Of a stretch of 64,000 nt of DNA, positions 1 to 64,000 are shown piece after piece (within the stretch, counting starts at the first letter, position 1; every line of letters starts with the position of its first letter). Both the position numbers and the translations under genes were made by a program. Below the pieces are notes generated by a model that ran no database searches, was not told where the DNA came from, and saw only the letters and a program-made list of their open reading frames with translations. The DNA comes from Botryllus schlosseri (lineage: Eukaryota). The stretch lies in assembly GCA_051294905.1 (NCBI GenBank), contig CM119378.1, positions 9,424,001 to 9,488,000 of the forward strand. The letters are read 5' to 3'.

Positions 1-2
1 GG

Positions 3-953
3 ACCAGTTTTCTCATGCAGGTCTTTATTTTCGCCAGAGGACATTTCGCTCTGGATGTCAGTTGTAGTAGTCGCCATGCAACTATGGGCCGGATTCCTAT
101 CGTCATCCGGATAAGTGCATCCGCGAGAGTGTTCTGGACCAGTTTTCTCGTGCAGGTCCATCTTTACGCCAGCGGGGATTCCACGCTCGACGTCTTCCTT
201 AACGGTGTCAGCAGGCATTCCTGTCTCAACACCTATAGTTTCCCATGGGTTCTGTGTGACGTAAGTTGCTAATTTCAACTCGTCGCTCGCACCAGTGGTT
301 ATTTCCATCTCGGTACTCGCGCCAACGGCCATTTTCCGCTCCACGCTAAATTGGTTTGCAGCATCCATCAACCCATCGTTGGTTACAGTGTAGCTAGTAC
401 TGCTTCCAACTTCGGTTCCGTTACCTTGGTCATAATGATTCCCTTCGAGTAATGATGCTAAAGACAGCTCCTCATTTGCGTTAGACGGGGTTTTGAATTC
501 CGTAGTTACGCCTGGTAATTGTTGGACTTCCTCAATCCATTTCAGCCCTACGATATTAAGTGGGACTCCTGGTCCGGTTACAAATGGAACGGGCAGTCCA
601 CCAATATCAATCACTACAAAAGAGTCCACTTGGGACGAGCCACCTATTCCAGTTAATTCCATGTCTATTGGTTGACGTTTTTCCCAGCTTCGTGGATATT
701 TAGTTATAACGACCTTTTTCATTATCAAATTGGGGATGCTCCCCGTGTCAGCTAGGAATTTTGTACCAGTTGCTGTATCAATTAAATACAACAACTGGCC
801 TCCAAACAATTCCGTAAAGTCGGGCTGTAGGGGGTCATCCGGCATATCAAGAAATGTAAATAAGGGTAATGATGAGTTATGTACAGTTTTTGTATGTTGA
901 ATTATTAAATTGTCTGGGAGCTGATTCACCGGATCAATCAGCACCCCAAGGCG
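3..953 (-). CDS. pol: Retropepsin-type aspartic protease and start of Pol, in the -1 frame relative to gag; open to the window edge and missed by the ORF track
   Basis: Manual translation gives 317 codons without a stop: FLADTGSIPNLI (D-T-G at 749-741), flap-like LTGIGG, C-terminal NIVGLKWI. An acidic linker follows, with DLHEKTGP repeated at 45-aa spacing. Confidence 0.9.
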
Positions 954-959
954 TTTTTT
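916..959 (-). promoter_or_regulatory. -1 programmed ribosomal frameshift signal: slippery heptamer A AAA AAC (959-953), 6-nt spacer, hairpin (946-916)
   Basis: The heptamer is in the gag frame, 4 sense codons before the gag TGA, and a -1 slip lands in the protease frame. Hairpin GGG-U-GCUGAUU / AAUCAGC-U-CCC has 10 pairs, one U-U mismatch and a 9-nt loop. The same heptamer is used at MMTV and HTLV-1 gag-pro. Confidence 0.88.
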
Positions 960-3778
960 GAAAGTCGTATACCTTGATTCAGTTCCTCGTCCGTCCAATA
1001 TGAAGCATCATATTGACGCGGCCGATCATGATATTGAGGTTTCGTCCAGGCCACTTGGGTATTTCCCCCAGATGGACGTGCAGGTGGTCCATGAGGACCC
1101 CATTGATCCCTATCATGCCAGTGGGTTCTATCTCGGTTTTTTGGCCTGGTATCATAATAGGCTTCGCACAGAGCGGTCCTCTGTGTAAACGAGGGTGAAC
1201 CTTGAGCAGCCAGATATCGATCAAGTCCTTCAATTGTTAGTATGTTATTTCTCGCAAGGAACGGTTTCCAGTTTCGTTCTGCAGATTCTTTAACATGAGG
1301 GGGTACAGGTCGTGCTCGCCCACGAATTACCCATCCTAATTCCTCATCCCTAGCAAGAACCTTATCGTTTAGCCACAGTATGAACTTAGCCACGCAATTT
1401 CGGGATTGATGTCCCGGTGCCTTACAGTAGTAACAGACGGACAGGGATTGTCCCTGAGTGGGATTTAGATACAATCCTAGAGGAGCGAAAATATTCGGGT
1501 TTCCAAGAAAATTGTATCTCTCACCTTGACTATCCGCAATGTTGCGGGCTTCCTGGCTGCTGGACGGCGTAATTTGTGAGTTGTCTGCACCCATCCCGGA
1601 ATCTTGCGTATTCGCCACTCGCGGACTTCGGTTTGCGGTTTCCGGTCCTGGACTAGCGCGTGAAGATCTTGTTGTTCTTGTTGGCTGTCCGTTAGGTCTC
1701 GATGATGCGTTACGCCCATCCTGTTGGTGTACTGGCCTGGCCCTCGGGCCTTGTCCACGCCTACCAAATCCATTACCATTCATGATGCGGGTGGGGAATC
1801 GATTGTTGCGTGCTTTACGTTGAGGATTCCGACGTTGTAACGGTACCTGGTCTGCATTAGCAAGCTGACGCGGTGAGATCCCCCTAGGTGATCCAGGAGG
1901 TGTTGCCCCCCCAAAGTTATTCAGTGGTTGTAGGGGCGAGGGTGATTGTACCACCGGCGGTGGGGTGTCACCAGGTGGAGGAGGAGTGTTGAGCTGACTG
2001 TCCTCTCTTCCATGAGTGGGATAACTGTGCACTATTTGTCCTGCAGGTTGAACATTATAAATGTGTACTGGCGGCAATGACGGTTTTGTATCAAGGACTT
2101 CCTTTGTTTCCTGATACCTGGGGCGTGTCTCTTGTTCATCCAGGAACTCGGAGTTCCAAACAAGTTGTAGTTCCTCCGCAACGTCCCGCCAAGTTTTATC
2201 CTCTTCCCAGCCTCGCAACATCAGTCTGAGCGCTTCTGGAAGGCGTTGTCGTAAATTTCGGAAAAGACGTAATCCATCTGGATTATCCTCAATAAGACTA
2301 TCCATGTCTATTTCTAGTTGCTTCAAGGCGCTATTCAGCCGAGGTAGCGGCTCATCCTCCCAACGATAATTTCTGCGGAATTCTCCAATGATCTTTTCGT
2401 CATTTACCAAACCCTGGGGATTGGATAAGGAAAGAGATCGCATCACCGATTCCCACTCTGCTTCTCCCGAATTGGTATTAAAAAAATTTCCCAGTTGGGT
2501 AGCCTGTTTGTGTCGACCAGCAGCCCTCAATTTCTTCTGCAGTGCATTAGCCAAAATAACATCCACATCCGTATTTCCAGGACCGTGGCGTATTCTTCGC
2601 ATCGAATTCTCCATCCATTTTAGCAGTGGCATGTCACCAGGGTCCATCATTAGCTGAAGCATTTCTTTTTCTGATTGGATTTTAGCAGACACATTCAGCA
2701 ATGGGTCCGTAATACCGGAATAGCGGTGCGGCTGTTGTCGCCCTGACCTTTGGTTACGATCGTTAGGAGTAGAGGTAAAACGAGGCATATTTGGATAAGT
2801 TAGTTTGTTAGGTTGGCCCTCATTCGTATCTTCATCCGACAAATCTTCGGAACTTCGTGGCGACTTCCAAATTTCCCTTATTTCTCGAGCCAATACTCGC
2901 ATACGATCATCGTAATCGTCGTCTTTGGTGTCTTCCGCATCTTCTGTAGCATCACTCTGTTCTCTGAAGTTCACCCGTCGGGATTCGCCATCCGCACTTC
3001 CAGCTCGTCTTCGAGAATCCTTCTCCTTGTTACGACGTTCCTGCCATCCTCGATACCCCATATACTTATCTAAGGGGCTCTTTTTTGGTTTTGTCTCTAT
3101 TTGAGGCTCCCCATTTCTGAGGTCAATCAAGAAGGGATTAGTAGGTGTATATTTCTTTTGTTTGGCGCGTGCACCACTACCCACATGGAAACAAGGCGCC
3201 GTTCCCCTGTCGGTATCTGACAACGCGGTCGAGCCGGAAAGTGGTAGCTTAGGATAGACAGCCGTTACAGTATGACAATCCAAACCTTTGCGAACCGTCA
3301 TGGTTGGCCCTGGTGTTACGTCCCGTATTCGCTGCTCAGAGAGAGGAACGTAAGCTGGTGGGTCATCTTCCGGTGCATTTGGAGATACTGTCAAAACGGG
3401 AGATTGAATGCTATCTCGTGTAGCCTGTGCATGTGACTTTCCGAGCTCAAATTCTGAAGTAAGGATGTCATTCAGCGCGTCGGTGGAGACCTTCCCGCTG
3501 ACTTTTGTTGTGGCATCACAAACAGCTTTGAGGTCTGCTTGAGCTTTTCGAACCTCTTTCTTTGCCTTTTCTAACCCTTTCATGGTTTCCGGCAGAGCTG
3601 TCTTTACCTCTTTCAATAGCTCTGTTTGTTCAGCCACGTCCTTAGCCAGTTGTCTTTCTTGTCGCCGGACATCTTCATGGCGTTTTTGTGTAGCTTTAAG
3701 CAAGGTAATCCCTTGTTTGAGTTCGTCTGTTGCTTCTGACGGCTTTTTCCTTTTGAATGCTTTCAACATCCTTCGCAT
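938..3778 (-). CDS. gag: Gag polyprotein, 946 aa
   Basis: Basic N-terminus and coiled coil; PPAY (3350-3361) and YPKL (3245-3256) motifs; helical capsid-like region (LRQRLPEALRLML...TWRDVAEELQLVW); Pro/Arg-rich linker; CX2CX4HX4C knuckle CYYCKAPGHQSRNC (1394-1435). Lies downstream of a PBS and upstream of a protease. Confidence 0.92.
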   Translation of the reverse strand: MRRMLKAFKRKKPSEATDELKQGITLLKATQKRHEDVRRQERQLAKDVAEQTELLKEVKTALPETMKGLEKAKKEVRKAQADLKAVCDATTKVSGKVSTDALNDILTSEFELGKSHAQATRDSIQSPVLTVSPNAPEDDPPAYVPLSEQRIRDVTPGPTMTVRKGLDCHTVTAVYPKLPLSGSTALSDTDRGTAPCFHVGSGARAKQKKYTPTNPFLIDLRNGEPQIETKPKKSPLDKYMGYRGWQERRNKEKDSRRRAGSADGESRRVNFREQSDATEDAEDTKDDDYDDRMRVLAREIREIWKSPRSSEDLSDEDTNEGQPNKLTYPNMPRFTSTPNDRNQRSGRQQPHRYSGITDPLLNVSAKIQSEKEMLQLMMDPGDMPLLKWMENSMRRIRHGPGNTDVDVILANALQKKLRAAGRHKQATQLGNFFNTNSGEAEWESVMRSLSLSNPQGLVNDEKIIGEFRRNYRWEDEPLPRLNSALKQLEIDMDSLIEDNPDGLRLFRNLRQRLPEALRLMLRGWEEDKTWRDVAEELQLVWNSEFLDEQETRPRYQETKEVLDTKPSLPPVHIYNVQPAGQIVHSYPTHGREDSQLNTPPPPGDTPPPVVQSPSPLQPLNNFGGATPPGSPRGISPRQLANADQVPLQRRNPQRKARNNRFPTRIMNGNGFGRRGQGPRARPVHQQDGRNASSRPNGQPTRTTRSSRASPGPETANRSPRVANTQDSGMGADNSQITPSSSQEARNIADSQGERYNFLGNPNIFAPLGLYLNPTQGQSLSVCYYCKAPGHQSRNCVAKFILWLNDKVLARDEELGWVIRGRARPVPPHVKESAERNWKPFLARNNILTIEGLDRYLAAQGSPSFTQRTALCEAYYDTRPKNRDRTHWHDRDQWGPHGPPARPSGGNTQVAWTKPQYHDRPRQYDASYWTDEELNQGIRLSKNALGC

Positions 3779-3786
3779 CGTCCTTC

Positions 3787-4056
3787 CTATTGACTGGAGA
3801 AGGTACTGTTGACAGAAGTTATTAGATCAGGTGAAGATATGTTAAAATGGATTGTAGATCCTTGCGGCGTAATCGTGGGAGGAACGTAAGCAGTAGATGC
3901 GCTGCTGTTGGATCCCAAAAATACGTTCAATAGATTAGAAAGCGCTCCAGGCGATACGTGCAGATAGATTGCTGCCAATATAATCAGGAGAGATATAGAA
4001 GATGAAAGCAAGGATACGACAAGTACAAGTTTTACGATGGTCGTCTTAGAAAGCAT
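3787..4056 (-). CDS. 89-aa upstream ORF between PBS and gag; predicted signal-anchored glycopeptide
   Basis: ATG start, ~25-aa hydrophobic N-terminal stretch, three N-X-S/T sequons (NSS, NIS, NST). It is the first AUG after the SL copy and stops 8 nt before the gag ATG. Confidence 0.65.
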   Translation of the reverse strand: MLSKTTIVKLVLVVSLLSSSISLLIILAAIYLHVSPGALSNLLNVFLGSNSSASTAYVPPTITPQGSTIHFNISSPDLITSVNSTFSSQ

Positions 4057-4086
4057 CGATTGGTCAACGTCTGAACACCGGAAGTA

Positions 4087-4104
4087 TCCCCGTACTGGCC
4101 ACCA
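4087..4104 (-). promoter_or_regulatory. Primer-binding site complementary to the 3' end of tRNA-Ile(AAU)
   Basis: Minus strand reads TGGTGGCCAGTACGGGGA(T). This is complementary to ...ATCCCCGTACTGGCCA+CCA of metazoan cytoplasmic tRNA-Ile as I recall it, and includes the non-templated CCA. Located 30 nt upstream of the first ORF. Confidence 0.9.
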
Positions 4105-4354
4105 ATTTTGTTTTTATAGTGCAGCTCCACAACGATTGTTATGCGAGTAGTCCACACTTGTTCGGGTTACTTCCTAGTAAAGCGTTGCCTTTCGTTTGCT
4201 TTAGTATCCTGACGACGTCTGTAAATGGTGATTGGAGCAACAACAGTTGTAGGATTGTTTCTTCTCAAGTTGACAATGACCCTGGGGTCCAGAATTTTAA
4301 TCTACCTTTATCTACTGATAATCTATAAGCTTTAATACAACCAAATACTCCAAT
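4105..4354 (-). other. Putative R/U5 part of the 5' LTR
   Basis: 250 nt between the SL copy and the PBS, with no AUG, two ATTAAA hexamers, and an end of ...AAAACAAAAT abutting the PBS. Boundaries cannot be confirmed without the second LTR. Confidence 0.5.
4330..4354 (-). other. Genome-encoded copy of the stolidobranch ascidian spliced leader
   Basis: ATTGGAGTATTTGGTTGTATTAAAG versus the 24-nt Halocynthia-type SL ATTGGAGTATTTGGTTGTATTAAG (recalled from memory), differing by one inserted A. Not followed by a GT donor. Confidence 0.8.
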
Positions 4355-4365
4355 CAGTTAATTGC

Positions 4366-4427
4366 GCAGACGGAAATGTGGTAACTCCATGCAAAACTTG
4401 GTTAAAATTGGCATACACATCATCCAT
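4366..4427 (-). promoter_or_regulatory. Promoter-like block, copy 1 (upstream of SL/PBS/gag)
   Basis: ~62-bp block duplicated at 5750-5810 (gcagacggaaatg.ggtaactc.atg.aaaact...ttaaa.ttggcatacac.tcat.cat); contains an ETS-like CGGAAAT. Confidence 0.55.
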
Positions 4428-5244
4428 CAATTATAACACAAGGCATGGTTTAACCTATACATCATCATACACAATTAACAAACATTTTCAATACTCCAAG
4501 GTTTGTTTTCGCATATAATTGATGCGACGGCCTTTCCTGCCGTAAATATCAATACATTTCAAATATCAATTCCTATTCATCATAATATTCTTCAGTATAC
4601 TTGCGATTATAATGTTTCAATCAATTATAACATATCAACATTAAGGACGTCATGTCTTCAGTGCAATTAAAATCACTATGATCCTCTTAATCGGACCGCA
4701 TGATACTACCCTTAACTAAGATGCCACTTAATACAGGCATTGCAGATTGTTCAAACAGGTTTTAGTGTTCATTATTTAGTTAATTTAATGGTTTAGTTGT
4801 TCAAGATTTTATAAGATTTTATATTGTTTTTCATTAATTATTTATTTAGCCTATAATAAGGGTTCGCACCGTAAACTTCGGATTTTGTTTCCCTAAAACT
4901 AGGGCTTCAATCCCTAGGGTCCTGCTTAAAAATAAGGGCGTAGCAGTGTATAACGCCTTATATACATACTGTAGGGATGACGAGGCCCCACAGTATTAAA
5001 TTCATTCGCAGTTAGCAAAACAGCAATAATCCGTACAAACTGTAAAACATTTCTGAATATAGGTTGACCAAACCATTCAATAAACCGTGAACGTGACGGA
5101 ATCAATTTTCTGTGCAACAAAATACAATAAAATGACTCTATGCAAGACGCAATAGAGATTCTTGACCATTCTATATTCCGTAGGTCAGTTATAACACTTT
5201 ATATACATACATGAAAACAATAGCATTCCTGGGCTTAATATTTC

Positions 5245-5694
5245 TCATTGAACTAAGACATCTATAGTATCCTCAGGATAAAAGGGTTCCGTAGATTCGG
5301 CTTGTTCCTTCACCCATTCATCCGTGATCAAATTTTCCATAGGATGCATTCGAGCCATATAGTTGAACCACAAAAGTTTAGCCTTTTCATAATTTCCAGA
5401 GGCCATGTCTCTTATCATTTTATGGTTTTCTAGTATTCCTTGGTAGTCAATAACAAGGGGCTTCTCATCAGAAAGAGTTTCTTTAATTCGTTTGAAAAAA
5501 CATTTCAATCCAAGTTTGATATATTTGGGCGGGGTCCTTGACCATTCGTACCATCTATGAGAGGGGGGCATTCTTGCTTCATATCGTTCTTTGAATAACC
5601 AAAAATAAAAGATCAAATCTTGTTCCGCCACATTAGATCCAACTAGTTTGGTGACATCAACATCACCTTTATCATTTACTTCAGCGTTATTCAT
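5245..5694 (-). CDS. Accessory protein, family A (149 aa), unknown function
   Basis: Intact ATG ORF; motif H..I......NYEKAKLLW....RMHP.....DEW shared with three neighbours; closest to 7652-8047. Confidence 0.8.
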   Translation of the reverse strand: MNNAEVNDKGDVDVTKLVGSNVAEQDLIFYFWLFKERYEARMPPSHRWYEWSRTPPKYIKLGLKCFFKRIKETLSDEKPLVIDYQGILENHKMIRDMASGNYEKAKLLWFNYMARMHPMENLITDEWVKEQAESTEPFYPEDTIDVLVQ

Positions 5695-5749
5695 ACTTTT
5701 AATTTTTCTGAAAGCAATTAATCATCCAGTTAAGGTTCTATTTGGTCAT

Positions 5750-5810
5750 GCAGACGGAAATGGGGTAACTCAATGTAAAACTCAATTAAATTGGCATACA
5801 CGTCATACAT
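5750..5810 (-). promoter_or_regulatory. Promoter-like block, copy 2 (upstream of a family A gene)
   Basis: Aligns with 4366-4427; contains CGGAAAT and a CRE-like TGACGT. Confidence 0.55.
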
Positions 5811-5860
5811 GATTAATAGACATTCAACCTAGCAAAAAATACAATATACAATCCAGGCAT

Positions 5861-6316
5861 TCATTGTTCATAATCACATCCATTATATTTCATTTTATGT
5901 ATCAGTATAGCAGCTCTAACATCAGAGGGAAAAGTATCATTAAAGAGTTTATCATTGGTATAAATACAAAATCCGTTTCTATCAGAACAAGGCATTCTTT
6001 CTAGTACCCATTCTTCAGGTACAACATCCGAAGCAGGATGTAATCCAACACAGAAGACAAACCAACAAAACTTTGCATGTTCGTAATTTTCAAACAGTAT
6101 CATGCGGGCGATGGCTAAATGCTTTTTGTATAGCGCATCAAACAGTTTGTCGGATACTCTCAGGTTGCAAATCCTCAAGTAAGGTGTCATAAATATCTCC
6201 AGTTCATCCCGTGTGGTTGCAGCCCATCTGCTGAAGTCTTTGTGTTCATATTTCTTCTCAAAGGAATCGAAGAAAACGTCAAGTTCATGCTTTACTCTAG
6301 CAATTTTATCACCCAT
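5861..6316 (-). CDS. Accessory protein, family A (151 aa)
   Basis: HLAIARMILFENYEHAKFCW...LHPASDVVPEEW; closest to 8053-8508. Confidence 0.8.
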   Translation of the reverse strand: MGDKIARVKHELDVFFDSFEKKYEHKDFSRWAATTRDELEIFMTPYLRICNLRVSDKLFDALYKKHLAIARMILFENYEHAKFCWFVFCVGLHPASDVVPEEWVLERMPCSDRNGFCIYTNDKLFNDTFPSDVRAAILIHKMKYNGCDYEQ

Positions 6317-6452
6317 ATTTTCTTAATATAGAGAATTTTACGTTGATTATTGGACCGGAAACTTTTCTTACTGACATTTTTAACACATATAAGTATAACA
6401 ACACTTCCAAAATATTCAATAATTGTGATGAGCATACTGGATGCATAGTAAT

Positions 6453-6908
6453 TTACTTAGCATACATATCAGTCCAGTTTCTTGCCGTTCTTTGATAGCA
6501 ATCATAGTCATCCCTATACAGTCTAGCGCTCTCAACATCCATTGGATCTTCTGGATTAGGGGAAGCCAATAATGACGAAATCGAGACCAATACTTTTCCC
6601 AACGTTAAAGCGGGTGACCATTCATTTGCAAGAATGTCAATACATATGGTACCCTTACGGCTTATATTCGGATGGAAAATCTTGGTTTCAAATTTGATCT
6701 TCGGAGGCTTGAATGGATATTCCGTTGGAAATTCAATTCTAAGAAGAAATGTTCCTTTTTCATATGGTGTTTTTGGTGGTCCTCGCAAAAGTGCTTGCCA
6801 AACATAGATATCCGACTCGTCCAATGGCCCTGCTTGCAAAATTACAGGATTTGTTCGTATTTCTTGATTAATTTTTCGCCGTTCAACGTATAATCTATGT
6901 TTTGCCAT
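6453..6908 (-). CDS. Ubiquitin-conjugating enzyme E2 (UBC4/UBE2D-like), intronless
   Basis: FPTEYPFKPP, HPN motif, and catalytic Cys in FHPNISRKGTICIDIL...WSPAL. The ATG is at 6908; the ORF track start at 6932 is a TTG. Confidence 0.95.
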   Translation of the reverse strand: MAKHRLYVERRKINQEIRTNPVILQAGPLDESDIYVWQALLRGPPKTPYEKGTFLLRIEFPTEYPFKPPKIKFETKIFHPNISRKGTICIDILANEWSPALTLGKVLVSISSLLASPNPEDPMDVESARLYRDDYDCYQRTARNWTDMYAK

Positions 6909-6968
6909 TCGATGCAGACTTATACTATCCAATAAAACTTACACACATAAAAGAAAAGGGGAACATCA

Positions 6969-7493
6969 CTAATTCAATCGTTTATCCATAGCGTACATGT
7001 CACGTGAAAATCCGGCAATAGTTCTGCTAGTAATGTTCCAATCTTCATCAACATTAGCTATAGCCAATACATATCGTAGAAATAAGTACAAATAGTACGC
7101 AGGACTTTCTCCAAAGTTTTCTTCCACAATGCGCTCCAGTACTTTTTTTGCGCATTCCAATTGTTCCGCCACCTCATGGTCCCGGTATAACCAGACAAGA
7201 AAATCTTTCAATACATACTCCATGTCATTGGCTGTCAACTTCGGAAAGTTTTCTATTCTTTCTTTTATTCGTTCATGTACAACTCCCATCTTTAGCCAAG
7301 CAACTCTGCTGTCAGGTATCGTAGGGTATAGACACTGTCTGAACTTGTTCCGATTCAATTCCTTCTTCTGGGGATCTTTAGGCACATACTCATACTTTTC
7401 ATGATTAACTTCCAACATGTCACAATCAAAGATCAAATAAATTATTAGTGTCTTAAAATTCCTTACACAAAAAACCCAAACATTATTAAACAT
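6969..7493 (-). CDS. Accessory protein (174 aa), unknown
   Basis: Intact ATG ORF inside the array with an SL-like relic 9 nt upstream; no recognised domain. Confidence 0.7.
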   Translation of the reverse strand: MFNNVWVFCVRNFKTLIIYLIFDCDMLEVNHEKYEYVPKDPQKKELNRNKFRQCLYPTIPDSRVAWLKMGVVHERIKERIENFPKLTANDMEYVLKDFLVWLYRDHEVAEQLECAKKVLERIVEENFGESPAYYLYLFLRYVLAIANVDEDWNITSRTIAGFSRDMYAMDKRLN

Positions 7494-7651
7494 TCAACGA
7501 ATCTTAATCAGCAAACCAACTTAATTACACACATAAAAGTTTTTAATTCTAGTTGTTATATTAGATATAGTACATGGTTTTTGAAATCACAAAGTTCTTT
7601 ATATCCAATTGATATAGTGGAAAATTTGATGCATTATATGTATCATTTCAG

Positions 7652-8047
7652 TTAATCATCTTTCAAACATCCTTTTATCCATTGTTCTGAAAAGTTCTCC
7701 TTCATGGGATGCATACGAACAATATGTTGGTACCAAAGAAATTTGGCTTCCTTATAGTTTCCCAGTGTAATAATTGCAATCCTATTATGTTCTTTGATAG
7801 CAGCATGATAACCCAGAGCCTTGCCTTGCGGAGATAATGCACTCCCGTAAACTTTGTCAACATACAGCTTCAGCATTCCAACAATGTCATTGGGTCTTGT
7901 CATAGCCCATCTTTGCCATCTGTCGGAAATTTCCACATCTTCTTCATAATATTTACAGAACATGTCAAAATAATATTTCAAGTCGCACACTGCAGATTCA
8001 TATCCCATTCGCAATGATTCCTGGTTACTTCTATTTCTTTGAGACAT
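7652..8047 (-). CDS. Accessory protein, family A (131 aa)
   Basis: HNRIAIITLGNYKEAKFLW...RMHPMKENFSEQW. Confidence 0.8.
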   Translation of the reverse strand: MSQRNRSNQESLRMGYESAVCDLKYYFDMFCKYYEEDVEISDRWQRWAMTRPNDIVGMLKLYVDKVYGSALSPQGKALGYHAAIKEHNRIAIITLGNYKEAKFLWYQHIVRMHPMKENFSEQWIKGCLKDD

Positions 8048-8052
8048 TCTTC

Positions 8053-8508
8053 TTAATCGTGTAATATAACAATTTTCGAACAGGCGTCTTCTAAAATCGG
8101 AATAGCAACAGTTTCAAATTCTCGAGCATTCAGAAGTAATGTTGCAGAATCTTTTAATTCCATTTGTGGTAATCTTTCATCCAGAAATTCTTCTGGTAGA
8201 TACTTATGAGCCGGATGTAATTTTAGAACAAGTCCAAACCATGTATATTGGGCCAGATCAAAATCTTTTGTAACAAAAACGCGAGCAATATCACTATGTG
8301 CGTCATAAAGCTTATCAAAAAGCTTTTCTGTCACATTCGCAAAACAATGATGAAGGTATTTCTTTATTAATTTTTTGAATTTTTCCTTTGGGGTATTTTT
8401 CCATATCTCAAAATTTTGATGATGGTATTCCTGTTCAAACTCATCATAGTATTCATTAATTTGTTTCTTGGCTAGCGTAATTTCCCAATTCTCTAATACT
8501 CTAGTCAT
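8053..8508 (-). CDS. Accessory protein, family A (151 aa)
   Basis: HSDIARVFVTKDFDLAQYTW...LHPAHKYLPEEF; an SL-like relic directly abuts the ATG. Confidence 0.8.
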   Translation of the reverse strand: MTRVLENWEITLAKKQINEYYDEFEQEYHHQNFEIWKNTPKEKFKKLIKKYLHHCFANVTEKLFDKLYDAHSDIARVFVTKDFDLAQYTWFGLVLKLHPAHKYLPEEFLDERLPQMELKDSATLLLNAREFETVAIPILEDACSKIVILHD

Positions 8509-8637
8509 CTTAATACAGAATAAAATACTTTAAAATCATATGTTCAATTTTACGCGCAAAAGTAACTAGTAACGTTATGCATTATACATATGCATCAAGA
8601 GCATTCATGCCACAAAATAATAGTCCTGCCTGCTCCA

Positions 8638-10329
8638 TCAAGCTCTATACACCTTTATCTTTTCCAGTATTGTTTCACCACAAATGTTGCATCTTTCGGT
8701 ATTTGTTGCACATTTTTCACAACTACATAAATGTCCACAAGGTATGAAAGTAATTTCACTTTTGTTTCTCTTGCAATTTTTGCAAAGCACAACCTCTTGT
8801 ATTTCTTTCAAACTTTGCGCGATCTCATCCACCGACATTGTTTCTGCAACTGCTGCTTCTTTCGTTTCTTTGTTGTTGTTTACTTCGTGATTATTTTCAG
8901 ATATACTATCGCCTTGTTGTGTTGTTTTCGTTGGACTGGCGGTAATTGTATTTACTGTCTCTAGTAAATCCTGAATTATATCACCAGTAGAGAAAGGATC
9001 ATTAATCTGTCTATTTATAGTTCCTTCTATTTGATCTCTCGTAAATCCCATGTCTTCCAGTTGCATCCTGTTTATGTATTGTCTAGATAACCTTGGTCGA
9101 TTATGGTTCCTTCGTATCTCCTCTCGTGGTGCATCAAGACATATTGCATTCCTTATCGATGGTCGATTGAGATTGGGATGTTCATCTCTTAGTCGTAAAA
9201 CGAAATCAATACCTTTCATTTGCAAAACATATTCACAACCAGGAAACCACTTTGCATGTTCTGTCCACGGCTCATCATTGTAGTTCCAGTTTTGTAATCC
9301 TCCATTGCAGTAAAAGCATTTCGCCCTGTCCGAATCCCCTAAATAATACATACCCGCTTTAGCCAATTGTTCCGTTGTTGCGAGGATCCTGGGCCATTTT
9401 TCATTAAACGAAGATATTCTTTGCTGTAACGATGTCATATGCAAATTTATCGGGTAAAGGCAAGGGAATCTTTCCACCAACTGGAGTTGTTCTTCTGGCG
9501 ATGGATCCGGAGGTTCTCCCCTATTAGTAGTTAACCTTTCAATTTTTATTTTAAGTTCATTATCTGCCTGATTTCTCTCGGAGTCTGTCAAGGGCATATT
9601 TCCTGCATACTCGTTATTTGCCATTTTGCATTTTGTAAAATGTCTTTTATGTTGTTCAAGGACATTATCAGTGGGTGCCCAATTTCTCAGTACTCCTGAG
9701 CATGAAAAACATTGCGCTCTGTCAAGGTTTCCCAGGTAAAAAAATCCCTGTTTTGCCAATTCCCCTACCAAGTATGGAGTAGGATAGGAAGGCCATTTGT
9801 CAAAGGTTCTTCTTCTCTCTAGTTCACTCCTCAAATTTGCTGATCGCAATGAAGTCTCATGTTCTTGGTCACAAATGTTCGCAAACACGGTTTGTGGTAA
9901 GGGACATTTTTCCTCTTTGATAGTCGGTCTTTGCACATTCCGATTAGTTTGCTGACTTCTTGTAGTAAGGTTAAGGTGGCACCTCATTTGTTCAAAAAGG
10001 AGCCTCCTTAAGTAATTTGAAATAGGCAAGTTATAACCATGTTGTATGGTCACCATGTCACAAGTAGATTTATGCCACTTGTCATCAAAAGGATCATCTC
10101 CAGTGACCCATTTTTCCACAGATACGCCACAGCAGTAACATCTTACTCTATCTTGAAATCCTGTCCAATAGAAACCAGCAGCGGCTAGATAGCTCGGTAT
10201 CACAGGAGTTTCTTTCGAAAAATGTTTGAACGTTGCAAGTCTGTAATACTCAACCCGGTGATCTCCAGGTGGAATATAAACGCAATTATGTCCAGGAGGA
10301 TCACGATCTCTTTTCATCAGAATGCCCAT
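8638..10329 (-). CDS. iap: Inhibitor of apoptosis protein (3 BIR, UBA-like segment, RING), 563 aa, intronless
   Basis: Three BIR repeats (LAAAGFY...C..C...W...D...H...C pattern), LEDMGF UBA-like segment, C-terminal RING CKNC...PCGHLCSCEKC...CNIC ending IKVYRA. Confidence 0.96.
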   Translation of the reverse strand: MGILMKRDRDPPGHNCVYIPPGDHRVEYYRLATFKHFSKETPVIPSYLAAAGFYWTGFQDRVRCYCCGVSVEKWVTGDDPFDDKWHKSTCDMVTIQHGYNLPISNYLRRLLFEQMRCHLNLTTRSQQTNRNVQRPTIKEEKCPLPQTVFANICDQEHETSLRSANLRSELERRRTFDKWPSYPTPYLVGELAKQGFFYLGNLDRAQCFSCSGVLRNWAPTDNVLEQHKRHFTKCKMANNEYAGNMPLTDSERNQADNELKIKIERLTTNRGEPPDPSPEEQLQLVERFPCLYPINLHMTSLQQRISSFNEKWPRILATTEQLAKAGMYYLGDSDRAKCFYCNGGLQNWNYNDEPWTEHAKWFPGCEYVLQMKGIDFVLRLRDEHPNLNRPSIRNAICLDAPREEIRRNHNRPRLSRQYINRMQLEDMGFTRDQIEGTINRQINDPFSTGDIIQDLLETVNTITASPTKTTQQGDSISENNHEVNNNKETKEAAVAETMSVDEIAQSLKEIQEVVLCKNCKRNKSEITFIPCGHLCSCEKCATNTERCNICGETILEKIKVYRA

Positions 10330-10569
10330 AGTTTCAATTCGGTCATTTCTCGGTGTAATTGCTTTCGATGGAACAGGCGTTCAATAATACAGATCAAAAT
10401 GTCTAAATATAACCATACCAATCCAACATTCTAGTAATAATACATAAACATTCTGTTAAAAAAAAATATCATTATATAAGATTTCTCGAGGTTCCAAATT
10501 AGCATTGGTTCGATAAATTCCATGGATTGGGTGTAAAGTCATTATTTAATTGTCAATATGTGACAACAG

Positions 10570-11229
10570 TTAATGGAGATGTATGTCCAAAATATAGGAA
10601 TTTTCCAGATATTGATTCATTGACTGGGCTTTCTTATCTACTTTCTTCGAGTATATGTATATATATGCATCCATAACGGAGGTATCAGAACTCAACGACA
10701 TATAACCTTTTACTCCTAGGTTGGTTTGGCTGTGCCAAGTCCATTTGCAATTCGCATCTGTAACATAAGCCAGACTATTTGCACATACTAACAATCTTGT
10801 ATGGCCCATTATTACTCCTCGTATCACTTCATATATTACTCGTCTCATACATAGGGGAGGTATTCTTCGGACAACTCCCATCAAAGTTTCCGTAATTATA
10901 GTCCATGTGTCGTCATCGGGTCGTATTGTCTGTTTACTCCATACTATGAGTCGTTGTCGTGAGGAATCTTTCACAATGGCAGAATCCTGGGAGTCGTCAG
11001 AGTCCGTATTACTAGAAATTTCGTCCTCCGGCGTTTCTCCATGGGGTTTCCTGTCGCCACATGGAAGTTGTCTTTTGTACCAATTATGTTCTTGTTCAAA
11101 AAAGTTTTTCAACATATCCATCAGCAACTTTAGACATCCAGTATTTTTTCGCACGTCGATTTTATCTAGTTGATTTATTAATTTACAAAAAATAGCAGTA
11201 TTATGATCCTGTACTTCAGATAGATACAT
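10570..11229 (-). CDS. Accessory protein, family B (219 aa)
   Basis: YEVIRGVIM...WHSQTNLGVKGYMS shared with 14247-14813. Confidence 0.8.
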   Translation of the reverse strand: MYLSEVQDHNTAIFCKLINQLDKIDVRKNTGCLKLLMDMLKNFFEQEHNWYKRQLPCGDRKPHGETPEDEISSNTDSDDSQDSAIVKDSSRQRLIVWSKQTIRPDDDTWTIITETLMGVVRRIPPLCMRRVIYEVIRGVIMGHTRLLVCANSLAYVTDANCKWTWHSQTNLGVKGYMSLSSDTSVMDAYIYIYSKKVDKKAQSMNQYLENSYILDIHLH

Positions 11230-11482
11230 TTTATCCCTGCGAATATAACAATAATGTGCAATAACAATAAAAGATCCTGATTCAAGATTTCAATGCATCA
11301 AATCTCGATATTAGATATCATATAACATACATGTAATACATTCACTCACTATGACACAACAATAATAGAAACATTTCATAGGTTTTCTAAACATGTAGAT
11401 TATCATACATGCCTCTATTGCTTCCCTAAAGATTCAAATCTCTCATCTCTAATGATATTGCACATAGTGACCAACATTGTTT

Positions 11483-12430
11483 TCAATGTTCCAGTGTCCT
11501 AAAATTAGGATCAAGAGCAATTATCTCTAAAAATAGTTGAAACCTTTCCTCCAAGGCCACCCTTCTTTTCCAGAGCCACTCCTGTAAGTAATGAGGAATA
11601 AGTGATCTTGATACCCCATTCAGCCTTCTAATAGCAGCTTTAAAAAAATTCCAAGACACCTCGATCAATTGTGTATTTATGCCTTCTGTAGTGACAAATT
11701 CGCGATCATGATTAACTACTGAATGTTTATAATTCATTCCCAGGCTTTCCAACTTGCGGTAACTGGCAAATGAATCAGTCCATATAGTGGATCCCTCTTT
11801 TACGTGTTTCATAATTATTTCTGATAATACAGAGGTTTTTCTCCCTTCTTCAGGTACCAATTCTGCAAACATTTCTCGCGTTTTCATATCTATTCCAGCC
11901 AAAACCCAGCGTTGGCGTATTATTCTTCCACGATTAAATTTTCTTTTGGCCACAAACGTCTCATCAATTTGAATTACATGTGATTTACCTTGTGATATTC
12001 CCCCTATTAGGGTACCTCTTCTTTCCATTTCCACAGAGCATATCTTACGAAGTTTCTTGGTCCAATTCACCATTGTTCTCTTGCTGACGTGTGCTTCAAA
12101 AGCTATTTGTCGTTGAGATACATCTATGGTCCAAAGATAAATCATCATTACAAGTTGGGTGAGTCTTATTTTACTTCCTTCAAATAGTGATCCTTTCCTT
12201 ATGGACGTGGTAGTCCTGCACTTTGAAACCGGACACCTCCATCTATATCCATCCATAGTTCTTTTGCATTTTTCTTCATTCATTTGTTGTCCACAATTAA
12301 AACATGTTGCCTTTTGAACAAGGAGTTGCCGTGATCGCAGAAACTTTATACATTTTCGTTCACTTGATATTATACCACATCGAGCAAGATTGAATAGATT
12401 TTTTCTTTTTCTGGATTCTTTAGTCTTCAT
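11483..12430 (-). CDS. IS1595/ISXO2-like (Merlin-type) DDE transposase, 315 aa
   Basis: N-terminal Zn ribbon (CFNC...WRCPVSKC), HTH-like region, catalytic QIDET / WTDSFASY / TQLIEVSW, C-terminal YLQEWLWKR. No TIRs seen. Confidence 0.9.
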   Translation of the reverse strand: MKTKESRKRKNLFNLARCGIISSERKCIKFLRSRQLLVQKATCFNCGQQMNEEKCKRTMDGYRWRCPVSKCRTTTSIRKGSLFEGSKIRLTQLVMMIYLWTIDVSQRQIAFEAHVSKRTMVNWTKKLRKICSVEMERRGTLIGGISQGKSHVIQIDETFVAKRKFNRGRIIRQRWVLAGIDMKTREMFAELVPEEGRKTSVLSEIIMKHVKEGSTIWTDSFASYRKLESLGMNYKHSVVNHDREFVTTEGINTQLIEVSWNFFKAAIRRLNGVSRSLIPHYLQEWLWKRRVALEERFQLFLEIIALDPNFRTLEH

Positions 12431-12499
12431 ATTTATTTAAAACTTTATTGTCTTTTCAAAAGTAGTTTTCTGTATATACAAACATTGGAAAGTTAAATT

Positions 12500-13006
12500 T
12501 CATGCAGGCACTTTCAAAGTCATAAATTGACAATCGGCTTCTTTTAATGATATTCCCTGCGTCTTTGCCCATGCGTAGATCTGAACTTCCGGAAAGATTA
12601 TCCACATTATGAGATCTCTTTCAGAATCTCCCCTTTTTATAAATTCCCTCATTTCAGGATTTACCCTTTTCAAAATTGTTACCCAGTTTATGCAAATTTC
12701 TGCAAAAGCCATTTGTATAGGTTTTTCAGGGTAAATGCTTCCTGTATAAATTTCTTCCCACTCATTTTCAACCAGATGTTTCCCAGGCCAATGATTGTTG
12801 TATGTGGTGACACCATACTTTTGTTTCCAATATAGTAGTCGTGGATTTGATTCGTCATACATTATATCACATAAGTGATCCGTCAATGTATATGTTGTTA
12901 ACAGAAACTTCAGCGACTTTAATCCATTGTCTATTAGTGTTTCTTTTTGGGGTATCCATGTCGTATGTTGTATTTCTGGATCATCACAACGTAATCCCAA
13001 ACACAT
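12500..13006 (-). CDS. Accessory protein, family C (168 aa)
   Basis: MCLGLRCD, NPRLLYWKQ and ERDLIMWIIFPEVQIYAWA are shared with 16238-17098. Confidence 0.8.
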   Translation of the reverse strand: MCLGLRCDDPEIQHTTWIPQKETLIDNGLKSLKFLLTTYTLTDHLCDIMYDESNPRLLYWKQKYGVTTYNNHWPGKHLVENEWEEIYTGSIYPEKPIQMAFAEICINWVTILKRVNPEMREFIKRGDSERDLIMWIIFPEVQIYAWAKTQGISLKEADCQFMTLKVPA

Positions 13007-13110
13007 TTTTATAATTTAAGTAAATCCTTTATACAACATATTTAAATTCAGTTACATAGTACCATATTACAATTATTACACCAATTTTCAATTTATATAC
13101 TTAATCATTT

Positions 13111-14160
13111 TTACATTAGTTTAATAATAACTAGCCAAACAATAACGGTAAATGTACACTTTGAATGTATAGTCACACGATTGGAAAGACTTTTCATTTC
13201 GTCATCATATAGTCTTGATTGTTTACGTACATAGGGTCTTCTGGTAGGTGTTTCATTATTATATCTATTTAATTTTAAAACTTCCAGATCTGGTAATTTT
13301 CTCAATAGGGAGTCATTAAGAAATTGAACATGATTATAACTAAGATCAATTGTATGCAGATATCTGAACGATATGTTGGAGGACAGAGAAAAATATTGCA
13401 AGTTATTATAGTACAACGTTAATCTCTCTAAATTACATAAAGATTCAAGTATTGTCATATCAAATTCCACCAGTTTATTTTCATCCAAGTTCAAAGTTTC
13501 CAGTTTCCTCAGTCCTTTGAACGCCCCTTCTTCTATAGCGCTTATTGCGTTTCTTGATAAGTCTAGTATTCTTAAATGACGTAAATGAATGAATGTTCCA
13601 TTCTTTAGTTTCTTTATGACATTGTTGTCCAAATATAGTCTTTTTAACTTTTCCATGCTTGCAAATTTCGATCCTTCTATTTCCGCCAGCAAATTACTGC
13701 TTAAGTACAAACTTTCCAGTTGGTGTAAGCCTGCAAAGCTTTCTTTTTCAATTCGTGTGATGTAGTTTCGCATCAAATTTATCTCCCTAAGCTTTTCATT
13801 TTTGCAGAAGACCCCTCCTGGTATGGTTTGGATTTTATTCCAACCACAATGCAACACCTCTACGTCTTTATACTTTTCCAATTGTCCTTTGGTTATTTCC
13901 CGTAGGCAGCTGTCGTTGATGAATATCTTTATTGTGTTCCGACAAGATTTTGCCAGGTATATCTTGTCAGGATCCGGAATTCTTGTATAACTCGAATGGT
14001 CACACCAAAGTACCAAATTGCTTCCTTGCATGCATTCCGGGTATAACATGGTTCGTCTTTCATCCATTGTACACTTCTTTTGTTCTATTGTTTCCGGATA
14101 AATAGCATAACACATGCCTAGCCATAATACTAGTAGTTCCACTCGGTTCATTTTACTCAT
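13111..14160 (-). CDS. Signal-peptide-bearing leucine-rich-repeat protein (349 aa) with a hydrophobic C-terminus
   Basis: Signal peptide (VELLVLWLGMCYA), Cys-rich N-cap, about 9 24-aa extracellular-type LRRs (LxxLxLxxNxL), terminal CTFTVIVWLVIIKLM; no TIR domain. Confidence 0.92.
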   Translation of the reverse strand: MSKMNRVELLVLWLGMCYAIYPETIEQKKCTMDERRTMLYPECMQGSNLVLWCDHSSYTRIPDPDKIYLAKSCRNTIKIFINDSCLREITKGQLEKYKDVEVLHCGWNKIQTIPGGVFCKNEKLREINLMRNYITRIEKESFAGLHQLESLYLSSNLLAEIEGSKFASMEKLKRLYLDNNVIKKLKNGTFIHLRHLRILDLSRNAISAIEEGAFKGLRKLETLNLDENKLVEFDMTILESLCNLERLTLYYNNLQYFSLSSNISFRYLHTIDLSYNHVQFLNDSLLRKLPDLEVLKLNRYNNETPTRRPYVRKQSRLYDDEMKSLSNRVTIHSKCTFTVIVWLVIIKLM

Positions 14161-14246
14161 GAATTAGATAACCCACTTTGTTACTCTATACCTTCGAAAA
14201 AGTGTCCTTTGTAAGTCAAAATCTTATTTACAGTCGTTGTCATTAC

Positions 14247-14813
14247 TCATGATTGTTCCGGTATTATAGAGTCAATGTTCACACTTTCCCCTTCGTAGGG
14301 GTAAGGATGTATTTCTATACGTCTTATCCTTTTTGTTCGCCAATGTATTGAACTTGAATAGCCTTTTAGGCCCAAATTATTCTGGCAATTCCATTGTTCC
14401 ATATGTGGCGGATCTTTACAAATTTCTCTCTCCTGGTACACGTCCTTTGTTATATTAGTGTTTGTAAGTTTCATCACAAGTCCTCTAATTAATTCATACA
14501 ACATGACTCTTCTTCCCAAAGAGGTGTATTCCTTTGCTCTTATTTCAAATATCTCTTCTGCCACATGGTTGAATTTATCAAGAATTTCTTCGGTTAATTC
14601 CTCATCTAGGGCTACCTCTTCTAGGCCATCGTCTGTTTGTTTAACCCAATCGGCTTGGTCCGTAAGCAATTCCCATACTTTTTCTTTAAACTGGTATCTC
14701 TCATATTCGCTGTTATATTCTTTAAGATTCAATAGATCCAACTCGTCATATACATCGTACAAATGACACCAATTTGTTGAATCGTAACCTTCAATATAAT
14801 CAAAATCTAGCAT
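14247..14813 (-). CDS. Accessory protein, family B (~188 aa)
   Basis: YELIRGLVM...WNCQNNLGLKGYSS. First in-frame ATG is at 14813; the ORF track start at 14870 is a TTG. Confidence 0.78.
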   Translation of the reverse strand: MLDFDYIEGYDSTNWCHLYDVYDELDLLNLKEYNSEYERYQFKEKVWELLTDQADWVKQTDDGLEEVALDEELTEEILDKFNHVAEEIFEIRAKEYTSLGRRVMLYELIRGLVMKLTNTNITKDVYQEREICKDPPHMEQWNCQNNLGLKGYSSSIHWRTKRIRRIEIHPYPYEGESVNIDSIIPEQS

Positions 14814-15888
14814 TCTTTTTTCAAACAAAATAGCAATTTCGCACAATTTACCGTTTTCAGGATATGACAATTCTCAAGACTCATGTTATTACTTTTACTT
14901 TTCACTCATAACTTATCAAGTATACTCCATTTATTAATTTATTAATCACCCAATACTTATTAGGCAATAAATCTCTCCCCCCCACAAGGGATTTAATTAT
15001 TTTATAATTTTCTATTTTCTGGTTTTTATTTATATAATTTTTTTTTCTCATTAAGATTTTATCTCTTATATAGCTTTTATCATTCGGTATTAGCAATAAT
15101 TTTATCATTTTTATGATCTATAAACACAATCTGACATTTTATTTTTTTGAAGATTTTTTTAGTGGGGAAAATAATACGACATATCAATTTAAACATTATT
15201 AAAAGATAATATTACTCATCATCCTTGCCTTCCCTTCCATAAGAAATGTTTTGACCCGAGTTTCTCTGAATGGCGAAACTAATTTATTCAAGGATCATTT
15301 ATACAAGTATTACACAATTACGTCTCATAGAGACTATTGTAGGAAGGGTGCCATGAGACAAGAATGTGAGCAATTTGCAATATGTTACTTTACTAAACTA
15401 TTACCTAATTAAATATTGGGTAAAAGACTAGAAGCTAAGCTAATTTTTTACGCATCTTATGTATAGTACCATAAAGAATTTACATAATCAGAAAAAATTT
15501 TAATAACAGCAATAACTCAAATAGCAGCAAATTAGTGTGAGGCTCACACAAAGAGATCTTGGCAGAGCGCAAAGCGTGGGCAAAACGGAAAAAATTACGC
15601 TCACGTCATTCTTTATAAAATATAAAATAATTCGATTAGCATAACATATAAGTATGAACACGAGGTGATTTGTGATAGGGTAGGTTGTCTGGGGCCGTTA
15701 CAGACTAAATTTTAACACAAAAATTGCAGCCGAAAATTCATATATAACATTCAATATTATAGAAAACAACACCGTACAATTCTTCATAATTTACAATAAC
15801 AAGTTCTTCTCGAATTTAAAAAAGTTTTTGCAATAAAGATAGGTCGATCTTGCATTCAAGTACTCAAGTTCTCATAGTCCCCGGGATG

Positions 15889-16155
15889 TCATTCTAGGGG
15901 AGGTGATAGCGGGAACAATCCCAGCGATTGATCAATGTATCGGAATCTTTTAGTAAAAAGGGAAACTGTATTAATAACTCTGAGTAAATATATATCGTAA
16001 AATACAGGTATATAGTTTCCACTTTTGCTAATCTCAAGTTTCACTATACCCGGCTTCTATACTTTTTCCGTTAAGTTTGACCTTTTGGTAGTGGTGCCGA
16101 ATTGATAAATTGTCCTAAACCACCACCGGTCAGCCCTAAATAATTCAGTTATCAT
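15889..16155 (-). pseudogene. Possible disrupted accessory gene (89 codons with one internal TAG at 16057-16059)
   Basis: ATAAG-ccATG start resembles the neighbours; MITELFRADRWWFRTIYQFG...EKV*KPGIVKLEISKSGNYIPVF continues in frame. Confidence 0.35.
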
Positions 16156-16237
16156 GGCTTATCTAATAGGCTATCCCTAAAAGTCCAGATCAATCAAGAT
16201 AATTTCTAGATCAAACTAATAGTAGTTTATTTTAAAA

Positions 16238-17098
16238 TCAGCCCATATTACCACTAGAGGCAGCATGTGATCCATCTACACTGGGTCTCCGTAAAACTAC
16301 CATTCGGGTCGGAGCCTCTGGTCTGTTTGGAAACCTACTGTCTCTACTGGTTGAAGATTCAATATCAAACATCAATGTAGTTTCCGAATTGGTGTTTTTG
16401 ACTAATTGTTTGTCTCCCTCTTTTTTTAACGAGCTTTTAAAGGTTGAATCCGACACTTGGTCAATCGGTAGAATAAAAACGCCTCCCAAATAACCAAACG
16501 TGCTCGTGGACCCGTATGTAAATCTCCATTGTTCTAGATTTCCCCCAAATAGGAACTCAAATTCTGCATCCATCCTACATCTCGTAAAACAAACTGTTCG
16601 CATGTTTTTTGCCCCCCGATATTGTTGTAACAGGAGAGCTATGGCGGTTATTATCGCTTCTGGATATAACACATAAAGCACGATATGTCCTTTATCTCTT
16701 TCAGTGTTTTGGTCTAGTCCTTTGTGCATACTACAAGCCTCTTTCAAATAGTCATGGCATAATGTCATGAGTTCAAAAATCTGCCCGGTATTCTTGAAAT
16801 ACGGTTTTACGTGTCTCATAAGGTAACATTGTTTACATTCACCGACCCCTACCGGGTGAAAAGGCTTTCCTATTTTTATCCAGTCCTCCTTGGTGTACAT
16901 ACTTTGTTGCCAATATTGTACCCTTGGATTGTCCCGCTCACAAGTGCCGAACAAGAGGCCCATCAAACGATCCCGAACCGGCGCAGTTTTTATAGTTTCC
17001 ATTACCATCTGCTGCCTTTGCGTAAGATCGAAATGCATTGCCCACTCGTAGACAACCTTGTGATCCGTATTAGGGTCGCACAACAGCCCGTAGCACAT
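16238..17098 (-). CDS. Accessory protein, family C (~286 aa)
   Basis: MCYGLLCD, NPRVQYWQQ, ERDKGHIVLYVLYPEAIITAIA. ATG at 17098; the ORF track start at 17110 is a TTG. Confidence 0.8.
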   Translation of the reverse strand: MCYGLLCDPNTDHKVVYEWAMHFDLTQRQQMVMETIKTAPVRDRLMGLLFGTCERDNPRVQYWQQSMYTKEDWIKIGKPFHPVGVGECKQCYLMRHVKPYFKNTGQIFELMTLCHDYLKEACSMHKGLDQNTERDKGHIVLYVLYPEAIITAIALLLQQYRGAKNMRTVCFTRCRMDAEFEFLFGGNLEQWRFTYGSTSTFGYLGGVFILPIDQVSDSTFKSSLKKEGDKQLVKNTNSETTLMFDIESSTSRDSRFPNRPEAPTRMVVLRRPSVDGSHAASSGNMG

Positions 17099-17283
17099 TT
17101 CTTTCTTCAATTAGTTCCCTATTTATAACTCTTAAATACAGAAGGTTTCCTCTTTTATTCATACAACTCTCAGTAAATTGTTTCATATTGTAAATCAATG
17201 TGAAACAGAAAATATACATTGGTTAAATTTTTAATCATACAACCTTACCAATCATGTGAGTCCAACAATATGCTAGAATTTAT

Positions 17284-17802
17284 CTAACCATCATCAGGAT
17301 ATGATGTTGTAGGTTGAATTTGAGCGGTAGGTGGCTGTTGCCGAAACATGATACTGCCAAAAGATGTATACGTCCCATCTGACATAACATTGCTATTATG
17401 CGGCAAGTCGTGGCTCGTTGAAAGTGGCGTCAGTAAGGACGTCAAGAAAGGACTACTTGTTGATGTTGAGGAGCTGGTCTCTATTTCTTCCCTTCTATTC
17501 TGTTTGTTTGAGGCAGATTTTCTTTGTGAATATGGTTTTACTTTTGCTACCTCTCGATTTTTTACGTGTTTTCTACGATAGTCATTTCGCCATGGCCACT
17601 CTTTAACTTTTTCATTACTTGCTTTCATCCCTTCGAAGAAGGACTCCGCATAATGTCTAGTTTGATTCTTAATGTCCTTGAAAAAATCATTCCATCTTTG
17701 TAATCTCTCTGTCTTTTTAACCCATCGAAGTTCCTCATACCATAGTTCGATATTCTCAATAGATAGCTCCCATAATTGTTCTTTAGTTATTGAGGCAGAC
17801 AT
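17284..17802 (-). CDS. Accessory protein (172 aa): Trp-rich helical N-half, Ser/Thr-rich disordered C-half
   Basis: Intact ATG ORF in the array; KEQLWEL...WVKKTE weakly resembles family B KEKVWELL...WVKQTD. Confidence 0.7.
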   Translation of the reverse strand: MSASITKEQLWELSIENIELWYEELRWVKKTERLQRWNDFFKDIKNQTRHYAESFFEGMKASNEKVKEWPWRNDYRRKHVKNREVAKVKPYSQRKSASNKQNRREEIETSSSTSTSSPFLTSLLTPLSTSHDLPHNSNVMSDGTYTSFGSIMFRQQPPTAQIQPTTSYPDDG

Positions 17803-18944
17803 TCTTTAATTTACGACACCGTGTTATTTTTACACCTTAAAAATAATAATGTTTCTTTAAGTCGAGATTATTGTAAGATATCGTTAATGATATTCAAAAC
17901 ACTGAATCGTGCTAACTCTTTATTAATCTTACTTGGGGTTAATTATTCCTTTACCGGGTGAAGAAAAGTGTTATCTTTGGCCATTTGTCAGCCTATCAAT
18001 TCTTGATTTCCTCAACTCAGGGCCGGCCAATTCGTGGCCCCCGAGGTAATTTCCGAAATTGCCAATATCTAGAATGGATTGCACTGATTGGGAACTTGCA
18101 AGGTCGAGCAAAATTTATATTTGTTTGGATGTGATGACTAAAATATCTATTCCTACGTATTGGCAGATCCATCAGCCAGTCGCATAATGGTATATTTTTA
18201 TACACTACCATCAAGCAGAATAATTTGCACCAGATACATCAAAAACAAAATTTTCACAAGCTAAACACAATATTTTGCCACACGATTCCTTGTTTTTAAT
18301 ACTGTTGCCCATCTTATGACCATGGAAAAACGGCCAATTTATTCAGACTGAGCCTAACTATACTCGCGATTTCGGACCAAGGTGTCGTTGAACATGTGTG
18401 ACCGTGCGGTTGCGTTTGCGGTAATATTGCTGACTATGAAACCTAGATACGGAAAGATTGACGCATGTTGGCTTTTGTTATTACTATGGCCATGCGCCAC
18501 ATAGCCTGGTCCGCGTAAACTCAGCCTAACGGTGTACGGTAAGCCCGCCACAATGCCAAGTTATAATATCATTGTTCTATGAACTTCAAAAGCTTTTCGC
18601 GCTTCGCGCGGTAGTGGCATGCACAGTATTTCGTCAATCGAATGTGACCTTCGGGCTGAAAAAGATTGCCCAGCCTTGACTAATTCAAACTTTTATTTTG
18701 TATCACATACCATCCTAATTGTTCTCTCTCTCTTAACATCTGCTAAATAACCTGTCATTATTCCATGGTTACACAAAAATTCCCTTTTTCAAACGACAAC
18801 ACAGTCGTCCTCAGTATTTAATTGTTTCACTATGAGGCACAGAAAACACAACATCTCTTGTAACAGTCGCAACGTAATTAATGTACATTTACGATTTTGT
18901 TGATCACATCAATTTGTACATTTTGATCACATAGTTTTCCAATT

Positions 18945-19466
18945 TTACTCGTTATTCCAGGGGCGCCAAAACATTCTATCAAGGCGCCTGAGAGTTGCCT
19001 CGTCAAGAGGTCGTAACTGTTCATGATCTGAGGATGGATCGGAATCGCTACTACTAACACCAGAATCAGTATCGGGTAGAGTATTCAAACTTTCATTCGA
19101 ATCTGTCAAATCACTAGATTCGGAATTCGGATAAGTTCTCAACTCGTGGTCTGGGAAAAGATAGGACTCTATCCAATCATGTCCAGAATCACATCCGGAG
19201 CCAGACAAAATACTCGAACTTTCATCTGAGTCAGTGAGATCTAATTCCGAGTCCGTATCATCTCCCCAGATCGAAGGGTTTCTTTCAAAATAGCTTTCCA
19301 AAGTGGCCTCGTCAATTTCTTGTTCATTTTCCTCATTTTCATCTGCTTCAGGCGATGTTTGGCATGATTTGAGAATTTCATCTATATTTTTTAATACAAC
19401 AATCCACCTTCCAGTCCAGATTTGTTCATCCAGAACAGAGGCTTCCATGGCATCAGAACTTGTCAT
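18945..19466 (-). CDS. Acidic Ser/Asp/Glu-rich accessory protein (173 aa)
   Basis: Intact ATG ORF, same strand as the array; internal repeat ELDLTDSDES / SSDLTDSNES. Confidence 0.7.
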   Translation of the reverse strand: MTSSDAMEASVLDEQIWTGRWIVVLKNIDEILKSCQTSPEADENEENEQEIDEATLESYFERNPSIWGDDTDSELDLTDSDESSSILSGSGCDSGHDWIESYLFPDHELRTYPNSESSDLTDSNESLNTLPDTDSGVSSSDSDPSSDHEQLRPLDEATLRRLDRMFWRPWNNE

Positions 19467-20041
19467 GGCTACAGTTATACCAGCAAAGAGATGTATTGCT
19501 GTTTTTTGACCCTATATATACCAAGTCTGTGGAAATGTAATAGGTCTATGTGTCATAAATTTTCCAAGAATGCCACAGGAATCTTTCTTTTTTCTTAGCG
19601 AGTTCACACCACAATACGCAGTGATCATGCTATTCGTCTTATTTTGATTCATCACCCTTTTTTACATGCGCCACACTAGGATATAACCATGATATCCATT
19701 ATCCTAAATCAATCTCGATGTTCATCTTTACTGCTACATTATCCGTATTTTATATGAGGCCTCGCTCAAAGTGAGAACTTACTATCAATTATAATCAGGT
19801 GAATTAAAATTGTAGGTGATTGTACCAATTTTGTGTCCTGTTTCTTCATCTAGCACAGGGGTCTCAAACTCAAACGTGCTTGCGGGCCATTTTCCTAGTT
19901 GGGACGACGCCGCGGGCCGCAGCATTTATAGGGGTATTCTATGTCTTTCCAAGTAGGCCTTATTTGGCGGGAATGAATTTTTCTATTGAGAGTGAGTCGA
20001 TCCAGCAGACTGACAGTAACCACACATCGCCAAAATATGAT

Positions 20042-20317
20042 TTAGATTTGTATAAATTTAGGCCTGGCACGAAAAGAATCATCATATTTATAACTATTTG
20101 AATAGAATTGTTGTTGTACTTGACATAAATTAACTATAAGATATAGACACCATATGGGCGGACAAACGTATGATGCCATCATAAAAGCCATTACATTATA
20201 ATTTTCAGCTACTATGAATATTTTGGATCCAACAGACCGATAACAGAGTCTGATCTGATCATTGTAATTCCAATCACGATTCGGGTATACTTTTGAGAAG
20301 TAGGCTATTAATCTCAT
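20042..20317 (-). CDS. Possible small ORF at the edge of the array
   Basis: ~91 codons from the ATG at 20317; no recognisable motif or paralog. Confidence 0.25.
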   Translation of the reverse strand: MRLIAYFSKVYPNRDWNYNDQIRLCYRSVGSKIFIVAENYNVMAFMMASYVCPPIWCLYLIVNLCQVQQQFYSNSYKYDDSFRARPKFIQI

Positions 20318-20399
20318 GGCCAAATATCTTCAAATATAGGAGCAGAAAAAAATATAAATATAATATAAATATATTAATGAATGTGTCCTAGTGATTGAA

Positions 20400-23211
20400 A
20401 TGTGGGAACGCCGGACGTCCTATTGCTGTTACATCGTTGGAGCGTACCACTACAGTACTCGGTACCTTTAAGTGGCCCTAATAACATGATTTAGCGACCA
20501 AAGATGTAACTAACAGAATGCCAATGGTTTTCATAACCATACTTGCTTGGTTAGCGAAATACCAAGCTGCGACCTTCTGATCTATTACAAGTTCTTTTAT
20601 TGTCAAACAATTGTACCAATTGGCCATTAAATACCAGATCTTTGTGACGGGTCATCGCTTACCTAACGCACCTATCTTTCGGTTTTAATATCAAATTATA
20701 GGGATCTATGCCTTTATTGCTCAGTTCATAGCCCTCATTCAGTACCGTTATTACTATGTCCAACACTTCATCACCAAGTTCGTGCTATCTTACCCCAACT
20801 CTAATTTTCTTAAATACATACATGGAGTATGACTATGTTATTTTAATTGTCGTATGGCCTGTATTCCATCTCTAATACACCCTTAATGAAACTATAACTC
20901 ATGCCTCCTTCAGATACCAAGTCATCAACCTACATTCTAAACTCGGTTTACTTCCTTATAATCATGAACCGCCGGTATGTGAGATATAGCCTCAGTGCAT
21001 GGGGCATGCCATTCTTTTTTTGTTATCAATTCCGAATTTGCGTAATAAATCATAATCAGATTCAGATGGACATGTTTGATCATTGTTAACGCGAAAAATT
21101 CTAAAAATCAGGCCTAATTTTTGGTTCGTGATCCTCTGTGTGGCACGCAAATCAAGAAAGTACTAACTAGATATGCGCTTACTACTTAGCTAATTAGTTA
21201 CTGTATAATTCTGGATATTTAGCTGTCTGAATCTTCTAATCAATGAGTTACGTCAGTCATACATCAACAATTCTTGTTCTTGGTCCATTGCCAACATGAG
21301 CACTGCGTAAAAAGCTACGGGCTGTACCACAATTTCTCTCACGTTTACTGATTCAATCTAACTTGGATATTACCTTAAGCGCTCATTCATTTACCAACCT
21401 TGATATCGAGGCTAAAAGCGACATAAATTAAGTGGTAGCAGGTCATGCGCCATTTTCCAAGCACGATTTTACGCCATTTTGGTTACATACATTCTTGCTT
21501 GGCTCAAACCAGCCGCGTGGTGGCGCCTACAATCCACTAATTCAATATCACTCCTTTACTTACTTTAATTTGTAAACTTATTTCCCAATTCGCATAGTCT
21601 TGCTGCCAAATGCAACAATTCAAATTATCCTGTAGTCACTCAAATTGGCAAGGTCCCACCGACCATTCTCAGCCTTATTCATAGAAAATGCAAAAACCAA
21701 CACGCGCTGCTTCATACTACACCACTGTGTATTGTTATGTAATTGTACTCTAGATTACTAGGTCACTATTGTTGGTACATTATCAATAAACTATCTTTTC
21801 GCACCCAATCTGTCCCAAATAATTACTTCTGCAAACTATAATCCCAAAATGCAAATCTTGCTACCCTCAGAAATCAATGGACTTCCTTAATTATCATATC
21901 TTTTGTTTGTTCTTTGATACTACAAACTTCGCACTATTGCTCAACACTAACAAACTAGCGTTTACGCTGCTGAATTATCTATAATTCATGCGCCGTCTCC
22001 AATACGCAAAACTTACTTTTGTAAATGCAGACTCGCAACAATAGTTACTTTTAAATAAAATACCTGTGCTACATACATGCTAATGGCTATTATCGAAAAC
22101 AAACATCTATTACTACCCAAGTTTCTCGTAGTAATGTTTTGTAATCTACCTACTCGCTTGGGTATTTTTAAATCTGGCCAAAATTACATTTATTTTTAAG
22201 ACTACCTAATTAGTTTGACCACCACTATTACTGGCACAAACCCGATACCTTGCTCTTAATTTCACTTACTTGTAACTACCTGACATTTGAGGCGTGATAT
22301 GAGAAAATAACATTCTCATCTATTTCAGCTTAGTGCTCCTAGATTAATTTAATCACAAGGTGGCTAGCGCAAAAAGTCCTATAACTGTCTCAAGCAATTG
22401 TTCCATCGTTTCAAATATTTTGGAGAGACCGGTTGGCGGAGGCAGCTATCATTACACAAATTACCATACCCGCACGACAATTTCTAGTGAATTTTAATCA
22501 TGTCCAAACAATTAGAACACACTTGTAGTAGAAGAGATATTGTAGAGATCTCCAACACACTAGTTTTGAAATGGACATCTCCAATAGGGCACGAGCAAGC
22601 ACATTTTTTCCTGTTTTAGTAATCCAGTACGCAAGAAGGTTTTGAAAACAGTGCGATCTATCAAAGCCGAAGTTTGTCATGGCTTACAGTAGATTTACAA
22701 TTTTATAGCCCTTTTGTGTTATGACGTACACAATTGTTAGTAATCAATAATATTCGCCTCGCACTGCAATGGGAGTTAGTCCATTTCAGGAAGTCACTCT
22801 ATACGGCTAGGCATTGCTCCACTGCATGCTTGGCGTCGTATTGTTGCATCAGGTTTTAGCTAGGACGACCTGAGTTGTCCGCAACAGCACAATTTAGTTT
22901 TGAAATTATAGACCAGAGTTCTTCAAACGGAGTTACTGCCTAATATGAGATATATCAAAACTTGCAATATAGTGTAACCTTCGAACGGTATTTACAGGGA
23001 TGTACCAAATCCGTAATACAATGAACTGAAGACCAGCTTTCGCAAATGTAGGTTTATGGTTCAGCGTGAGCTAGGACATAGGAGAGCGAGCAACGTGGTA
23101 TTATGTTATTTTAGTGTGATAATTTATACCCTTTGATCGAGAGAGATATTTCACCTGTTTATTTACTCGTCGGCGATAAACCAACGGTTTTGTTTGGTTT
23201 TCAAAAATATA

Positions 23212-23245
<34 letters not shown>

Positions 23246-24900
23246 GGAACATACTGCTTCAGCACAGGCCTTTTTGAGACAATACCTTGCACCCATGTTG
23301 GGTTCAATTCAATTCAACCGGATTTCAGCATCTATATTGAATTAGCTGACAAATATGCAAATAACTATACATGCACCCAGATACTGTATCAGTCACGCGC
23401 AAGTAGAATACGTGAGTAATTGTAAAGCTAAATACTACAGTCAGGCATTGTCAACCAAAATATAGAAAGATACGCCCTGCACAACGTAAATATTGAGTCG
23501 TCTAATGAGACAGAAAAATGTTGTTATTCACAATAGTCCTCTATAATTACCACGGCAGCGTCAGCCATGATCGTTTCATTTGCGGTTAATTTATTTATGA
23601 CTTAACACAACAATTCGAGTATACGCAAGCTACAGTGATTTATTTGACACCGTTTATTTTGTGACGTGATATTTACTTATAAATTCCTCTTCGAGACACG
23701 AGTCAATACATATTTCCCAATCGACTCGAGTCCTCCCAACACTGTTTCTTTCCTTACATTAGTAATACGCAATGTATCAGTCATAGTAAATTAGAACCGC
23801 AGTACCAAAAGGGGTGCGCGAAAGATTAAACTAGCTTTCATATCGAAATTGATCGATTTTATTCAGACTATCTATTTCTTAATCCAGTCTCACCTATGCA
23901 TTTGAGATGACAATAGAATGTGCACGGCGGCCTACGATTTAAGGTTCTTGATCATTCTTGAAGCCTATACACCAAGATGAACTTGCTCGCTTTGCAATGT
24001 AAATCTGATTGTCAGAATTGTTAAGTACGAATAGTGTTGTCGAGCATATGCGGATGGGTTATTTTGTAAATAGCAACAATAATATTGGTCTTTTAAAATT
24101 CCATATCCAGTCGCCGCTCTTATAATCAGCGTTTGTGCTAGCCCCAGTTACAAAAAACATCAGGTAATGTTCAGTATATAGGTCATCATTGTCAATCTAG
24201 AATATACTATGACTCGGGCTACCCTTGATTTTATTATATTCCTTTATTCTTCATATATACGAATGCGCATGACTAGATTCACCCCAAATAACGTTCCATC
24301 CTGTCAGGTATTCTAGAAGGAACCATTAATTGGGATGGCTCCTGTCACACAATTTTAGCTACCATGTCCATATTAGCAATACTTTACCTAAGAAAACTTC
24401 GAGAACAATTCCAATATTTTAGCCTTAGTAGCTTAAAAGCTTTGAAGGGAATCAATCACTTTGCGTCTTGAGTAGAATTGTTATTATTCAGTATTATACG
24501 GCTCGTAGCTTAATATAATTTTGACAGTACAGGAAGCTATCCATGCTACTCGTCTTCGTTGCGGCAAACGCTTGTTGGATTACTTTGCCACATGGTTTAA
24601 GTTTGGATCGGCGAGGCCAGTTGTGTGTATAAGTACAGTTAATTTCTGGAACTTGTAGGTTAGTGTCCCTCAACCGGGATATATGTAATTCTTGAGATAT
24701 ACCAGAGGTTGCAAAGCGCGTACCTTTCCCATGGAATATACATATGGATGTACCAGAATGGGATCACCCCAAGCCTACAATCCGTTATCACCGAGGTAGG
24801 TATATGTATAATGTTGTCTCATATATAATACTGTACTCCGCCTAGTCACAATATCGCGATTTATTTATTTTCGTCGTAAACTCAACTTACTGGTCTAGTT
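20400..24900 (-). pseudogene. Decayed long coding relic in two blocks (~20.4-22.5 kb and ~23.9-24.9 kb), identity unknown
   Basis: Manual translation gives protein-like runs broken by stops and frameshifts, e.g. HELGDEVLDIVITVLNEGYELSNKGIDPYNLILKPKD and LPPPTGLSKIFETMEQLLETVIGLFAL. Confidence 0.3.
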
Positions 24901-27900
24901 AGTTGTTATAAAGTACCTACAGTTGGAAGACATGTTTTACGTTAGCCATTTATGCGATAGATCAGATTTCCTGAAGCGGTATTCCCTGCTTGACGTAAAT
25001 AAATGCCACAATGTAGTGAATGCAACAATCGGAGCGACTCAGCCGGCCCGGGTCGAAACACTTTCCATATTAGAAATCAAAAAACTTTTTGATTCAAAAT
25101 ACCGATCGGTCGCGTCTCGATCCCAGCACTGCAACATTCGAGTCACGAGTCACTTCGAGTCACCGCATCCTTCGATCGAGCCGAGTCAAGTCAACTGATT
25201 AGTGAAAGTGACTCAAATCAAGCTAAGGTTGGAATTGAATTGATTTTATTAGTCACAAGACGTGATTATATCATTATACTTTACTAGTCTTCCGCAATAC
25301 ATATCGGGCGGTCATCGGTATCTAACCGATGAAGATATATTGAGTTAAATAAGTCCACAAATAATGCGCTGTATTGCTTGCATACAAGTAACTTAAGTCA
25401 TTTAAGCAAACGCACCGTTCTTAATTTATCATATCCGCCAAAAATAAATAAAACACTTATAGCTTATGATGGCATTGGCTGCAAACTTCGACTTCTTAAC
25501 CCGCGACCAGGATATTTGTGACATGTCAGATGGATGCCCAATAAAATGCATTATCATTGAAAGATTGGTCGCTTTTTATGTATCCCATAAACTTTGCGTG
25601 AAAAATCCAAACATATGCTATATACCACAATCTTTGTCTGCATTTGATTATTTGATGACTTGAAATTGGCTCACTAATTTTACTCCGAATTAAATTCAAT
25701 TCATAAACAGGTATACCGAATCAATTCAGATATTATCCAGTTGCTCAAGGCCAATGACTCGAGAGACCATGGACTCATGCACAGTAGCGCCCAATACAAA
25801 GATAATCGGCATTTCTTGTAGTCTAACTGCTATTGTCAACCCTGCGCAGTGCACAGTACACAATGTGAGGCAGCTCTGATACTTAATAGGTTGGTGATTG
25901 TGCTATTGCTGATTGAAATTACCACTTTTTACGAGGCGGCGAATTCTTGTGACGTCATAATTGCTGTAATCGTCGCACGAAATCGCAATTTACTGCATAC
26001 CGCTGGTGTACGTGCAGAGTTGAACCATTCGCGTGACGTTTCAATATCGGCTCTGCACTTATTAATATCAAACCATGCAGTCGAGTTATTAAATGGAATC
26101 TCAAAACGGTACGATCATTTGAAGTGTAACCGCGGCCTGCGCTACCAGTCCGTCCGACGAATCTCCAGTTACATCAACGCTGTTCACGCGCAATGCCCCG
26201 TGTGAGTAACGAAATACACTACGCATGGCTCTGCAGGCAACACACGACAACGCTATAATACTTCCAGCTGACAATAATGATGATTACAAACGCGAAATCG
26301 CGCAGCCGTGCAATCAGTCATTGTCTCTGCATCGTTTTGACCTACTCGCATCGCGGCAATTGTTTGATGATTAAAACATTGGTGCATTTCCCAATTTAAG
26401 TTCACGAGGCATTTCGAGAGTACATCGGTCAATTCGCAAATTCCATCTGCGTGTCGATGGCCGGGTTGGCCGCCAACGCATACCAATTGAACTACGTGTT
26501 GACGGCCGCACAAATCTCTTTCTACGGTCGCGTGTTAGCCACCCCTGGGCTAGGATTGATTCCACTCCCAGCCGCATGTCGCGATCTTACCAATAGAAAT
26601 CCATTGTCTATTTAATCTCTAATGGGTAAATATTCGATAATATTATTCTGGAAACGAGTTCATCCAGCAATCAATTTTATCGGAATGTAGAAGGTTCCCT
26701 GTTCGAACGAATCGAATAATATCAGAATTTGTGCTACTATGACCAATAATCCTGTGCTGCATCACGTTAATAATGAAAGGAACACTCAAAAAATGACTTT
26801 GTGCGACAATTTCGGAGTACGAATGTATCTAGTAGCTAGTTTTGTAAACGAATATGGGCGCACATAATTTAGATTTCAGAAAAGCATAACGTATATTAGC
26901 GCTCCTGGTCGGGAGAGGAGATCTAGGATGGTGCTTCTCAGCCCACGCTGGGTGCGTAGTCAGTGGAAAAATTCGGGGAATGTCCTAACTTGATGGATTT
27001 CAAACCTTTGCCGTATTCCAGAACTCGAGACATGGTACTGACACACATCTTTTGATCATTACGCTCCAATATTAGTGGATATCAATTTCTCATGTTAATG
27101 TTTGCCTCCATTCGAATCATTCGATGTTATTCAGTTTCGCGATGTCGCCTTTTAAGCAATATGAGATAAGACCATCACTAATTAGCGTACACCCGACCGC
27201 ATTGTCGCCAGACCCGCGAGAGATAGGAGCCGAAGCATGTTAGGCTCGAGACGCTATAGTCAGGCCATAGGCCAGCAATAATCTCTTTCACTCCAGGCCT
27301 ATTGCAGATGCTATTGTGTGAGTCAGCGATGAAATCGTGCACACCAGGCCGAAGCCGCCAATGCATATGTGATTGCGCAGTCAAACGATGATATAGTGTG
27401 AACTGGGCCCATTGCAGATGTGATTGTTAGGCCTGCGAAACCAGGCTTTATCTAGACGCGATAAATCAGGCTTGCGAAGTTTTCCACGCGCACAGAAATG
27501 AATGACCTAATTTCGCGACCATCTCAGCGGGAGATAATCACAGCTTCCTCTCGCTAATTGACAACTCGTTTCTCGCAAACCCGCCGCGCGGAACACTGAT
27601 TACACAATTATTGAATTGTAGCTAAATATTAGATTTCCAATGATCATTTCAAAATGACGGGGTTTCGCGTTTCAAATAGGCAAGTTCGACCCCCAAAATC
27701 CCCGTGGTTACGCGCCTGGCACACGCGCGTATCAAAATCGAAGACGTCTCTAACGAGGTCGCATCGATTCGCCTGATTACTAATTACTAATTACAAATCA
27801 CTTCAGCGTTTGAGCATTTTGTACGAGGTGGCCGCCACCTTGTAATCTCATAAATTGGCGCTTATGTTACCCAATACTGTTATATTTAAGTTATGTAAAG

Positions 27901-29152
27901 AACAGCTACAGTATCAAAACGCGTCGACAGCAGGCTGATACTATAAACCTTAAAATTCCAGATCTACTATCATTATTTACTTCAAATGATTGTATTTTCA
28001 AACGTCCTTAACAGGGATTATCTTGGCGTGTCGTGATTCTATTTCGTAGTATACTTTACGCCTATACCCGTATGTCATGCTATCCCATGCAATCCTAATC
28101 ATTCTAACCGTTGGACCCCAGCGTTTATATTGAATTAGTACCGAGTGTTTAGAATTTATTTTGTATAGTAAGAATATCAATGTCGCGAGTGATTATAATA
28201 TAAGTCTCATATCATAGCTATAAGTACCACGTTGATTCTCTCTCTCTCTTTATAGAAAGATGAGCATCAGTTTCGTTTTATATTATCGAAATTTCCCTAG
28301 GTGCCATGACAAGTAATAGTCCACACATTGTAATAATAGCTTTCCACTTTTAGTAACATTTGGTATAACTGATACCGTTTCCACGCGACAATATTAGATT
28401 GGCAGTCTGTTCCGTGATGACCCAAGTTATATTCAGGTCTATTATCTTGACATACCAAAACTTGTTGAGTGTCAACTAGTGCTGGAACAAAAGCACGACC
28501 TTCGATACCCCAGTCATTACCAGTTAACACACATTCTGACTCGAGTCAAGTCCAAGTCAATCGACTCCCAATGCGACCCGAGTCAAACCAAGTCACTCGT
28601 TCCCTATAAGCGAATCGCTCCAGGTCAAACCACTCGAAGAAGTCGACCCGAGTCACCTCAATACTGGTGTCAACCTATATATGGATAAGCTGACTACCAG
28701 CACTCAACTCCCTTAACACCTTACAGTCTGGTATGGAGTCAACTGATTTTTCCATTCCTGCGCTCCGCGTTTTATCCAGTTTTGAGCGGAAGAACGTTAA
28801 CGCGCATGCACCTCCCATCACCACGAGCAATTTGCTATTTTCGTAAAGTGGGGTTTTGGCATCCTTCCGAACATTCATCAAGCAAATTTTTGTCGCTATC
28901 CTTTGTACTCCGGCATGATTAAGCCCCCCATTACAGACAAATTTCACCATTTTGCTGCAGTTAAATATTTCCTGTTCGTCAATTACCCACTGTAGCGCTT
29001 CCTTTCCCACCATTAGTTGTGGCCTTATTGTGCAAGAGTTTTGCAATGGCGTGATCAACCCCTCAATTGGGGTCGTATTTTGCCGTTTCTACTAAATTAA
29101 ATTTTCTTGTTCGTCAATATGCCATCGCAACATGTACAAAAATTACGCCATC

Positions 29153-29288
29153 CTGCTTCCATATTTACTTACTACTACATTACTTAATCCTTCCATTTTT
29201 AACGCTTCCATATTTACTTACTACTGCATTACTTAATCCTTCCATTTTTACTGCTTCCATATTTACTCACTACTGCATTACTTAATCC
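29153..29288. repeat. 49-bp minisatellite, ~2.7 copies
   Basis: The unit gcttccatatttacttactact.cattacttaatccttccattttt starts at 29155, 29204 and 29253. Confidence 0.85.
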
Positions 29289-29592
29289 CGATTTGGCTTA
29301 GCAATACCATCCGAAAATTTCGCAATTATGTATTTCGCAATAATAGTCATTGTATAATCATCGTTAATACCGCAAATTTGCCTCGTACATTCTCAAATTC
29401 CGTACAATTTTAGGCTTCCATAAACAAATACAGCATGATTTTTTTAAACTATGTTATTTCAACGGAGTTAAATTTAGGTTAATAGTTAATTTCACATGGA
29501 CTCTAATCCGTGAAAACGGGCCGAACACAACACAACACATAACAACCCTAGCTTCTACCTTTACAATAATTCAGTAATTATTTTCACAATAT

Positions 29593-31935
29593 CTATCTCA
29601 GTTTTTCATGCAATGTTACTGCTGTAATATACGTCTTTTGGTTATTCCGCCGAACAACCTTTTTAAGATAATTTTTTGCTGCAACTCTCCCGCATTTCGC
29701 ATAACAAAAATACATACATCCTACCATTGTTGTTACGCTAACCGCAAAAATCAAGACATAATTGTTAAGTGATTCTTCTAAATCCTTTCTATTGTTAATA
29801 TCCACAATAATTTTACCTGATGCATATCCTTGTTCTATTTCGTGTAGTTTGTGCAATCGTCCATAGAAGTCAAATGTAATTCGGTCCAATCTGTCATATC
29901 TGGCCGTAGGTAAGGTATGCGGTATACTGAGTGTAGTTTTTCCTTCTTCTTCGATAGAGGGTGTAATTGAAGAAAGTGCACTATTGGAAGTACTCTTCCA
30001 ACTTCTGATCACATCATTTTTACTTACTGATGTGGGATCGCTCTGATAGTCACCTGATGAAAGCATTGACGTTGATTTAGTTCTTACCTGTAGATCTTGC
30101 TTTTTGTTTAAATTATCTGGTTCTGTATTAGAGCGGGACTTGCTGGTGACGAAGTATTGGTGCGTTTCAACTGTCGTTGCTACTTGTGATGTATCAAACA
30201 ACATATTGAAATGCGCTCTTGGCGGTGTCGTGTCCTTGATTTGATTTGCGTGATGACTTAATTGTATGTAAGACTCAGGTATCTGCGTAATTTGGGATGT
30301 TTTCCTTATTGGCACGGATAAGGAGCCTAACATTTCACCATTTTTTGAGGGTATTTGATAGGTCATGGTATTCCATTGTAACCTTGCTTTTACACTTCTC
30401 GCCATTGGTACACGTGTTGTTAACCCACTTTCAGAAAAGGTGACTCCTGTCGTAGCAATACCAATGCTTTTCTGAGTGTCCATCTCTGTTGATATAGCCA
30501 TAGATGGTTCCACAGTTGTGAAAATATCAGTGGGACTCGTCCTGCGTCTTTCTTGCTCACTAACAGTTTTCACTGTAGTTAAGAATGTAATAATAGATGT
30601 AGTTGGTCTTGGGCCGGTGTTATCTTCGCGTGAGGAATGCACAGTAGTCAATATGGCTGGGAGCGATGTCGATGAAGTCGTTTCGGAAATAGCAATAGCC
30701 GATGTCAACCCTCCAGTATCTGGTGTGATTGCAGCAGTGGATAAAGTGGTCGTAATACTATCTGACGTATGTGCAGATGTTTTTGGCGTGGAAATTGTCG
30801 TATCTGTTGTTAACTCAGTCGTATATTGAGTATTTTTAATTGATGTTGGAGTTTCAATCATTGGTAATGCCATTGTAGTTTCAATAATATTTGTAGAATC
30901 CGTAGTATAAGCTATCTGTATGGGCCTATGTTTTAATAAAACATTATATTCTCCGTCTTTGTCATAATAATCGTAGTAGTAATTTCCAGCGTCTTGAAAA
31001 CTAGTATTATCGTCATAACCGGCATAGCTAATTCCTTCGTCGTAACCTTCTATATAATCGTAGTTATAGTGGTTAGTGTCGTATTGATTCGTCATTCTTA
31101 CATTTTCCTCAGTAATTGTTATGGTTTTTACCCGTGTCACAGCGGGTTCTGGAGTCGCTACAACAGAAGTGATATCAACCCATATACCAGTCTCGCTACT
31201 AGGAGGCACTTCTCGAGTGATTCCTTCGTAACTTACAGTCCTTGTCGTTATTGCTTCCGCGTTACTTCGTGGCATTACGGAGCTAGAAGGTACTTTTCGA
31301 GTGGTTCCTTCATAATTTACAGCCTTTGTCGTTATTGATTCCGCGGTACTTAATGGCATTTCAGAGTTAGTTCTGATTTTGTTATTGTCCTTATAGGCAT
31401 AAGGCGTATACACCAATATTCCAGCACATATTGCGGCTGTGTAGGCCACACTTGGTCGGAATATCCGGATATCATGAAACTGCACCTCTATGAGCTTGCG
31501 TGTTGACATATAGCTCAGTAATTCTTCATTTATCCTACTCAATTTCTGAGGTGTCAAGGCTGACCGTAGCGCCTGACTTAGAGACTCCATCTCTTTACCA
31601 GTTATGGACCTGTCCAATCTCCCCAGTTTTCTCCGCATTTTATATATGGGCAAAGATAACTGGCGTAACCGCCGTTTTGTTGCTTCTACGTAATACATTC
31701 CTAGGCGAGCTAGATAATAGTCCATATTCCTTGTATTTTGCCCATAGCTTTTAAATGATGCAGTCAGGATAAAGTCGCCTAATCTACCGGGTTGTTTACA
31801 CTTGGGTAGACTCTTAGGCCATGCTTTGAGGGGAGATTCCTGACCTGCAGGTTTTGGAGATGCAATTCGTAAACGACCATTGCTATGATCTGCATACACG
31901 GGTTGATTTGTATATGGATCACCCAGCAAACACAA
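29593..31935 (-). CDS. Mucin-like membrane glycoprotein (780-codon frame; first ATG at 31725 gives 710 aa)
   Basis: Long Thr/Ser-rich stalk, Tyr/Asp-rich patch, duplicated AE.ITT..V.YEG.TR.VP.SS unit, C-terminal TM (YVLIFAVSVTTMVGCMYFCY) with a basic tail, possible second TM (VAYTAAICAGILVY). The ORF track start is a TTG, so the true 5' end is uncertain. Confidence 0.8.
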   Translation of the reverse strand: MCLLGDPYTNQPVYADHSNGRLRIASPKPAGQESPLKAWPKSLPKCKQPGRLGDFILTASFKSYGQNTRNMDYYLARLGMYYVEATKRRLRQLSLPIYKMRRKLGRLDRSITGKEMESLSQALRSALTPQKLSRINEELLSYMSTRKLIEVQFHDIRIFRPSVAYTAAICAGILVYTPYAYKDNNKIRTNSEMPLSTAESITTKAVNYEGTTRKVPSSSVMPRSNAEAITTRTVSYEGITREVPPSSETGIWVDITSVVATPEPAVTRVKTITITEENVRMTNQYDTNHYNYDYIEGYDEGISYAGYDDNTSFQDAGNYYYDYYDKDGEYNVLLKHRPIQIAYTTDSTNIIETTMALPMIETPTSIKNTQYTTELTTDTTISTPKTSAHTSDSITTTLSTAAITPDTGGLTSAIAISETTSSTSLPAILTTVHSSREDNTGPRPTTSIITFLTTVKTVSEQERRRTSPTDIFTTVEPSMAISTEMDTQKSIGIATTGVTFSESGLTTRVPMARSVKARLQWNTMTYQIPSKNGEMLGSLSVPIRKTSQITQIPESYIQLSHHANQIKDTTPPRAHFNMLFDTSQVATTVETHQYFVTSKSRSNTEPDNLNKKQDLQVRTKSTSMLSSGDYQSDPTSVSKNDVIRSWKSTSNSALSSITPSIEEEGKTTLSIPHTLPTARYDRLDRITFDFYGRLHKLHEIEQGYASGKIIVDINNRKDLEESLNNYVLIFAVSVTTMVGCMYFCYAKCGRVAAKNYLKKVVRRNNQKTYITAVTLHEKLR

Positions 31936-32039
31936 AACTTATTAAAGATATTTTTTAAACATCTTCCATGAGTTCAAAAGATGTCCTTCAATGAAGTGCA
32001 AAATATATACATTTGTCGACAGAAATGGATATATATAAG

Positions 32040-32170
32040 ATGTCCTGTAGGACATCCTCAAAGATATCCTGATAGACATCCTCAAAGATATCCTGATAAT
32101 CATCCTCAAAAATATCCTGATGGAGATCCTCAAAGATATCCTGATAAACATCCTCAACGACATCCTATAA
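32040..32170. repeat. 24-bp tandem repeat (gacatcctcaaagatatcctgata-like), ~5-6 copies
   Basis: Directly visible, just upstream of the mucin-like ORF. Confidence 0.85.
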
Positions 32171-33618
32171 GATATTTTTTGTACAATTCGACCCTGTGTG
32201 ACCCTGAACCCTGGTAGGCTAAACCTGCTATATGCTGCACTTCACACATGAACGAATACGAATCATCAATTTTACAAATCATGTATGGCTTTTTGTTCTG
32301 TATTGTACCAGTTCAAAATACAAAAAAAAAATGCACTGGACTAGACCTCGACGAAGACAGTTCAAAATACAAAAAAAATGCACTTGACTAGACCTCGACA
32401 AAAAATTGGAATAAAAATGGATGAAGAACGAAGGTAAAATAATAGTCCCTGACATAACATACGTTAGCAAGAAATAGGCAGCAAGAGGTAGGCCTTTTTG
32501 TTCAGAAGGAAAACTAATTGCCAATTTTAAAAATCAGCATGTATATGGCTTTTTGTTCTGTATGAAATCAGTACAAAACACTAAAAAATACATGGATGAA
32601 GAAAATACGTTAGCAAGAATTGGGCCTTGATACAGAACTGTGCAATCACTTCAGCCAATACTTCTGCCTCCTCGATAACAGTCTTGCTCCTGTTTTCTCC
32701 TTTATCGTCGTCCTATAACAGAAATGAATTGATTACTTTGATTGATTAGCAGTAGAGCAATAGTCATTATATGTGTTTGTTCGTGAGTAATGTGGGACGG
32801 TCATGTCAAGTCACATTCATCCAAGGATTCCGATCCGTCTTTAGGAAGTCACGACGAACTTGGTGGAGTGCGACAGCCAAGTCAAACTTTACCATCTACT
32901 TCGACAAAATTGTCGATTCAACTCTGCGCGCCAAATTTGGCTTAATTCCAACATATAGAAGCTGATAAACCAGGGGTTCTCAGCCATCTATTGGCCGTGC
33001 CCCATTTTCGGGTTTGAAAATGTTCTTGAGACCAATCTCTTACCACAGAGTAGAGTCGTAGTCCTTTTCAATGTGTGGTAATCGCCACCACCAATTTGCA
33101 TATTTCTCTATTATAAGCACCTTTTTATCTTACTAATCATATTTAAATGTAGACCTACAGGGACAAAAAATCGCGCAAAGCACGACAAAAATCTACTTCA
33201 ACAAACGACAAACAAAGTAATTTTGGGTTCAGTCGAGCTCCCCTAATTGGGCGTTTGAAGATGGCCCTGGAAGATCGTATAACTCATCGTTATCGCTCTG
33301 GGCCAGCTTCAAACATTTCTTTGGTGAACGGGATACTATAGCTAGCTGTAAAATGTACCTAATATATATACCAGCGAAGTTTCAAATCCCTAATTTTGTA
33401 TCTCAATTTGACATCTACACGTTGGAATTGAGCCATATTTGCCATGCATCTTGTTCGCCACCGAAATAGCCGACCCAATGCTCCCTCTAATTTTTGTCAA
33501 GTCTGCACACACTCACCAACTCACAGTAGTGCATAACGACTAAAAAAATGACATCACTTCAGATTTGTTCTGTGCGCAGAGACCAACTAAGCACTGCGCA
33601 ATTGCGCACATGCGTAGT

Positions 33619-34271
33619 AGGGCTCTTCAAAAATGACTTTTTTTCTCAAATCGTACTGGCTACTTGATAAAATTGTTAGGTTACCTAATTTAAGCCTACA
33701 CACAAAATTTGGTTCAATTCCAGCCAGTAACCGCTTTGCTACAGGAGAAGTAAGTTTCTATTTATTATGTAAAAATAAATAATAAAAAATTTGAAAATTT
33801 TCTGTTCACCCCATGAAAGTGTTGGGCTGTCTATAGAAACGATGCTCACCAAATTTGGTTCAATTCAAACCAGTGGAAGCGGAGTTATTGCTGTCGAAAA
33901 ATTTGGATTTGAATAAAATAGTATTTACGGTGACCGATTCTTTGTTCATTTATTAAAGTTGTGCTCACCGTAAATACTATTTTATTCAAATGAGAATTTT
34001 CCGACGGCAATAACTCCGCTTCCACTGGTTGGAGTTGAACCAAATTTAGCGAGGGTCGTTTCTATAGACAGACCAACACCTTCATGGGGTGAACAGAAAT
34101 TTTTTTATTATTTATTTTTACATAATAAATAGAATCTTACTTCTCCTGTAGCAAAGCGGTTACTGGCTGGAATTGAACCAAATTTTGTGTGTAGGCTTAA
34201 ATTGGGTAAAATAACAATTTTATCAAGTACCCAGTACGATTTGAGAAAAAAAGTCATTTTTGAAGAGCCCT
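33619..34271. mobile_element. Foldback/palindromic MITE, ~650 bp
   Basis: Arms of ~310 bp are near-perfect reverse complements (agggctcttcaaaaatgac...gtcatttttgaagagccct). Confidence 0.85.
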
Positions 34272-37200
34272 AGTGCGCAGTGCAGCTTAGAGTGAACATG
34301 GGTCAGGCAATAGTAATCTGAGCCCCCCACGCGGTACGAATACGACCAGTTGAGGATGAACTTGCTTCCCGTGTAGAAATGTGAATTGAAAGGAGTTTGA
34401 AATGAGTGATGGATTATTGGCAAAAAAGTTTTGGAGACATTGGTTCCACCGCTAAAGCTGAGCAAGTGTAAAGAGATGATCAAAAATTTATGTAAGCAAG
34501 ACCAACAATTTTGACAAAATTAAATGACTATAACTTTTTTTTTAAATTACATCACGTCAAAGTTTGGGAACCACTGGTATAGTGTTCTGAAGATGAATGG
34601 TAGCGGCCCTTGAGGTAGCAACGATTCACTTACTGTCAAATGATATGATAAAGAACGCAGCTGTCACACAGACGTCAGATTCATAAACAAAATTACCTTG
34701 CAAGCTCCAAGAACAGTTAGAAATCGTCCCACTTTGGTTGTAATTGTTGTACTCTCGGCCGTAGGATTAGCCACTTTACATGCTCCTTCAAAGATAATAT
34801 AAGTAGATCAGGGGCTGCATTACAAAACAATGCGGCAAATCGGAATCTCCGCCAGTGGTAACAATCTTTCTCGAATGTGATCACCCCATAGTGTCAAAAT
34901 TGGCATTTCAAAACATTCCCGACTCAACACCGAGTTGCGCAATTAACGCACTTGCTTGTGATTTTGCCATGTCGGCAATGTCAGTAGAAAATGATTTCAA
35001 ATGAGGGCTTATAAGGCTGTGTGGTCAGCAACGATTTGCAATTTAGCTGTGATCTTTCACAAGAAGGGAAAGCAAAATACTTTAACTCTGTAAAAATGCT
35101 CCCGAAGGCATTGTTATCGAGGGTTTTGTAATCTCGACTGTAATATCAGTAACAACTTACGTGTAATAGTCTTGTAAAGATTAAAATTTTGAAAACTTCT
35201 TTTTTGTCCATTTTTGCTTCTTTGACCTTTTAGGCTGAACAATTGCCACACATCTTTTACAGCTATGCTTGTCATGATATTTCTGACCGTTGAAGCCAAT
35301 TGTTCACCGTAAAGTCCTTTCAGAGCAGATACCTGTAGTACAAAATACAAATGGCTCTGCCTTACGATAGTGGTGTGTACCAGAATGAAAAATAACTAGA
35401 TCAGCCCAAAAATAAGTAGGGTTTCGATATTTTTCGAATTCACTAATATAGCATTAATTCATCATGGTAAAGTACATGCAAAAATGACGATTATACCCCC
35501 AAACCCCCCTCTGGCTACGCGCCTGCATAAACATCAAATAACTTGATGGAACGTTGATCTTGACGAGAGGTTAGATCAGGGTGGGCAACTTCTCCAGTCG
35601 GCAGGCCGGATATAGGAAAATTAAGTACTTGGGCACCGGATTGCTGAATCGATGCATTATTCGTCCATTTATCCACAAGGAATATATCGTATTTAATGAA
35701 TGTCTTTCAACGACAGCAATGTCACTTCGAAGCCATTTCTCGCCGATAATGGCGAATACAATGTGGATTTGAGAATAACATTGTCATGTAGGCAATCTCG
35801 ATACAGAATTCATGCGGCCTGCGTCCTCTACCAAATTCGAAAAGTGGCCTGCAACCCATTTTGAGTTGGCGCCCCTGGCATAAGCGGTGCCTTACAAAAA
35901 CCTAGAAGTGTGCCGTGCTCCAAGTCGGCGGTTACGGAATCAAAAATAGGAAATATCAGCCTGCTGACCATTGTAGTCGACAAAAATCATGATTACTACA
36001 GACCACATTAGGTTTGATTGCATCGTTAATGCCGATAATGCAAGTCTTCTCGCTTCAACGAACTTACGCATAAGCTCCACTCTCGCAACGCTGCGCATAC
36101 ACGTATAATATAATAACATAGTCACTAAAATTTGACGTAGTAAGGAATTAGTGGGGAATCTCGGCAAACTGGGGCGGGGCATTATCATGTAGGACAGAGA
36201 ACTGCCGGCGGGCCGGACAAAATCACTTCGCGGGCTGTATGCTGCCTGCCCCTGGGTTAGATACTCCACCTAAGTTTGCTCTAATCGACAAAATCATACC
36301 AGTTCAGATTTCTTGCAATCGCCGTCAGTCAAGTTCTTTTCCAGTTGTTCCAGCTGAGATACGGTTTGACAGGGGTTTTCAATAAGATCTTCAGCAAGAT
36401 TGGGGCTGTTGTACTGTGTTTATTTTTTTTTCGTTGATGATGTGACCTTTAATTAGATCCATCATCTGTTTCATCTGCTTGGAGCTGAGGTCCATCATCT
36501 GGTTCATCTGCAACTTGATGTCTTTACGCATCAGAGAAATATACAGAGTGGTCATTGTGTGCAGATGTTGGAGTTGATGAAGAACATGGAGGAGCTTAAA
36601 AAATTATTTGAATTCAAGAAAACTGGATTGATCATATGCGATAAACTTACCATTACTTTGTGATAGGCCTTGTTGTTGACAGTCAGAATTTTGCAGTTCA
36701 ACATTGCTTACAAATGAAGGATCGTCTGGAAAATAGAGCGACTCTATTGCTTAAATTCGAGAATGAATCAAAGTGTTGGGAGCTTACTGCATTAGTTGAT
36801 TCCCTGCAACTGGCCGCTACATTCAATGTTGGGATCATGCTGTTCTTGAACACTCTCCTCACTTGATGATGGCAAACTTGCATTTGAAGCATCATTAACA
36901 AGAGCACTCTTGCTTGTCACACTTTCATCGCCAGAATCAGGAGGTGACCGCACTCTTGGAGTTGGTGTAGGCATGCCTTGTGTCTGAATACTTGGATTAC
37001 GTTTTTTCTTTGAAGGAACAGCATCATCTACAAAGTATGAAAGTTATACATATATCACTTCTGCGTATAACATATTAGGCAGAATAACAGTGTACGCTAT
37101 ATACCTTGATTATCAGATGACATGGACTTGTAAAAAATCTTTTGGCGGCTGACGTTTTCGGTTAGGGCAGGCTATTATTGTCTGCAACTGCCCTCATATC

Positions 37201-37419
37201 ACGAAAGGCCTTGACCCATAAATCTAAAACAGATGGATAATATAGATGGTAAGTTTCCAGATTTATCAAACTACTGGATTTGTAAACAGCGCAACTAGAT
37301 CTAGAATTACTCAAATTTGAAAACTCGCACAAACTTGAAAAAACGATATTGTATCGCACACGCAAACATAGAACTGCTAGGTAATGAACCACTGTACGCA
37401 AGTAACGGTATATATAGCT

Positions 37420-37812
37420 TAGTGGTTCCCAACCTTTTTCGGTGTCAGGGCCAAATTTAGAATTTCAGAGTATATTGTTGGGGCCGCACGAATTCGTGAC
37501 TGCTTTAGATCAATAAAAAGTTCACAAAATAGAGTAAAATCGAGGAGAACTGCTGCTGGGTTTTGCCTCAGGGGGCTCAGCGTATTCAACCGTGAGTCAC
37601 GTGTTGTACATCTATTCGTAGATTAGTTATCAATACCTATATACAGTAGTTAGCACTCTACTCAGAACTTTTCTGCAATCCTAATTAACAACTCCAAGCT
37701 AAGCAAGAGAATTTTATAAATATAAATTTTATTTTATATCATAAATCGATTTCTTTAAATTTTTGTGGGGGACGCAAGACGGCTAGCTCAAGGCCGCGGT
37801 TGGGAATCACTG
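37420..37812. mobile_element. hAT-type MITE
   Basis: Ends tagtggttcccaacc / ggttgggaatcactg; 8-bp TSD atatagct / gtatagct. Confidence 0.75.
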
Positions 37813-39041
37813 GTATAGCTACATGCTACAGTCTCATTTTTGTCATGATTCAAGCCATCCCAACACTGGTACTAATGAGTAACGGTAAACCTTCACAAAT
37901 TATGAGTTGACTTACCGGATGAGCATTTGATACGTATTTTGTACAGAGTCCAATTGCCCGTGTCATATTTCACTTGATGATGATGAAGCGACCCGTCCCG
38001 CCAAATCGGCGGTTCTAGCTCGCTTGAACCGTAGCCACTCTTTATGGTACTGCCTACGTCTGTGCTTCCCCGTCTTATTTTATATCTGGGCATTACGGTA
38101 CCACGTTGTAGCTGAGCTCCCACTACACTATTATAGACAAAAGTACAAGAACATTCGATCACAATGAATGATTTTAGCGACCAACATCTGATGATATTAT
38201 ATAATCCAGCACTGTCACAATAGCTTATAAGATATTCGCAAAAGTGCAAACCAAGTTCTATACTTTGTGACATTATACCATACACTATACCTATGATTCG
38301 TATCAAGCATATATAAATTACCATCTACAGCTCAGTTTTCAGTAATCCTCTTAAGGAATATGGTTGTTTGAGCCTTAATTTACCACGATCAATTCCAGAA
38401 CGCAACTAAACCTAACATACGACTGCGTAGCTGTAAGCCTCCATTACTCCATTACGAGAGCGCTTTATCTGTCAGTATTTCGCGCCGAAACTTATGTGAA
38501 CTCGCAAGGGAGAAATGGCCTCTCGTTTACACTCCGGATCAGAAGCCGGAGTCGTAGCAGGATTTCAGCCGGACTGGATGCGGATTCTGAATTAATTTCG
38601 ACAGTCGGATTTTGGCAACATTCTTAATTATAATCTTAAATACGATATCATTATTTTAGCAGAAGTTTTTTGGACGCAGAACCGGAAATTCTCCAGCCGG
38701 ATTCTGTGGACTTTCAAATTTCCTTCCAAAATTTGGGAACCGACCAATTCCAATCAAATACAACCCAACCACCGAAAGCAGCGGAGGTGGCGGAGCGCGA
38801 GGATGCGGGCTAATATGACATTTAATTTTAGTCTGCAAAATTGCAAGAAAGAGCGTGACACTAGGTGGAACATACGGTAGTGACACAGGTGATTAATCGC
38901 CCCATGAGAGTAAAAGTTCAATAAAATCTACTGTACATTTATAAACACCACTCTACCATAATAGGAAGCAATAATCGAATTTGATATTCCTAACAAATAT
39001 ATTTTCAGCATTCGACAAAATTTGGCCAAGAAAAGTTGTGG

Positions 39042-39585
39042 TTCAGCACAAGGTATGCACATAGCAATTTACAACGTAGCTACGTTGCAAATTGCTATGG
39101 TATGCACAGGATATGATTTGGACTTGACTGGACAAGAACAAGATATATTTAAGCCGTGCTTCAGCACAAGGTATGGACAAGATATGATTTGGACTTGACT
39201 GGACAAGAACAAGATATATTTAAGCCGTGCTTCAGCACAAGGTATGGACAAGATATGATTTGGACTTGACTGGACAAGAACAAGATATATTGATGTCGTG
39301 CTTCAGCACACAAGGTATGGACAAGATATGATTCAGACTTGACTGGACAAGAAAAAGATATAGGTAATTCGTGCTTCAGCACAAGGTATGGACAAGATAC
39401 GATTTGGACTTGACTGGACAAGAACAAGATATATTTAAGTCGTGCTTCAGCACAAGGTTTGCACAAAGATATGATTTGAACATGACTGGAGATGAAAAAG
39501 ATATATTTAAGTCGTGCTTCAGCACAAAGCATGCACAAGATATGATTTGAACCTGGCTGGACAAGAAAAAGATATCCTGACAGGT
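39042..39585. repeat. ~71-bp minisatellite, ~7 copies, directly after the stop codon of the secreted SU-like gene
   Basis: gtgcttcagc recurs at 39156, 39227, 39298, 39371, 39442 and 39514. Confidence 0.9.
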
Positions 39586-40767
39586 TCAAAAGACATCTAG
39601 TGTTTGCTGGGCATATAACACTTCCTTAAAGGCCAATGCCGTCTTTAAATTTCCTATTGAATTTCGACAAACCTTTTGATTTTTTTTACGTTCACATTCT
39701 ATGCTGCCTTGCAACATAGTCGGAAAATTTCTCTTCCCCATTATCCGTTGAGTATCATTATTCAGATGTTCGCGGAGGGCGTAAATCCTCAATCTAAACC
39801 AAGTATGACCATCAAAGTTTGCTGGCCTCTCCCTGGGGCCCGTCTCATTTCGAGCCTTCAACCACACGATGTCGTGATGTAATCTGGGTAATTTGACTCC
39901 CGCTGGCCATTGACTGTAGGAATAAGTTTCTTGCATTCTCGTCCCTAATCCTCTTATGCTATTATCTATTTCCATGACCACAAAGTCTCTGGACAGTATA
40001 TTTACTGCCAGATCATCTGTATAAAATGAGCATCCTATGCATTGCATCTGGTTGTCTTCTCCGTGCACACATACGTTAAATTCGCCTTTATTGACTCTCC
40101 ATCCCGCGATTTCTTCGAAACGCTGCTGACACCTTGCTGTCACTGTTGCATATTGTGCCAAGATATTCATCACTGATAACTTGTACACCGTCAACAGTTG
40201 ATGTATAGTAACTTGTGGAGTAGCATTAGGAGATATCATCCGAAGGATCGGACCTGGCACAGCCATAGTGCCATGTTCTTCCCTTCCTACCACATACTTC
40301 CATGTATGTACTAAGCCAAAGTTATTCTTTCGACGATATGTTGTGGTTCTGGTAAAGGCTGCCAAAGTAATATCGGGAGATATTCTTGATAGTTTCCGAT
40401 TGCACCCGCACTCTCTTTCGTATTGTCTAACATTGTTCCAATACCTCTTGTCAGACCCCGAGGGTGCAAATAACTTGTACAATTGATCTTGGCTAGCTCG
40501 TGTTGGACCAAATTTGGGCGTCTCTTTGTATATTGGAAAATTATTTTCCGTTTCACCTATTGGCCAACTCTCGTTCAATTTGAATAGTCGATTAAGGCGG
40601 ATGTATCTGAGACCTTGATACCGGAACGTTGTCCATCCTGTAAGATTAAATGTTAACCTCACACTCATAGCAGACAGGGGCAATAATTGGCCATGAGTTT
40701 GAAGATATCCTCGGTGTAGTGTTAAGGCTACTGCCAGCACAATCCATAATTTAAGGTAACGATTCAT
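39586..40767 (-). CDS. Secreted paralog of the Env surface subunit (393 aa)
   Basis: Signal peptide, no TM. RYWNNVRQYERECGCNRKLSRISPDIT matches Env RYWTSVQDFERTCLCQRRLGQITPNIS, and KLSVMNILAQYATVTARCQQ matches KLIMIRLFESYSAVEASCLQ. Confidence 0.85.
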   Translation of the reverse strand: MNRYLKLWIVLAVALTLHRGYLQTHGQLLPLSAMSVRLTFNLTGWTTFRYQGLRYIRLNRLFKLNESWPIGETENNFPIYKETPKFGPTRASQDQLYKLFAPSGSDKRYWNNVRQYERECGCNRKLSRISPDITLAAFTRTTTYRRKNNFGLVHTWKYVVGREEHGTMAVPGPILRMISPNATPQVTIHQLLTVYKLSVMNILAQYATVTARCQQRFEEIAGWRVNKGEFNVCVHGEDNQMQCIGCSFYTDDLAVNILSRDFVVMEIDNSIRGLGTRMQETYSYSQWPAGVKLPRLHHDIVWLKARNETGPRERPANFDGHTWFRLRIYALREHLNNDTQRIMGKRNFPTMLQGSIECERKKNQKVCRNSIGNLKTALAFKEVLYAQQTLDVF

Positions 40768-40854
40768 ATTATTATAAATTAGTTAGTATATCTGTGGACT
40801 TATGAAAAATTTTTAATTAATAAAAGTAAAATCCTTTGAGTACATATGCGTGCA

Positions 40855-43371
40855 CTACATTCTTGTCGATTTGGCTGTTTTAACGGGGGTCGATACCGAT
40901 GATATGTGCATTGTCAACTGAGTATTCGTGTTTCGCCGTTGTACCTCAGTTTTTAACTTAGGACAGCAAAGACTGCTATAACGACAGCCACAAAACAAGA
41001 CGATCCCGGCCCCCAATATCAAAATTACTGGAATTAGAACAGACCCCAGGCCGGAAAAAATTCCGCTCACTCCCTTATTGAATATTCCTCCGACCGCACC
41101 TAATCCATCTTGTAGAAGATCTCCTGTGCTATCTCCTACTGATTTTATCAAGCTTCCTACACCGTGTGTCATGTCTTCTATCGTTTGGCCCAAGTTATTC
41201 ATAAATTCTTCTCCTCCAACAAATTCGAAAGGCTTAATTGTAATATTCTCATATCGCCAATCAGAAATATTCATGTACACACTCTTATTTAGATCTTTTC
41301 TCCAAACTTGTAAACCCAAATCCACACTCTGTTGGGCTTGATCTAGACTGATTCGGTTAGCACGTAGCTCTACCCCAATGTCATTCGTCTCATTGATGTA
41401 AGCGTCTCTATAGGCTATTAATTGCTGAGCGTGTTCTTTTATCCGCAGCGTTCCTTGTCGGATTTTTGTGAGATATACTTTGCTGGAGTCGAATATTAAC
41501 TTGCCAGTTAAATTAGCCAACTCGTCCAAAACCAATCGATCAAGGGCCAGTTCAGCTTCGCTCATTTCCTTATAGTTTTGAAAAGAGGTCAGGGATGCTG
41601 TGGCTTGTCGTACTATCATTTGTCGGTTTCTTTCTATGTACTTTTCCATTAGTACAAGTCGTTTATTTGTTAACGTTGTCCTCATTTCCATGGTAGCGAT
41701 CGTTTGATCCAGTTTCTGTTGTTGGGCTATTTGCAGAAGAGAGAGTTCGTTAATCTTTCTCCCTAGTGCAGTGGACCTCTGCGTGGCCTGTATCATTCTA
41801 TTATTGATTTGTCGGCTAAGATCCAATGTTTCTTCATGTAACTGGGATGAAACTGTCGCAACGACGGCGATCGCTGATATCGCAGCAAAAACGAGACATA
41901 TCAGTCCTGACAGGAACCTTTTACGCCTTCTACGCGTACCCCGTGGGGCGGTATTACTTGATACCAATTCACCTTTAATTTCTATTGGTCCCCCTGGGAA
42001 GCGTGGTCGGTTTAGCTCCGGATCAAAATGAACATGGTCCCAAAAGGCTGCCTTCAAAATGCGTCCTCCTACAGGGTCGCGGCACAAATCCTGGTTATGT
42101 GATATTCTATTTTTACATGCTTCATCCGATGCAGTAAGAGAGGGGAAGAATTTCCACATAGGCCTGGGAAAAGGTACCCATGTTGATGTAGACGCCTTAA
42201 ACCTAGTCGGCGCACCATCAAAAAGGTTATTCCACCTCATGCCCTGATTGCCACGATTAGCATACACACTGTGATCCAAATTTGGAAAAGACGGTTGTAT
42301 CCATTTTACTCTGGGAGGAAAATTTGTCGTTGGTAGATCACCCCATATAGTGGTATTCATTCCTGGCCAGAAATTGCACGAATGGGCTATTACACCACCA
42401 TCAGGCCAGAAGTGCTCAAACCAGTACTGATTAATCCATCCCCCCTGGGCCCGGCATGGAATGAACTTATTGCGCATATACGGCCATGTACTTATTGTAG
42501 TCATTACTATTTCTTGGATGATTATATCTGCCTTATTTGGTTCCAGAGCAGAAATCACTCCTCTAAAATTACACCTTGTACAGATTCCTTTTCTGACCCC
42601 TTTTACCCTCCAAGAGTGGTATTGTTGCCAAAAAACACTATGGGAGGCATAATCTTTATCCACTAGATGCCAGCATTGTGTAAAACTATTGCTACTGGCA
42701 TTATACTTATTTAATTCACTTAATTTTTCTTTGTCCCCGTCTCTCATTGGCTCTTGAAGACATGAGGCTTCAACAGCTGAATAACTTTCGAATAGTCGTA
42801 TCATAATCAATTTAAATTTGGTTAGAGCAAACATGGAGTAATTCCTGCCAAGGTCATGATACCAGTAATAGTCCCCACTCCAGAACCAGCGAATCCTATA
42901 ATACCCTATTGGACGTATGAACATGTTTGTTTGTTTAAGAACATCATAGGAAATATTGGGCGTGATTTGGCCCAGGCGCCGTTGACAGAGACAGGTGCGT
43001 TCAAAATCTTGTACACTTGTCCAATATCTTCCATGTGGAAACGCCATTTGTTGTAATGAAAAACGCTCAGCTACTACGTAACCAAATGACTTGCTGTAAA
43101 ATAGTTCAGGCCGTCTATATACATGTCGCTCCGCCGTTTTGTTGAAAATGCTCATCAAGTGATAGTCCTCCCATTGTGTATCATTTAGAGTGATCCATTC
43201 TTCAGGCAGGGGTCCCCGTAGTTCCCCTAGCGTCCCCTGAGTGAAAGACCGTGCCCTACTTGTTACAGGATCTGCAAGTCCGTGCATGCCTTTCGCCGCC
43301 GTATGCAGCACCAAATCAGACGTACAAATGATACCAACAAGGATAGACAGAGAATAAGGAAGGATGTCCAT
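40855..43371 (-). CDS. env: Envelope glycoprotein, class I fusion type (838 aa from the Kozak ATG at 43371)
   Basis: Signal peptide, Cys/Trp-rich surface subunit with many sequons, furin site RRRRKR (41934-41917) followed by fusion peptide FLSGLICLVFAAISAIAVVA, heptad-repeat helices, Gly-rich membrane-proximal helix, TM and a Cys-containing tail. Confidence 0.88.
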   Translation of the reverse strand: MDILPYSLSILVGIICTSDLVLHTAAKGMHGLADPVTSRARSFTQGTLGELRGPLPEEWITLNDTQWEDYHLMSIFNKTAERHVYRRPELFYSKSFGYVVAERFSLQQMAFPHGRYWTSVQDFERTCLCQRRLGQITPNISYDVLKQTNMFIRPIGYYRIRWFWSGDYYWYHDLGRNYSMFALTKFKLIMIRLFESYSAVEASCLQEPMRDGDKEKLSELNKYNASSNSFTQCWHLVDKDYASHSVFWQQYHSWRVKGVRKGICTRCNFRGVISALEPNKADIIIQEIVMTTISTWPYMRNKFIPCRAQGGWINQYWFEHFWPDGGVIAHSCNFWPGMNTTIWGDLPTTNFPPRVKWIQPSFPNLDHSVYANRGNQGMRWNNLFDGAPTRFKASTSTWVPFPRPMWKFFPSLTASDEACKNRISHNQDLCRDPVGGRILKAAFWDHVHFDPELNRPRFPGGPIEIKGELVSSNTAPRGTRRRRKRFLSGLICLVFAAISAIAVVATVSSQLHEETLDLSRQINNRMIQATQRSTALGRKINELSLLQIAQQQKLDQTIATMEMRTTLTNKRLVLMEKYIERNRQMIVRQATASLTSFQNYKEMSEAELALDRLVLDELANLTGKLIFDSSKVYLTKIRQGTLRIKEHAQQLIAYRDAYINETNDIGVELRANRISLDQAQQSVDLGLQVWRKDLNKSVYMNISDWRYENITIKPFEFVGGEEFMNNLGQTIEDMTHGVGSLIKSVGDSTGDLLQDGLGAVGGIFNKGVSGIFSGLGSVLIPVILILGAGIVLFCGCRYSSLCCPKLKTEVQRRNTNTQLTMHISSVSTPVKTAKSTRM

Positions 43372-43403
43372 GGTACAGACAGTGGTGGTTCTCGCCACGT
43401 CAT
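43263..43403 (-). CDS. 46-aa single-pass membrane uORF overlapping the env start in another frame (not in the ORF track)
   Basis: MTWREPPLSVPWTSFLILCLSLLVSFVRLIWCCIRRRKACTDLQIL; weak-context AUG (gtttATGa) lies upstream of the strong-context env AUG (accATGg). Confidence 0.5.
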   Translation of the reverse strand: MTWREPPLSVPWTSFLILCLSLLVSFVRLIWCCIRRRKACTDLQIL

Positions 43404-43441
43404 AAACTAAATATAATCGCGCACTAGACCTAGACTACCGT

Positions 43442-43465
43442 CTGTAAAAACACAAAACAACAGAT
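43442..43465 (-). promoter_or_regulatory. Strong 3' splice acceptor upstream of uORF/env
   Basis: tgttgttttgtgtttttacAG, ~40 nt before the uORF AUG. Confidence 0.6.
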
Positions 43466-43500
43466 GTCGTCATTTCCGTCCTGGAACCTTAAAACGGGGT

Positions 43501-44427
43501 TTACAAATGTGGTAATACAGGGGACCCCTCAAATTTGTCAAAATTATACCGTGGATCATTGTGTATGGTGCGCAGGAGTGCCAAGAATCGGTCAGTCTTT
43601 TGATGTTGACGTTTCCACAAAAACTCCCCTACGTAATCGGCTAAAAGGTGACGTGCTAAACCACGAGACCTATGTAAGTGATATTTAAGCTGTCCCCAGG
43701 CCCCCTCGATTTCATTAGTACAAAAAGCTGTCCGGGGATCTTTAAACCATCGGGAGTGGTCCACTACGCCGTGTATATAACCCTTCCCCCAGCTCTCTAT
43801 GCCCTTGTAGGAAGGATAAGCATCGGTTAGAATTGTGGACCCCTCTGTCACATTTTCTACTATGAGTTTTCGAAATACTTCAGCAGTTCTGTCAGAAGTT
43901 ATTTCAATGAACATTTCTCCGGTGGCTTTGTCTATTCCTCCAAACCCCCAAATGGCTTTAACAGCTGGTCCTTTACCAGAGGCAGCCCGGCGCTTGGCTA
44001 AGTGCGTTTCATCAATAATTACGCAACCGCCTTCCTTTCCCAAACGTCGCTTGTTCCTGTGAAATTCGGCCGTACAAAGCTTTCGCAATTTGCCGCACCA
44101 GGTAACCGTTGAACGTGGGCTAATCTCAGCTTCATGCGAAATTTGGGTTTGCAACGCGTCATGGGACCAAAAGTAGAACAATATTAATAATTTGGGAAGT
44201 TCTACCTTGCTTCCCGCGAATATCGAGTGTTTCCGTATAGTCGCCGTAGTGTCACAGGGGTTGCATCGCCACCTAAATCCATCATCGCCTGTTGACGTAA
44301 TTTCCTCTTTCATTATTTTTTTACATCGCTTGCATTTCATCCTTCGCACCAACAACCCGTGATTTCTCAGAAATATCACACAATCCCGTGTGTTTAGCAA
44401 TGCACCCGATTCGACCAAACTCAACAC
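43501..44427 (-). CDS. Second IS1595/ISXO2-like (Merlin-type) DDE transposase (~308 aa)
   Basis: CKRC...WRCNPC, IIDETHL / LTDAYPSY / TNEIEGAW, YVGEFLWKR. GTG start; similarity to 11483-12430 extends upstream (DTRKRT versus ESRKRK), so the true start is uncertain. No TIRs seen. Confidence 0.88.
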   Translation of the reverse strand: MLSLVESGALLNTRDCVIFLRNHGLLVRRMKCKRCKKIMKEEITSTGDDGFRWRCNPCDTTATIRKHSIFAGSKVELPKLLILFYFWSHDALQTQISHEAEISPRSTVTWCGKLRKLCTAEFHRNKRRLGKEGGCVIIDETHLAKRRAASGKGPAVKAIWGFGGIDKATGEMFIEITSDRTAEVFRKLIVENVTEGSTILTDAYPSYKGIESWGKGYIHGVVDHSRWFKDPRTAFCTNEIEGAWGQLKYHLHRSRGLARHLLADYVGEFLWKRQHQKTDRFLALLRTIHNDPRYNFDKFEGSPVLPHL

Positions 44428-44719
44428 ATTGTATGTTCTTTTCCGCGTATCTGCGCAAGTAAATAATACGACATGTGGCGTCGATCAACTCCCCATCGTC
44501 TTTGGCGGATCAAACCCCCCTTTTTCTTGGCGTTTCATGTGTACTGACTCTCTCCTATTTTAATCCCGTGTTATTCCTATGACAGGGTTATTTTTTTCAC
44601 TTGTTCCTTACCAGGCCTAATGATTTTTTCACCCTCATTTCAATGTACATGCAAAACACTTACTATCCCACTACACACCCATTTTATGGTGCAACAACTA
44701 TTGCCGCCTAGACCTCCGG

Positions 44720-45450
44720 GCACTTATTTCACAAGTACCAAAAGAAGATTATGTTCACTTTCCTGGTGGAGAGTAAACCTCTAGTACCAGCACTATACCT
44801 TTGTAACTGTGATACGAAATTTAATCACTGAATTTCCGTGCTTTTCCGACATTCGTTCTGTACAAAATAAATTCTGACTACTCAGTACTCGGTTTAATGT
44901 GAGCGCCAATACCGTTGCCTGAAAATTTCAAATGGGCCCTTTTGAAATGCGATGCAGTTGAATTGAAAGACAAATTTCATACAAAGAGCATATCGCTGCA
45001 TGACTTTGACAAAGAGTACGTTCTTGAAATAGGTCTTTATCCCAGCTTGACCAACAATGCAACAGAAATGGCATCGACTTTTGATAGCACGTACGCATGT
45101 GAAAAATAGTTTAAAACAATGGAATTCACAAAGAGCAAGCTAAGATCACGTATTCTAATGCCCATTTAGAATGTGATGGTCTGATTGTTGCTTCATCTGA
45201 CTCGCTATTAGAAGTTGAAATTCTTTCATAAAGCATGTTGCGACAAGTGTCACATTTATGCTGCGTTGTTGAAGTGTAAATAAAATATATGTGTTTTGCC
45301 CTTTTTGTGATTTGTATGATTGAGATTGCAGCAATGTAGGGTACTAAACCGACGTGAGCGTTAAATATAGTATCAAGAAAAAATCCGGCCCGCCAAAAAG
45401 TTGTGCACTCGGAATTTGGCCCGCGACTAGCAAAAGGTTGCCGACCCCTG
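44720..45450 (+). mobile_element. 5'-truncated hAT (Charlie/SPIN-like) transposon remnant
   Basis: Decayed transposase C-terminus (HFP...NLITEF...STFDSTYACE..FKTMEFTKSKLRSR) and a right end ggttgccgacccctg. Confidence 0.75.
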
Positions 45451-46450
45451 TTGTACAACAACGAAAGATTCTTCCCTACATTCTCAGGTAGAACGTGTCT
45501 GTCTTAACTAAGTAGCTTGCCAAGAATGGAGAAAGAACGTCCAACAGCAGCGGTTGCTGGCTGGAAACACTGAAGTTGTGCGTACCCTGCTGGTGACACA
45601 CCGTGTTGCTTCATTCTGACAATGTTGTCAATATCAGTGGTTCTCAACCACCGGTCCGCGACGACTTTGCTGCAGGTCCGCCAGGTATACTACACTTTTA
45701 ACCCTAATTTCAAGATGCAATATGTTGAAGTACAAGCCGTTGATAAAATGAATAAAACATCAAATTTTAAACTGATTCAGAACTTCGTGAGGTAACATCA
45801 GTTCTGGAAACATGTTCGATTTGACTTGAAGTTCGAGCCGCGTCATTTGGCGACATGCAAGCGACTAGTATAAGCTGATTCACTAAACTGCTCACTGCGC
45901 AGTTTTTCGCGATCATTCGTTTTCGATTAATTCACTTTGTGCGGGATAGCATCTGCCGAACCCCAAACCCCCCAATTGGAGCGGGACCGAGCTTGAAGGG
46001 GTACAAAATTATTTCGTGAATAAACATAAATTATAGTAATTTTTGAAACTTTATCCGACTTTTTCCAAAAAAAAATCGCACTTTGCGTCATTTAGTATCA
46101 CAAAATGTCTTCATTATTGGGTGCGTTGATCTCAAGAAATACACACGATTAATAGGAATACACATTTAGGCGTCAGCCATTACCGCCCCACGACGCGCCA
46201 ACACAGAATGAAGTTTAGACAAACATAGCACTCCCAAACGTGTGCCAAAAATTTGACAGCGAGATAACCTTGGCCGACTGCGCTTTGTTGATCGAAAACT
46301 TCGATATATATATATATATATCAGAGAGGAGCATGGATTAGGAATAGGATTTGAAAAAACAGGATTTGTGAAATTTTGTCGGATTTGGATTGGATTAGGA
46401 TTAGAGATTTTTTCTGAACGGATTAGGATTTGGATTGGATTTACCTATTT

Positions 46451-48860
46451 TCATCATCATCATTGGTTTATTAGCAATTTTATCAGTTCAATACACCACA
46501 AAAAATGCGATACAATGAAAAGACAGGAAGATGTCGAAGCGACAAGGAGTAGTCTATGGAATCTGACACCCACCTTGGCCTAGGCCAGTGGTTCTCAACC
46601 GCCGGTCCGCGGACCGGTGCCGGTCCGCGACGACATTCATGCCGGTCCGCGAGGTATATTACAATTTTATACTTTAATTTCAAGATGCAATGTTGAAGGC
46701 TTGTCCTTTGATAAAATAAATAAAACATCTAATTTTAAACTGATTCAAAACTTCGTGAGGTAACATTAGGGCTGGAATCATGTTCGATTTGACTTCAAGT
46801 TCAAGACGTTTCATTTGACGACATGCGAGCGACAAATACAGAACAGATACGAGCCGACTCATCGCTAAACAGCGCAGTTTGATCATTGGTTTTCGATTCA
46901 TTTATTTTGTGCAGGACCGTAACTGGGGCACCCCAAACCGCCCAATTGGAGAGGGGCCGAGCTTGAAAAGGGCCCTAAATTATTTCGCAAATGAACATAA
47001 ATCATAGCGTTTTATTTGAAACTTTTTCCAACATTTTTCAATTTATTTTCGGGCTTTGCACGATTTAGTGTCCCTAATTGTCTTGCTTATTATGTGCCCT
47101 TCTCCGAGAAATACGCATAATTTGTAGGCATTTCGGCGTCAGCCATTACCGCACCACGACGTATCCACACATAATGAAGTTTAGGTTAACATATGGGACT
47201 CCGAAATTTGGACCAAAAATTCGACCGCAGGTAAACCGCTTCAGTCGTGAATGATCGAAAATTTTCGCTATTGTCGCGATAAGCTATAGGCAAACTCTCT
47301 GCTTACGCTGAGTAGAATGGATGTGATCACAAGTAGCCTACAGGTGAAAACAACCACCCAAGTGTAGGGTCTTGGGGCGAAGCCCCCGGAAGTTTGGCTT
47401 ATCGCCCTGTGAAGCCCCCAAGACCAACGTTTTTTGGGGTGGGCTGACGAAGTGCTTTTTCGGCCCGGATTTGCGGATGGGCGGTATAGCTGCTGTAATG
47501 TGTTTTCTTGCGGCACGCATTGTATTCGTAGTTGCTAGAGTAGCCGGCGTCTGGTGGCAGTGAGCAATGAGCAAGGTAGCACGACAAGGTGCTTGGTTCG
47601 ACTCCGATACGCTTCTTCTCTTGATATTGTCAAAGAGAAGAATATTATTGGAGTTGGCGTGGGCGTTTAAACCCACGGCCTTCGGCGCGAAAGACTGTAA
47701 AGGACTCTCGGCGGTAGCACGTTTATCTGGACAAGGCAATTTTACCTGACTCGGCAGACTCACTACCATAAAATCACATGTTTGCCATCATGAATATAAT
47801 TAAACGCGATCAAAACCCTCGAAATGTCACTCTCTAGCATCATATAATTGCAAAAAAACGGTTGCATACTGTACATTTTGGCTTCTTTTCAATTATGACA
47901 GTTCACCGGTCCGCCAGACATTTTTTGGAATTTTACCGGTCCGCGAGGCGAAAAAGGTTGAGAACCACTGGCCTAGGCGATGTAAAGAGGAGGCATGCAC
48001 ACTGAATGAAAGTAAAGAAGATAGTATAGAAAAAGAAAGCGACAAGAAATAGGGCGGCATGTCATGGGAAGCGAGATCGATAGGTCAGTCGTGGTCCGGT
48101 AATCTTGAGGATGGACTGTATTCATTTAGTAGTAATTCCTTGTACTTCGATTTGAATGTGGACATGCTCGTCGACTGTCGGATGGCCGGCGGGATACTGT
48201 TCCACACATCAGGTCCGTCATATTTGATAGAGCGATGATCTTTTCGGTCGATCATATGATATTTGGACGACGTGGACGCGCGTGTGTTGTACTTGTGCGC
48301 TTTTGATTCCGAGGTAAAGAAGTCATTGAAATATTCGGGGCAACGACCGCGGTGGAACTGATACATAAACTTGGCGATTTCTAGTTTCCGCATATCTTCT
48401 ATGTTTATGACGCCGAATCTCTTCAGCAGCGACTTGTTGGATGGGCAGCCCGGCCCCTTTGGGGCCCTAGCTATGATTCGGAGTACTTTATGTTGTAGTT
48501 TTTGCAGTGGCCTGAGTGCAGTTTTACTGGCAGCCCCCCAACAGAGGATGCCATAATGTAACTTCGATTGGATTAAGGATTTGAAGAGTATGAGAAGAAC
48601 CCATGCTGGCATGAAGCGCCTAAGGCTGTAGAACAGGCCGCACTTCGGTGATAATTTAGTTTCTAGGGACTGAATATGACTCTTCCAGGACATGTTCGAG
48701 TCCAGTAAAACCCCGAGATATTTGGCATTATCTGTGTTGGAAACGGGCTGACCAGCGATATTAACGGTTAGGTTATTTTTTGAATTTACTGTCAGCAATT
48801 GCGAATTCGAGGCGTTTATGCAAAGGTTGTTCTGGGCCGTCCACTCATGGACTTTTTGGG
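46451..48860 (-). mobile_element. 5'-truncated CR1/L2-group LINE, split in its 3' UTR by a hAT MITE
   Basis: RT thumb and C-terminus (KVHEW...KYLGVLLDSNMSWKSHI...YGILCWG) within ORF 48085-49047; 3' end has AATAAA and an (ATG)n tail at 46451-46472. Confidence 0.8.
46586..47970. mobile_element. hAT MITE, 1385 bp
   Basis: TIR cagtggttctcaacc / ggttgagaaccactg; perfect 8-bp TSD gcctaggc. Confidence 0.9.
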
Positions 48861-50961
48861 AGATTGGTTTGTCGTGTGGCGAATGGCAGCAAACTTTTTT
48901 CAGATCAGTTATAAATTTACTTATGGTTACTAAGTTATCTTGAATGAAGGCAATTGTTGGTTGTGAAAGAAATTTTTCCAATCCCTTTCTTGCAAAACTT
49001 GGCAGTTTTTTTGAATTTCCAGTTGGAATCGGATTAGGATTGGACATGGACTTGAATATGAAAAAGTTATGGATTAGGATTTGGATTTGAAGATTCGGAT
49101 TTGGATTGGATTAGGACATGAAAATTCCAAATCCGCTCATCTGTGATATATATGTCTATAATTGTCCATCGGCCGCTAAATGGCTGACGCTGAATCCCGC
49201 CATTCTAGCAATCTGTGCCCCTTAGGACAACTGCTATACCACACCACAGAGAAAAAATATTTTCTCGTGAAGAAATGGCAATTTGGAATCACGTGTGTCT
49301 AGATCGCCATGGCCAAGTTTGCCGACCTAAGGGGATTGGGGTGTGTTAGTTGACTTGTTTTAAGGTAGGGGGTTATCGCTATGCTGTTTGGCTTTTTTGG
49401 GACAATTATTCCCGCATTTCGTAATTTCCTTGCTGTGTACAGGAAAAATATATAATTTTTGGCGGTCTCGCCAGAATGTCTGTGAAATGGCAAAGTAACA
49501 AATTTGACAGCTCTGCAGAACCTAGGCTTCACAATGGAACCTTTCGAGTATCTCATATCCTTCTAATTCAACAAAAATTATAAATGCAACTTTTTACTGC
49601 AACTTTTGTCAAAATTAAGTGCAACTTACTCTCAATTTTAGTGCAACAAAAACTGGCCCTACTTATGACTGTTGATGAGAGAATTCAAAAATATGAAATT
49701 CGGTCTATATATAGATGAACACGAGTGAATTGGAGGTAAATCAATTTCAATTGACCACTTCTTCGCGCCCCCCTTCAGATGCTTTCACGCCCACCAGGTT
49801 GAGAACCACTGCTCTAGCCGTAGGCTATCTGGCCTGCGAATACAATGCAGTGCACGCAACACCTGACAACAGCTATACCTGGCCCTCCATAAATTTCAGG
49901 GCTGAAAAAGCACTTTGTCAGCCCTCCCCCCCAAAAAAAAACACGTTGATCTGGGGCCTCCCATATGAGGATAAACAAAATTTCTGGGGTCAATCCCTTA
50001 AGACCCCACACTCTCACAGTTGCATGGATCTTTACATCAATATTTGTGAACACATTCATTCTACTCAGTGTAGGCAGAGAGTTTAGGTCACCGAGTCGCA
50101 TCTAGCGTGAAGATTTTCTATAATTCGTGAGTGAATCGGTCAATATTATTGGTAATTGCATATATATTGCTATAATTGTTTTATCCTCTCCGAAGTATGA
50201 GATTTGCCGGTAGAGCTGAGTGAGGTGCCGCCTTGGAAAATTTAGGCATGTAATTAATAATTAAACATATTCGGACGGGCCTGTTATTATTTCGTGACCT
50301 ACTGTCTGTTATATAATGAATAGATATTGAGATCGCGTTCCAGACACACGCGATTCGAAATTGCCATTTCTTCACGAGAAAATATTTTTTTTCTGTGGTG
50401 TGGTATGGCATTTGTCCTGTGGGTACAGATTGCCAGGATAGCGAGATTCAACGTCAGCCATTTAGCCGCCGATGGACAATTATAGATATATATATATATA
50501 TATATCAAAGTTTTCGGTCAACGAAGGGCAGTCGTTTTCGTCCAAGGTTATCTCGCTGCCAAATTTTTGGCACACGTTTCGAAGTGCTATATGTTAGTCC
50601 AAACTTCATTATGTGTTGTCGCGTCGTGGGGCGGTAATGGCTAACGCCTAAATGTCTATTTCTATTAATCGCGAGTATTTCTTGAGGGAAGCGCACCCAA
50701 TAATGAAGACATTTTGTAATACTAAATGACGCAAAGCGCTTGAATGAAAGTCGTCCAATGATCAAGATCATGATTCTTAACTGTACAAGTGTACAAAGTC
50801 AATGCATCTGAACTGCACAATATCTGTGTTGTGACGCACAAGGCCTAATCGGCGATGAGCGTCACTGTGATACCGTGCGTGTAATAATAATAATAATATA
50901 GTAGAATATGTTGCGGTAGATTTATCTTAAATAAAAATTTTCTTCACGCTTCGCCCTATAT

Positions 50962-52090
50962 CAGTGGTTCCCAACGTGGGCGATATCGCCCCCCAGGGGG
51001 CGATTTGGCGGTCTAGGGGGGGGCGAAAATAACGAAGGGGCGATAGGGGGGCGAAAACAGACAAAGGGGGCGATAGGGGGGCGATGGCGCGTTAAAGCGG
51101 CTATATTGGAGTCGGGACCGTAACTACCGCATCCCAAACTCCCCAATTGGGGGGGGGGGCTCGAACTCGAGGGGGGCCAAAATTATTTCGTGAATTAACA
51201 TTAATTATAGAGTAATCTTTTATATATATATATAAATTTTCGCGCTGTGCGCGATTTAATAATATCATATTCTTTGATTTTGGGGTATCCGTCAAAAATA
51301 CGCATGATTTATGGAAATGGGAGACTTCGGCGTCAGCCATTACTGCGCCACGACACACCAAGACATATGAAGGTAGAGGCCATGTAACATGCGACTCCGA
51401 GAAGTGTACCAGAACCCTAGCGAGAAGGCCTTGGCCGAAAAGGAATGCCCTTGTGCTGACCGAAAACTTCGGTATATATATAATGTATCTTTAATTGTCC
51501 TCAATGGCTGGCGTCGAATGTTCCTGTCCTGGCGACCTTAACCCTATAGGACAAATGCCATCCCGCAATCATGTGCGTCTTTTAGTTTGGTACGTTTTGA
51601 CGATTTCCATATCTCTGACATACCAGATATAGGAGGTCACGAAATAGCATCATGTAACGAAGTCAATATAACAACGATTCCGCCCGAAGATGTTTAATTA
51701 ATATTTAGGGGTCCTACCTTTTCCAGCACACCACACTCAGCTTTACCGGTAGCCTACCTCTGATTACGCGAGCAGAAAGAAGATAAAAAATTGATAGCAA
51801 TGAATATGCAATTCCCGACCATATTGACCGATTCAAACATGAATTATATAAATTTGGCGCGTTTCGGGCGTTTAGGCGAAATACGGTATAGGGTATAGCT
51901 GATATGTAGCGACAAAAGGCCCACTGGCTGGGGGGTCTGGGGTTTGGTTTATCACCATATGGTGCCAAAGACCAACGTTGGGGGGGGGGGCTGACGAAGT
52001 GCTGTTTTTAGTTTCCCAATATTTGGGGGGCGATGATCGGTGTGGAGCTCCAAAAGGGGGCGATGAGTCGAAAAAGGTTGGGAACCACTG
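50962..52090. mobile_element. hAT MITE, 1129 bp
   Basis: TIR cagtggttcccaac / gttgggaaccactg; TSD ccctatat / ctctatat. Confidence 0.85.
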
Positions 52091-52133
52091 CTCTATATGT
52101 TGTCACTAGATGTCCTGCTTTCAATATTGTTAC

Positions 52134-52648
52134 TAGGGCTGGATACATTGATTCGAGTACTCGAATCTGAATCGAGTATTAATTTGATGATTCGAGTCGA
52201 GTATAGTAAAAGACGATTTTTTCGAATACTGAAATTATACGCTCCTTGCAACTGAAAGTTAATTTACTAACGAGAATTATAGTTTTGATACTATTTGCCA
52301 CTGAGGAAGCCTTGAAATCTGGATTGGCCGTGTTGCGGCATGCGATACATAGCACAAAGCTACAAGCATTACTGGAAATAGCACATTTCCGAAGTCATGA
52401 TCATCCCACAACATTGTCAAGAAGTGCAATGAAATCGGTATGGTTGAGAAAATACCAAAGTATCTTTTTGTGACGGATAACAGGCAATATGTTTTTTGTT
52501 GTTGCATAAAAGGCACATAAATGAACTTTGACATGGTACATTCTGTTGTGGCGTCATAATAAGTGATACTCGAATACTTGACTCGACTCGAAGCGTAATA
52601 CGTGATTCAGAATCGAATCACTCAGGTACTCGATTTTACCCGGCCCTA
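52134..52648. mobile_element. hAT-type MITE, 515 bp
   Basis: Ends tagggc... / ...gcccta with subterminal gagtactcgaatc motifs; perfect TSD attgttac. Confidence 0.85.
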
Positions 52649-53574
52649 ATTGTTACCCCCCCCCCTTGAAAATGACAAAAAAACGCCGAATGTGCCAGAT
52701 TGAGTTTAACTATACTCGCCATTACGAGAGAAAGTGTCGTCCAACATGCCACCTTGCGTTTGCAGAAAGAACGTTGACGATGAAACTGAGGCACATGCAA
52801 AATGATTGACGCATGATGGCAGAAGCTTTCAATGTCGATATGCCCAGGCGCCGAATAGTCCTGTCCTTGCAAACTGAGTTCAGCGATACACAGTAGACCC
52901 GCAATATACTCAAGTAACAATATTATTGACCTATGAACTAAAACAAAATCGCGCTTCTTGCGGCCAGTGGCCCGCGCAATGGTTCGTCAATTGCATGTGG
53001 CCCTTTGGCCGAAAAGATTGGTCACACCTGCTGTAAGATGTCAAATGATAAGTTCAGCGACAGTAAAAACATTTACAAACAAACATTTACATACAAACGA
53101 AATGCAGGTTGCAAAAAATTTTGACTTTGTAAACAATTTTGACACTTTTAGACCTAACGCTACAATTTTGACAAATTATGAATAATTTTGATATGTCAAA
53201 AGAGCGCCCTACTAATGACATCACAATCCCAGCAAAATGATCTGCCAATAGGTTAATACAATGAGATGTCCCGTAATTGGCTTTGGATTCGAACTTCAGT
53301 TCAGAAATCATTTCCAAATGACAAAGAATTCGACCTACAGACTGAACTACCCGAGCTAGTGCGGAGTGGATCGACAAATTCTCTGGTACGACTCCGATCC
53401 TGTTTGAGTCCTCATTGAGTTTACCCAGGTGATCTAAACTCACAGTAAAGAATTTTTACATCTAGTTAGCGCATTGAAATTAGTACGACAAGGATATGCG
53501 AGTATATAATTTGGAATATTAAGTATTCACAGAAGAGACATAAATAAACGCGTACACAATTACTGCACGGCATG

Positions 53575-55607
53575 CAGACATGGGGTGATTACTTCATGAA
53601 TGTAATCGATTGCGATTACGATTACTTCTGAATCACGCGATTACGATTACGATTACGATTACAGCAAAATCAGGAAGTAGTCGATTACGATTACGATTAC
53701 ATTGGAAAAGTAATCACGATTACTCACGATTACATTTATTTTGCATCGTAGTAGTTATATTGGAAGACAATACATGGATTGCGCTGAAAAGGCCTAATAA
53801 TATAGCAACTATCTTTACAAAAGATGGGTCATTTACTTGTTACGTCATAATGCACCCATTGCCCATTTTATAGAGGACGGTTTATCGCACACAACGTTTT
53901 GCATTCTTGCAAGGTCCATAACTGCCGCACCCCAAATTCCCCAATAGGGTGGGGAGCGTGGTTGGAGGGTACTCAAAAGTATTTCGTAAACCAACATAAA
54001 TTATAAGAGTATTTTCGATAGATTTCATTACCTTGGGAATTCTCTTTGAGCTTTGCGATTTAAATGTCTCTAGATAGCTTGATTTCAAAGTGCATATACG
54101 TCTCCCCCTCAAGAAATAAGGCTTGTATAATTCATAGTAATAGGCATTTAGGTGCCAGTCAATACAGCTCCTCGACACATCAAAGGACATGTGCAGTTTC
54201 GGCCAACATGAGACTCCACGAAGTGTGCTAGTAAAGAAAGACGTTGGCCGAAATTTGGATAATATGTCCATGTCAATAGCCGCGCTGGGTGGGCGTGACT
54301 AACAGTCTACTCCTTTCAATCTGAGCCAACGATGCAAATGCCACCCGAGCACCCACAGAGCATTAGACATGACAATTTGTGTGTGCGTCTCACGCAAGTT
54401 TTTCTTTTATTCTGCTATGTTTGGGCCACTACAATCACTATCTTTTGGCTATATAACAGACCGGAGGTCACGAATTAACAACATACAATAAAGTAATTAT
54501 TCCAAGATACCAGATGTTATAATTATGAATTACGCGCCCCCTGCTCTTCAGGTAAATCTGGCCATCGGGTGCTTAGATAGGATTAAAACGCAATATAATG
54601 CAATTACCAATATTATTGATTAAATTCAATCTTCAACTTCAAAATTGACTACTCTATGGGGGCCCAAGACCAATATTTGGGTGGGGGAAACTTTTGCTGT
54701 TTTGATCCTGATATTAGCCACAACCCACGCTAACATGGTATATAAGCCGATGGCTATGGCGGCAGGTCCAAATGTTCAATAAAGAATTGTGAAATAGCGA
54801 TTGGCGCCCGTTTTGAGTAGAATAATATGAGAATACGAGAAAGTGAACATAAAATTCTGCCTTCAACTTGATGCAGATAATGTAATGCAAGCTTCCATTA
54901 CGAAAACGGCAAAACAACGGCTCGGTTATGATATATATCAGCAGCTGTTGATTTTAATGCTTCGTTGTGGAAACCGTAATGTTTTATTTGACGAGTACAA
55001 AATTTCAAACCTCTGTCTGGTGTACGTTCGTACCATATAGGCCTACTGCTCGCCAAGCAGCACGGTGAAACTGCATTTAACTATAGAATTAGAACTATTA
55101 CATTCTATAGTTTAACTAAGCAAAACCAAACATCAATACAAAAGTTTCTATTTTAACTTATGCTGAGAGGTGATTAAATATCCTGTTGCGAGGTAGTGGT
55201 GTCTGAAATGTATTGATAACCCGATATACAGCACGGTGGTTTTTTTACAATCACACTAATGTACATCGAATATCTATTTACTATGTGTGGACACTTCTTA
55301 CGCAAAGACGAACAAAGCTAATAGGCTACCTCTGACGTAATCATGACCAATGGCATTTGAAAATCAGACGTTTACGCTCTCAATAACTGGTATAGTATCT
55401 CTTCCTTTTTAACGTGTGTTCAGTTTATGTCACAGTCCTTGAACAAATAAAAAGTAATCGTTCATTCACAAAGAAATCGATTAAATATGGGAAGTAGTCG
55501 ATTACGATTACTTCGCGATATTTTCGAATGTAATCGATTGCGATTACTTGAAAATGCTGTAATCGTCGTAATCGATTACGATACTAATCGCGATTACCCC
55601 ATGTCTG
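53575..55607. mobile_element. Non-autonomous hAT-type element, 2033 bp
   Basis: TIR cagacatgggg / ccccatgtctg, subterminal (cgatta)n arrays, perfect TSD acggcatg. Confidence 0.88.
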
Positions 55608-56278
55608 ACGGCATGTCTATTATATTGTAATTTCGAATTACACTCTTGCTCGAAATCTATGCGAGGCCGTTTCACGAATATGAGGCTATTAATCCAGATA
55701 CTACATATACCTCGTAGGAGTAACGCGGTAACAGAATGTCCTTGCTGGCATACTCTACTCAACTCCTGGGAAACTTTATATGATTATCCCAACATTGTTA
55801 CGCGATTAACGATATGTTGCAGATGTTGATACTGACGACCCATATTATGGTATCGTAAAACAAGACAATTAGCCTTAAAACAAACTATAACTGTACTCGA
55901 ATCAGTGAACGAGATATAATCTTGTGGCTTCTCCCGCGTGTGGGGTTGTCACTGCGGATTAGTGCCAGCTGATGAGTCATCCGTCCCGTGATTTGGTTGA
56001 AGTTTTACACCTGATGCTCGTCCTGTCGCAACCCTAGCCTTTTAACCGGAAACGCCAAAGGATTTGTTTTCCAGTAATAGCTGACTTCCAAGAGACAGCC
56101 AGCGAGAATCGAGCCGGGATGCCCAGTCTGCGAGTGTCTTCTGCAGTGCAAGCGAATCAGAAAAAAAACGCAATAAGAGAACCATTATAGCACCCTTATG
56201 TTCCATATTTGAGGTAGCTTTTTGCCTTGTTCTTCAATTACCATCATGACTTCTGTCTGATGGTTAAGCTATATCTAT

Positions 56279-57173
56279 CAGTGTTGGGATGACTCGAGTC
56301 ACCTTTTTCGCATGACTTGACTTGACTCGAGTCACTTTGCTAAAATGACTTGACTTGACTTGACTCGGCGTATCAGAAATGTGGATTGACTCGTGACTCG
56401 GACCAAAATTCACGAGTCAATTTCAAGTCATCAAGTAATCGGTGTGGATAAAAATCACTTTATCTTGCATATATTCGGATTGTTCGCGAAACGCTGGTGT
56501 CATCCGTGAGAGCGAATAATCATTCAAATATTGTGCGTTTCACTGAGTCTCGATTGTTCCCTCATAAATAAATTGACCGCAAACGAAGTGATCGAAGCTT
56601 ACAGCTTACGTTGTCGTAACTCGAGTAGCAAAGTAATAAAATAGCGAAATGTCCATTTCTGTTCTCTGTTCTTACCTTAACCAAACCTTTTGTCTTATTG
56701 AAATCGAATATAGTTTATATAGTTCTCAACCATCATCAATTTGTAAATTGGTAATGTGTTGCATCTTATCAATTCGTTTGTCTATTCTCTATTTCGGCTG
56801 GTAACTTTAAACTGAGGCTATGCAAATACGAGGTTCAACAGTTCTACGTATATGTGAGCGATACAGCATCTTCTTGCGAGTATATTCAACTCTATATTCG
56901 TTCATCGGTTAGGAATTATTGACCACTCAATCTGTATTTCAGACAGCTGGCAAATTGCAATGACGTAACATGCCTCATACTTCGAAAAGGCAACTTGACT
57001 TGAAATGTGACTTGACTCGTGACTTGACTTGACTTCACTCGCCATGACTCGAGTCACCTCCAAAAATCGAGTGACTTGACTTGACTCGAGTCACCTTTGA
57101 AAATCGATTGACTTGACTTGACTCGAGTCAAAATGTGCAATGACTCGAATGTAGTGACTTCATCCCAACACTG
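56279..57173. mobile_element. hAT-type MITE, 895 bp
   Basis: TIR cagtgttgggatga / tcatcccaacactg, subterminal gacttgactcgagtc repeats, perfect TSD atatctat. Related fragments occur near 25.1 and 28.55 kb. Confidence 0.9.
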
Positions 57174-57961
57174 ATATCTATAGAACAGCAAAGATGTTCC
57201 TAACAGTCAGCCACTGTCGGAACTGCATGTAGAATTTAGATCTAAAATGTAAACGAAAACCGTGTATTCCGCCAATTTTCACGATATAACGCAGGTTGCA
57301 AATCCTGAACGAGTCAAACACACAATTCATATTGAGATATATCTTTGAAATGGAGTGGATTCTATTTGGGTTTGTACTTGCGCAATGCGCATTCAGGGCT
57401 TGGTTCACGAATACATAACCAACTACATCCCTCGGATGGCATATATAGTAATGAAATGGCCCATTCTGCTCATTTACACCAGTGTGAACAGCTGCGAAAG
57501 CAAACTATTTTACCGTAAAGTGCTGAGACTTTATTTGCATCCTACGGTAGCGTGGAAACCCGGTAGACACGATTTTATAGTGAGGAGAAAATAAATCTGA
57601 CCGACCGAATAACTGACTTAGCCGCAATCGTGACAAAAATATGACAATTGTGTATATTATTTATATTATTCATCAACATAACTTCTTGCAGTCCACATGT
57701 ATGATTTCATACACCGTTTTCGCCATACACCATCATATTTCGATACATGAGTAGGAAGGCCTGTATAATGGAGAAGTTTGTGTTAAGAGGTCACGGGAGG
57801 GCCGCTACAGTTTGCACGTTTAGCTCTCATTGCTGACAGGAGAATTTTCGGGTTTGAAATGTTATGACGTTCGCCAACACGCTCCATGACAGATGTATTG
57901 AGATGAAGTTACGTGAACGTTACGCGAACTGTCGCAAAACCAATCTCCCTATAGCCAACCG

Positions 57962-58213
57962 ATGGTACTGTCATTTGCCTCGGATGCATCTGTTATATTG
58001 CACACGGAAGATAGGCGTTTTGGCGAGCCAATTTATTATGAGGTCATACCTTTCCTAGTTAAACCTGTAATGTGTTCCGCCCCTATAGAACAGGGTGTAT
58101 ATTTCAATCAAACTCTTCATAATTTACTTACAGCATCGGTGGGCTTTTGCACCACGATAACACTGGTCAACACAGTTTTTGTTGACTTTGATCAGGCAAT
58201 TGATTTTGGCTAA
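57962..58213 (+). pseudogene. Decayed LINE reverse transcriptase fragment
   Basis: VFVDFDQAIDF resembles the F.D..KAFD motif and is preceded by Q.G....T..NL. Confidence 0.45.
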
Positions 58214-59232
58214 CTTTTGGGCGATGAATTCAAAAATGACTTCCGTGTTTTTCTATCACGTCAAGTTTTTTGGTTAGGCACCCCCCACATTGCCTCAAAA
58301 TCGTTTCAAAAACTAAAACCAGTCGAAAGTAAATCATTAGACTTCAAATAAACATTTGCACTGCTTTATATGGTTGATTTAAACTGATATTGCTTCTGCA
58401 GGACAAATAAAGTGCGAGTTTCAGGGTCCAAATTCACGCTAATAACCCATAATTCTGTAGGTTGTCTAGTTTGATACTCGAGCAATGGTCAGCTAATATA
58501 TGTAAGCTCCAATCTACTCTGGTATCTTATCCCCATCATCTTCAGATGTTGGGGGACATTTTCTCCTTGGCCATCTCTGACTATGTCGAGGTTTTTAGGG
58601 AAATTATTAAGATATTTTTAGTATTTTTTTTTAATGTCTGCTGTCCGACATAAACATATGGCAGTGGCACATGTGCATCAGGGTTGCTTGCGCTGTGCAT
58701 CCTTATTGTCTGAAAAACAAAGAAAACACAATATTTCAAAGCTGACACATACGATCCAATCGTGCTCGAGATATTGCAACAATTCTATGTTTCTGTATTG
58801 TTCTCAATGTTTCTGTATTATTCACGAAGACTAACTGAATGTGCAATTGTTACTGCACCTAAGACGTTGCCATTTTGGAGAATGCCACACTTAAGGATCC
58901 TTTTTGAGCTACCTATAGGCATTTGTCATTCACTCGAGTTCTAAATGGGGATTCCTAACTCCTCCAGTTATCCATGGTGACAGTATCATGCCAATACCGG
59001 TATCACAGCAATACAAAAAGCTACCGAAAGTAGGCCGACAAAGAAAAGGCTGATTCTCCTGATTGAAAGTGAGATACCTTCTTTACCTTGCCAAGTAATC
59101 TTTTCTCACTTCGTAAGGATGTTAAAAGTTCCAAAAATTTCTATTCCAAGTCCCAAAGCCTATGTCAGATCAATAACTTGTGTTGATGGACTACTCTACA
59201 TTCTGAATCATCTTCAATTTCAAAATCTACAT

Positions 59233-60593
59233 CAGTGGTTCCCAACGTGGGCGATTTGGCGGTCTAGGTGGCGAAAATAACGAAAGGGGCGATAGGGGGG
59301 AGAAAACTGACGAAGGGGGCGATAGGGGGCGAAAACAACGAAGGGGGCGATAGGGAGCGATGGCGAGTTAAAACGGCTATATTGGAGTCAGGACCATAAC
59401 TGCCGCACCTCAAACCCCCAATTGGGGGCCGAACTCGAATGGGGCCCAAAATTATTTCGCGAATTAACATAAATTATGGAGTTTTTTTTTAGAAATTCAT
59501 GCAACTTTTTTAAAAAAATTTCGCGCTGCGCGCGATTTAATATTGTCATATATCTTGATTTTGGGGTACCATTCCGCCAACAAAAATACGCACGATTTAT
59601 GGGAATGGAGACTTCGGCGTCGGCCATTACTGCGCCACGACGCACCAATACATATATAGGCCATGTTATGGGCCATGTAACATGCAACTCCGAGAAGTGT
59701 GCCAGAACGATCAGCAGCGAGAAGACCTTGGACGAAAAGGAATGCCCTTGTGCTGATCGAAAACTTCGATATGCATATATGTTTAATTGTCCTTAGGCGC
59801 CTCAATAGCTGGTGTCGAATGTTCCTATCCTGGCGATCTGAACCCGACAAGACAAATGCCACCCCGCAGGGAAAATTATATGCCACTAAAGAAATACCCA
59901 TTTGAATCAATATGCGTCTTTTAGTTTGGTACGTTTTGGCGATATCCATATCTTTTGACATAGCAGATATAGGAGGTCACGAAATAGCATCATGTAACGA
60001 AGTCAATATAACAAAGGGTCCGCCCGAAGATGTTTAATTATTATTTAGGGGTCCTACCTTTTCCAACACACCACACTCAGCTCTACCGATAAATCTTATT
60101 ACATGAGCAGAGAGAGGATAAAAAATTGATAGCAATATATATGCAATTCCCGACCAAATTGACCGATTCAAGCATGAAATATATAAATTTTTCGCGTTTA
60201 GCGCGTTTAGGCGAAGTACGGTGACTCACCAAACAGCACATGAAATAGAGTATAGCTGATATGTAACGACTGGTTGAGGGGGGCTGGGGTTTGGTTTATC
60301 ACCCTATCGGGGCCCAAGACCAACGTTTTTTTTAGGGGGTTCTGACGAAGTGCAGTTACGGTCCTGATGGGAGTCAAGTCAGAGAAATGACCTCTTTTTA
60401 GTCAACTCACGAACATTTAGCTGTAGAAGTGTAATTTCGAGGTCGAGTCGAAAAGTTGACCTTTTTTTTATTAGTCAACTCGCCGGTGATCCCAGTTTGT
60501 ATGCCCATTTTTTGGTTCCCAATATTTGGGGGGTGATGATCGGTGTGGAGCTTCAAAAGGGGGCGATGAGACGAAAAAGTTTGGGAACCACTG
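59233..60593. mobile_element. hAT MITE, 1361 bp, same family as 50962-52090, with an inner element bounded by caggacc(g/a)taact / agttacggtcctg
   Basis: TIR cagtggttcccaa / ttgggaaccactg; perfect TSD atctacat. Confidence 0.9.
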
Positions 60594-63500
60594 ATCTACA
60601 TCATTATAATAGGCCTGCTATCCCTAAGATCTTCATCTTGATCCAAATTATCGAGCATATAGCAGTTTAAAGTTACACTGGATAAGCTGAATGGGGCATT
60701 GGACCTACAGCTGATAGTAAATGTAATGTTTATTTTTCTTGCCATATCCTGCAGTTTGCATCAAATATGTGTGTGAAATATCCTCGGATGGTTGCATCAT
60801 CTAACCAAAAATGGAAGAAAGCATCGGCCTAGATCGATACCACTATCTTTATTCTTAATAATTCAATTGAACCCTTGGCTAGATAACTTATTATATGGTA
60901 AAAGTGTGGATTTTTATATAGTATGGAAAAGTATCATGGCTAAATTCGTGAAAATTTGCATATTTTGCGCATATGTCGTAGAGTAAAAACTTGACGTGAT
61001 AGAAGAAAACCAGTGGCATTTCTGGAATCAGCACGCCAAAATTAGCCTATAAATCAAGTGCAAAATCGAAATCAACAAATTTTTTGTTCATAATTGTTGC
61101 CCAGTGTAATCAGTCTAAACTATAAGTATAGCCTACAAATGGAGTACCGAAGAACGTAGCTAGGTCCATCGTAGGTAAGCATGTTGCACATACGCACTTA
61201 AGATTTATAACAATAATGTCTGTAATGTCTGTAATGTCTGTAGAAGTCGGATTCGGGGCCGTTGCGGAAGGAACTGGAAACGAAAATCAGGGTTCGAGGC
61301 TTCAGTCCATCCCTCGATTGTCTGCAGACCGCAAACGTTCTCTCTTTGTGACGTATCAAAAGCGAAACGCACGCGGATCACTACTCACCTGTATCTGACG
61401 GCCAAATAAATTCCTTTCCTCGAGATCAATTTGATTTTCAACTCCATGCAACACTTGTTATCATAATAAATGGGAAAAAAATGAAAATAGAAATAACTTT
61501 CAAATGGTAACATGACTGCAGTGAAGGAATACGATAAATAATGCTAAAGTATGCATTGTGTCAGTTAACAATATTTCATAAGTTCACAAAGCAGACGCAA
61601 ATGAAATTATACAATACATCAATAAGATTTATATTATTATAATAATTAGTGGAAGAGATGGATTGGTCATATATTTATCAATTCACGAAATTATGATTTG
61701 CTCCACAGTTGAAAGGTTTTCGCAGAAAAAGAAGGTATCGAGTTTTCTACATGACGTATGTCTGATGGTATGATGCGAATGTTTGTGGAACTGACTTCAG
61801 CAGTCTGCTAAAATCGGCAGGCATAACGATAGCTTACTATTTTTATTAAGTGTAGCCAAGATGGCACACAAAAATAGCTCACTTTATCCGATGTATGCTC
61901 TTGGAGGGAACTCACTCCATGGTGCATATACAAACACACATAAAAATTTCCCCACGCTTCATCTGCACTGAATCGCGTCTGGCTACCATAATAAAATCCC
62001 GCTGCCACTCGTATAACCCCTTCCATTAGGCTTCCTACAATGTACAGATCAAGTCGTCTTCTGCATTACAGGACATATAGGACATTATTTTCTTGGTAGA
62101 CAATTCATATCATAATTATAAAGACACATTTATGAAATGTTCGCGTTGTCGACGATATTAATATACAGTATACTCGTTCATAAATTATGAAGAAATCTCG
62201 AGTATCTAAGTATAGTAAGTGGTAGTTATCGCTTTCAAAACGTCATCGCGTAGGTTGGGTGCGCACTGCACAGTCGAAGATTGTAAATCATTTCAATAAG
62301 CTCGCGAAGAGCACAATGTAAGCATATTACGTTGTCCGACTGAAGCACTCTATTTACTTCTTTGTCAGAAGATAACCAAATACCAAAGCTCACTTACGCC
62401 TTATTTAATGATTGCGCAATCCCCATAATTGCAGCAGCCGTGCGTTATGTAACCAGCGTGTACTCAAGTACTTGAGTACACGCTGATGTAACAGTGATAT
62501 CGCTGGAATGTGATTGGCGCGATGCAAAAGTGATTCCATCTAGAAATTTCCAACTTGCGGCACGGTCTACAATTACCGCGCAATTTGTTTGCTAAACGTT
62601 GCACATTTGCACTGCGAAATAAAGAATATTACTATGTGCAGTGCACTTGTGCACACCCGGATCTTTAGATGGATGAAGGTGGGCGTCGCCTACGTTCAAT
62701 TGTAGACAAAAGTAACGAATAAACGAGCCTTGGACCGATGTAATGGCGCCACAGCCACAGCGCCGCAGTCACATTGCGACCACGCAACAAGCGCATTTCA
62801 CGATCTGTAATTGGCGTCAAGAGACCAGTTTGCTACTATGTCTCGGCACTGAATGGGGACTCGAAAGCGCTGAAAACCTCACACTACTTGAGGTATATGA
62901 CACTCGTACTGTTCCGATTATAGTCGAGGATCTGATGCACTTGGTAATATCAGTAAATTAGAGAAGGTGACACATTATTTCAACCAATATCCCAGACAGT
63001 TAGCAAAGTATGCTTCACTTTCACAGCTGTACGGATGATGCATGATGTAACATGTCACCCATACATTTTCTGAAACTGCAACTGACATTTTGAAATTTTC
63101 GCAATGTAGTTCGTGCTCGCGAAAGTACAATTGCAATTTGCAGCTTCAAGGTTAAATATAACTCTGGAAAGCAGTCTTGTTCACGTGACAGGGATAAATA
63201 CCGCGTGGTAGAGGCCTACTTGGAATAAACACCCTCTCTATAAAATATAATAGCAACAAATCAAAACACTCACGTAGATTTGCTTGTTAGTTTATACTTC
63301 TGACACGAAGACGACGCAATACTACTCAGCCGTTAAGTCTGAGTCTCAAATATAGAGCCTAATTGCAATAATATTTACAATGGCAAGCCGAACCCGCTGT
63401 AACACAGCGCATTGAAAAAGCTCAGACAAAGAGAGAGCCGAACTCTTGAAAGGAGGCAGCAAATGTGCCAAAAAAAGACTCAAGTTCAAGAAGACATGCC

Positions 63501-64000
63501 ATTATGAAATTTATGAAATTTACTGTGTGCATGGGCGCAAATAACCACGATGTTGCAAGCGCCAATTATATGCGTTAATAAAAACAACAACAATGGCAAG
63601 CACCTTATATTGTGACGTCCGTGCGATATACATATTTATTTGAGACCGAAGAATGTTACTCCGCTGTGATACCCACGTATGATAAACATCTCGTTGTAAT
63701 AATGAGATTATGGCCATAAAACGTGCAGATATAACATAATCGCTTGTTCGCTGATGATTTGTATTTGTCTTAGAAAATAGCGAGCGGCTGCATAAAAATT
63801 TCCGAATCACAACAAGCGACATAAAATCCAACAAATTTGAGATAATTATAGCTCGAGCCATCAAACCATTTTACGGAAGTCAAAGCAAATACGAAAGTGC
63901 AGATCTCACAGATCGATCTAACCATAAGCAAACGTCAAATGTCATCCAGTAGGTTTCATCATAAAATAGGCATCGTTCAAAATGGACACGCTCCTTTACC

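Follow-up and report, generated by a model that had tools for sequence, protein, structure and literature searches.

The window analysed here, 64,000 nucleotides of Botryllus schlosseri DNA (GCA_051294905.1 CM119378.1:9424001-9488000), holds most of an element of 47,623 bp, which extends from position 44739 to 2,884 bp past position 1 (the sequence continuing past position 1 is referred to as L011). The order of its genes is Merlin transposase, Env, a second glycoprotein, 15 cargo ORFs, a copy of a spliced leader, a tRNA primer-binding site (PBS), gag and pol (Table 1). All 25 ATG-initiated ORFs of at least 100 aa within positions 1-44530 lie on the minus strand, as stated in a first-pass annotation of this DNA. 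No Rfam match was detected in positions 1-45000, and ARAGORN gave no tRNA.

Table 1. Features of the element (window coordinates, unless L011 is named)
Feature	Position	Strand	Remarks
Target-site duplication, 8 bp	44740..44747		partner at L011 7109-7116, beside right end
Left terminal inverted repeat (TIR), 23 bp	44717..44739	-	begins GG; 17/23 positions complementary to right TIR
Polypurine-tract-like run	44515..44528	-	~210 nt inside left end; candidate plus-strand primer (putative function)
Merlin/IS1595 DDE transposase 1	43501..44451	-	Pfam PF12762, E 7e-10; dN/dS 0.12
Env-like fusion glycoprotein, 838 aa	40855..43371	-	dN/dS 0.20
Glycoprotein 2, N-terminal part	39612..40767	-	paralog of Env surface region, E 4e-9
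Nested insertion, 7.7 kb	31920..39611		missing in other copies; breaks glycoprotein 2
Glycoprotein 2, C-terminal part	29593..31919	-	Ser/Thr-rich mucin stalk and TM anchor
Interior, mostly non-coding	19467..29592		largely common to other copies; nested host repeats
Cargo ORFs at 18945, 17284, 16238, 14247, 13111 (LRR membrane protein), 12500	12500..19466	-
Merlin/IS1595 transposase 2	11483..12430	-	PF12762, E 3e-17; 39% identical to transposase 1; dN/dS 0.16
Cargo ORFs at 10570, 8638 (IAP), 8053, 7652, 6969, 6453 (E2), 5861, 5245	5245..11229	-
70-bp block, copy 2	5750..5818	-	copies 83% identical
70-bp block, copy 1	4366..4435	-	just upstream of leader copy; candidate promoter (putative function)
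Copy of host spliced-leader exon	4331..4354	-	candidate RNA start / terminal redundancy; ~230 nt before PBS
tRNA primer-binding site, 18 nt	4087..4104	-	begins TGG
gag, 946 aa	938..3778	-	dN/dS 0.20
Slippery heptamer A-AAA-AAC, -1	953..959	-	hairpin 3' of heptamer
pol start (protease)	1..1007	-	frame runs on into L011
Right TIR	L011 7117-7139		2.9 kb past position 1; GG to CC, imperfect

The PBS, which presumably corresponds to tRNA-Ile, is exact in nine of ten copies and carries one mismatch in the tenth. A different 18-mer, also starting with TGG, occupies the same position in lineage E, which fits a switch of primer. The Gag protein contains PPAY and YPKL motifs (read in the sequence) and a zf-CCHC match (E 5e-4) just below the Pfam cut-off, while a Retrotrans_gag-like capsid was indicated by an Atlas lead only. 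The slippery heptamer and the hairpin 3' of it are present in 12/12 rows (11 distinct copies). Pol is a single open frame of 1205 aa, comprising protease, RT (with YIDD), RNase H and a Tpt1/KptA domain (PF01885, E 2e-10), and stops at L011 7390, 273 bp from the right end. No integrase domain was found after RNase H; Pol ends in Tpt1, whose residues R26, H27, R69 and R122 are invariant in 6/6 rows and, by position, would correspond to the Arg-His-Arg-Arg catalytic set. Enzymes of this type strip 2'-phosphates from RNA, including those at junctions, and some of them are described as capping 5'-phosphate ends of DNA or RNA (PMC6182162).

Thus, the PBS, the late domains and Zn knuckle of Gag, and the -1 frameshift into a protease, all named in the first-pass annotation, were recovered. 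It had also suggested that RT/RNase H/integrase, a second LTR and a target-site duplication might lie past position 1; the RT, the RNase H and the duplication (of Merlin type) are there, and the integrase and the LTR pair are not.

In its sequence the Env-like protein combines a signal peptide and a TM segment with long helices, a hydrophobic peptide and, at aa 480-485, the site RRRRKR. Searches of Pfam and PDB with this protein gave no match, the Atlas leads (0.88-0.90) were of low recognition, and both structure models were of low confidence (pLDDT 36 and 34). Of the furin-cleaved class I Env described earlier, the cleavage site, peptide, helices and TM segment are present; by this anatomy the protein is class I-like and may have a class I fold. 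The ORFs of 393 and 710 aa proved to be parts of one glycoprotein 2 gene (1165 aa in copy C10), split in the window copy by the nested insertion.

The frame of transposase 1 opens at a splice-acceptor-like AG near 44451 and its first ATG is at 44340, downstream of the point where homology to transposase 2 begins. Transposase frames opening at such a site were seen in three lineages, which suggests that the transposase may be spliced from an upstream exon, in this lineage across the junction of the element's ends.

Pfam confirmed the E2, the IAP (three BIR domains and RING), the LRR protein and the two DDE_Tnp_IS1595 ORFs recognized at first pass. The three paralog families reported there correspond to one family of four members, all within 5245..11229, and to two weak pairs (E 4e-7 and 2e-4). 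Of the roughly 20 accessory ORFs first listed as intact, not all are intact or part of the element: the genes are real, but two of the ORFs are the halves of glycoprotein 2, and those at 37893 and 39161 belong to the nested insertion, i.e. lie outside the element proper. An ortholog of the IAP was found in two lineages only, and the cargo is therefore variable; its linkage to the element was established from two tiled copies and the IAP search. A G-rich tract at 14983 is a further possible polypurine tract.

Ends, copies and relatives of the element

Self-comparison of positions 1-44745 detected neither an LTR pair nor a long internal repeat. Across the assembly (495.5 Mb), more than 25 loci carry both the Env block and the gag block in one orientation; their sharp ends correspond to window position 44739 and L011 7117, and not to the extent of 1..44530 proposed before. 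Most copies are 37-41 kb in size and some span 55-73 kb. Exact target duplications border 25 of the 26 copies in which both ends were paired (8 bp in 24 cases, 9 bp in one; one copy has none), and the duplicated sites are all different among copies. Two of the duplication-bearing copies are members of lineages whose Pol identity is 84% and 56%, and deleted copies of 8, 14.7 and 23 kb are likewise flanked by duplications. The integrated form is thus one TIR-bounded unit with 8-bp duplications. Other gag-pol copies also carry Env and cargo, which goes against the refuting condition named at first pass (gag-pol copies lacking the array and env) and agrees with its view of one giant retro-element with Env and DNA-virus-like cargo, here present in many copies. 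We regard the composite architecture as well established, close to certain.

Merlin transposons are defined, in the accessible text of PMC8101967, by TIRs starting with GG and duplications of 8-9 bp. Both features are found here, together with two ORFs for a transposase of the DDE_Tnp_IS1595 type. The transposase, previously grouped with the accessory genes, is likely the integration enzyme rather than cargo.

The best 64 of 1508 Pol candidates vary in identity between 51 and 100%, and 57 of them are free of stops within the match. A family transposase on the same strand is located near 60 of these 64 loci (53 upstream within 85 kb, seven at 129-138 bp downstream; four loci have none), although a few of the distant pairings may involve neighbouring copies. 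The pairing took 66 of 127 transposase matches, leaving out the second transposases of lineage A, free Merlins and fragments. Identities of Pol and transposase track each other (Spearman 0.95; the copies are non-independent), and a transposase lies less than 4 kb upstream in 53 of 54 Env matches.

The RT-RNase H region scored best with the Ty3 profile (2e-54), followed by those of CaMV (6e-52), foamy virus (3e-32) and gammaretroviruses (5e-27), and the RT of CaMV was the best single-sequence PDB match (E 5e-19). The RT passes straight into a Ty3-type RNase H; the retroviral tether domain is absent. In a quick RT tree of 75 of 78 rows (three were dropped as too short; caulimoviruses and retroviruses were not included), all eight rows without an integrase match, some of them partial proteins, formed a single branch (SH-aLRT 99) that left out the remaining 67, most of which are gypsy-like, the sequences having been cut with a profile built from the integrase-less clade itself. 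The RT is thus of Ty3/caulimovirus grade and not retroviral by profile, and falls in an integrase-less clade in the tree.

Several relatives were identified in other datasets. In P0001, P0019, P0020 and P0022, RNase H is followed by Tpt1, with no integrase match, and P0020 has an added EEP nuclease; P0033 combines RNase H and dUTPase. A homolog of Env at 61% identity is present in Logan data, and two scans of IMG/VR gave no relative. The metagenome contig L093 carries a PBS-like site (presumably of Met type), gag, a PR-RT-RNase H frame closed by a stop, and an Env whose TM subunit is homologous to that of the element (E 3e-10). No Tpt1, LTR pair or integrase was found and no transposase ORF was seen within its 13.9 kb. 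This gag-pol-env arrangement without integrase indicates that the integrase-less enveloped clade is wider than the genome studied, and Tpt1 is not basic to the clade, because L093 is without it. Capture of Merlin may have been a later step.

Selection, gene-order permutation and RNA

Comparison with copy C10 gave dN/dS below 1 in 22/22 ORFs tested (some aligned in part only). The most constrained region is RT plus RNase H (0.06 vs C10, 0.04 vs copy C16); values for the cargo ORFs range from 0.09 to 0.53. Selection thus maintains RT, Gag and Env as well as the two transposases and the cargo.

The copies are strongly mosaic. Across leader, gag and protease of ten copies (502 informative sites), neighbour incompatibility was 0.247 vs 0.531 in shuffled data, and none of 500 shuffles was as low; compared with copy C5, stretches of 0.2-1% divergence are interrupted by patches of 5-26%. 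Template switching between co-packaged RNAs leaves such a pattern; gene conversion could also yield it.

The seven loci with a downstream transposase read cargo-PBS-gag-pol-transposase, followed by Env in six of them. In the permuted copies that were read, glycoprotein 2 follows Env (one copy) and a homolog of cargo ORF 12500 is located upstream of the leader (two copies). Judged by gene order, these loci represent the circular order of the window element opened at another point. The ends of this permuted lineage (E) were not found with the probes used (0/6 paired probes matched, and two of 12 probes fell in host repeats).

The leader motif was found once, at 4334-4354, allowing up to three mismatches (0.02 expected by chance), and the first 22 nt of the leader copy are invariant in 14/14 rows. 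The first-pass annotation had linked the gag leader to the accessory genes by SL motifs and a 62-bp promoter block; sharing of the motif was not borne out, and the shared block exists as a repeat of 70 bp in two copies. ATTAAA within the leader copy of the window was rejected as a poly(A) signal, as 11/14 rows read ATTAAG. A splice donor after the leader copy was also rejected, being unconserved.

Four RNA runs were compared with the 8-kb deleted copy, which contains both ends (3-6% of each raw run was read). Thousands of reads match nothing but a stretch of about 30 nt, preceded (5') by template-switch adapter and followed (3') by varied mRNAs; this stretch is thereby identified as the host spliced leader. 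The host thus trans-splices a leader, whose sequence is probably of the stolidobranch ascidian type. Single-cell reads, nearly all of them second mates, pile up on the sense strand of the element (the direction assumes a 3' library) just upstream of the leader copy and halt there, as expected if a transcript ends near its presumed start. RNA depth over gag-pol reached about 0-3 in the two raw runs; at the termini, RNA depth was near zero. A right-end-to-left-end junction, in a read or a contig, was not seen among the 15 listed of 112 joints, with 3-6% of the raw runs read. Joints skipping 8045 correspond to empty sites of a high-copy repeat around the 8-kb copy.

Proposed replication cycle and alternative explanations

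A linear copy cannot give genomic RNA of the LTR type, because the PBS is mid-element and Env lies upstream of gag. Once the ends are joined, the order becomes the standard one and the polypurine-like run comes to lie after pol, which favours a caulimovirus-like cycle with an added transposase step. The run is identical in copies C5 and C10, shortened in the 8-kb copy C16 and interrupted by one C in lineage B; in lineage E, no such run was seen in the gap between pol and transposase.

We consider it fairly probable that the element is a pararetrovirus-like virus with an envelope, that its reverse transcription yields a circle, and that a captured Merlin transposase, acting through the TIRs, opens this circle and inserts it. 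The working genome would be circular, with the right TIR next to the left one and the order PBS-gag-pol-[transposase]-env-cargo-promoter. A terminally redundant RNA, longer than the genome, would start near the leader copy, cross the junction and end near its own start, as in caulimoviruses. Gag and frameshifted Gag-Pol would package this RNA, Env and glycoprotein 2 would allow cell entry, and tRNA-primed reverse transcription with template switching would produce a circle with one copy of each region. The transposase would then open the junction and insert the circle, and might also release circles from integrated copies. More speculatively, Tpt1, which occupies the position of integrase, could cap or clean nucleic-acid ends, perhaps at strand gaps, and the IAP, E2 and LRR proteins could counter host defences.

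The cycle is inferred, no circle-junction read having been seen. It draws on (i) the duplications, (ii) the lack of integrase and LTRs, (iii) the pairing of Pol with transposase, (iv) the permuted order, (v) selection, (vi) mosaicism, (vii) the PBS switch, (viii) the RNA pile-up, (ix) contig L093 and (x) circle formation by an IS1595-family element of bacteria, whose TIRs measure 25 bp and whose repeats measure 8 bp (described in PMC5704250). Counted against it are the missing junction read, low gag-pol RNA, unmapped ends of the permuted lineage, the partly conserved polypurine tract, the low-confidence Env models and the copies of 55-73 kb. To our knowledge, a reverse-transcription template of 40 kb has no precedent.

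A giant Merlin transposon that moves as DNA only is unlikely, and heads the alternatives. The retro-element and cargo would be captured, useful passengers, e.g. forming particles that carry element DNA between cells, and the RT would not copy the whole element. Ends and footprint that are entirely Merlin-type, the duplications around deleted copies and the scarcity of gag-pol RNA all suit this explanation, but it leaves RT plus RNase H as the most constrained region, as well as the conserved PBS and frameshift site, to be accounted for, and neither fine-scale mosaicism nor a permuted lineage is expected under plain cut-and-paste.

Next in order, and again improbable, is reverse transcription of the whole element without excision, from an end-to-end transcript of the integrated copy that is joined, or template-switched, from its 5' to its 3' end; Tpt1 would process the RNA junction, and insertion of the product would fall to the transposase. 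The fusion of Tpt1 to Pol, with Arg-His, Arg and Arg at positions fitting the catalytic set, and the reported removal of junction 2'-phosphates by this enzyme (PMC6182162) speak for it, and an excision step becomes unnecessary; however, the promoter-like block, the leader copy and the RNA pile-up are all mid-element, beside the PBS, RNA depth at the termini is near zero, and L093 has no Tpt1.

Third, and also improbable, an exogenous virus with a circular cycle, spreading horizontally, would have inserted into the germline repeatedly, the integrated copies being dead ends that never excise. The many lineages, with their mostly open Pol frames, the selection on Env, the heavy recombination and the relatives in other datasets are in line with this possibility. 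Near-identical copies at many sites fit amplification within the genome instead, as do deleted copies with their own duplications, although the deletions could post-date insertion. Finally, the host repeats nested in the interior might speak for an ordinary LTR retrotransposon lying next to a viral relic of other origin, or for an artefact of assembly. The copy survey refutes this explanation, as more than 25 loci share the order and the sharp ends while their duplications differ, and its probability is negligible.

The circular, transposase-inserted virus might further represent a new family of giant, enveloped, infectious, pararetrovirus-like animal viruses with RNA-templated genomes of 20-70 kb, in which Merlin transposase and TIRs replace integrase and LTRs, Tpt1 is fused to Pol, and a copy of the host leader serves as RNA start and terminal redundancy; to this extended proposal we give an even chance. 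The element crosses the split between retro-elements and DNA transposons, combining retroviral replication genes with the integration system of a DNA transposon, and shows that integrase and LTRs can be exchanged for another DDE module. If read as proposed, it would be both class I and class II. It points to animals as hosts of enveloped RT viruses that are caulimovirus-like and have no integrase. The upper size of reverse-transcribed genomes would rise to at least 40 kb, and both a viral Tpt1 and the use of a host spliced leader find a natural setting in it. Annotation pipelines based on LTRs would overlook such elements.

Comparison with known systems

On the features tested, the element does not belong to Retroviridae, Metaviridae, Caulimoviridae, Troyka or DIRS. 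Unlike Retroviridae, it has no LTRs, integrase, tether domain or retroviral-type RT. Env-bearing Metaviridae, among them the Tor elements, share with it Gag and PR-RT-RH of this grade and a tRNA PBS, the RT-RNase H scoring best with Ty3, but they have an integrase, paired LTRs and 4-6-bp duplications, none of which is found here. The combination of PBS, gag, frameshifted pol and env is also that reported for errantiviruses, tunicate elements included, in the accessible text of PMC13524379. No earlier description of an element like the present one was found in the literature, most subscription journals, Repbase and the supplements of PMC13524379 and PMC8101967 being outside the scope of the search.

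DIRS elements are not known to carry Env and have a circular intermediate. As in the present case, an RT of LTR type is accompanied by another recombinase in place of integrase; however, DIRS use a tyrosine recombinase and are described as having no protease (PMC12440569). A Pfam match to tyrosine recombinase was absent from the 23 ORFs scanned. The giant Ty3/gypsy elements Burro, which carries a BIR domain, and Ogre differ in being LTR retrotransposons; they are comparable in size, retro-elements of 25-30 kb or more being listed in PMC10175614. Troyka/Kuafuorterviruses are likewise a deep animal RT lineage present in stolidobranch ascidians (PMC12440569, PMC11673190), but in those described the LTRs are CG-ended, an integrase is present, the duplications are of 3 bp, Env is absent and the motif is non-YXDD. 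Identity with them was rejected on the absence of LTRs and integrase, the 8-bp duplications and the YIDD motif.

The transposon superfamily Merlin shares with the element the imperfect, GG-starting TIRs, the 8-9-bp duplications as well as a DDE_Tnp_IS1595 domain, but the main text of PMC8101967 describes a single transposase and contains the term 'reverse transcriptase' 0 times, whereas here the RT is constrained. Caulimoviridae also combine protease, RT and RNase H without integrase and use tRNA priming, and the circular genome and redundant RNA proposed for the element would be further likenesses; in contrast, they are non-enveloped plant viruses of 7-10 kb with a movement protein and no integration step (PMC7660458), while the element has Env, is about 40 kb long and integrates precisely. 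Teratorn, a piggyBac-alloherpesvirus fusion of fish for which excision to a circle has been proposed, is similar in that a whole virus-like genome is bounded and moved by a cut-and-paste transposon; it differs in joining a dsDNA herpesvirus to piggyBac, in place of a reverse-transcribing element and Merlin, and the accessible text of PMC10175614, from which this account is taken, mentions no fusion of a retro-element with a DNA transposon. Integration of the element thus works like that of Teratorn, and its replication probably like that of a caulimovirus.

Relatives of the element and a leader variant

An 8-kb copy of the element (L071) retains both TIRs, a duplication, the purine tract, the leader and the PBS, and its gag and pol frames are open; it carries no transposase, Env or cargo. 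In one lineage, the transposase-to-pol span extends over ~59 kb and ~74 kb in its copies (see the table).

Elements of 10–14 kb were also observed in the genome assembly of the source animal, which have in common with the giant element only ~330 bp of the left end plus the right end. These possibly represent a non-autonomous satellite lineage.

A 7-nt segment ending in AG, which in other copies follows the leader copy, is missing from a single copy (L026). This loss looks as if trans-spliced RNA had been copied back, and is also compatible with a 2-nt microhomology deletion.

Coordinates of the described features (C, chromosome-level sequences of the assembly; L011, continuation past window position 1; L013, another locus)
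Feature	Location	Remarks
8-kb copy (L071)	C16:623892-631928	
Long-span copies	C2:32310577-32369585; C9:2838315-2911911	
10–14-kb elements	C1:748741-758853; C3:6128649-6141619; C7:23758737-23770008; C13:15715340-15727492; C2:31767402-31781277	
Nested insertion	window 31920-39611	
Foldback element	window 33611-34279	182-bp arms, 96% complementary
320-aa ORF	window 48085-49047	resembles C-terminal part of non-LTR retrotransposon RT, by eye
Sugar-transporter-like ORF pieces	L011 4171-5143; L013 2431-3402	by eye
IAP inverted pairs (examples)	C6:10856748-10859586; C4:18247029-18249869; C7:5234138-5241093; C3:22472817-22480138	

Nested repeats and host flanks

One end of the nested insertion carries 12/24-bp tandem repeats and the opposite end 71-bp repeats with a 43-bp palindrome; in the permuted lineage E, a similar palindrome adjoins 80-bp tandem repeats. 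The foldback element was found in other loci too.

Short repeats abound in the host flank around the 320-aa ORF, for which a Pfam scan gave no match. The host flank past the right end contains the sugar-transporter-like pieces, which are intron-poor and duplicated.

Paired IAP homologs

Searching the assembly revealed numerous inverted pairs of IAP homologs across many chromosomes, the two members lying ~0.6–8 kb apart. The homologs show 50–59% identity, with a single open frame spanning the BIR region. They possibly constitute a further multi-copy foldback element, with an IAP in each arm.

Follow-up and report, generated by a model that had tools for sequence, protein, structure and literature searches.

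Organization of the Locus

The window, which is the whole 64-kb stretch of Botryllus schlosseri DNA that was analyzed, contains a long series of virus-like genes and signals (Table 1). Read on the minus strand, these are a polypurine tract (PPT), TT (44514–44513) and TG (44512–44511), a DDE transposase gene (DDE2), env, a paralogue of its surface part (SU), a mucin-like gene, an accessory gene array, a non-coding segment ending in CA (4110–4109) and followed by AAAT (4108–4105), a primer binding site (PBS), gag, a −1 frameshift, and the protease. The initial annotation had proposed this order, and every feature was found in its place except for an "SL" ahead of the PBS. The accessory array is dense and intronless and encodes an inhibitor of apoptosis (IAP), a ubiquitin-conjugating enzyme (E2), a leucine-rich repeat (LRR) protein, a second DDE transposase, and three paralogue families. 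The locus holds part of a retrovirus-like element of very large size, in which env and about 20 extra genes stand ahead of the core genes, between a PPT and a PBS, two signals that ordinarily flank a short terminal repeat.

Table 1. Features of the locus, in minus-strand order.
Feature	Position	Strand	Description
Dispersed repeat	44740–44906		Inverted copy at 28121–28290, 68% over a 108-nt core; read as host-type
Purine-rich stretch	44529–44740	−	Stops in all three frames
PPT	44515–44528	−	Exact match to the MuLV PPT over its last 13 nt; TT and TG come next
DDE2	43501–44484	−	IS1595/Merlin-type transposase; Pfam DDE_Tnp_IS1595 E 8.6e-10, NCBIfam E 2.4e-17
env	40855–43434	−	838 aa from first Met; class I-like
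SU paralogue	39586–40782	−	22% over 169 aa to env surface part (E 3.5e-8); no membrane segment
Tandem array	39028–39575		71-bp unit, 6.7 copies, broken by a 40-bp palindrome
Host-type interval	32200–39000		Foldback element 33606–34283, MITE ends, exon-like pieces with AG/GT borders
Mucin-like ORF	29593–31938	−	781 codons, Thr/Ser-rich, C-terminal membrane segment
Host-type interval	25000–28700		Several fragments of a repeat also at 56.3–57.2 kb
Region without long ORF	19520–25000	−	Virus-like strand bias, broken paralogues
Array, outer half	12500–19511	−	ORFs 18945–19511, 17284–17805, 16238–17110, 14247–14873, 13111–14163, 12500–13015
LRR protein	13111–14163	−	LRR_8 E 5.1e-76
DDE1	11483–12436	−	Second IS1595/Merlin-type transposase, Pfam E 3.1e-17; packed between genes
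IAP	8638–10380	−	Three BIR and RING, intronless; BIR E 3.5e-59, RING E 3.7e-9
Orphan family, four members	5245–5721, 5861–6322, 7652–8113, 8053–8529	−	Grouped by paralogy
E2	6453–6938	−	UQ_con E 5.3e-47, intronless
Other inner-array ORFs	6969–7493, 4926–5198	−	The latter is the short last ORF
Non-coding segment	4109–4925	−	About 0.8 kb, ends in CA; candidate promoter, R, U5
PBS	4087–4104	−	17/18 nt to published tRNA-Ile PBS (PMC1084362); 4 nt after CA
Small ORF	3787–4056	−	89 aa, one membrane segment, between PBS and gag
gag	938–3826	−	946 aa from first Met; predicted capsid-fold domain and CCHC knuckle
pol start	3–1007	−	−1 frame, putative aspartic protease with DTG motif; continues past window edge

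All 22 ORFs of at least 145 aa within positions 1–44528 are encoded on the minus strand, but the control for this bias is thin, as the three long ORFs in 44.5–64 kb share this orientation. Neither an LTR pair nor a long direct repeat was detected in the 64-kb window, and the other end of the element lies beyond it; tRNA genes and Rfam matches were likewise absent from the window. That no pol lies upstream of the PPT, as had been claimed, was borne out as far as tested: 102 stop-to-stop ORFs of at least 68 aa yielded no match to reverse transcriptase (RT), RNase H, or integrase, a search that heavily broken remains would escape. The only named relative stems from the ascidian Styela clava, and the closest relatives show a similar divergence for gag (56%), env (61%, one relative), and an orphan family (70–78%). 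A scan of bacterial genomes found no relatives among 92 pattern matches. The element appears undescribed according to a literature search that included tunicate retroelements, giant elements with BIR or E2 genes, and the Loki/Odin elements, and was conducted mostly outside subscription papers and outside Repbase.

Primer Binding Site, gag, and Start of pol

Several features of the Ortervirales were recovered. Besides the tRNA PBS, these include a gag capsid domain whose fold is predicted with a pLDDT of 82.6 and for which many of the best 30 VIA rows are retroelement capsids. The best VIA match had a Z of 6.9 (rmsd 3.0, 88 aligned); such single Z values are middling, and it is the concordance among rows that constitutes the evidence. 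A Foldseek search of the model against the PDB gave no match at E 0.001, and the best named viral match was the Gag of an amphibian endogenous retrovirus (ERV; prob 0.98, TM 0.40, E 0.058). The predicted nucleocapsid carries a zf-CCHC motif (E 5e-4; 20.5 bits against a cut-off of 20.8), and the putative aspartic protease, which had no Pfam or PDB match, contains a DTG motif that is conserved in P0008. An A AAA AAC slippery site (959–953) with a hairpin downstream would account for the −1 frameshift. For pol, whose RT, RNase H, and integrase parts would lie beyond the window edge, the only relative found stops, by visual inspection, near the start of the RT.

The non-coding segment ahead of the PBS may harbor R and U5. 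It contains TATA-like motifs at 4823 and 4813 and ATTAAA at 4336 and 4301, and a 70-bp motif (4366–4435) recurs inside the array at 5750–5818 (83%). The "SL" could not be identified, since spliced-leader matches and folding were at chance level: the Ciona spliced leader (at most three mismatches) matched twice versus 1.9 times expected and never near the PBS, and the stretch 4345–4060 folded no better than shuffled sequences (z −0.93).

Env, Transposases, and Accessory Genes

The env product has the anatomy of a class I fusogen, with an N-terminal hydrophobic segment, 11 N-glycosylation sequons, a furin site ending at residue 483, a hydrophobic fusion-peptide-like segment from 486, and a membrane segment from 778. 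Its look-alikes in the Atlas are class I fusogens at 0.88–0.90, including a Fusion_gly look-alike, and serve as a lead only. Domain searches of env gave no Pfam, NCBIfam, or PDB match, and its single-sequence fold model (pLDDT 36) was unusable. The mucin-like ORF is flanked by 24-bp and 49-bp tandem arrays.

DDE1 and DDE2 are 39% identical, and both show an IS1595-type DDE domain in Pfam and NCBIfam, with DDE1 above and DDE2 below the NCBIfam cut-off. DDE2 retains the acidic triad and lacks a start codon in frame before its homologous N-terminus. Merlin transposons carry terminal inverted repeats (TIRs) and an 8–9 bp target site duplication (TSD) around the transposase; a scan around both DDE genes found no TSD-flanked inverted pair.

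Within the array, the four-member orphan family has only four relatives, all unnamed proteins, and its best Atlas value of 0.76 gave no lead. A MITE at about 18.0–18.7 kb falls between array genes. Splice acceptors ahead of each gene would fit an operon whose transcript is resolved by trans-splicing. The splice-acceptor score ahead of 18 genes was 8.06 versus 6.03 for shuffles and exceeded 300 of 300 shuffled sets, but this score is ad hoc, the shuffle mean is lowered by sets without AG, and the opposite strand reached about 7.6.

Host-Type Intervals

While the gene order of the 40-kb block was confirmed, it is not uniformly viral: the intervals 19.5–29.6 and 32.2–39.6 kb contain no intact genes (about 17.4 kb of about 40 kb) and have repeats in common with the host flank. 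Within 19520–25000, broken paralogous segments (22713–23058 and 24460–24806) are 61% identical, and a poly(A) run and a host repeat occur at 23.2–23.7 kb. The exon-like pieces in 32200–39000 had no Pfam match above the cut-off, and no TIRs with TSD were found at the borders of this interval or of the three host-type inserts altogether. Host-type repeats avoid all intact ORFs, and none of the host-flank repeats was found in 4.1–18 kb. With intact genes missing and host-type repeats present in about 17 kb of the 40 kb, the native length is nearer 25–30 kb, the 40 kb including host-type DNA in this copy.

Polypurine Tract and Left End

The tract had been described as lentivirus-like and as possibly due to chance. 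The 14-nt match as such is real, but the label is wrong, as 13 of 13 positions are identical to the MuLV PPT and 2 of 14 differ from the HIV PPT (PMC3407194). The 15-nt HIV-type PPT that lentiviruses have in central and 3' copies was not found, and the tract has no second copy in the window. A chance origin is improbable: the 14-mer at no more than one mismatch matched once in 64 kb versus 0.02 expected (2 of 100 shuffles), a test set up after the motif had been seen, and a looser, post hoc rule (at least 13 purines ending in five G, 0–2 nt, TG) was satisfied once versus 0.053 expected (300 resamplings). The tract also lies at the outer edge of the gene block, with 31 nt between it and the first ORF and about 0.2 kb between it and the dispersed repeat, which adds weight to its identification as a PPT, but was judged after the fact. 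No near copies (at most three mismatches) occur outside coding DNA. A weaker candidate, a 9-nt purine run with TG at 19663–19655, is located at the outer edge of the accessory array. The TTTG and CAAA at the opposite ends are reverse complements of each other over just 4 nt, and a 7-nt scan of both ends gave one match, which was off-register. The left junction of the element probably lies inside the purine-rich stretch at 44529–44740.

A by-eye resemblance to an integrase C-terminus at 44.62–44.82 kb was discarded: none of four readings had a Pfam match, no relevant PDB match was obtained, and part of it aligns with the dispersed repeat.

Interpretation of the Gene Order

Three options had been considered for the anomalous order, namely a tandem array sharing an LTR, a permuted circular intermediate, and a gene-bearing U3. 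The anomaly is real and the PPT probably not a chance match, but these options do not exclude each other. Should the tract be the 3' PPT, the genes would by definition belong to U3, and even with a giant U3 a PPT before the 5' LTR needs an extended left end, a circle, or a tandem in addition. Two readings had been overlooked: a central PPT combined with a nested insertion of the same family, and an extension of the left end through priming ahead of the PPT. A tandem or one-LTR circle with a shared short LTR is disfavoured by the lack of the PPT-TG that it predicts about 0.3–1 kb ahead of the PBS, as none of seven purine runs of at least 8 nt in 4105–7000 has a TG within 3 nt.

The best explanation, which we consider to have about an even chance of being correct, is a giant U3 that harbors the genes, with the PPT retained on the left end of this copy. 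Minus-strand synthesis would start from tRNA-Ile bound to the PBS, and the MuLV-type PPT at 44.5 kb would prime the plus strand. The sequence from the TG at 44512 to the CA at 4109 would then be one LTR, with a U3 expanded to hold env, the SU paralogue, the mucin-like protein, two DDE genes, and the accessory array, and with promoter, R, and U5 confined to the final few hundred bases. In the genomic RNA the order would be R-U5-PBS-gag-pol-PPT-U3 genes-R, with env after pol; only in the DNA would env precede gag. The PPT ahead of this copy would most plausibly stem from insertion of a one-LTR circle or from a left end that reaches about 200 nt beyond the PPT, formed by plus-strand priming upstream of it and subsequent repair joining to host DNA, steps known from retroviral work. 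The putative IAP, E2, and LRR products would prevent the death of the infected cell and weaken its defences. A common strand, the DDE paralogues in the outer blocks, the shared 70-bp motif, the similar divergence of relatives, and the lack of host-flank repeats in 4.1–18 kb suggest that all blocks belong to one replicon. The giant-U3 reading is supported by the exact and unique MuLV-type tract with its TT-TG at the block edge, by the lack of any PPT-TG in 4.1–7 kb, and by the avoidance of intact ORFs by host-type repeats. Against a giant U3 speak the 17.4 kb of gene-poor DNA with MITEs and exon-like pieces, which is not easily kept through an RNA intermediate, and the lack of a visible second LTR copy, TSD, or integrase within the window. 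The prior for a giant LTR is also low, as the largest LTRs in the accessible part of a review measure 1.9–6.5 kb (PMC6431247).

A conventional order with a giant interior and a short LTR (LTR-gag-pol-central PPT-DDE-env-accessory-PPT-LTR) is possible, if doubtful; the locus would be the 3' half of a pol-deleted copy plus a nested or tandem second copy, whose 5' LTR would be at 4.1–4.9 kb. Central PPTs at the end of pol occur in lentiviruses and foamy viruses, and one would suit a 40-kb genome. The 0.8-kb non-coding segment matches the LTR size of ascidian errantiviruses (about 0.27–0.79 kb in the six of nine rows giving coordinates), and a 5' LTR requires no PPT, so that a nested insertion accounts for the missing PPT at 4.9 kb. 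It is also usual for extra ORFs to lie after pol or env, as far as the accessible part of the review goes (PMC6431247). However, this order presupposes two independent events as well as a deletion with an endpoint about 200 nt from the tract, it makes the NN-TG after the tract a coincidence, and its tandem version lacks the predicted PPT. A central PPT inside pol is further disfavoured by the lack of a pol match upstream and by stop codons in every frame immediately ahead of the tract, where the sequence is non-coding.

It is unlikely that the locus is a patchwork in which fragments of one family (env block, mucin block, and array with gag-pol) were split by host DNA after rearrangement or were misassembled, the tract being the 3' terminus of some old, unrelated element or due to chance. 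The host-type intervals of 3.7 and 6.8 kb without TIR and TSD at their borders and the broken paralogues at 20–25 kb next to intact ORFs would fit, whereas the three blocks are nearly intact and on the same strand, a DDE paralogue occurs in each outer block, and the tract is 31 nt from the first ORF. Finally, it is very improbable that the gene block is a Merlin-type DNA transposon or a fragment of a DNA virus that its DDE enzyme mobilized and that lies beside an unrelated gag-pol element, for although two DDE ORFs have an acidic triad and inverted repeats at 28.1–28.3 and 44.7–44.9 kb enclose the mucin-like gene, env, and DDE2, the repeats are just 68% alike in spite of the intact ORFs and by eye have no TSD at their outer ends, TIR scans around the DDE genes gave no TSD-flanked pair, and no DNA-virus core gene was found.

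Comparison with Known Elements and Implications

Ascidian env-bearing Ty3/gypsy elements ("errantiviruses") and Oikopleura Tor likewise have tunicate hosts, a CCHC gag, a tRNA PBS, and a furin-cleaved env; an F-type env is known in the wider errantivirus group and a gB-type env in nine of nine ascidian rows listed (PMC13524379; PMC4402516). These nine rows comprise 13–15 kb loci with LTRs below 0.8 kb and env after gag or pol, whereas here env precedes the PBS, and none has an Ile PBS 12-mer like that of the present element. The env of Lokiorterviruses resembles fusion proteins of the Mononegavirales, to which the class I anatomy and the Fusion_gly look-alike found here offer a lead only. Loki elements are described from vertebrates and Odin elements, which lack env, from anemones, and a large accessory array is mentioned for neither in the accessible part of the source (PMC9040795). 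Further points of likeness are the retrovirus-like G-tract PPT of the present element and its capsid model, which has the amphibian ERV Gag as best named viral match. The planarian gypsy-like giants Burro and GYPSM1 likewise exceed 30 kb and have BIR and ubiquitin-related cargo, env homology, and tandem repeats, but the Burro cargo, according to the available part of its description, resides mostly within one polyprotein with env between gag and pol, whereas the present element has about 20 individual ORFs before the PBS, two of them DDE genes (PMC6431247).

The DDE genes share with Merlin/IS1595 transposases the Pfam and NCBIfam matches, a zinc-finger N-terminus, and the D-D-E residues, but they are intronless, lie closely packed among the genes of a retroelement, and showed no TIR/TSD. 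Genes positioned 3' of the plus-strand primer are known as well, namely HIV nef, MMTV sag, and foamy virus bel2, which are single U3 ORFs of less than 1.5 kb; to our knowledge, retroviral U3 ORFs are never env. Caulimoviruses have circular DNA with genes between PPT and PBS, no env, and plant hosts. A chordate retrovirus-like lineage with a 25–40 kb LTR holding env and about 20 genes might, in a rather improbable extension of the giant-U3 reading, persist largely as a one-LTR circle, because two such LTRs would need tens of kb of strand displacement; it would resemble an enveloped animal pararetrovirus whose captured IS1595/Merlin enzymes perhaps aid insertion.

On either leading reading the element is larger than the known env-bearing ascidian elements. 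Read conservatively, it is an env-bearing retroelement of about 35 kb or more from the invertebrates most closely related to vertebrates, and it tests the size limit of reverse-transcribed genomes. Its cargo of IAP, E2, LRR, mucin-like protein, soluble SU paralogue, expanded orphan families, and two DNA transposases is more like that of a large DNA virus. Once sequenced, the RT may inform on the gap that separates Odin/Loki elements from retroviruses. If U3 truly carries env and the array, the rule that an LTR is a short regulatory repeat would be overturned. This would explain why pipelines seeking gag-pol-env between short LTRs report no intact copy; the ascidian errantivirus survey lists Styela clava with "No intact copies" (PMC13524379; PMC4402516).

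Organization of the element

The feature is a real and unusual one, a giant, cargo-rich, env-bearing retroelement that is new as a variant. No published description of it was found in the literature searched, whose scope excluded most subscription journals and Repbase. Along the minus strand, read downward from 44.5 kb, the outer part opens with a purine tract of 14 nt, then TT and TG, and continues with a DDE ORF (DDE2), env and an env-surface paralogue. In the middle part, two host-type intervals flank a mucin-like membrane ORF and are followed by a broken-gene zone and a dense intronless array of accessory genes. The inner part consists of 0.8 kb of non-coding sequence ending in CA-AAAT, the primer binding site (PBS), an ORF for a small membrane protein, gag and the beginning of pol, which runs past the window edge. 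The order proposed in the initial annotation, with env and accessory genes ahead of the PBS, is present in the sequence, and its statement that pol is lacking upstream of the tract holds to the extent that 102 ORFs of at least 68 aa from the gene-poor intervals and the flank gave no matches to RT, RNase H or integrase.

Among known systems, according to the accessible parts of the respective sources, env follows pol in Oikopleura Tor (PMC4402516), Burro exceeds 30 kb, carries a BIR and has env inside its polyprotein, and LTRs reach up to 6.5 kb, these and Burro being the size records (PMC6431247). A spliced leader and operons occur in Ciona (PMC1488885). The accessible text of bioRxiv 10.1101/2024.12.15.628590 does not contain 'retro'.

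Coordinates of the features (window positions)
Feature	Position	Strand	Remark
Tract; TT; TG	44528-44515; 44514-44513; 44512-44511	minus
PPT-plus-TG sites	44528-44515 (tract); 49.0 and 49.9 kb (host flank); 35.5 kb; inside DDE1; 19663	minus	generic scan
Weak alternative PPT	19663-19655	minus	9-nt purine run, TG immediately after; 150 nt outside first intact array ORF
CA; AAAT; PBS	4110-4109; 4108-4105; 4104-4087	minus
Single-membrane ORF	3787-4056	minus	89 aa, between PBS and gag
Slippery site	959-953	minus	A AAA AAC
Acidic stretch of pol	3-440		internal repeat 1-59/136-194
DDE2; DDE1	43501..44484; 11483..12436		next to env; in array
70-bp motif	4366-4435; 5750-5818
Array gap	14900-16240		1.3 kb, AT-rich
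Exon-like pieces	32600-37030	minus	AG/GT borders
Foldback element	33606-34283		arms 88-96% complementary
Near-perfect palindrome	39060-39099		40 bp, breaks 71-bp tandem array
LINE-like ORF	48085-49110		341 codons
MITE-like nest	45700-60600		flank

The LTR-retroelement core

The core is an LTR retroelement and was placed at the level of Ortervirales; Loki and Odin are defined by RT and dual RNase H in the accessible part of PMC9040795. The PBS agrees in 17 of 18 nt with a published PBS for tRNA-Ile (PMC1084362). A Gag segment was modelled with confidence (pLDDT 82.6) together with 16 relatives, and the best structural matches of the model were mostly retroelement capsids (MOAP1, foamy virus, Ty1, copia, PEG10 and MLV; Z 6.0-6.9). 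Because single Z values are middling and Foldseek returned no match at E 0.001, the weight rests on the concordance of these rows. The Pfam scan identified a CCHC knuckle in Gag, and gag and pol overlap at a slippery site with a hairpin (-17.8 kcal/mol) beginning 3 nt downstream. Among 1.84 billion representatives, 29 Gag relatives were found at E 0.001, the only named one being Styela clava LOC120346589, which was also the single match of the protease region among 537 candidates; an ascidian is therefore the probable host. The annotation of the Styela gene makes it a gag-protease fusion spanning the spot that matches the slippery site. Past the protease, pol runs through an acidic, low-complexity stretch that contains a 59-bp internal repeat; the Styela gene likewise carries a long insert ahead of the RT start, dissimilar to this stretch.

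The polypurine tract and a proposed giant LTR

In retroviral anatomy, U3 begins at a TG that follows the polypurine tract (PPT) after 2 nt, and U5 ends at the CA ahead of the PBS. The whole interval from PPT-TG to CA-PBS would then be one LTR with env and the array inside U3, and the genomic RNA would carry them after pol, in the usual order. As a normal 5' LTR has no PPT ahead of it, the present copy would need an extra event, for which we propose a left end extended through priming upstream of the PPT. Such an extension would explain why the junction lies so close to the tract, a closeness left unaccounted for by the random opening of a circle. One of the three options considered initially, the gene-bearing giant U3, is preferred here in the form with the extended left end, and is given about an even chance; the probabilities of all readings are judgements and were not computed.

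The tract occurs once at up to one mismatch (0.02 expected) and once under a looser rule (0.053 expected); a chance origin, which was considered initially, is improbable. It was misnamed lentivirus-like: its last 13 nt are identical to the MuLV PPT, whereas HIV differs at 2 of 14 positions, and the Ty3 PPT has no G tract (PMC3407194, in its accessible part). The tract is separated by 31 nt from the DDE2 ORF, on its outer side, and a dispersed repeat with an inverted copy at 28.1 kb lies about 200 nt farther out; the 200 nt upstream of the tract are rich in purines and contain stops in every frame. An integrase remnant suspected there was rejected, as it had no Pfam match and no relevant match in PDB.

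In the main rival reading, the tract would be a central PPT, and the segment at 4.1-4.9 kb would serve as the short 5' LTR of a copy that had inserted into a relative lacking pol. Although favoured by its prior, this reading depends on more coincidences, and we consider it rather unlikely.

The six minus-strand sites of the generic scan are all more than 7 kb away from the PBS. The window contains no LTR pair, and 34 retrieved proteins matched no copy of gag or protease above 3.9 kb.

Heterogeneity of the 40-kb interval

The annotated coding fraction is 0.65 at 4.1-19.5 kb, 0.90 at 29.6-32.2 kb and 0.94 at 39.6-44.5 kb, and zero at 19.5-29.6 and 32.2-39.6 kb. A strand-aware 4-mer score was virus-like at 20-25 kb and host-like at 25-28 and 32-39 kb, with a host model that was trained on the flank and thus favours it. 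Repeats in common with the host flank lie at 18.3, 23.6, 25.1-25.7, 28.5 and 37.4 kb, every one outside intact ORFs, which suggests that host-type DNA was gained during selection on the ORFs. This avoidance also fits separate fragments, as expected of a patchwork locus or misassembly, a reading that we regard as improbable. No terminal inverted repeats plus target site duplication (TSD) marking host-type inserts were found. Only one repeat reaches into the PBS-proximal segment, a 70-bp motif that lies 250 nt ahead of the PBS and recurs between two array genes (83% alike); it may be a promoter element.

The exon-like pieces, one of them BEN/DUF4806-like by eye with no Pfam match, may represent a spliced gene, of the host or of a transposon, within the element. 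In the flank, one block of the MITE-like nest at 51-52 kb recurs at 59.3-60.6 kb, and an ORF resembles a LINE 3' end (CR1/L2-like) by eye, with no Pfam or NCBIfam match.

Cargo genes

A Pfam scan of 28 ORFs identified an E2 enzyme, a three-BIR and RING inhibitor of apoptosis, an LRR protein and two IS1595/Merlin-type DDE proteins (39% identity), one adjoining env and the other inside the array. Since no TSD-flanked inverted repeat was found around either, both are read from sequence as probably captured genes; transport of the gene block by a Merlin enzyme is highly improbable. DDE2 has no in-frame start codon ahead of its homologous N-terminus: either a spliced exon supplies its first codons, or the gene is broken at that point.

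In the env product, signal-like, furin, fusion-peptide-like and membrane segments follow the class I order, an arrangement kept in its single relative (61%), whereas the nine ascidian env-bearing elements listed in the accessible part of PMC13524379, at loci of 13-15 kb, all have a gB-type env. It had no match in Pfam, NCBIfam or PDB; Atlas look-alikes (coronavirus spike, Fusion_gly and haemagglutinin; 0.88-0.90, low recognition) give no more than a lead. A purine run of 12 nt at 14983, with no TG after it, closes the array gap.

An all-against-all comparison of 267 ORFs revealed three paralogue families within the array, besides the surface paralogue adjoining env. The orphan family has four relatives, none with a name. 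Three of them show 70-78% identity, each to a different window paralogue, and have the same longest-contig value (3259), which suggests that a conserved array may exist in a sister lineage.

Follow-up and report, generated by a model that had tools for sequence, protein, structure and literature searches.

The locus examined here raises the question of why the short RNA tag that an ascidian normally adds to its mRNAs by trans-splicing should be written into the DNA of a retrovirus-like element, at the point where the leader of the element's own messenger appears to begin. The window, that is, the whole stretch of DNA that was analysed, comprises 64,000 nucleotides of Botryllus schlosseri (GCA_051294905.1, contig CM119378.1, positions 9,424,001 to 9,488,000). 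An earlier note made from the sequence alone had reported an ascidian spliced leader (SL) of 25 nt at 4330–4354. This 25-mer occurs once in the window, on the minus strand, and no match is expected in shuffled sequences even when up to three mismatches are allowed. Together with the G at 4355, it forms a 26-nt match to the 25-nt SL listed for seven stolidobranch ascidians, including Botryllus, Halocynthia, Herdmania, Styela, Polyandrocarpa and Boltenia (PMC3795323, Table 1 and supplement), the only difference being one extra A in the 3′ A run. The 24-nt SL given in the note is therefore correct, and the observation that the host-type SL is encoded in cis at this position is confirmed.

We next examined the region downstream of the SL, reading on the minus strand, so that the element runs towards window base 1. 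As the note stated, no GT donor follows the SL; the next bases are CT. A PBS-like 18-mer that begins with TGG lies at 4087–4104(−) and starts 225 nt after the SL, and the gag-like ATG at 3778 is located 576 nt from base 4354. The 225-nt segment between the SL and the PBS-like site (4105–4329(−)) contains no ATG, and only one ATG lies between the SL and gag, compared with 8.5 ± 2.3 in dinucleotide shuffles, none of 2000 of which was as low. By contrast, the 577 nt upstream of the SL hold 21 ATGs, and no 577-nt window anywhere in the 64 kb has fewer than two. The single ATG, at 4056, opens an ORF (ORF0, 3787–4056(−)) that the note did not mention. ORF0 encodes 89 aa with a hydrophobic, transmembrane-like N-terminus, gave no Pfam match and ends 8 nt before the gag ATG. 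A 110-aa ORF likewise abuts gag on the contig of the closest relative, whereas the Styela clava relative described below has none. The promoter-like block that the note placed upstream of the SL found no support, as no TATA-like element sits at a consistent distance in the four related loci.

The gag-like ORF (938–3778(−)) encodes 946 aa without stops or frameshifts and contains a CCHC zinc knuckle. The Pfam hit is marginal (20.5 bits against a cut-off of 20.8), but the four knuckle residues and the start Met are invariant in nine relatives, and the family profile hits retroviral nucleocapsid knuckles in the PDB. A pol ORF (1–1007(−)) overlaps the end of gag in the −1 frame, carries retropepsin-like D[TS]G motifs and stays open for 335 codons until it is cut by the window edge. 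This fragment is 48% identical over 151 aa (E 5e-43) to the N-terminus of the pol of the Styela clava relative, which carries RT and RNase H. The 3′ end of the element lies beyond window base 1, and no second copy of the 5′ region was found in the window. There is no tandem repeat around the SL, and a second, 10-nt SL-like word at 4490–4499(−) is within chance. An inverted partial copy of the SL (4230–4253(+), 8 + 6 nt shared) pairs with the SL in the MFE fold of the RNA. The duplex energy is −22.8 kcal/mol, compared with −14.2 ± 2.0 kcal/mol in shuffles, 0 of 500 of which were as low. Significant pairing of the SL with the downstream leader was observed in the window only, the inverted copy was not found in the relatives, and we have no explanation for it.

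The surroundings of the element are also unusual. Directly upstream, at 5245–19466(−), at least 14 back-to-back intronless ORFs lie on one strand, including a UBC E2 enzyme (6453–6932), an IAP-like protein with three BIR domains and a RING (8638–10329), an IS1595-like DDE transposase (11483–12430) and an LRR protein (13111–14160). This is unusually gene-dense for an animal genome and may represent a giant transposon, a viral-like insert or a retrocopy cluster. Further repeats in the window, which are unrelated to the SL, comprise a 71-nt tandem array, a 12-nt microsatellite-like array and a 182-nt inverted-repeat pair that is MITE-like (39028–39609; 32013–32190; 33611–34279).

To determine whether the cis-encoded SL is peculiar to this copy, we searched for relatives of the gag-like protein. 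An exact look-up of the window's gag found nothing on record, whereas a HMMER search against 1.8 billion representatives found 29 related gag clusters. The closest relatives (P0001, P0002, P0004 and P0016) sit on Logan contigs with 5′ leaders of about the right length and are not among the loci compared here. The comparison therefore rests on the window and three 22-kb loci, denoted L001, L003 and L004, while L002, L005 and L006 gave no usable 5′ region. L001 is from Styela clava (GCA_964204865.2; ‘uncharacterized protein LOC144432391 [Styela clava]’), and its gag is 45% identical. It has the canonical 24-nt SL at 8681–8704 on the gag strand, 1296 nt before the gag ATG and followed by GT. L003 (ENA ERZ21736675; gag 27% identical) has an exact copy of the 16-nt Ciona SL (PMC7986045) at 9639–9654, 346 nt before the gag ATG and followed by GT. 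L004 (ENA ERZ22157276) has 15 of those 16 nt at 9643–9657, at about the same distance from gag and also followed by GT. The stolidobranch SL is absent from L003 and L004, and among the loci examined the exact Ciona SL was found only in L003. An exact 16-mer is expected about 1e-5 times by chance in 22.6 kb. That the hosts of L003 and L004 use the Ciona-type SL is our inference. Scans for the SL in viral contigs and JGI metagenome contigs, and a gag-based metagenome scan, gave no hits.

Although the remainder of the leaders is almost unalignable, the flanks of the SL are conserved. The window and L001 align from 8 nt before the SL (4356–4363(−) in the window) to some 12–35 nt after it, depending on the BLAST settings, and share nothing further upstream. 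L003 and L004 align from 13 nt before the SL to 3 nt after it, and additionally in a 15-nt PBS-like motif. In all four loci, [T/G]AACT ends 0–2 nt before the SL. The motif is TAACT in three loci, including the window, where it abuts the SL at 4356–4360, and GAACT in L001, and in L003 it is the full seven-base branch-point-like word. Given a background of about 1.1 TAACT per kb per strand, three exact hits in a three-position slot is of the order of 1e-7. The A of the motif lies 20–29 nt before the terminal AG of the SL (about 29 nt in the window), and the probable branch point of the Ciona troponin I gene, the one such site that we found described, lies 18 nt before its trans-splice acceptor. 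The bases after the SL are GTT in three loci and CTT in the window, so that TT is shared at +2/+3. The ATG counts after versus before the SL are 1 versus 21 in the window, 13 versus 37 in L001, 3 versus 10 in L003 and 0 versus 11 in L004. The upstream sequence is also more AT-rich in the window and L004, as described for Ciona outrons. L003 contains a second SL copy, 14/16 identical, one base after the first (none of 1000 shuffles was as good), and L004 contains a 9-nt fragment of the SL 3′ end at that place (P 0.017), whereas nothing significant was observed in the window or L001. In L004, a perfect 168-nt tandem duplication (9658–9993) begins immediately after the cis SL and ends just before gag, and as a result the PBS-like motif occurs twice. 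TGG-initiated PBS-like motifs are conserved in position: a 9-mer around the start of the window's site is shared with L001, and a different 15-nt motif is identical in L003 and L004 and has one mismatch in L005 at the equivalent place. This would favour tRNA priming and some terminal redundancy, although ARAGORN found no tRNA genes in these sequences with which the sites might be matched.

The relatives also indicate what kind of element this is. The pol of L001 carries RVT_1, RT_RNaseH_2 and a Tpt1/KptA-like domain. The 1122-aa pol of L004, the one full-length pol observed, has RT, RNase H, a Tpt1-like domain and a full-length Exo_endo_phos domain that is closest to cellular ExoIII/APE1 (E down to 3e-41), but no integrase domain. 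Its RT is closest, among solved structures, to a caulimovirus-type polyprotein and to Ty3. An 895-aa envelope-like ORF follows in L004 and matches the alphavirus E1 (class II fusion) family. In relatives (L001 12625–15759; L004 2778–6146 and, with the envelope-like ORF, 6097–8784), a Tpt1/KptA-like RNA 2′-phosphotransferase domain and a cellular-type ExoIII/APE1-like nuclease are found where an integrase would be expected, and a literature search on Tpt1 in retrotransposons and reverse transcriptases listed no paper on such an element. A search with the Tpt1/nuclease part of the L004 pol returned only that locus's own second copy plus LINE-like and bacterial proteins. gag and pol stand in a −1 frame relation in the window, L001 and L004. 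No repeat pair resembling LTRs was seen in L001, L003 or L004, but this proves little because none of these copies is complete. L001 lacks the nuclease part of pol and the envelope gene through one truncation, and L003 is interrupted once by a transposon after gag. L004 holds two head-to-tail copies, of which one has a 5′ truncation and one internal gag deletion and the other is cut once in pol by a transposon. In L005 the sequence upstream of the PBS-like site is satellite repeat, and in L006 the gag is cut by a transposon gene. A further module is shared by the window (39586–44427(−)) and L001 (378–4930), in which an IS1595-like DDE transposase lies next to an ORF of about 845 aa. The two large ORFs align over about 810 aa (25% identity, E 6e-83) and look like a fusion glycoprotein, with a polybasic site, a long heptad-like region and a C-terminal hydrophobic anchor.

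These results show that the SL is present in four independent loci of one gag family, on the gag strand and upstream of gag, with an SL type that differs between loci, conserved flanks, a drop in AUG density at the SL and, in L003 and L004, partial second SLs. A change between two SL types at the same place and between the same flanks cannot come from point mutation and requires capture of the SL from RNA by reverse transcription, at least once per lineage. We therefore suggest that element RNA carrying the trans-spliced host SL at its 5′ end was reverse-transcribed, and that the SL is kept as a fixed module ([T/G]AACT, the SL, then [G/C]TT) that marks where the mature element mRNA begins. In this view, which we consider somewhat more likely than not, transcription starts upstream in AU-rich, AUG-rich sequence, and the branch-point-like TAACT, the U-rich cis SL and its terminal AG together form a trans-splice acceptor. 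A fresh host SL would then replace the old one and be written back in the next round of reverse transcription, so that the cis copy would be renewed rather than slowly decaying. This would account for the flanks, the AUG boundary, the tolerated one-base indels and the lineage-specific SL type, with the stolidobranch SL in two stolidobranch-type copies and the Ciona-type SL in two distant relatives. Trans-splicing at this site, an upstream start, renewal and any role in strand transfer are inferred from sequence alone. The AUG boundary fits the outron ‘sanitisation’ described for Ciona, and the one-base indels in the cis SLs of two of the four loci are easier to tolerate if the cis copy is spliced away. 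On the other hand, tunicate SLs have no internal AG, so that the tandem partial SLs are not explained by the simple dinoflagellate scheme, and the GT after the SL in three relatives can also be read as a donor. Copying of the upstream TAACT flank in each cycle would need an LTR-like or tandem terminal redundancy, which was not seen in these incomplete copies.

The interpretation given in the earlier note, that the element has hard-wired the host SL into the R region of an LTR, either by reverse-transcribing a trans-spliced RNA or as mimicry for host translation, is only partly supported. Its inference of reverse transcription stands, whereas the LTR and R-region frame draws no support from the copies examined. 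The missing GT donor and the extra A, which creates an ATTAAA proposed to double as a poly(A) signal, are features of this copy only, as the three relatives have GT after the SL and none has the extra A. Moreover, a second ATTAAA lies about 30 nt further on without it. The note's model of transcription beginning exactly at the SL, without trans-splicing, remains possible, though we regard it as unlikely. It is consistent with the AUG boundary at the SL in all four loci, with the conserved abutting motif, which could be an initiator, with PBS-like sites 115–326 nt downstream, as expected of R-U5, and with an SL that stays nearly perfect while the rest of the leader has diverged, as expected under selection. 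However, a start of transcription at the SL is no better supported than a trans-splice acceptor at that place, and the branch-point-like motif favours the acceptor. No TATA-like element lies at a consistent distance, the change of SL type needs capture from RNA in any case, indels in two of the four cis SLs are odd for a selected mimic, no LTR or 3′ copy has been seen and pol lacks integrase in the relative where it is full length. In addition, a cis transcript would get an ordinary m7G cap, whereas SL RNAs carry a trimethylguanosine cap.

A more speculative possibility, unlikely on present evidence but not excluded, is that the cis SL is itself the terminal repeat (R) of the element. Its terminal AG would serve both as the poly(A) site of the RNA coming from upstream and as the acceptor where the host adds a fresh SL. 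The genomic RNA would then be terminally redundant for exactly the host SL, and host trans-splicing would supply one of the two repeats needed for strand transfer. If so, this would be a retrovirus-like element whose replication signal is borrowed from, and kept matched to, the trans-splicing system of its host, paired with an unusual integrase-less pol carrying Tpt1-like and APE1-like domains.

We consider it unlikely that the sequence is an SL RNA gene or pseudogene, whether captured by the element or lying next to its insertion site; membership of an SL RNA gene array, which the note had named as an outcome that would overturn its reading, is not observed. The GT after the SL in L001, L003 and L004 and the conservation of about 8–13 nt upstream, as might be expected of a gene-proximal promoter element, are compatible with it. 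However, neither the Ciona-type Sm motif (AGCUUUGG, within a 46-nt RNA; one mismatch allowed) nor a generic RAU4-6GR motif lies within 120 nt after the SL in any of the four loci, and the window copy has CT rather than GT. There is one SL in the 64 kb of the window and one in each of the three 22-kb loci rather than an array, whereas Ciona has at least 670 gene copies. The SL is intact, always on the gag strand and followed by a leader with shared islands. Rfam found nothing at gathering or permissive thresholds, and SL-RNA-like folds of the region are no better than shuffles. The idea that the window copy is an intron-less, spliced version of the L001 arrangement was rejected, because the roughly 12–35 nt after the SL align between the two loci and the window's CT aligns with the GT of L001. 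Finally, a plain processed retrocopy of a trans-spliced element mRNA, made in trans, would be the simplest way for an SL to enter DNA, has precedent in dinoflagellate retrogenes and would agree with the lack of similarity between the window and L001 beyond 8 nt upstream, but it is very unlikely given the [T/G]AACT motif conserved directly upstream in four loci across two SL types, the intact gag and visible pol, and the conserved PBS-like sites.

Comparison with known systems places these findings in context. At Ciona operon junctions, the acceptor AG is also the poly(A) site of the upstream mRNA (PMC1488885), which offers, purely by analogy, a way for one AG-terminated module to end one RNA and begin the next, and thus makes a role of the SL as a terminal repeat conceivable. 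With Ty3/gypsy-type, Metaviridae-like LTR retroelements, the family shares a gag with a CCHC knuckle, a D[TS]G protease-like region, a −1 gag/pol frame and Ty3-like RT plus RNase H, and it also has a TGG-initiated PBS-like site. It differs in the absence of an integrase domain from the L004 pol, in the Tpt1/KptA-like and ExoIII/APE1-like domains of relatives and in the E1-like envelope ORF, and no LTR pair was seen in these incomplete copies; the window's own pol is visible for only 335 codons. The SL RNA gene-specific retrotransposons, namely SLACS, CZAR and CRE in trypanosomatids and NeSL-1 in nematodes, are likewise physically tied to spliced-leader sequence, but the relationship is one of theme only. 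Those are non-LTR elements with a restriction-like endonuclease that insert inside SL exons of tandem gene arrays, whereas here the SL is whole and single-copy, without an Sm site, the RT is Ty3-like and the nuclease in relatives is ExoIII/APE1-like.

The nearest known system is the relict SL of dinoflagellate retrogenes, or ‘mRNA recycling’ (Slamovits and Keeling 2008, as described in PMC3229502; also PMC12014239 and PMC6050394), a recognised footprint of RNA-to-DNA recycling that a 2011 paper called apparently unique among eukaryotes. In full-text searches of a paper library, we found no report of an SL-bearing retroelement in tunicates. If confirmed, the present case would show a mobile element built around host SL trans-splicing, would provide in the copy-specific extra A a natural marker that separates cis-encoded from trans-added leaders in ordinary RNA-seq, and would flag a poorly known retroelement family with a Ty3-like RT, no integrase, Tpt1-like and APE1-like domains and a class II fusion-like envelope gene. 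In both systems, a DNA-encoded SL lies at the 5′ end of an RNA-derived copy, a full SL is followed by partial, more decayed copies (here significant in L003 and L004 only) and the implied cycle is transcription, trans-splicing and reverse transcription. Here, however, the footprint sits in a chordate lineage and the carrier is a retrovirus-like element with its own gag and pol rather than a host gene. The SL type differs between the two groups of copies, matching the two known tunicate SL types, and tunicate SLs lack the internal AG that explains the dinoflagellate truncations. The upstream flank is conserved, so the SL is internal to the copied unit, and the flanks are conserved enough to suggest a function.

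Follow-up and report, generated by a model that had tools for sequence, protein, structure and literature searches.

Several described systems recall parts of the locus analysed here. The rv-cyclin of WDSV inhibits the viral promoter, according to the available part of PMC3185748. Burro elements are giant gypsy retroelements of planarians with apoptosis- and ubiquitin-related cargo, and Teratorn corresponds to a piggyBac element fused to an alloherpesvirus (both from the accessible portion of PMC6431247). The VANC proteins of VANDAL transposons are presented as anti-silencing proteins in the available sections of PMC10398659 and PMC5735166. Merlin is not mentioned in the available part of a review of giant transposons. 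A survey of titles and abstract starts, with subscription papers and Repbase outside its scope, found no paper describing the combination of features reported below.

The window (the whole 64,000-nucleotide stretch of Botryllus schlosseri DNA analysed) includes four small related genes, A1, B1, A2 and B2 (Table 1). They lie in a retrovirus-like mobile element of about 40 kb, dozens of copies of which are present in the genome. Its pol gene continues to the left of the window with RT, RNase H and, at its end, Tpt1/KptA (E 2e-10). No integrase domain was found in pol. About 20 ORFs are present beyond gag, pol and the env-like gene. Judging from its sequence, the putative transposase of the element is of the DDE_Tnp_IS1595 type with the D-D-E motifs. 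The partner of the 5' terminal inverted repeat (TIR) ends at contig position 9421117, left of the window, and the two ends of this copy match at 17 of 24 positions. All the 5' ends (30/30) and 3' ends (30/30) start with GG. Sharp ends with target-site duplications (TSD) were observed for 18/18 paired copies (8 bp in 17, 9 bp in one), which cover 18 of the 30 5' ends. When the 3' ends of four copies were compared with the 5' end region, no long terminal direct repeats appeared among matches of at least 150 nt. All 31 clusters of family genes lie at most 30 kb from an RT of the element and on the same strand. The family genes travel as cargo on a mobile element with many copies and are not host genes. 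The clusters stand beside the RT of an element with gag, pol and an env-like gene. The virus-like context implied in an earlier note on this DNA is supported, but the note missed the multicopy mobile element that carries the genes.

Table 1. Features of the window copy and of its surroundings (positions in the window)
Feature	Position	Strand	Remarks
pol, 5' part	1..1007	-	DTG protease motif; overlaps the gag end; extends left of the window
Gag-like ORF, 946 aa	938..3778	-	CCHC knuckle; narrowly misses the curated Pfam cut-off (zf-CCHC E 5e-4)
ORF, 89 aa	3787..4056	-	hydrophobic N-terminus; 8 nt ahead of gag
DNA copy of host spliced-leader exon	4331..4355	-	separates A1 from gag; window copy has an additional A and no GT after it
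Non-coding block	4366..4435	-	adjoins the leader on its upstream side; second copy ahead of A1
A1, type A, 149 aa	5245..5694	-	final family gene ahead of leader and gag; dN/dS 0.27
Non-coding block, 70 bp	5750..5818	-	upstream of A1; 83% identical to 4366-4435, E 5e-14
B1, type B, 151 aa	5861..6316	-	dN/dS 0.14
E2 ubiquitin-conjugating enzyme	6453..6908	-	intronless; HPN motif and catalytic Cys; Pfam UQ_con E 4e-47; dN/dS 0.13
Orphan gene, 174 aa	6969..7493	-	outside the family; dN/dS 0.21
A2, type A, 131 aa	7652..8047	-	six-helix bundle predicted, pLDDT 92.9; dN/dS 0.19
B2, type B, 151 aa	8053..8508	-	helical bundle and C-terminal helix predicted, pLDDT 79; dN/dS 0.16
IAP	8638..10329	-	three BIR and RING; cargo neighbour
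Orphan gene	10570..11229	-	paralog of 14247, alignment z 9.2
Second IS1595/Merlin-type transposase-like ORF	11483..12430	-	Pfam DDE_Tnp_IS1595 E 3e-17
Orphan gene 14247	14247..14813	-	its family immediately precedes B in subfamily 2 and the sister lineage
Secondary insertion, 7.7 kb	31921..39612	.	in the window copy; missing from three other copies compared
Env-like ORF, 838 aa	40855..43371	-	by sequence reading: signal peptide, polybasic site, membrane segment at the C-terminus; no Pfam match
IS1595/Merlin-type transposase	43501..44340	-	D-D-E motifs; element 5' end; Pfam DDE_Tnp_IS1595 E 7e-10
5' TIR, ~24 bp	44716..44739	-	imperfect; begins GG
TSD, 8 bp	44740..44747	-	repeated at the far element end

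Each pair of family proteins was aligned locally and tested against 500 shuffles. For all six pairs the observed score was reached by 0/500 shuffles (z 7-37), so that the four related proteins of 131-151 aa reported previously are indeed present. A1 and A2 align with a score of 185 (z 30, 35/112 identical) and B1 and B2 with a score of 213 (z 37, 37/106 identical), while cross-type pairs reach z 7-17. The A and B profiles match each other with hhalign (probability 98.1%, E 7e-14, 105 columns). A1/A2 and B1/B2 are confirmed paralogs of one family, and the four are 17-38% identical to one another. The genes follow the order B-A-x-E2-B-A (x being the 174-aa gene), all on the minus strand, as the earlier note had described when it matched B2 with B1 and A2 with A1. 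The shared N- and C-terminal patterns that it proposed stand in part. Besides Met1, F34, Y38, W51, T54, H91, I94, A105, W109, H117 and P118 (A1 numbering) are invariant in all four, but the patterns as written are slightly too strict: B2 has QI for (D/E)L, DF for N(Y/F) and AQ for AK, and A2 has QW for E(W/F). In a wider alignment the family-wide invariants are limited to F, Y, W, H, W, H and P, which suggests that the proteins are not enzymes. The best 19-residue hydropathy is 0.7-1.3, and the proteins are predicted to be soluble, without membrane segment. The two histidines conserved throughout may mark a ligand site, a point against the adaptor role proposed below.

The family tree splits A from B with a support of 100/99 and, within each type, copy 1 from copy 2. 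Together with the single B-A pair of a sister lineage, this topology bears out the duplication of a gene pair that had been suggested from the window. A single ancestral gene would have given rise to A and B, and the whole pair would have been duplicated later. The duplication of the pair is old since, at the DNA level, only one 60-nt match links the two pairs (72%, E 3e-4). Gene accordions, as in poxviruses, are transient tandem amplifications that leave variable numbers of near-identical tandem copies. The accordion-like expansion formerly proposed is unsupported because each copy holds four members at most: 26 of the 31 clusters have exactly four, 5 have fewer and 0 more. Near-identical tandem copies are absent, and the paralogs show the low identities given above. 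Cluster variation corresponds to loss or replacement of members. B1 stands without an adjacent A in 2/2 subfamily-2 copies, and A was lost from one sister-lineage copy. B precedes A in both window pairs and in the sister pair, with gaps of 5 (from the B2 stop to the A2 start), 166 and 67 nt. This linked order could persist by co-inheritance alone.

E2 and IAP adjoin the family genes in the main family and in subfamily 2, and the cargo region also includes an LRR protein. That the family works specifically with E2 and IAP, another suggestion of the earlier note, is not borne out, as B-A and B occur without either in the sister lineage. The family of genes 14247 and 10570 is a more constant neighbour. 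Its members were rejected as relatives of A and B on sequence comparison, and the 174-aa gene was rejected likewise (alignment z 0-0.7). A weak Pfam Bcl-2 match of 14247 (E 0.044) received no backing from profile searches of PDB or Atlas.

Sequence and fold searches gave no known family, in agreement with the initial impression that no known domain is present. Family proteins had no match at curated cut-offs in Pfam, NCBIfam and PHROGs, a word-indexed search with A1 returned nothing, and neither the ESM Atlas (no usable match) nor viral and metagenome contigs yielded relatives. A search with the family alignment for longer fused forms found none, which is weak evidence. HMMER, run in full over 1.84 billion representatives, gave 4 matches. 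Three of them closely resemble A2, B2 and B1, with identities of about 70% or higher; the fourth, a 3073-aa protein matched over 20 positions, was taken as spurious. The PDB sequence search returned a designed repeat protein alone, without a passing stretch. The models are predicted to be compact six- or seven-helix bundles with a fold common to A and B, and the A and B models share identical top two VIA rows. Foldseek gave no match at E 0.001. The best VIA matches, to a designed helical protein (Z 7.1, rmsd 3.9, 95 aligned; Z 6.7, rmsd 4.1, 91 aligned), are within background for bundles, and no cyclin occurs among the fold matches listed. Bcl-xL/Bcl-2 top the A2 Foldseek list, but with E of at least 1.6, TM of at most 0.21 and rmsd above 10, and the family proteins have no Pfam match to the Bcl-2 family. 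On these listings a cyclin or Bcl-2 identity is unsupported, though conceivable.

All four genes are under purifying selection. Over intact, distinct copies (A1 n=19, B1 n=24, A2 n=25, B2 n=22), dN/dS ranges from 0.14 to 0.27 with upper 95% bounds of at most 0.39, compared with 0.13 for E2, and the variable sites of A2 and B1 are mostly in the tails. Values well below 1 do not point to an arms race with a host protein. In four RNA runs, mean read depth over the family genes was at most 3.4 per direction and the fits were mostly partial.

Downstream of the family genes, the host spliced leader is present as a conserved copy ahead of gag; it matches the 'Chordata 1' leader of Table 1 of PMC3795323. 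The block upstream of A1 may have a promoter-like role. Leader relics were also sought before the cargo genes. Only B2 is weakly alike (p 0.005-0.9 across copies, where chance predicts 0-3 such sites per element length), and this candidate was rejected as unproven. The family is an optional cargo of the element, since one of its genes is found near 32/73 RT matches, it is absent from the 5 kb upstream of the leader in 8/8 sibling lineages with a leader found (RT cores 87-95% identical), and 3/5 sister insertions lack the module at one and the same junction. The sister lineage is distant and circularly permuted. Its single B-A pair again lies next to gag, although the RT cores of the two lineages are only 52% identical, and the sister region carries ~90-bp repeats. 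In the 5/5 sister insertions examined, gag is located downstream of pol-env with differing breaks, and in one the gag 3' end is joined to pol. No free circle, such as a pararetrovirus-like cycle with circular DNA and no integrase would involve, was observed.

What these proteins do can be approached from their neighbourhood and by analogy, and the earlier reading of a host-interaction protein is plausible on these grounds. Our best guess, which we hold tentatively and at slightly under even chance, is that the family works as a B-A heterodimeric adaptor on a host protein. B and A would pair and bind this protein, and the adaptor would keep the host cell permissive for the element. Pairing is suggested by the B-before-A order of the two window pairs and the sister pair, by the presence of both types in 30/31 clusters and by type-specific invariant charged residues (E35 and K102 in A; D22, R76 and R112 in B). 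The IAP, E2 and LRR genes of the cargo region and the analogy with Burro cargo point to a host-managing role. On a circular reading of the element that starts at the leader, the family pairs would be its last genes; complex retroviruses keep their accessory genes last in the genome. Against the adaptor weigh the B1 genes with no A beside them, the sister-lineage copy that lost A, the possible persistence of the linked order by co-inheritance, the low dN/dS and the low RNA read depth.

The family could alternatively regulate the expression of the element itself, as transactivator or anti-silencing factor, through the non-coding stretch that separates A1 from the leader. This is possible but doubtful. 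The genes adjoin the inferred promoter and the leader in both lineages, a copy of the leader-upstream block sits upstream of A1, the sister region has its ~90-bp repeats, and WDSV rv-cyclin and VANC provide analogies (PMC3185748; PMC10398659, PMC5735166, from the parts available). However, three of the four proteins are acidic (pI 5.3-6.1; 8.4 for A2), no basic residue is invariant in both types, and siblings that share this leader region have spread while lacking the family. Each protein might also bind a small ligand or metal by its two invariant histidines, as a sponge or small enzyme acting against a host signal. H87 and H113, like W47, W105, Y34 and F30 (A2 numbering), are invariant in 23/23 aligned rows, but no Asp, Glu, Cys, Lys or Arg is invariant across both types and the residue spacing on the predicted helices fits core packing, so that we consider this role unlikely. 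We judge still less probable a structural role in the particle, either matrix-like or as partners of Gag or Env: such small helical bundles encoded beside gag in two lineages would suit it, whereas their absence from close siblings and from most sister insertions examined, and the leader standing between family genes and gag, would not. A ubiquitin-ligase module arising from accordion-type expansion and acting with the adjacent E2 and IAP is highly improbable. The main family and subfamily 2 have both of these genes next to A and B, either intact or evolving under purifying selection, but the limit of four divergent members and the sister pair without E2 or IAP argue against it.

With the adaptor as preferred reading, a wider and rather doubtful proposal is that the pairs represent terminal accessory genes of a so far undescribed class of enveloped, integrase-less reverse-transcribing viruses of tunicates, which would replicate by way of circular DNA and have the host spliced leader at the start of their RNA. 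One branch would have gained a Merlin transposase and reached 40 kb, and an A+B heterodimer with a fold unmatched in PDB would disarm a host defence or death pathway. Taken alone, the family has moderate interest as long as no partner is identified. As a selected, well-folding family unmatched in sequence and structure libraries, it offers a practical way to study how retro-type elements handle their hosts in invertebrate chordates, and where it is present, lost or duplicated shows the accessory region of an unusual element. Tracing it revealed the conserved leader ahead of gag and the circularly permuted sister lineage, which lead to a testable reverse-transcription route for an element without LTRs or integrase.

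The element shares Gag, protease, RT and RNase H with LTR retroelements and retroviruses but lacks their integrase at the pol end and their long terminal direct repeats. As in WDSV with its rv-cyclin, a related pair of small non-core genes occurs in a gag-pol-env element and, if the RNA map starts at the leader, the pairs are last on it. However, rv-cyclin is 297 aa long, no sequence or fold match of the family proteins to cyclins was found, and the present element lacks an integrase and showed no LTRs. VANC proteins, in the available parts of PMC10398659 and PMC5735166, are likewise transposon-encoded accessory proteins beside fast-changing non-coding DNA, but no homology to the family was seen. 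According to the accessible portion of PMC6431247, Burro is similar in its size (>30 kb), its env homology and its BIR and other apoptosis- or ubiquitin-related cargo; it differs in having LTRs, an integrase and a cargo mostly within a polyprotein, whereas the present element has separate genes, inverted ends and a transposase. TIRs starting with GG, TSDs of 8-9 bp and the DDE_Tnp_IS1595 transposase are those of Merlin/IS1595 elements as given in the available part of PMC8101967, to which an element of ~40 kb with gag, pol, an env-like gene and about 20 more ORFs is unlike. In Teratorn (PMC6431247, same portion), too, a borrowed transposase of the cut-and-paste kind integrates a virus-like genome, and TIRs and cargo are present, but in the element analysed here the viral partner is reverse-transcribing and the transposase is of the Merlin type.

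The four A/B proteins fall into two types, and the earlier note is borne out on this point: all four ORFs lie where it had placed them and are as described, 5245 and 7652 make up type A, 5861 and 8053 make up type B, and all six pairwise alignments score above 500/500 shuffles. The A and B profiles give a 98.1% match across 105 columns; the 174-aa gene, aligned against shuffles, is unrelated to the four. In the tree (17 rows) the split between the types has 100/99 support and copies 1 and 2 nest inside each, the inner branching order being unsure owing to long branches. Along the reading direction the order is B2-A2-174aa-E2-B1-A1, and hardly any similarity is left at DNA level between the B2-A2 and B1-A1 pairs. 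The simplest history would be a single gene giving rise to A and B, followed by duplication of the pair. No host paralog was found in the genome by single-protein searches, which can miss intron-split genes. Only three relatives, all close, were found outside this genome.

The A/B genes are real genes. Pooled dN/dS, computed from open ORFs of at least 110 aa in pairs that are not independent and with seven rows left out (6 strongly diverged, 1 fused), is 0.27 for A1 (n=19 intact, distinct copies), 0.14 for B1 (n=24), 0.19 for A2 (n=25) and 0.16 for B2 (n=22), compared with 0.13 for E2; intervals were obtained by codon bootstrap. None of the 27 A1-type matches contains an internal stop.

Grouping the coordinates of A/B matches gave 31 clusters, every one near an element RT. 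The order B2-A2-B1-A1 prevails (26/31), B2-A2-B1 occurs in two (subfamily 2, where a 14247-family gene lies 15 nt ahead of B2) and the remaining three are B1-A1, B-A and B. None exceeds four members, which speaks against the accordion-like expansion proposed earlier. Two of the 26 four-member clusters are stretched by insertions and carry a divergent A1, which is an in-place gene replacement. An A/B gene is near 32 of the 73 RT matches (lower bounds). About 5 kb was taken from each of nine sibling lineages; the leader was found in eight, the ninth stretch falling outside the region, and in the eight no frame matched the A/B profiles (386 frames in total, best E 0.085). The A/B genes are almost certainly accessory cargo of the element. 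Copies are mosaics: in L144, L102 and L103 compared with the window, for example, an 89-aa ORF is 99% identical and A1 79%, and identical B2 occurs alongside A1 at 89-93%. The sequences suggest frequent recombination between element copies.

The window belongs to an animal genome of 495 Mb. Four other copies align from ~44,400 in the window to 2.9 kb beyond its left edge, the limit of the DNA compared. End searches gave sharp boundaries: all 60 ends examined start with GG, the opposite ends match each other as an imperfect inverted repeat of 24 bp, and target duplications flank 18/18 paired copies (8 bp in 17, 9 bp in 1). Most elements measure 38-40 kb. GG-starting inverted ends with such a duplication are Merlin hallmarks according to PMC8101967. 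The element contains two IS1595-type transposase ORFs, an env-like gene, gag and pol. The latter comprises protease, RT, RNase H and Tpt1, and integrase is absent; its RT-RNase H shares 21-27% identity with ordinary retroelement proteins and 50% with one relative. The C-terminus of the relative P0002 looks similar to the Tpt1/KptA-like end. Two other orphan families neighbour the A/B genes. The PWP3A-B_C-like one sits upstream of the leader in most siblings without A/B (L173-L181) and is therefore more constant than A/B. For the other, a weak Pfam match to Bcl-2 was not confirmed.

Coordinates of features in the window and in compared copies
Feature	Location	Remark
A1	5245..5694 (-)	type A
B1	5861..6316 (-)	type B
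A2	7652..8047 (-)	type A
B2	8053..8508 (-)	type B
Divergent A1	L135:6456-6980; L137:5898-6269	39% identical, after ordinary B1
Leader	4331-4355 (-); also L001-L020, L132-L134, L173-L179, L181	host spliced-leader exon; a few hundred bases ahead of first gag-side ORF
Internal transposase-like ORF	11483-12430	second; ~40% identical to terminal transposase; intact in several copies; Q replaces N before last catalytic Glu
Second expanded orphan family	12500-13006; 16238-17098	weak Pfam PWP3A-B_C
Third paralog family	10570-11229; 14247-14813; possibly 17284-17802	RR..YE..RG motif
Repeats in the 7.7-kb secondary insertion	33611-34279; 39028-39609; 32013-32190	an inverted-repeat element; also tandem repeats
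LINE-like fragment	48085-49047	outside element; by eye like C-terminal part of LINE-type protein; no Pfam match
Tpt1/KptA-like pol end	L022:7390-7900 (left of window); L151:4619-5100	where integrase would be
Copy with two 3' ends	G000:C5:10285872 and 10299821	14 kb apart, same flank; local duplication
Sister copies	G000:C2:22.02-22.05M; C3:28.66-28.68M; C12:19.13M; C1:23.95M; C1:0.97-0.99M	L133, L134, L147-L151, L169-L172

A distantly related sister lineage (RT core 52% identical, ~15 kb) carries a single B-A pair, flanked by a 14247-family gene and gag. Around this pair E2, IAP and transposase gave no match within 50 kb, nor did transposase in the two sister copies scanned. Five insertions out of six copies were examined: B-A is present in one and B by itself in another, while the other three are without the module, all at a common junction; it is therefore dispensable here as well, and exchange may be how it was acquired. 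The sister pair is nearest to B2-A2 (37-38%) and thus may go back to before the duplication or have been picked up later. The map reads pol-233aa-env-244aa-(14247 family-B-A)-leader-gag, with breaks at varying points in gag/pol; gag follows pol and env in 5/5 insertions with differing break points, and in one the 3' end of gag is joined to pol. Fold-back fragments of gag occur on either side of the C3 copy. The position of gag and the differing breaks make this lineage a candidate for a circularly permuted map; alternatively, its gene order would reflect remnants of tandem insertions.

RNA reads pile up at 4318-4355, with an adapter, presumably the template-switch oligo, directly behind 4355 in 481, 523 and 84 reads of three runs. 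These reads run on into many unrelated sequences; they are 5' ends of host mRNAs rather than element transcripts. The leader is present in 20/20 main-family loci, the sister lineage and eight siblings with differing flanks, its position being kept between lineages with RT cores as far apart as 52%; GT often comes next (directly after 18 of 32 exact copies). With 236 exact copies in the genome (reversed control: 0), the motif is not exclusive to the element. It is the 'Chordata 1' spliced leader listed in Table 1 of PMC3795323, which would suggest that the host is a tunicate. Were element RNA to start at the leader and be followed around a circular map, its last genes would be the B-A pairs.

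The A2 model (pLDDT 92.9) has six helices and the B2 model (pLDDT 79) the same run plus a C-terminal helix; a fold search, as the earlier note had called for, gave no significant match for either. Two histidines, one proline and aromatic residues are invariant family-wide, and each type keeps a set of invariant charged residues of its own; three of the four proteins are acidic, and no membrane segment was found in them. RNA depth over the A/B genes averages at most 3.4 per direction (four runs, with 3-13% of each read). These optional, conserved, soluble, helical proteins, which lack a catalytic signature and are linked as unlike partners amid IAP/E2/LRR cargo, most likely bind proteins. B and A may together form a putative heterodimeric adaptor that would act on a host target, the reading we tentatively favour, at slightly under even chances. 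Regulation of the element's own expression is an unlikelier role, and histidine-based ligand binding is rather improbable. A particle component is more doubtful still. The suggestion that the family expanded like an accordion and works with E2 and IAP is very improbable, the sister B-A pair occurring without either.

A literature search of titles and abstracts gave no published description of the element's combination of features. The A/B genes are reminiscent of the accessory genes that complex retroviruses carry (PMC3185748) and of Burro's apoptosis/ubiquitin cargo (PMC6431247), and the carrier is conceptually like Teratorn (PMC6431247), in each case without homology.

Follow-up and report, generated by a model that had tools for sequence, protein, structure and literature searches.

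Three kinds of background bear on the locus described here. Spliceosomal acceptors normally end in YAG, members of the Caulimoviridae and Hepadnaviridae replicate without an integrase from circular DNA, and Merlin transposons, as Feschotte reportedly laid out in 2004, start with GG and are flanked by 8-9-bp target duplications. In dinoflagellates, retrogenes with a relict spliced leader (SL; there DinoSL) mark passage through reverse transcription, and the relics have been proposed to be promoters (PMC6050394, PMC5585692). SL relics by themselves are a known kind of trace. In ascidians, the operons of Ciona intestinalis are resolved by SL addition (PMC1488885), and trans-spliced 5' regions of Ciona are generally GU- and AU-rich (PMC11155486). 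The array of accessory genes analyzed here resembles the DinoSL retrogenes in carrying, upstream of genes, the DNA trace of a leader added after transcription, part of which is preferentially kept. Unlike those retrogenes, however, these traces lie in a chordate mobile element, only the 3' end survives, the genes are mostly paralogues within the element, and the likely role is that of a splice acceptor rather than a promoter. As in the Ciona operons (PMC1488885), same-strand genes are tightly packed, with a single SL for them all and an acceptor-like site immediately ahead of each downstream ATG, but here the array sits in a mobile element, the sites mostly end in AAG like the SL, and resolution by trans-splicing is a prediction.

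Our window, the whole 64,000-nt stretch of Botryllus schlosseri contig CM119378.1 (positions 9,424,001 to 9,488,000), holds most of a multi-copy element of ~40 kb with GG..CC ends and short inverted repeats, of which the accessory array is cargo. Target duplications of 8 bp flank it in 6/6 copies, and its right end lies 2.9 kb outside the window. The main parts of the carrier are as follows.

1..1007, minus strand: start of the pol frame, with a protease-like motif read by eye; the frame runs 2.6 kb past the window
938..3778, minus strand: gag-like ORF encoding a CCHC knuckle; its Pfam zf-CCHC match (E 5e-4) narrowly misses the cut-off
11483..12430, minus strand: Merlin/IS1595-type transposase 2, 39% identical to transposase 1, with a TACAG site 39 nt upstream
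19500..29500, no strand: ORF-poor interior of the element, 90-99% identity between copies
29593..40767, minus strand: second glycoprotein-like gene, broken by a 7.7-kb insertion (31921-39612)
40855..43371, minus strand: env-like protein of 838 aa, with a basic cleavage-like site and hydrophobic segments in its sequence
43501..44340, minus strand: Merlin/IS1595-type transposase 1 (Pfam DDE_Tnp_IS1595, E 7e-10)
44717..44739, minus strand: left terminal inverted repeat, starting GG; 44 genomic matches with at most 2 mismatches
44740-44747: 8-bp target duplication adjoining the left terminal inverted repeat

Past the window edge, pol encodes reverse transcriptase (RT), RNase H, and Tpt1/KptA, giving the order gag, then protease-RT-RNase H, with the protease assigned by motif alone. 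Pol has no integrase and carries Tpt1/KptA instead, as do 4/6 relatives scanned; as for the RT, named relatives are 21-26% identical. The second glycoprotein-like gene is a single 1160-aa frame in two other copies. The env-like protein had no Pfam match, and its nearest ESM Atlas clusters are class I fusion proteins (0.88-0.90, low recognition), a lead only.

The CCHC gag, the protease-RT-RNase H order, the Gypsy-type RNase H families, and the env-like gene recall Ty3/Gypsy elements (Metaviridae), env-bearing errantiviruses, and Troyka/Kuafuorterviruses (PMC12440569, PMC11673190). Unlike Ty3/Gypsy and Troyka, this element has no integrase and no LTRs (we found no long terminal direct repeats), and has Tpt1/KptA at the Pol end, GG..CC inverted ends, 8-bp duplications, and a size of about 40 kb. 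An ISXO2-like DDE transposase, GG ends, and the 8-bp target duplication are shared with Merlin/IS1595 DNA transposons, but the retrovirus-like gene set, the signs of an RNA intermediate, and the presence of two transposases are not. The carrier lacks what defines an LTR element and exceeds a Merlin transposon. As in the Caulimoviridae and Hepadnaviridae, there is an RT without an integrase, and transcription of the genomic RNA from a circle would account for the gene order; the differences are an animal host, an own transposase, precise insertion, and an env-like gene, and the circle is hypothetical here. Teratorn likewise combines the genome of a virus-like agent with a cut-and-paste transposon responsible for integration, although it joins piggyBac to a DNA herpesvirus (PMC5601938, PMC10175614), whereas here Merlin is joined to a reverse-transcribing element using the host SL. 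In the open-access literature searched, we found no description of an element of this type.

The preliminary description of this DNA had proposed that a 24-mer in it is the host SL, and RNA reads bear this out. The 24-mer is the start of 478 reads in run X19 and 519 in run X23, with the template-switch oligo directly 5' of it and many different sequences downstream. One post-SL sequence led to a host gene, directly behind a CAG acceptor, the sole host acceptor mapped. An intact copy of this host SL precedes gag.

4330..4354, minus strand: intact DNA copy of the host SL in the sequence, with one extra A here

An SL stands upstream of gag at 16/20 pol-selected loci on C1-C4, and across 11 pol-selected copies it is 98.6% identical, compared with 56-67% for its flanks. 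Because it is far better kept than its flanks, it looks renewed in every cycle, which points to an RNA intermediate. The 4 nt preceding it are identical in only 5/29 near-identical pairs, and in one copy the SL junction falls at the following AG, 7 nt further downstream. Both the apparent renewal and the variable junction tend to favor a step through RNA over purely DNA-based (cut-and-paste) movement.

The genes of the array itself stand close together on one strand, with acceptor-like sites ahead of their ATGs; among them are the following.

6453..6908, minus strand: E2 ubiquitin-conjugating enzyme sharing 78-80% identity with an intronless cluster of the host
8638..10329, minus strand: intronless IAP (3 BIR + RING) of ascidian type, best matches Styela clava IAPs (41-45%)
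13111..14160, minus strand: intronless LRR protein (Pfam LRR_8, E 1e-75)
18945..19466, minus strand: accessory ORF of 173 aa, with TGTAG 2 nt before its ATG

To characterize the upstream sites, we used 45 accessory start codons from 9 element copies and 15 families, a set of related genes chosen after an earlier result on these sites had been seen. The actual signal is a T-rich tract ending in TAAG, 0-45 nt upstream of the ATG. TTAAG occurs in the 60 nt before 24/45 ATGs (shuffle mean 5.6, maximum 12), against 1/45 at -60..-120, 3/44 after stops, and 6/45 antisense, and TGTATTAAG occurs in the same interval before 6/45 (0.1 in shuffles). SL 3' ends of at least 10 nt precede 8/45 ATGs in 6 gene families. 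Shuffles give 0.27, and permuting the SL with its last 3-5 bases held fixed gives 0.55-1.2 (p 0.002-0.016). The earlier claim of an excess of SL-like ends ahead of accessory ATGs is thus confirmed across copies, by position and by strand.

This enrichment makes it very improbable that the pattern as a whole consists of chance matches in AT-rich, T/G-skewed DNA, although chance does account for some individual picks. All eight sites listed in the preliminary description are exact on the minus strand. Against the full 24-nt SL, their local alignment scores are 14-25 out of a maximum of 48, and for 7/8 such scores are common in shuffles. When the 150 nt upstream of 14 window ATGs were compared with dinucleotide shuffles, p was 0.058, while at 60 nt it was 0.004. 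Only 8509-8529 beats shuffles within the window (per-gene shuffle p=0.01-0.02): the 4.4-19.5 kb region contains 1 site of that quality, where shuffles contain 0.4. For the others, equally good sites in the region and in shuffles number 48/38 (6919, and likewise 14912), 31/24 (17230), 22/15 (7503/13027), and 150/125 (6322). Conservation between copies separates them further.

6322..6330, minus strand: TATTAAG site, 5 nt before ORF 5861-6316; AG in 25/25 copies
6938..6957, minus strand: conserved T-tract and GTGTAAG, 29 nt before the E2 ATG; AAG at -27..-32 in 25/26 copies
7462..7521, minus strand: two AG-ending sites (7503, 7462) before ORF 6969-7493
8509..8529, minus strand: best SL relic, directly adjoining the start codon of ORF 8053-8508; same in 6/6 close copies
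10403..10422, minus strand: earlier-listed IAP site; AG not conserved between close copies
11237..11255, minus strand: T-rich CAG site of canonical type, 7 nt upstream of ORF 10570-11229; a diverged copy has TAG
13027..13040, minus strand: SL-3'-like site, 20 nt before ORF 12500-13006; 3' 11 nt with 1 mismatch
14912..14930, minus strand: earlier-listed site, 98 nt before ORF 14247-14813; same in 6/6 close copies
17131..17143, minus strand: conserved site, 32 nt before ORF 16238-17098; TTTAAG here, TCTAG/TTAAG in other copies
17230..17252, minus strand: earlier-listed site without terminal AG, not conserved
17836..17850, minus strand: T-rich TTAAG site not in the earlier list, 33 nt before ORF 17284-17802; 6/6 close copies

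Three of the listed sites hold: 8509, where a diverged orthologue agrees with the SL at 15 of its final 16 positions; 13027, whose orthologue L112 has the exact 11-nt SL end; and 6322, with TTAAG in 24 of its copies. Two more hold in part. At 7503, AG is found in 21/22 located copies and TTAAG in 14, but the ATG common to a diverged copy is at 7418, and the second site, 7462, lies nearer to it. Site 14912 is conserved and resembles the SL 5' end, yet its score is at chance level, it lies far from its ATG, and short upstream ORFs are present. The remaining three do not survive comparison. At 6919, AAG occurs in 3/26 copies, and the conserved AAG is the one at 6938; at 10403, AG is lost in 2/6 close copies (a T9-AACAG site near IAP ends at 10453); and 17230 ends in AAA and is missing from 3/6 close copies, the conserved site being 17131, where a swapped upstream segment between copies also ends. 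Since 10403 and 17230 are not conserved, the deletion pattern they were said to share is unsupported. Mosaic patches between copies occur away from these sites too.

If the sites were ordinary trans-splice acceptors that had converged on U-rich sequence plus TAAG without any SL ancestry, one would expect what most of them show, a match to only the last 4-7 SL bases. The general GU/AU-richness of Ciona outrons and the G/T skew of the sense strand also suit this reading, but three observations leave it unlikely. A T-rich tract plus AG precedes 38/45 ATGs, against 26% of 751 background windows, and 29/38 of these sites end in AAG rather than the usual YAG (67/194 in background). The one mapped host acceptor, the env site (canonical T-rich ACAG ending at 43442), and the transposase 2 site all end in CAG. 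Finally, some sites match 10-16 SL bases, and the 8/45 with at least 10 ordered bases exceed permuted SLs. The antisense control for T-rich plus AG is high (21/45). With a single host acceptor mapped, a host preference for TAAG is possible, which would speak against SL ancestry.

The preliminary description had instead read each motif as the decaying relic of a whole SL, brought in with a captured host mRNA or by duplication of a promoter+SL cassette that gave each gene an SL-mimicking start. Positions 13-20 of the SL do match upstream of ATGs (p=0.001), but positions 1-12 gave no signal there (p=0.99). At equivalent positions AAG, TAG, and CAG replace one another, and at three sites AG is retained in 21-25 of 22-26 copies while neighboring bases vary; TAA is an upstream stop at only 1 site. 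Ordinary CAG/TAG acceptors at the same position in some genes and some copies suggest that splice acceptors fit the pattern better than SL-mimicking starts. What stands of the degenerate relics is a 3' half ending in AG, not whole SLs.

The genes themselves give this reading mixed evidence. In its favor, E2 and IAP are of host type, as had been claimed, and intronless, homology between E2 and a host gene can be followed weakly as far as the AAG near -28, one relic spans 16 nt, site 14912 has its 5'-like resemblance, and dinoflagellate relics offer the promoter precedent. The closest host E2 genes found are themselves intronless and without the motif, so the intron-loss test is inapplicable to E2. 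The border between SL-like and host-like sequence at E2 is ambiguous, and the nearest genomic matches of IAP are other repeated copies. Against it, 8/11 non-annotated array genes are paralogues of one another, suggesting that the array grew mostly by duplication within the element and not by host mRNA capture, and poly(A) remnants are absent after 16 genes (longest A run 3-6 nt). Cassette duplication fits poorly as well: only one piece of the pre-SL cassette is duplicated (4366-4435, with its copy at 5750-5818), and a TTTCAG site rather than an SL follows that copy.

5708..5818, minus strand: 70-nt pre-SL copy, then TTTCAG 13 nt before ORF 5245-5694

Taken together, we regard whole-SL relics as quite unlikely. 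We consider it probable that the motifs are trans-splice acceptors of an operon-like accessory array, many of them derived from the 3' terminus of the host SL and seeded by reverse transcription of SL-bearing RNA. Element RNAs would be trans-spliced by the host, and with every cycle the element's RT would copy into DNA the SL that heads the genomic RNA, ahead of gag. Occasionally, a template switch by RT to a subgenomic or host mRNA capped with the SL may install an SL at an internal gene, so that a gene is duplicated or captured or an old acceptor is overwritten. The SL 3' half, being itself U-rich and ending in AG, could serve as an acceptor and would persist, while the 5' half would decay. 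Counted against this explanation are the relatedness and after-the-fact choice of the genes, the possible host preference for TAAG, the high antisense frequency of T-rich plus AG, the missing poly(A) remnants and end junction, the mosaic patches elsewhere, and the ambiguous E2 junction. No read joined the SL to any accessory gene; depth was near zero in the two bulk runs, and the reads searched covered only 3-13% of each raw run.

Since the unit bounded by terminal inverted repeats encloses the SL, full-length RNA would have to come from a circle with joined ends. We give somewhat better than even chances to full-length RNA made from such a circle in the order SL-gag-pol-transposase-env-accessory genes, with the Merlin transposase in the role of integrase. 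A head-to-tail junction of the element ends was not found in the assembly, where episomes would not be assembled. The same circle could support cis-splicing, in which the leading SL on genomic RNA would be a donor exon spliced to env and the accessory genes, in the manner of complex retroviruses, and SL-like ends would come from back-copied spliced RNAs. GT directly follows the SL at 17/31 family loci, the env acceptor is strong and canonical, and the permuted gene order is retroviral; however, the subfamily of this window has no GT after the SL, the circle and its junction are not seen in the assembly, and the integrated array lies upstream of the SL, all of which makes cis-splicing improbable.

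The SL evidence bears on the main question about the carrier, namely whether it is a hybrid still passing through RNA or a DNA transposon with retroviral genes, and suggests that the element copies itself through host-spliced RNA, reusing the SL tail as a splice site for each gene. This is a concrete route by which a mobile element could gain and express new genes without promoters. Retrotransposons are usually ~10 kb (PMC6431247), far below ~40 kb, and an RNA genome of the latter size is brought within testable reach. More tentatively, with the odds somewhat against the full combination, the carrier may be a ~40 kb enveloped, integrase-less reverse-transcribing virus-like element with a circle, host-trans-spliced RNA, Merlin insertion, and dual use of the SL, which would be both the renewed 5' terminus and strand-transfer point of the genome and an acceptor that installs itself; if true, any SL-capped mRNA taken up by RT would bring its own expression site, and the accessory operon could grow.

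Two further features flank the pre-gag SL, the first in a region without a folding signal.

4277..4291, minus strand: TGGACC-loop-GGTC motif with a variable loop, about 60 nt after the SL; 30/42 SL loci examined
4490..4541, minus strand: conserved block some 135-150 nt upstream of the SL, with SL bases 2-11 at its end; 23/31 family loci

The 24-mer of which an intact copy (4354-4330, minus strand) precedes gag is the host spliced leader (SL), as the preliminary description held: 478 and 519 reads in two bulk RNA runs carry, directly 5' of the 24-mer, what we take to be the template-switch oligo, and then run into many unrelated sequences. It presumably also matches the published stolidobranch SL. 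The genome has 246 occurrences of its first 23 bases and 0 of the reversed control. One SL-read continuation maps in a host gene right behind a CAG acceptor, and the host acceptor baseline is this one gene because two of three read-derived patterns had no match in the genome. The Ciona SL likewise ends in TAAG (PMC7986045). At loci L001, L008, L022, L025-L027, L029 and L030 a perfect copy of the SL stands at the head of other, unrelated repeats. A first reading of L025 and L026 as SL RNA genes was abandoned; L025 runs into poly(A) within a MITE-like repeat, which makes SINEs or retrocopies headed by the SL the likelier identity of both.

Degenerate SL relics had been described ahead of many accessory genes, and all eight quoted strings were found on the minus strand, with the following outcome:

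6322, minus strand: SL-like string, upheld
6919, minus strand: SL-like string, not conserved across copies
7503, minus strand: SL-like string, supported in part
8509, minus strand: SL-like string, upheld
10403, minus strand: SL-like string, not conserved across copies
13027, minus strand: SL-like string, upheld
14912, minus strand: SL-like string, supported in part
17230, minus strand: SL-like string, not conserved across copies

Against the whole 24-mer these sites score 14-25 of 48, the score being rare at 8509 alone, and whole-SL local scoring of the window gives peaks within ORFs as frequently as ahead of them. The proposed enrichment upstream of 14 window ATGs fell short at 150 nt (p=0.058) and emerged at 60 nt (p=0.004), where TTAAG precedes 6 of the 14 vs 2.0 in shuffles (p=0.014). 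The SL-like signal from the window by itself is weak and 3'-anchored. By copy comparison, the conserved site for E2 is 6938 and that for the ORF at 16238-17098 is 17131. For site 7462, a search anchored on the site itself examined 26 copies and found it in all 22 that were located. Site 17131 reads TTTAAG, TCTAG or TTAAG among copies, and a swapped upstream segment there terminates at the AG or at most 25 nt from it; mosaic patches among element copies also occur away from this site. A tandem, two-round SL relic at E2 was considered and dropped, as the inner segment aligns with 5' sequence of the host and just 3 of 26 copies have the AAG of that segment. An Rfam gathering scan of the whole window gave 0 matches.

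To extend this across element copies, a listing from 15 element or SL-upstream stretches gave 84 sense-strand ORFs of 110 aa or longer. The enrichment set, chosen post hoc after this listing was seen, comprised 44 kept ORFs plus one internal ATG (45 ATGs from 9 copies and 15 families); the 40 ORFs left out were 15 env or glycoprotein, 6 transposases, 2 of an unclear pair, 3 overlapping or of other families, and 14 singletons. Within 60 nt ahead of the ATG, TAAG occurs at 31 of 45 (shuffle 13.8), TTAAG at 24 (5.6), TATTAAG at 9 (0.6) and TGTATTAAG at 6 (0.1), while TCAG, ACAG, TTAG and GTAG show no enrichment there. The motif lies 0-41 nt from the ATG, and TAAG is found in one or more members of 13 of the 15 families; none of five transposases has an upstream TAAG. 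Chance is very improbable at these counts. A stop-codon artefact as the cause of TAA(G) was rejected, as it applies at 1 site. TAAG is the motif of baculovirus-type late promoters; such a promoter was also rejected, the RNA polymerase gene being absent among the ORFs scanned.

The bases ahead of TAAG match the SL above shuffles (p=0.001), and those ahead of pre-ATG TAAGs do so above 244 other intergenic TAAGs (11.2 vs 5.8, p 2e-8), a comparison in which the most SL-like TAAG was used where several preceded one gene. At least 10 SL 3' bases with at most one mismatch precede 8 of 45 ATGs vs 0.27 in shuffled sequence (permuted SLs, p 0.002-0.016). A T-rich tract plus AG stands ahead of 38 of 45 ATGs (background 26%, antisense 21/45), 29 of these 38 sites ending in AAG, and ordinary CAG sites precede the genes at 10570-11229 and 5245-5694, env and transposase 2. 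Convergence on such sites, without SL ancestry, would account for the T-rich tracts and is unlikely beside the SL matches ahead of TAAG. The best SL 3' match ahead of an accessory ATG reaches 15 of 16 bases, which would suit the original idea of whole SL relics or of genes' own SL-mimicking starts; the match is limited to SL bases 13-20 (p=0.99 for SL 1-12), and we regard that idea as rather unlikely, and splicing in cis from an SL donor to these acceptor-like tracts as quite improbable. The motifs are probably SL-derived 3' ends retained as putative splice acceptors, so that the preliminary description was right in part in what it observed, and its mechanism needs recasting.

Depth over the accessory genes is near zero in the bulk RNA runs X19 and X23 and low, mostly on one strand, in the single-cell run X17. 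No SL-to-accessory joint is among the joints listed at near-zero bulk depth, with 261 loose ends outside that listing. X17 reads pile on one strand at 4067-4633; should X17 come from a 3' library, transcripts in the element's sense would terminate close to the SL. On the opposite strand, X19 has reads (19, 4 and 6) that join the SL to 15023-15029 and 14607; the joints near 15029 may be mismapped host mRNAs because the region is low-complexity.

The element's E2 shares 78-80% identity with intronless genes in a host cluster on contig C1, and a midpoint-rooted tree places the element E2s in one clade (94/93) adjoining the host-cluster E2s within an unresolved 18-sequence fork. Host homology spans the coding region and, weakly, ~28 nt of 5' sequence up to the conserved AAG; the 3' UTRs differ. 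From these comparisons, element E2 was likely captured from the host. The cluster holds ~20 intronless E2 genes (G000:C1:34.12-34.49 Mb, L151-L156) 53-80% identical to element E2, and two sets of near-identical dispersed copies (57% and 55%) are possibly cargo of other elements. IAP is ascidian-type, with its best protein matches in Styela clava and other ascidians, which makes a stolidobranch ascidian the probable host; its nearest genomic matches outside the element are other repeated copies. The BIR-domain matches in the genome (~100 listed; 51-61% to IAP residues 2-146) mostly come in pairs, inverted and 1-15 kb apart, across many contigs, which suggests another mobile family carrying IAP within long inverted repeats. 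Growth of the array by mRNA capture, as first proposed, stands for at most three genes on current evidence, which favours duplication for most of them: 8 of 11 unannotated array genes fall in three paralogue groups, and no poly(A) remnants follow array genes. An ESM Atlas search with a 151-aa family returned nothing above 0.85. One accessory family (ORF 16238-17098 and L111:6381-7292) has weak to significant PWP3A-B_C Pfam matches (E 3e-5, 6e-9), hinting at an old host origin.

Of 20 pol loci on contigs C1-C4, 16 have the intact SL at a distance of 4.2-5.7 kb upstream; in 11 pol-selected copies it is 98.6% identical vs 56-67% for its 24-nt flanks. Among 29 pairs with at least 93% identity immediately upstream, just 5 agree in all 4 nt ahead of the SL. 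The base at -1 is G in 11 of 31 (p=0.01 against a background of 17%, with copies that are not independent). One copy has its SL attached to the following AG, 7 nt further downstream, a shift that could come from alternative trans-splicing or from slippage between the two AGs. An 11-nt repeat of the SL end occurs at two loci. The two sides of the SL differ strongly in 25 of 63 closely related pairs, one pair lying outside the family. All these marks fit a junction that RT remakes with every cycle; the alternative is recombination combined with strong selection for an SL mimic. Should the RNA start at the SL inside the unit, a whole copy would require transcription across joined ends. We infer a putative circular form of the element; the assembly holds 0 head-to-tail end junctions. 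A block at 4490-4541 (minus strand), conserved across families, ends in SL bases 2-11 and is repeated up to four times at 57-nt spacing in some copies; single-cell reads pile there. At 4277-4291 (minus strand), TGGACC-loop-GGTC, with a variable loop, follows the SL by ~60 nt in 30 of 42 loci and is a candidate priming or packaging signal. No folding signal was found for the conserved block (z -0.29) or the SL plus 75 nt (z 0.64).

Downstream of the SL, gag with CCHC is followed by a 1205-codon pol frame with RT, RNase H and Tpt1/KptA (E 2e-10) domains, in which a domain scan found no integrase; RT or RNase H plus Tpt1 is common to 4 of 6 database relatives scanned. Scoring covered at least 52 copies of pol, and the frame is open in most of them. 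At the Pol C-terminus of L031 (7393-7920, minus strand), Tpt1/KptA keeps H-x-T and R-x-x-x-H-like motifs, and has an Ala where Tpt1 proteins of solved structure have the Arg of their 'IRA' motif. Other copies align to the window from 44742 down to pol. The unit is bounded by GG..CC inverted repeats that match imperfectly, and 6 of 6 copies are flanked by a target duplication of 8 bp. The ~39.9-kb unit runs transposase 1, env-like, glycoprotein-like, ~10 kb ORF-poor, accessory array with transposase 2, SL, gag, pol; the ~10 kb nearly without ORFs (19500-29500) are still 90-99% identical among copies. Troyka and Kuafuorterviruses, both LTR elements, were rejected as its identity. No pol relatives were confirmed in viral and metagenome contigs, and the open-access literature yielded no description of the element or of SL-derived sites inside any element. 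Two pol copies at G000:C5:10.286-10.303 Mb, 13.95 kb apart, share their 3' flank and represent a local duplication as opposed to a head-to-tail array. A 320-aa ORF at 48085-49047 (minus strand), without a Pfam match, presumably resembles a LINE RT C-terminus. The window copy carries a 7.7-kb insertion (31921-39612), missing in five other copies, in which tandem repeats are found together with a MITE-like inverted repeat (33611-34279).

Follow-up and report, generated by a model that had tools for sequence, protein, structure and literature searches.

Gene content of the locus

The window analysed here is a 64,000-nt stretch of Botryllus schlosseri contig CM119378.1, and all positions refer to it. 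The E2 and IAP genes found in this window are carried by a ~40-kb retrovirus-like element that has been inserted in the manner of a DNA transposon (Table 1). The element codes for gag, PR-RT-RNaseH-Tpt1, two envelope-like proteins, two Merlin/IS1595-type transposases and 15 cargo ORFs.

Table 1. Parts of the element and their positions in the 64,000-nt window
Feature	Position	Strand	Evidence or remark
5' terminus, imperfect 23-bp inverted repeat, starts GG	44719..44741	(-)	8-bp target duplication immediately outside
Opposite terminus	2,885 bases left of window (G000:C8:9421115)		
tnpA, Merlin/IS1595-type (ISXO2-like) DDE transposase, N-terminal CxxC..CxxC motif	43501..44484	(-)	PF12762
GP1, envelope-like, 838 aa	40855..43371	(-)	Sequence motifs
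GP2 N-terminal part (second glycoprotein)	39612..40767	(-)	Comparison with other copies
7.7-kb insertion splitting GP2	31921..39612	.	Alignment of copies
GP2 C-terminal part, Thr-rich, membrane-anchored	29593..31921	(-)	
Mostly non-coding ~10-kb stretch	19500..29590	(-)	Common to element copies
Cargo ORFs of 173, 172, 286, 188, 349 and 168 aa	12500..19466	(-)	
tnpB, second ISXO2-like DDE transposase	11483..12430	(-)	
Cargo ORF, 219 aa	10570..11229	(-)	
IAP, 563 aa	8638..10329	(-)	
Three cargo ORFs (151, 131, 174 aa)	6969..8508	(-)	Separate IAP from E2
E2, 151 aa, divergent UBE2D-like	6453..6908	(-)	
Two cargo ORFs (151, 149 aa)	5245..6316	(-)	
24-nt host spliced leader copy, near-perfect	4331..4354	(-)	Candidate R region for first strand transfer
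Primer-binding site (PBS)	4086..4104	(-)	
Hydrophobic 89-aa ORF	3787..4056	(-)	PBS–gag interval
gag-like ORF, 946 aa	938..3778	(-)	Zinc knuckle
pol start	1..960	(-)	Protease motif DTG; extends 2,610 bases left of window

The 3' end of gag overlaps a candidate -1 frameshift heptamer (953-959), and beyond the window pol continues with RT, RNase H and then a Tpt1/KptA domain. The protease was assigned by its DTG motif, a Pfam RVP match being found in relative P0007. No rve integrase domain was detected by Pfam in the element's pol, nor in the 7 nearest database proteins. The RT forms a clade separate from ~200 sampled Gypsy-type RTs, in a tree built without caulimovirus sequences. When its profile was compared with solved structures, the top match was PDB 8r0s (157 bits), which we take to be the CaMV RT, with Ty3 at 136 bits.

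GP1 has a signal peptide, a furin-type site at 480, a hydrophobic segment (484-511), long helices and a transmembrane segment (767-801). It matched nothing in Pfam and no PDB sequence; its motifs and a weak Atlas match to class I fusion proteins (0.88-0.90) hint that it might be a fusogen. The single-sequence structure model of GP1 (pLDDT 36) was too low for use. GP2 is 1160 aa long in two other copies, and its N-terminal domain is paralogous to GP1. The insertion that splits it here is absent from all three other aligned copies.

Purifying selection is seen on RT, gag, the transposases, the envelope-like genes, IAP and E2. It is strongest on RT-RH (dN/dS 0.03-0.05 in four pairs with dS > 0.1); the range for gag is 0.15-0.36, and that for the cargo at 12500..19466 is 0.15-0.31 (four ORFs tested, pairs with dS > 0.1). 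The family-2 and C4 rows with a missing transposase, in which paralogues were compared, and most family-3 rows, in which dS is saturated, were left out. Along the length of the element dS is mosaic. Amongst the cargo, the 349-aa ORF encodes a secreted-type LRR protein, the 219-aa ORF is a distant relative of the 188-aa ORF, and the 151- and 131-aa ORFs between IAP and E2 form a small family of paralogues together with those at 5245-6316.

The E2 and IAP genes

Both genes are intact and intronless, each a single uninterrupted ORF, as had been stated in an earlier note on this DNA. The lack of introns in E2 is uninformative on retro-capture because the host paralogues are also intronless. The E2 (PF00179, E 4e-47) has a UBC fold with the HPN motif and catalytic Cys89, has kept the YPF and SPA surface motifs, and has UBE2D/UbcH5 as its nearest solved structures. 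Its previous description as UBE2D-like is correct for fold, motifs and nearest structures; orthology to canonical UBE2D is not supported. In the phylogeny against host genes, a check proposed in the same note, the protein sits in a divergent expanded clade (support 100/100), distinct from that of three canonical-looking host UBE2D genes. Full-length E2 is present in 26 copies (identity at least 91%), and 24 of these are free of stops; dN/dS is 0.09-0.22.

The IAP had been read as a BIR3-UBA-RING protein. Pfam identifies three BIR stretches and a C-terminal C3HC4 RING; for the UBA, without a Pfam match, the only sign is a segment with MGF that lines up with its counterpart in ascidian homologues. 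The His/Cys spacing of BIR1 is non-canonical, likewise in 6 aligned ascidian homologues. The protein is closest to Styela IAPs (44%) and derives from an ascidian IAP family; dN/dS is 0.13-0.22. Its RING is nearest to those of cIAP2/XIAP and has all zinc ligands. In 10/10 family-1 copies, three E2-contact positions are occupied by N, N and G, where homologues have a hydrophobic residue (42/55), Pro (43/55) and Arg/Lys (48/55).

It is conceivable, but rather unlikely, that the two genes form a dedicated and self-sufficient ubiquitin ligase pair, the RING working with the element's E2 in the degradation of caspases or signalling proteins. Their order is conserved in families 1 and 2 (dS 1.3-1.5) with dN/dS of 0.17 and 0.09, and the zinc ligands of the RING and the catalytic and E3-binding motifs of the E2 are all present. 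The divergent RING could have co-evolved with the divergent E2 family, unusual RINGs being found likewise in one host IAP and in the Styela IAPs nearest to this one. Against such a pair stand the lack of three RING residues conserved in most homologues, the three ORFs that intervene between the genes, and one related locus at which IAP adjoins gag with no E2 within the 10 kb examined. Furthermore, members of this E2 family travel on Polinton-like elements with Bcl-2 or a caspase-like gene as neighbour, and no IAP occurs in the 9 kb examined at either locus. The self-contained E2-E3 module of the earlier note is not supported, the two genes being 2 of 15 cargo ORFs; of all that was found here, the pairing is the least secure and the least new. 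A prediction of the E2-RING complex, run without alignments, scored 0.01 against a mark of 0.34 and weighs neither way.

Polinton-like elements captured this E2 family independently, an indication that the host target is a shared one; if the element represents the viral lineage considered below, the family would mark an ascidian host-virus conflict over ubiquitin and apoptosis. Expression of the cargo is very low: in three RNA runs (window 1-20000) the depth stays below 2 across E2 and along most of IAP.

Termini, transposases and priming signals

The ends of the element are imperfect GG...CC inverted repeats that match at 17/23 TIR positions in the one copy compared. Target duplications (TSDs) of 8-9 bp flank all 18 paired insertions; 16 are exact 8-bp duplications, one is an exact 9-bp duplication, and one is of 8 bp with one mismatch. 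The whole element is mobile as a single unit between these fixed ends. Terminal GG and an 8-9-bp TSD recur in family 3 (one locus) and family 4 (two loci). The catalytic D, D, E of tnpA are invariant in 4/4 aligned sequences, and its dN/dS is 0.09-0.15 (two pairs with dS > 0.1). TnpB, with 39% identity to tnpA, has an intact DDE; its dN/dS is 0.06-0.18 in three pairs and 0.78 in one pair of low divergence.

Self-alignment revealed no LTRs and no LTR-scale internal repeat in the element, and the long terminal direct repeats with 4-6-bp TSD that characterize LTR retrotransposons are not found. Family 1 lacks terminal direct repeats, and neither of its termini recurs internally. The main feature of the carrier, namely Merlin-type ends without an integrase or LTR, had escaped the earlier note.

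The PBS is complementary (19/19) to the 3' end, CCA included, of host tRNA-Ile(AAT). It fits one of two host tRNA-Ile isodecoders at 18/18 positions in 12/12 elements, and in two other families the PBS fits tRNA-Thr equally (18/18). The 24-nt host spliced leader (SL) was identified from template-switch-capped reads. In 11/12 elements a copy of it precedes the PBS by 242-294 nt; no clear polypurine tract was found near it. Among 12 family-1 loci, the haplotypes on the two sides of the SL, upstream and downstream, are found in each of the four possible pairings. Derivatives of 10-14 kb that have lost the RT retain both ends, SL and PBS.

SL-like relics had also been proposed upstream of both E2 and IAP. 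For E2 none is discernible (best local match p=0.46) and for IAP the match is marginal (p=0.02, uncorrected), neither being significant after tests on 17 ORFs; in a diverged family the values are p=0.85 and p=0.25, respectively. The top candidate precedes ORF 8053-8508 (p=0.02), with p=0.004 at the equivalent position in family 2.

In family 3, gag-pol-tnpA-GP1-GP2 are contiguous and the ends are located elsewhere, as in a ring of genes opened at a different point. This family is known from one full copy, whose TSD pair is one of 5 candidates from a permissive scan. Four other loci start at the family-3 5' end, and in one of them SL and pol sequence follow downstream. A 164-bp direct repeat lies near both ends of family 3, inside the true ends. 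At the family-2 locus, 60 kb of sequence did not contain tnpA, GP1, GP2 and the 5' end, which make up the 5' part, and a search of the assembly for a head-to-tail junction of the element's two ends, at most 20 bases apart, gave 0 matches. No related loci were found on viral contigs, and metagenome contigs contained only distant RTs (23-26% identity). The transposase search (14 matches) tied no ISXO2 gene to the contigs of RT relatives P0002-P0008.

Proposed life cycle and relation to known elements

We suggest that this is a retrovirus-like element whose reverse transcription yields a circle, that its transposase carries out the integration, and that E2 and IAP are accessory genes. The circle is predicted, none having been seen, and we hold this reading to be moderately probable. 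A Merlin/IS1595-type transposase would have taken the place of the integrase in an enveloped retrovirus-like element. The replicating form would be circular, in the order SL-PBS-gag-pol-transposase-env-env-cargo, and its transcript would be a terminally redundant RNA in which the spliced leader forms the repeat. This RNA might be reverse-transcribed with a host tRNA as primer, after which the transposase would open the circle where the inverted ends abut and insert it. The Merlin-type ends and TSDs, the absence of an rve domain and of LTRs, the PBS and SL, and the RT-deleted derivatives that retain both speak for this reading; the permuted gene orders and recombination at the SL are indirect signs of a circle and a redundant RNA. 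Against it stand the length of a 40-kb genomic RNA, which would far exceed that of retroviral genomes, the lack of a clear polypurine tract near the SL, the single full copy on which family 3 is based and the very low expression of the cargo. The IAP could plausibly preserve the host cell by blocking cell death via its BIR domains, and the E2 may change ubiquitin signalling, more likely parallel to the IAP than as its dedicated partner. The chances are about even that the element represents a new lineage of enveloped reverse-transcribing animal viruses of ~40 kb, with a circle, an SL strand-transfer repeat, a Merlin/IS1595 transposase and captured regulators of cell death and ubiquitin.

The ends, TSDs and transposases, all Merlin-like, and the lack of an LTR would also suit a giant cut-and-paste Merlin DNA transposon, in which the retroviral genes would have been captured as a cassette that makes particles or has some other role, without copying the element as a whole. 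Teratorn offers a precedent, since there a DDE transposase moves very large viral cargo (PMC5601938). Nevertheless, we regard this as improbable: RT-RH is the most constrained gene, the PBS follows host tRNA isodecoders and changes tRNA between families, SL and PBS are retained in non-autonomous derivatives, and two permuted gene orders are found. Still more doubtful is a DIRS-like scheme in which the integrated linear copy gives an end-to-end transcript and reverse transcription restores the termini. Such a scheme makes an excised circle unnecessary and could draw on the 164-bp repeat of family 3; but that repeat lies inside the true ends, and therefore a jump between its copies would lose them, while family 1 has no comparable repeat or internal terminus. 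That E2 and IAP are ordinary host genes or neutral passengers can practically be dismissed: the host genome does hold IAP and E2 paralogues, but the 4-kb E2-IAP block is full-length at no fewer than 21 dispersed sites, between fixed ends with TSDs, with dN/dS (0.09-0.22) far below 1, and canonical UBE2D is a separate clade. These copies, together with the 26 of E2, run counter to the single-copy host genes that the earlier note had named as the outcome telling against capture. They support its view of both as captured cargo of a mobile retro-like element, that is, as captured host genes retained as accessory genes.

Retroelement orders are defined by their integration mode, i.e. rve integrase, tyrosine recombinase or endonuclease. 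Caulimoviridae have no integration enzyme and no envelope, and DIRS elements have a tyrosine recombinase and no TSD. Both are, like this element, without a retroviral integrase; their circular DNA stage is only proposed here. Among 29 ORFs there was no Pfam match to a tyrosine recombinase, and no internal terminal copy of the DIRS kind was found.

Merlin elements are defined by terminal GG and 8-9-bp TSDs (PMC8101967). The element shares with Merlin/IS1595 these two features and a DDE_Tnp_IS1595 transposase; its imperfect TIR of ~23 bp, with 17/23 positions matching, compares with a span of 24-462 bp for Merlin/IS1595 TIRs. Merlin/IS1595 elements have a single transposase and a DNA-only cycle, whereas here there are two transposases, a selected RT and a PBS, in 40 kb that also hold gag, pol, envelope-like genes and 15 cargo ORFs. 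The N-terminal CxxC..CxxC of the transposase also sets it apart from described Merlins, which are without a zinc domain (PMC8101967).

Teratorn, a piggyBac-herpesvirus fusion, likewise has a virus-like genome within transposon TIRs, a DDE transposase and cellular homologues, but the viral part of our element is reverse-transcribing and its transposase is of Merlin type (PMC5601938). Env-carrying Ty3/Gypsy elements, retroviruses and Kuafuorterviruses resemble it in gag, a frameshifted PR-RT-RH, a tRNA PBS and envelope-like and accessory genes; it differs from them in having no rve integrase or LTRs, in its inverted ends and in the Tpt1 that ends pol (PMC11673190). Kuafuorterviruses were ruled out as its identity by their LTRs and integrase (PMC11673190), and KolobokP by its long terminal direct repeats and 3-5-bp TSDs. 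It is the carrier and not the E2-IAP pairing that is the surprise. Within listings and abstract openings of the published literature, Repbase and most subscription journals lying outside this scope, no description of the carrier's architecture was found.

If the proposed cycle is correct, a selected RT-gag-env element that relies on a Merlin transposase for insertion would add one more solution to integration and offer a living model of integrase swapping between viruses and DNA transposons, and with the spliced leader as R repeat trans-splicing would be put to a new use. LTR-based annotation would overlook such elements, and a transposase inserting 40-kb cargo is a potential tool.

Planarian Burro giant Gypsy elements are reportedly linked to IAP-like cargo. 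This link was confirmed neither by the literature search nor by the accessible part of PMC8532177. With IAP and E2, a retro-like element has captured accessory genes of the type known from large DNA viruses. Among the latter, baculovirus IAP and ASFV A224L and I215L are examples. As with these viral genes, host-derived BIR-RING and E2 genes have been retained by a virus-like element; unlike viral IAPs, the IAP described here is of the cellular type with three BIRs, belongs to an ascidian sub-lineage, has an unusual RING and travels on a reverse-transcribing carrier.

The E2 and IAP genes and their mobility

The earlier note had described an intact, intronless E2 gene and a BIR3-UBA-RING IAP gene as a self-contained pair with spliced leader (SL)-like relics upstream, an observation that is partly confirmed and an interpretation that is partly supported. 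Both genes are present as intact single-exon ORFs (see table). The BIR and RING assignments of the IAP hold, whereas the sole hint of a UBA domain is an MGF segment. Of the SL-like relics, that of the IAP is weak (p=0.02 among 17 tests) and that of E2 is not borne out (p=0.46); neither is repeated in family 2, one of the four related element families of the host.

Coordinates of features of the window and of related loci (window positions unless prefixed; L, fetched locus; G000:C, contig of the host assembly)
Feature	Position	Strand	Description
E2	6453-6908	minus	151 aa, intact single-exon ORF, PF00179; nearest solved proteins UBE2D
IAP	8638-10329	minus	563 aa, intact single-exon ORF; three BIR stretches and RING
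Hydrophobic ORF	3787-4056		89 aa, between PBS and gag; similar reading in family 2
PBS	4086-4104		tRNA primer-binding site
SL copy	4331-4354		copy of host SL
tnpB	11483-12430		further intact transposase of Merlin type; selection maintains it in three families
LRR protein	13111-14160		cargo; secreted-type, purifying selection
Insertion in GP2	31921-39612		7.7 kb; short inverted ends; 12-, 24- and 71-bp tandem repeats near ends
Tpt1/KptA domain	L011:7393-7880 (left of window)		RNA 2'-phosphotransferase, fused to pol end; common to whole RT clade
Element insertion	L011:4473-5144 and L013		beside duplicated exons of sugar-transporter-like host gene
Family-3 copy	G000:C1:8880708-8916907 (L206-L209)		164-bp direct repeat inside both ends; permuted order
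E2-like array	G000:C1:34.12-34.49 Mb (L226, L235-L248)		~23 intronless, divergent UBE2D-like genes
Polinton-like carrier of E2 family	L233:3327-8744 (G000:C14:22.57 Mb)
Polinton-like carrier of E2 family	L234:3925-8345 (G000:C4:18.14 Mb)

The 4-kb E2-IAP block matches at least 46 places in the genome, at least 21 of them full length, at 87-100% identity (40 of 188 candidates scored). Among the ten best loci E2 is stop-free in all. Eight carry a complete IAP with no stop; in a ninth the IAP match starts at residue 24, and the IAP of the tenth contains a single stop. Pairwise dN/dS against the window copy (Nei-Gojobori) is 0.13-0.22 for the IAP and 0.09-0.22 for E2, including one family at dS 1.3-1.5. 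With such dispersed, full-length, mostly stop-free copies at low dN/dS, these are not ordinary single-copy host genes; E2 and IAP are mobile cargo. The closest relatives of the IAP are Styela clava IAPs (44%), and the host can thereby be placed within the ascidians. Contig C2 bears a host IAP gene with an intron.

Co-retention of the two genes is real, and an anti-death role of the cargo can fairly be inferred. That they form a dedicated pair is doubtful, because the E2 family also travels with other death-related domains, the RING is variant, and at one related locus the IAP adjoins gag without E2. The element E2 falls in a divergent family of intronless genes that is separate from canonical UBE2D. 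This family gives 23 matches within a tandem array on contig C1, and among genes outside the elements the distal members of the array come closest to the element E2 (79%). The family is also carried by two multicopy elements that resemble Polintons: one has a Bcl-2 gene (E 1.5e-18) beside E2, the other a caspase-domain gene (E 2.4e-13). Going by motifs, they hold protease and capsid-like ORFs, which gave no Pfam match. The IAP RING retains all zinc ligands and has N, N and G, in 10/10 family-1 copies, at positions conserved in 42, 43 and 48 of 55 homologues, which we take, from cIAP2 and XIAP, to act in E2 binding. Three other ORFs separate E2 from the IAP, and the two are among 15 same-strand ORFs of at least 130 aa in 5245-19466. 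Cargo expression in the RNA runs is very low. The cargo LRR protein is possibly a receptor decoy.

Ends, transposases and gene order of the carrier

The significance is carried by the element, not by the E2-IAP pair. In the literature searched, neither this architecture nor a retroelement carrying both an IAP and an E2 was found to be described. Teratorn is the nearest analogue (PMC5601938).

The window copy aligns with three others from 2,885 bases left of the window to 44741, except for its 7.7-kb insertion. Pol lacks an integrase, and the element lacks LTRs. The end motifs were located in 29 and 27 loci (30 fetched per end) and can be paired as 18 insertions, of which 13 span 38-40.4 kb, with target duplications (TSDs) of exactly 8 bp in 16, 9 bp in one, and 8 bp with one mismatch in one. 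The ends start with GG and finish with CC (inverted match 17/23 positions), and both transposases keep the D, D and E residues. Merlin is defined by terminal GG and 8-9-bp TSDs (PMC8101967). Other ascidians may hold relatives: tnpA shares 43% identity with an ISXO2 protein of Styela clava (P0377) and 65-75% with four Logan proteins.

Families 1 and 4 have the order end-tnpA-GP1...gag-pol-end, family 4 with 8-bp TSDs at 2/2 loci, one within a tandem repeat. The family-3 copy reads end-noncoding-tnpB-SL-PBS-gag-pol-tnpA-GP1-GP2-end, with a pol-tnpA gap of 45 bases; its terminal motifs are related ones and its TSD is of 8 bp, and neither IAP nor E2 was found in it. Four other loci begin no more than 7 bases from its 5' end, and one of the two fetched has SL and pol sequence downstream. 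Both arrangements share one ring order, in which the transposase occupies the place of an integrase. The same ring order with permuted ends supports a putative circular intermediate, family 3 contributing one full copy; no circle or end-to-end junction was observed. The replication cycle we propose for the element is moderately probable.

Evidence for reverse transcription

Constraint is strongest on RT-RH (dN/dS 0.03-0.05, four pairs with dS >0.1). The PBS is an exact complement of host tRNA-Ile(AAT) including CCA. Its bases 1-18 match one of two host isodecoders in 12/12 elements (ten one form, two the other) and base 19 is variable; such a split would be expected from primer copying, and a single point change could also explain the two. 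In families 2 and 3 the PBS matches tRNA-Thr(AGT), 18/18. RT-RH is missing from six of eight derivatives shortened to 10-14 kb, which nevertheless keep terminal regions, SL and PBS; three short derivatives have both exact ends and 8-bp TSDs. The dS along the element is mosaic (in one pair gag 0.22, RT 0.009, E2 0.09, LRR 0), a pattern expected of template switching, with gene conversion as an alternative. The Tpt1/KptA domain perhaps serves primer or end processing.

The nearest database proteins to the RT, among 8,000 candidates (long proteins only), are seven ENA sequences (40-52% identity). None of them has rve, and each has a Tpt1 call, a weak one in four. Gypsy-type polyproteins follow at up to 28%. 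In a FastTree of 216 RT-RH domains, with no caulimovirus, retrovirus or DIRS sequence among them, our four families, the seven ENA relatives and the protein P0199 form one branch (support 100). The best solved-structure match is PDB 8r0s, presumably CaMV RT, above Ty3, foamy and MLV.

The spliced leader

Reads with the template-switch oligo (303, 39 and 135 in three RNA runs) begin at 4355, track the window for ~30 bases and then diverge into varied sequence; the adjoining 24 nt are thus a copy of the host SL. In 11/12 elements the distance from this copy down to the PBS is 242-294 bases. The copy is error-free in 11/15 loci (two of the 15 found via the exact SL motif), while the 80 bases flanking each side fall into types 33-66% alike. 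All four upstream-downstream flank combinations occur among 12 family-1 loci (4, 4, 1, 3). The SL probably acts as the strand-transfer repeat.

Read depth in two single-cell runs peaks in bin 4003-4669 (163 and 55, neighbouring bins <5), although many of these reads match partially and come from relatives, or contain the leader alone. This fits RNA 3' ends nearby, provided the libraries are of 3'-end type; no poly(A) site was called there in the RNA runs. Exact SL copies occur at 101 places across the assembly, many inside these elements; one such locus, L196, is related more distantly, and its PBS-like site differs. A genuine SL RNA gene was not recognised. In one run 6 reads join the SL to 14607 and 19 join it to 15029, both on the opposite strand, suggesting trans-spliced antisense transcripts.
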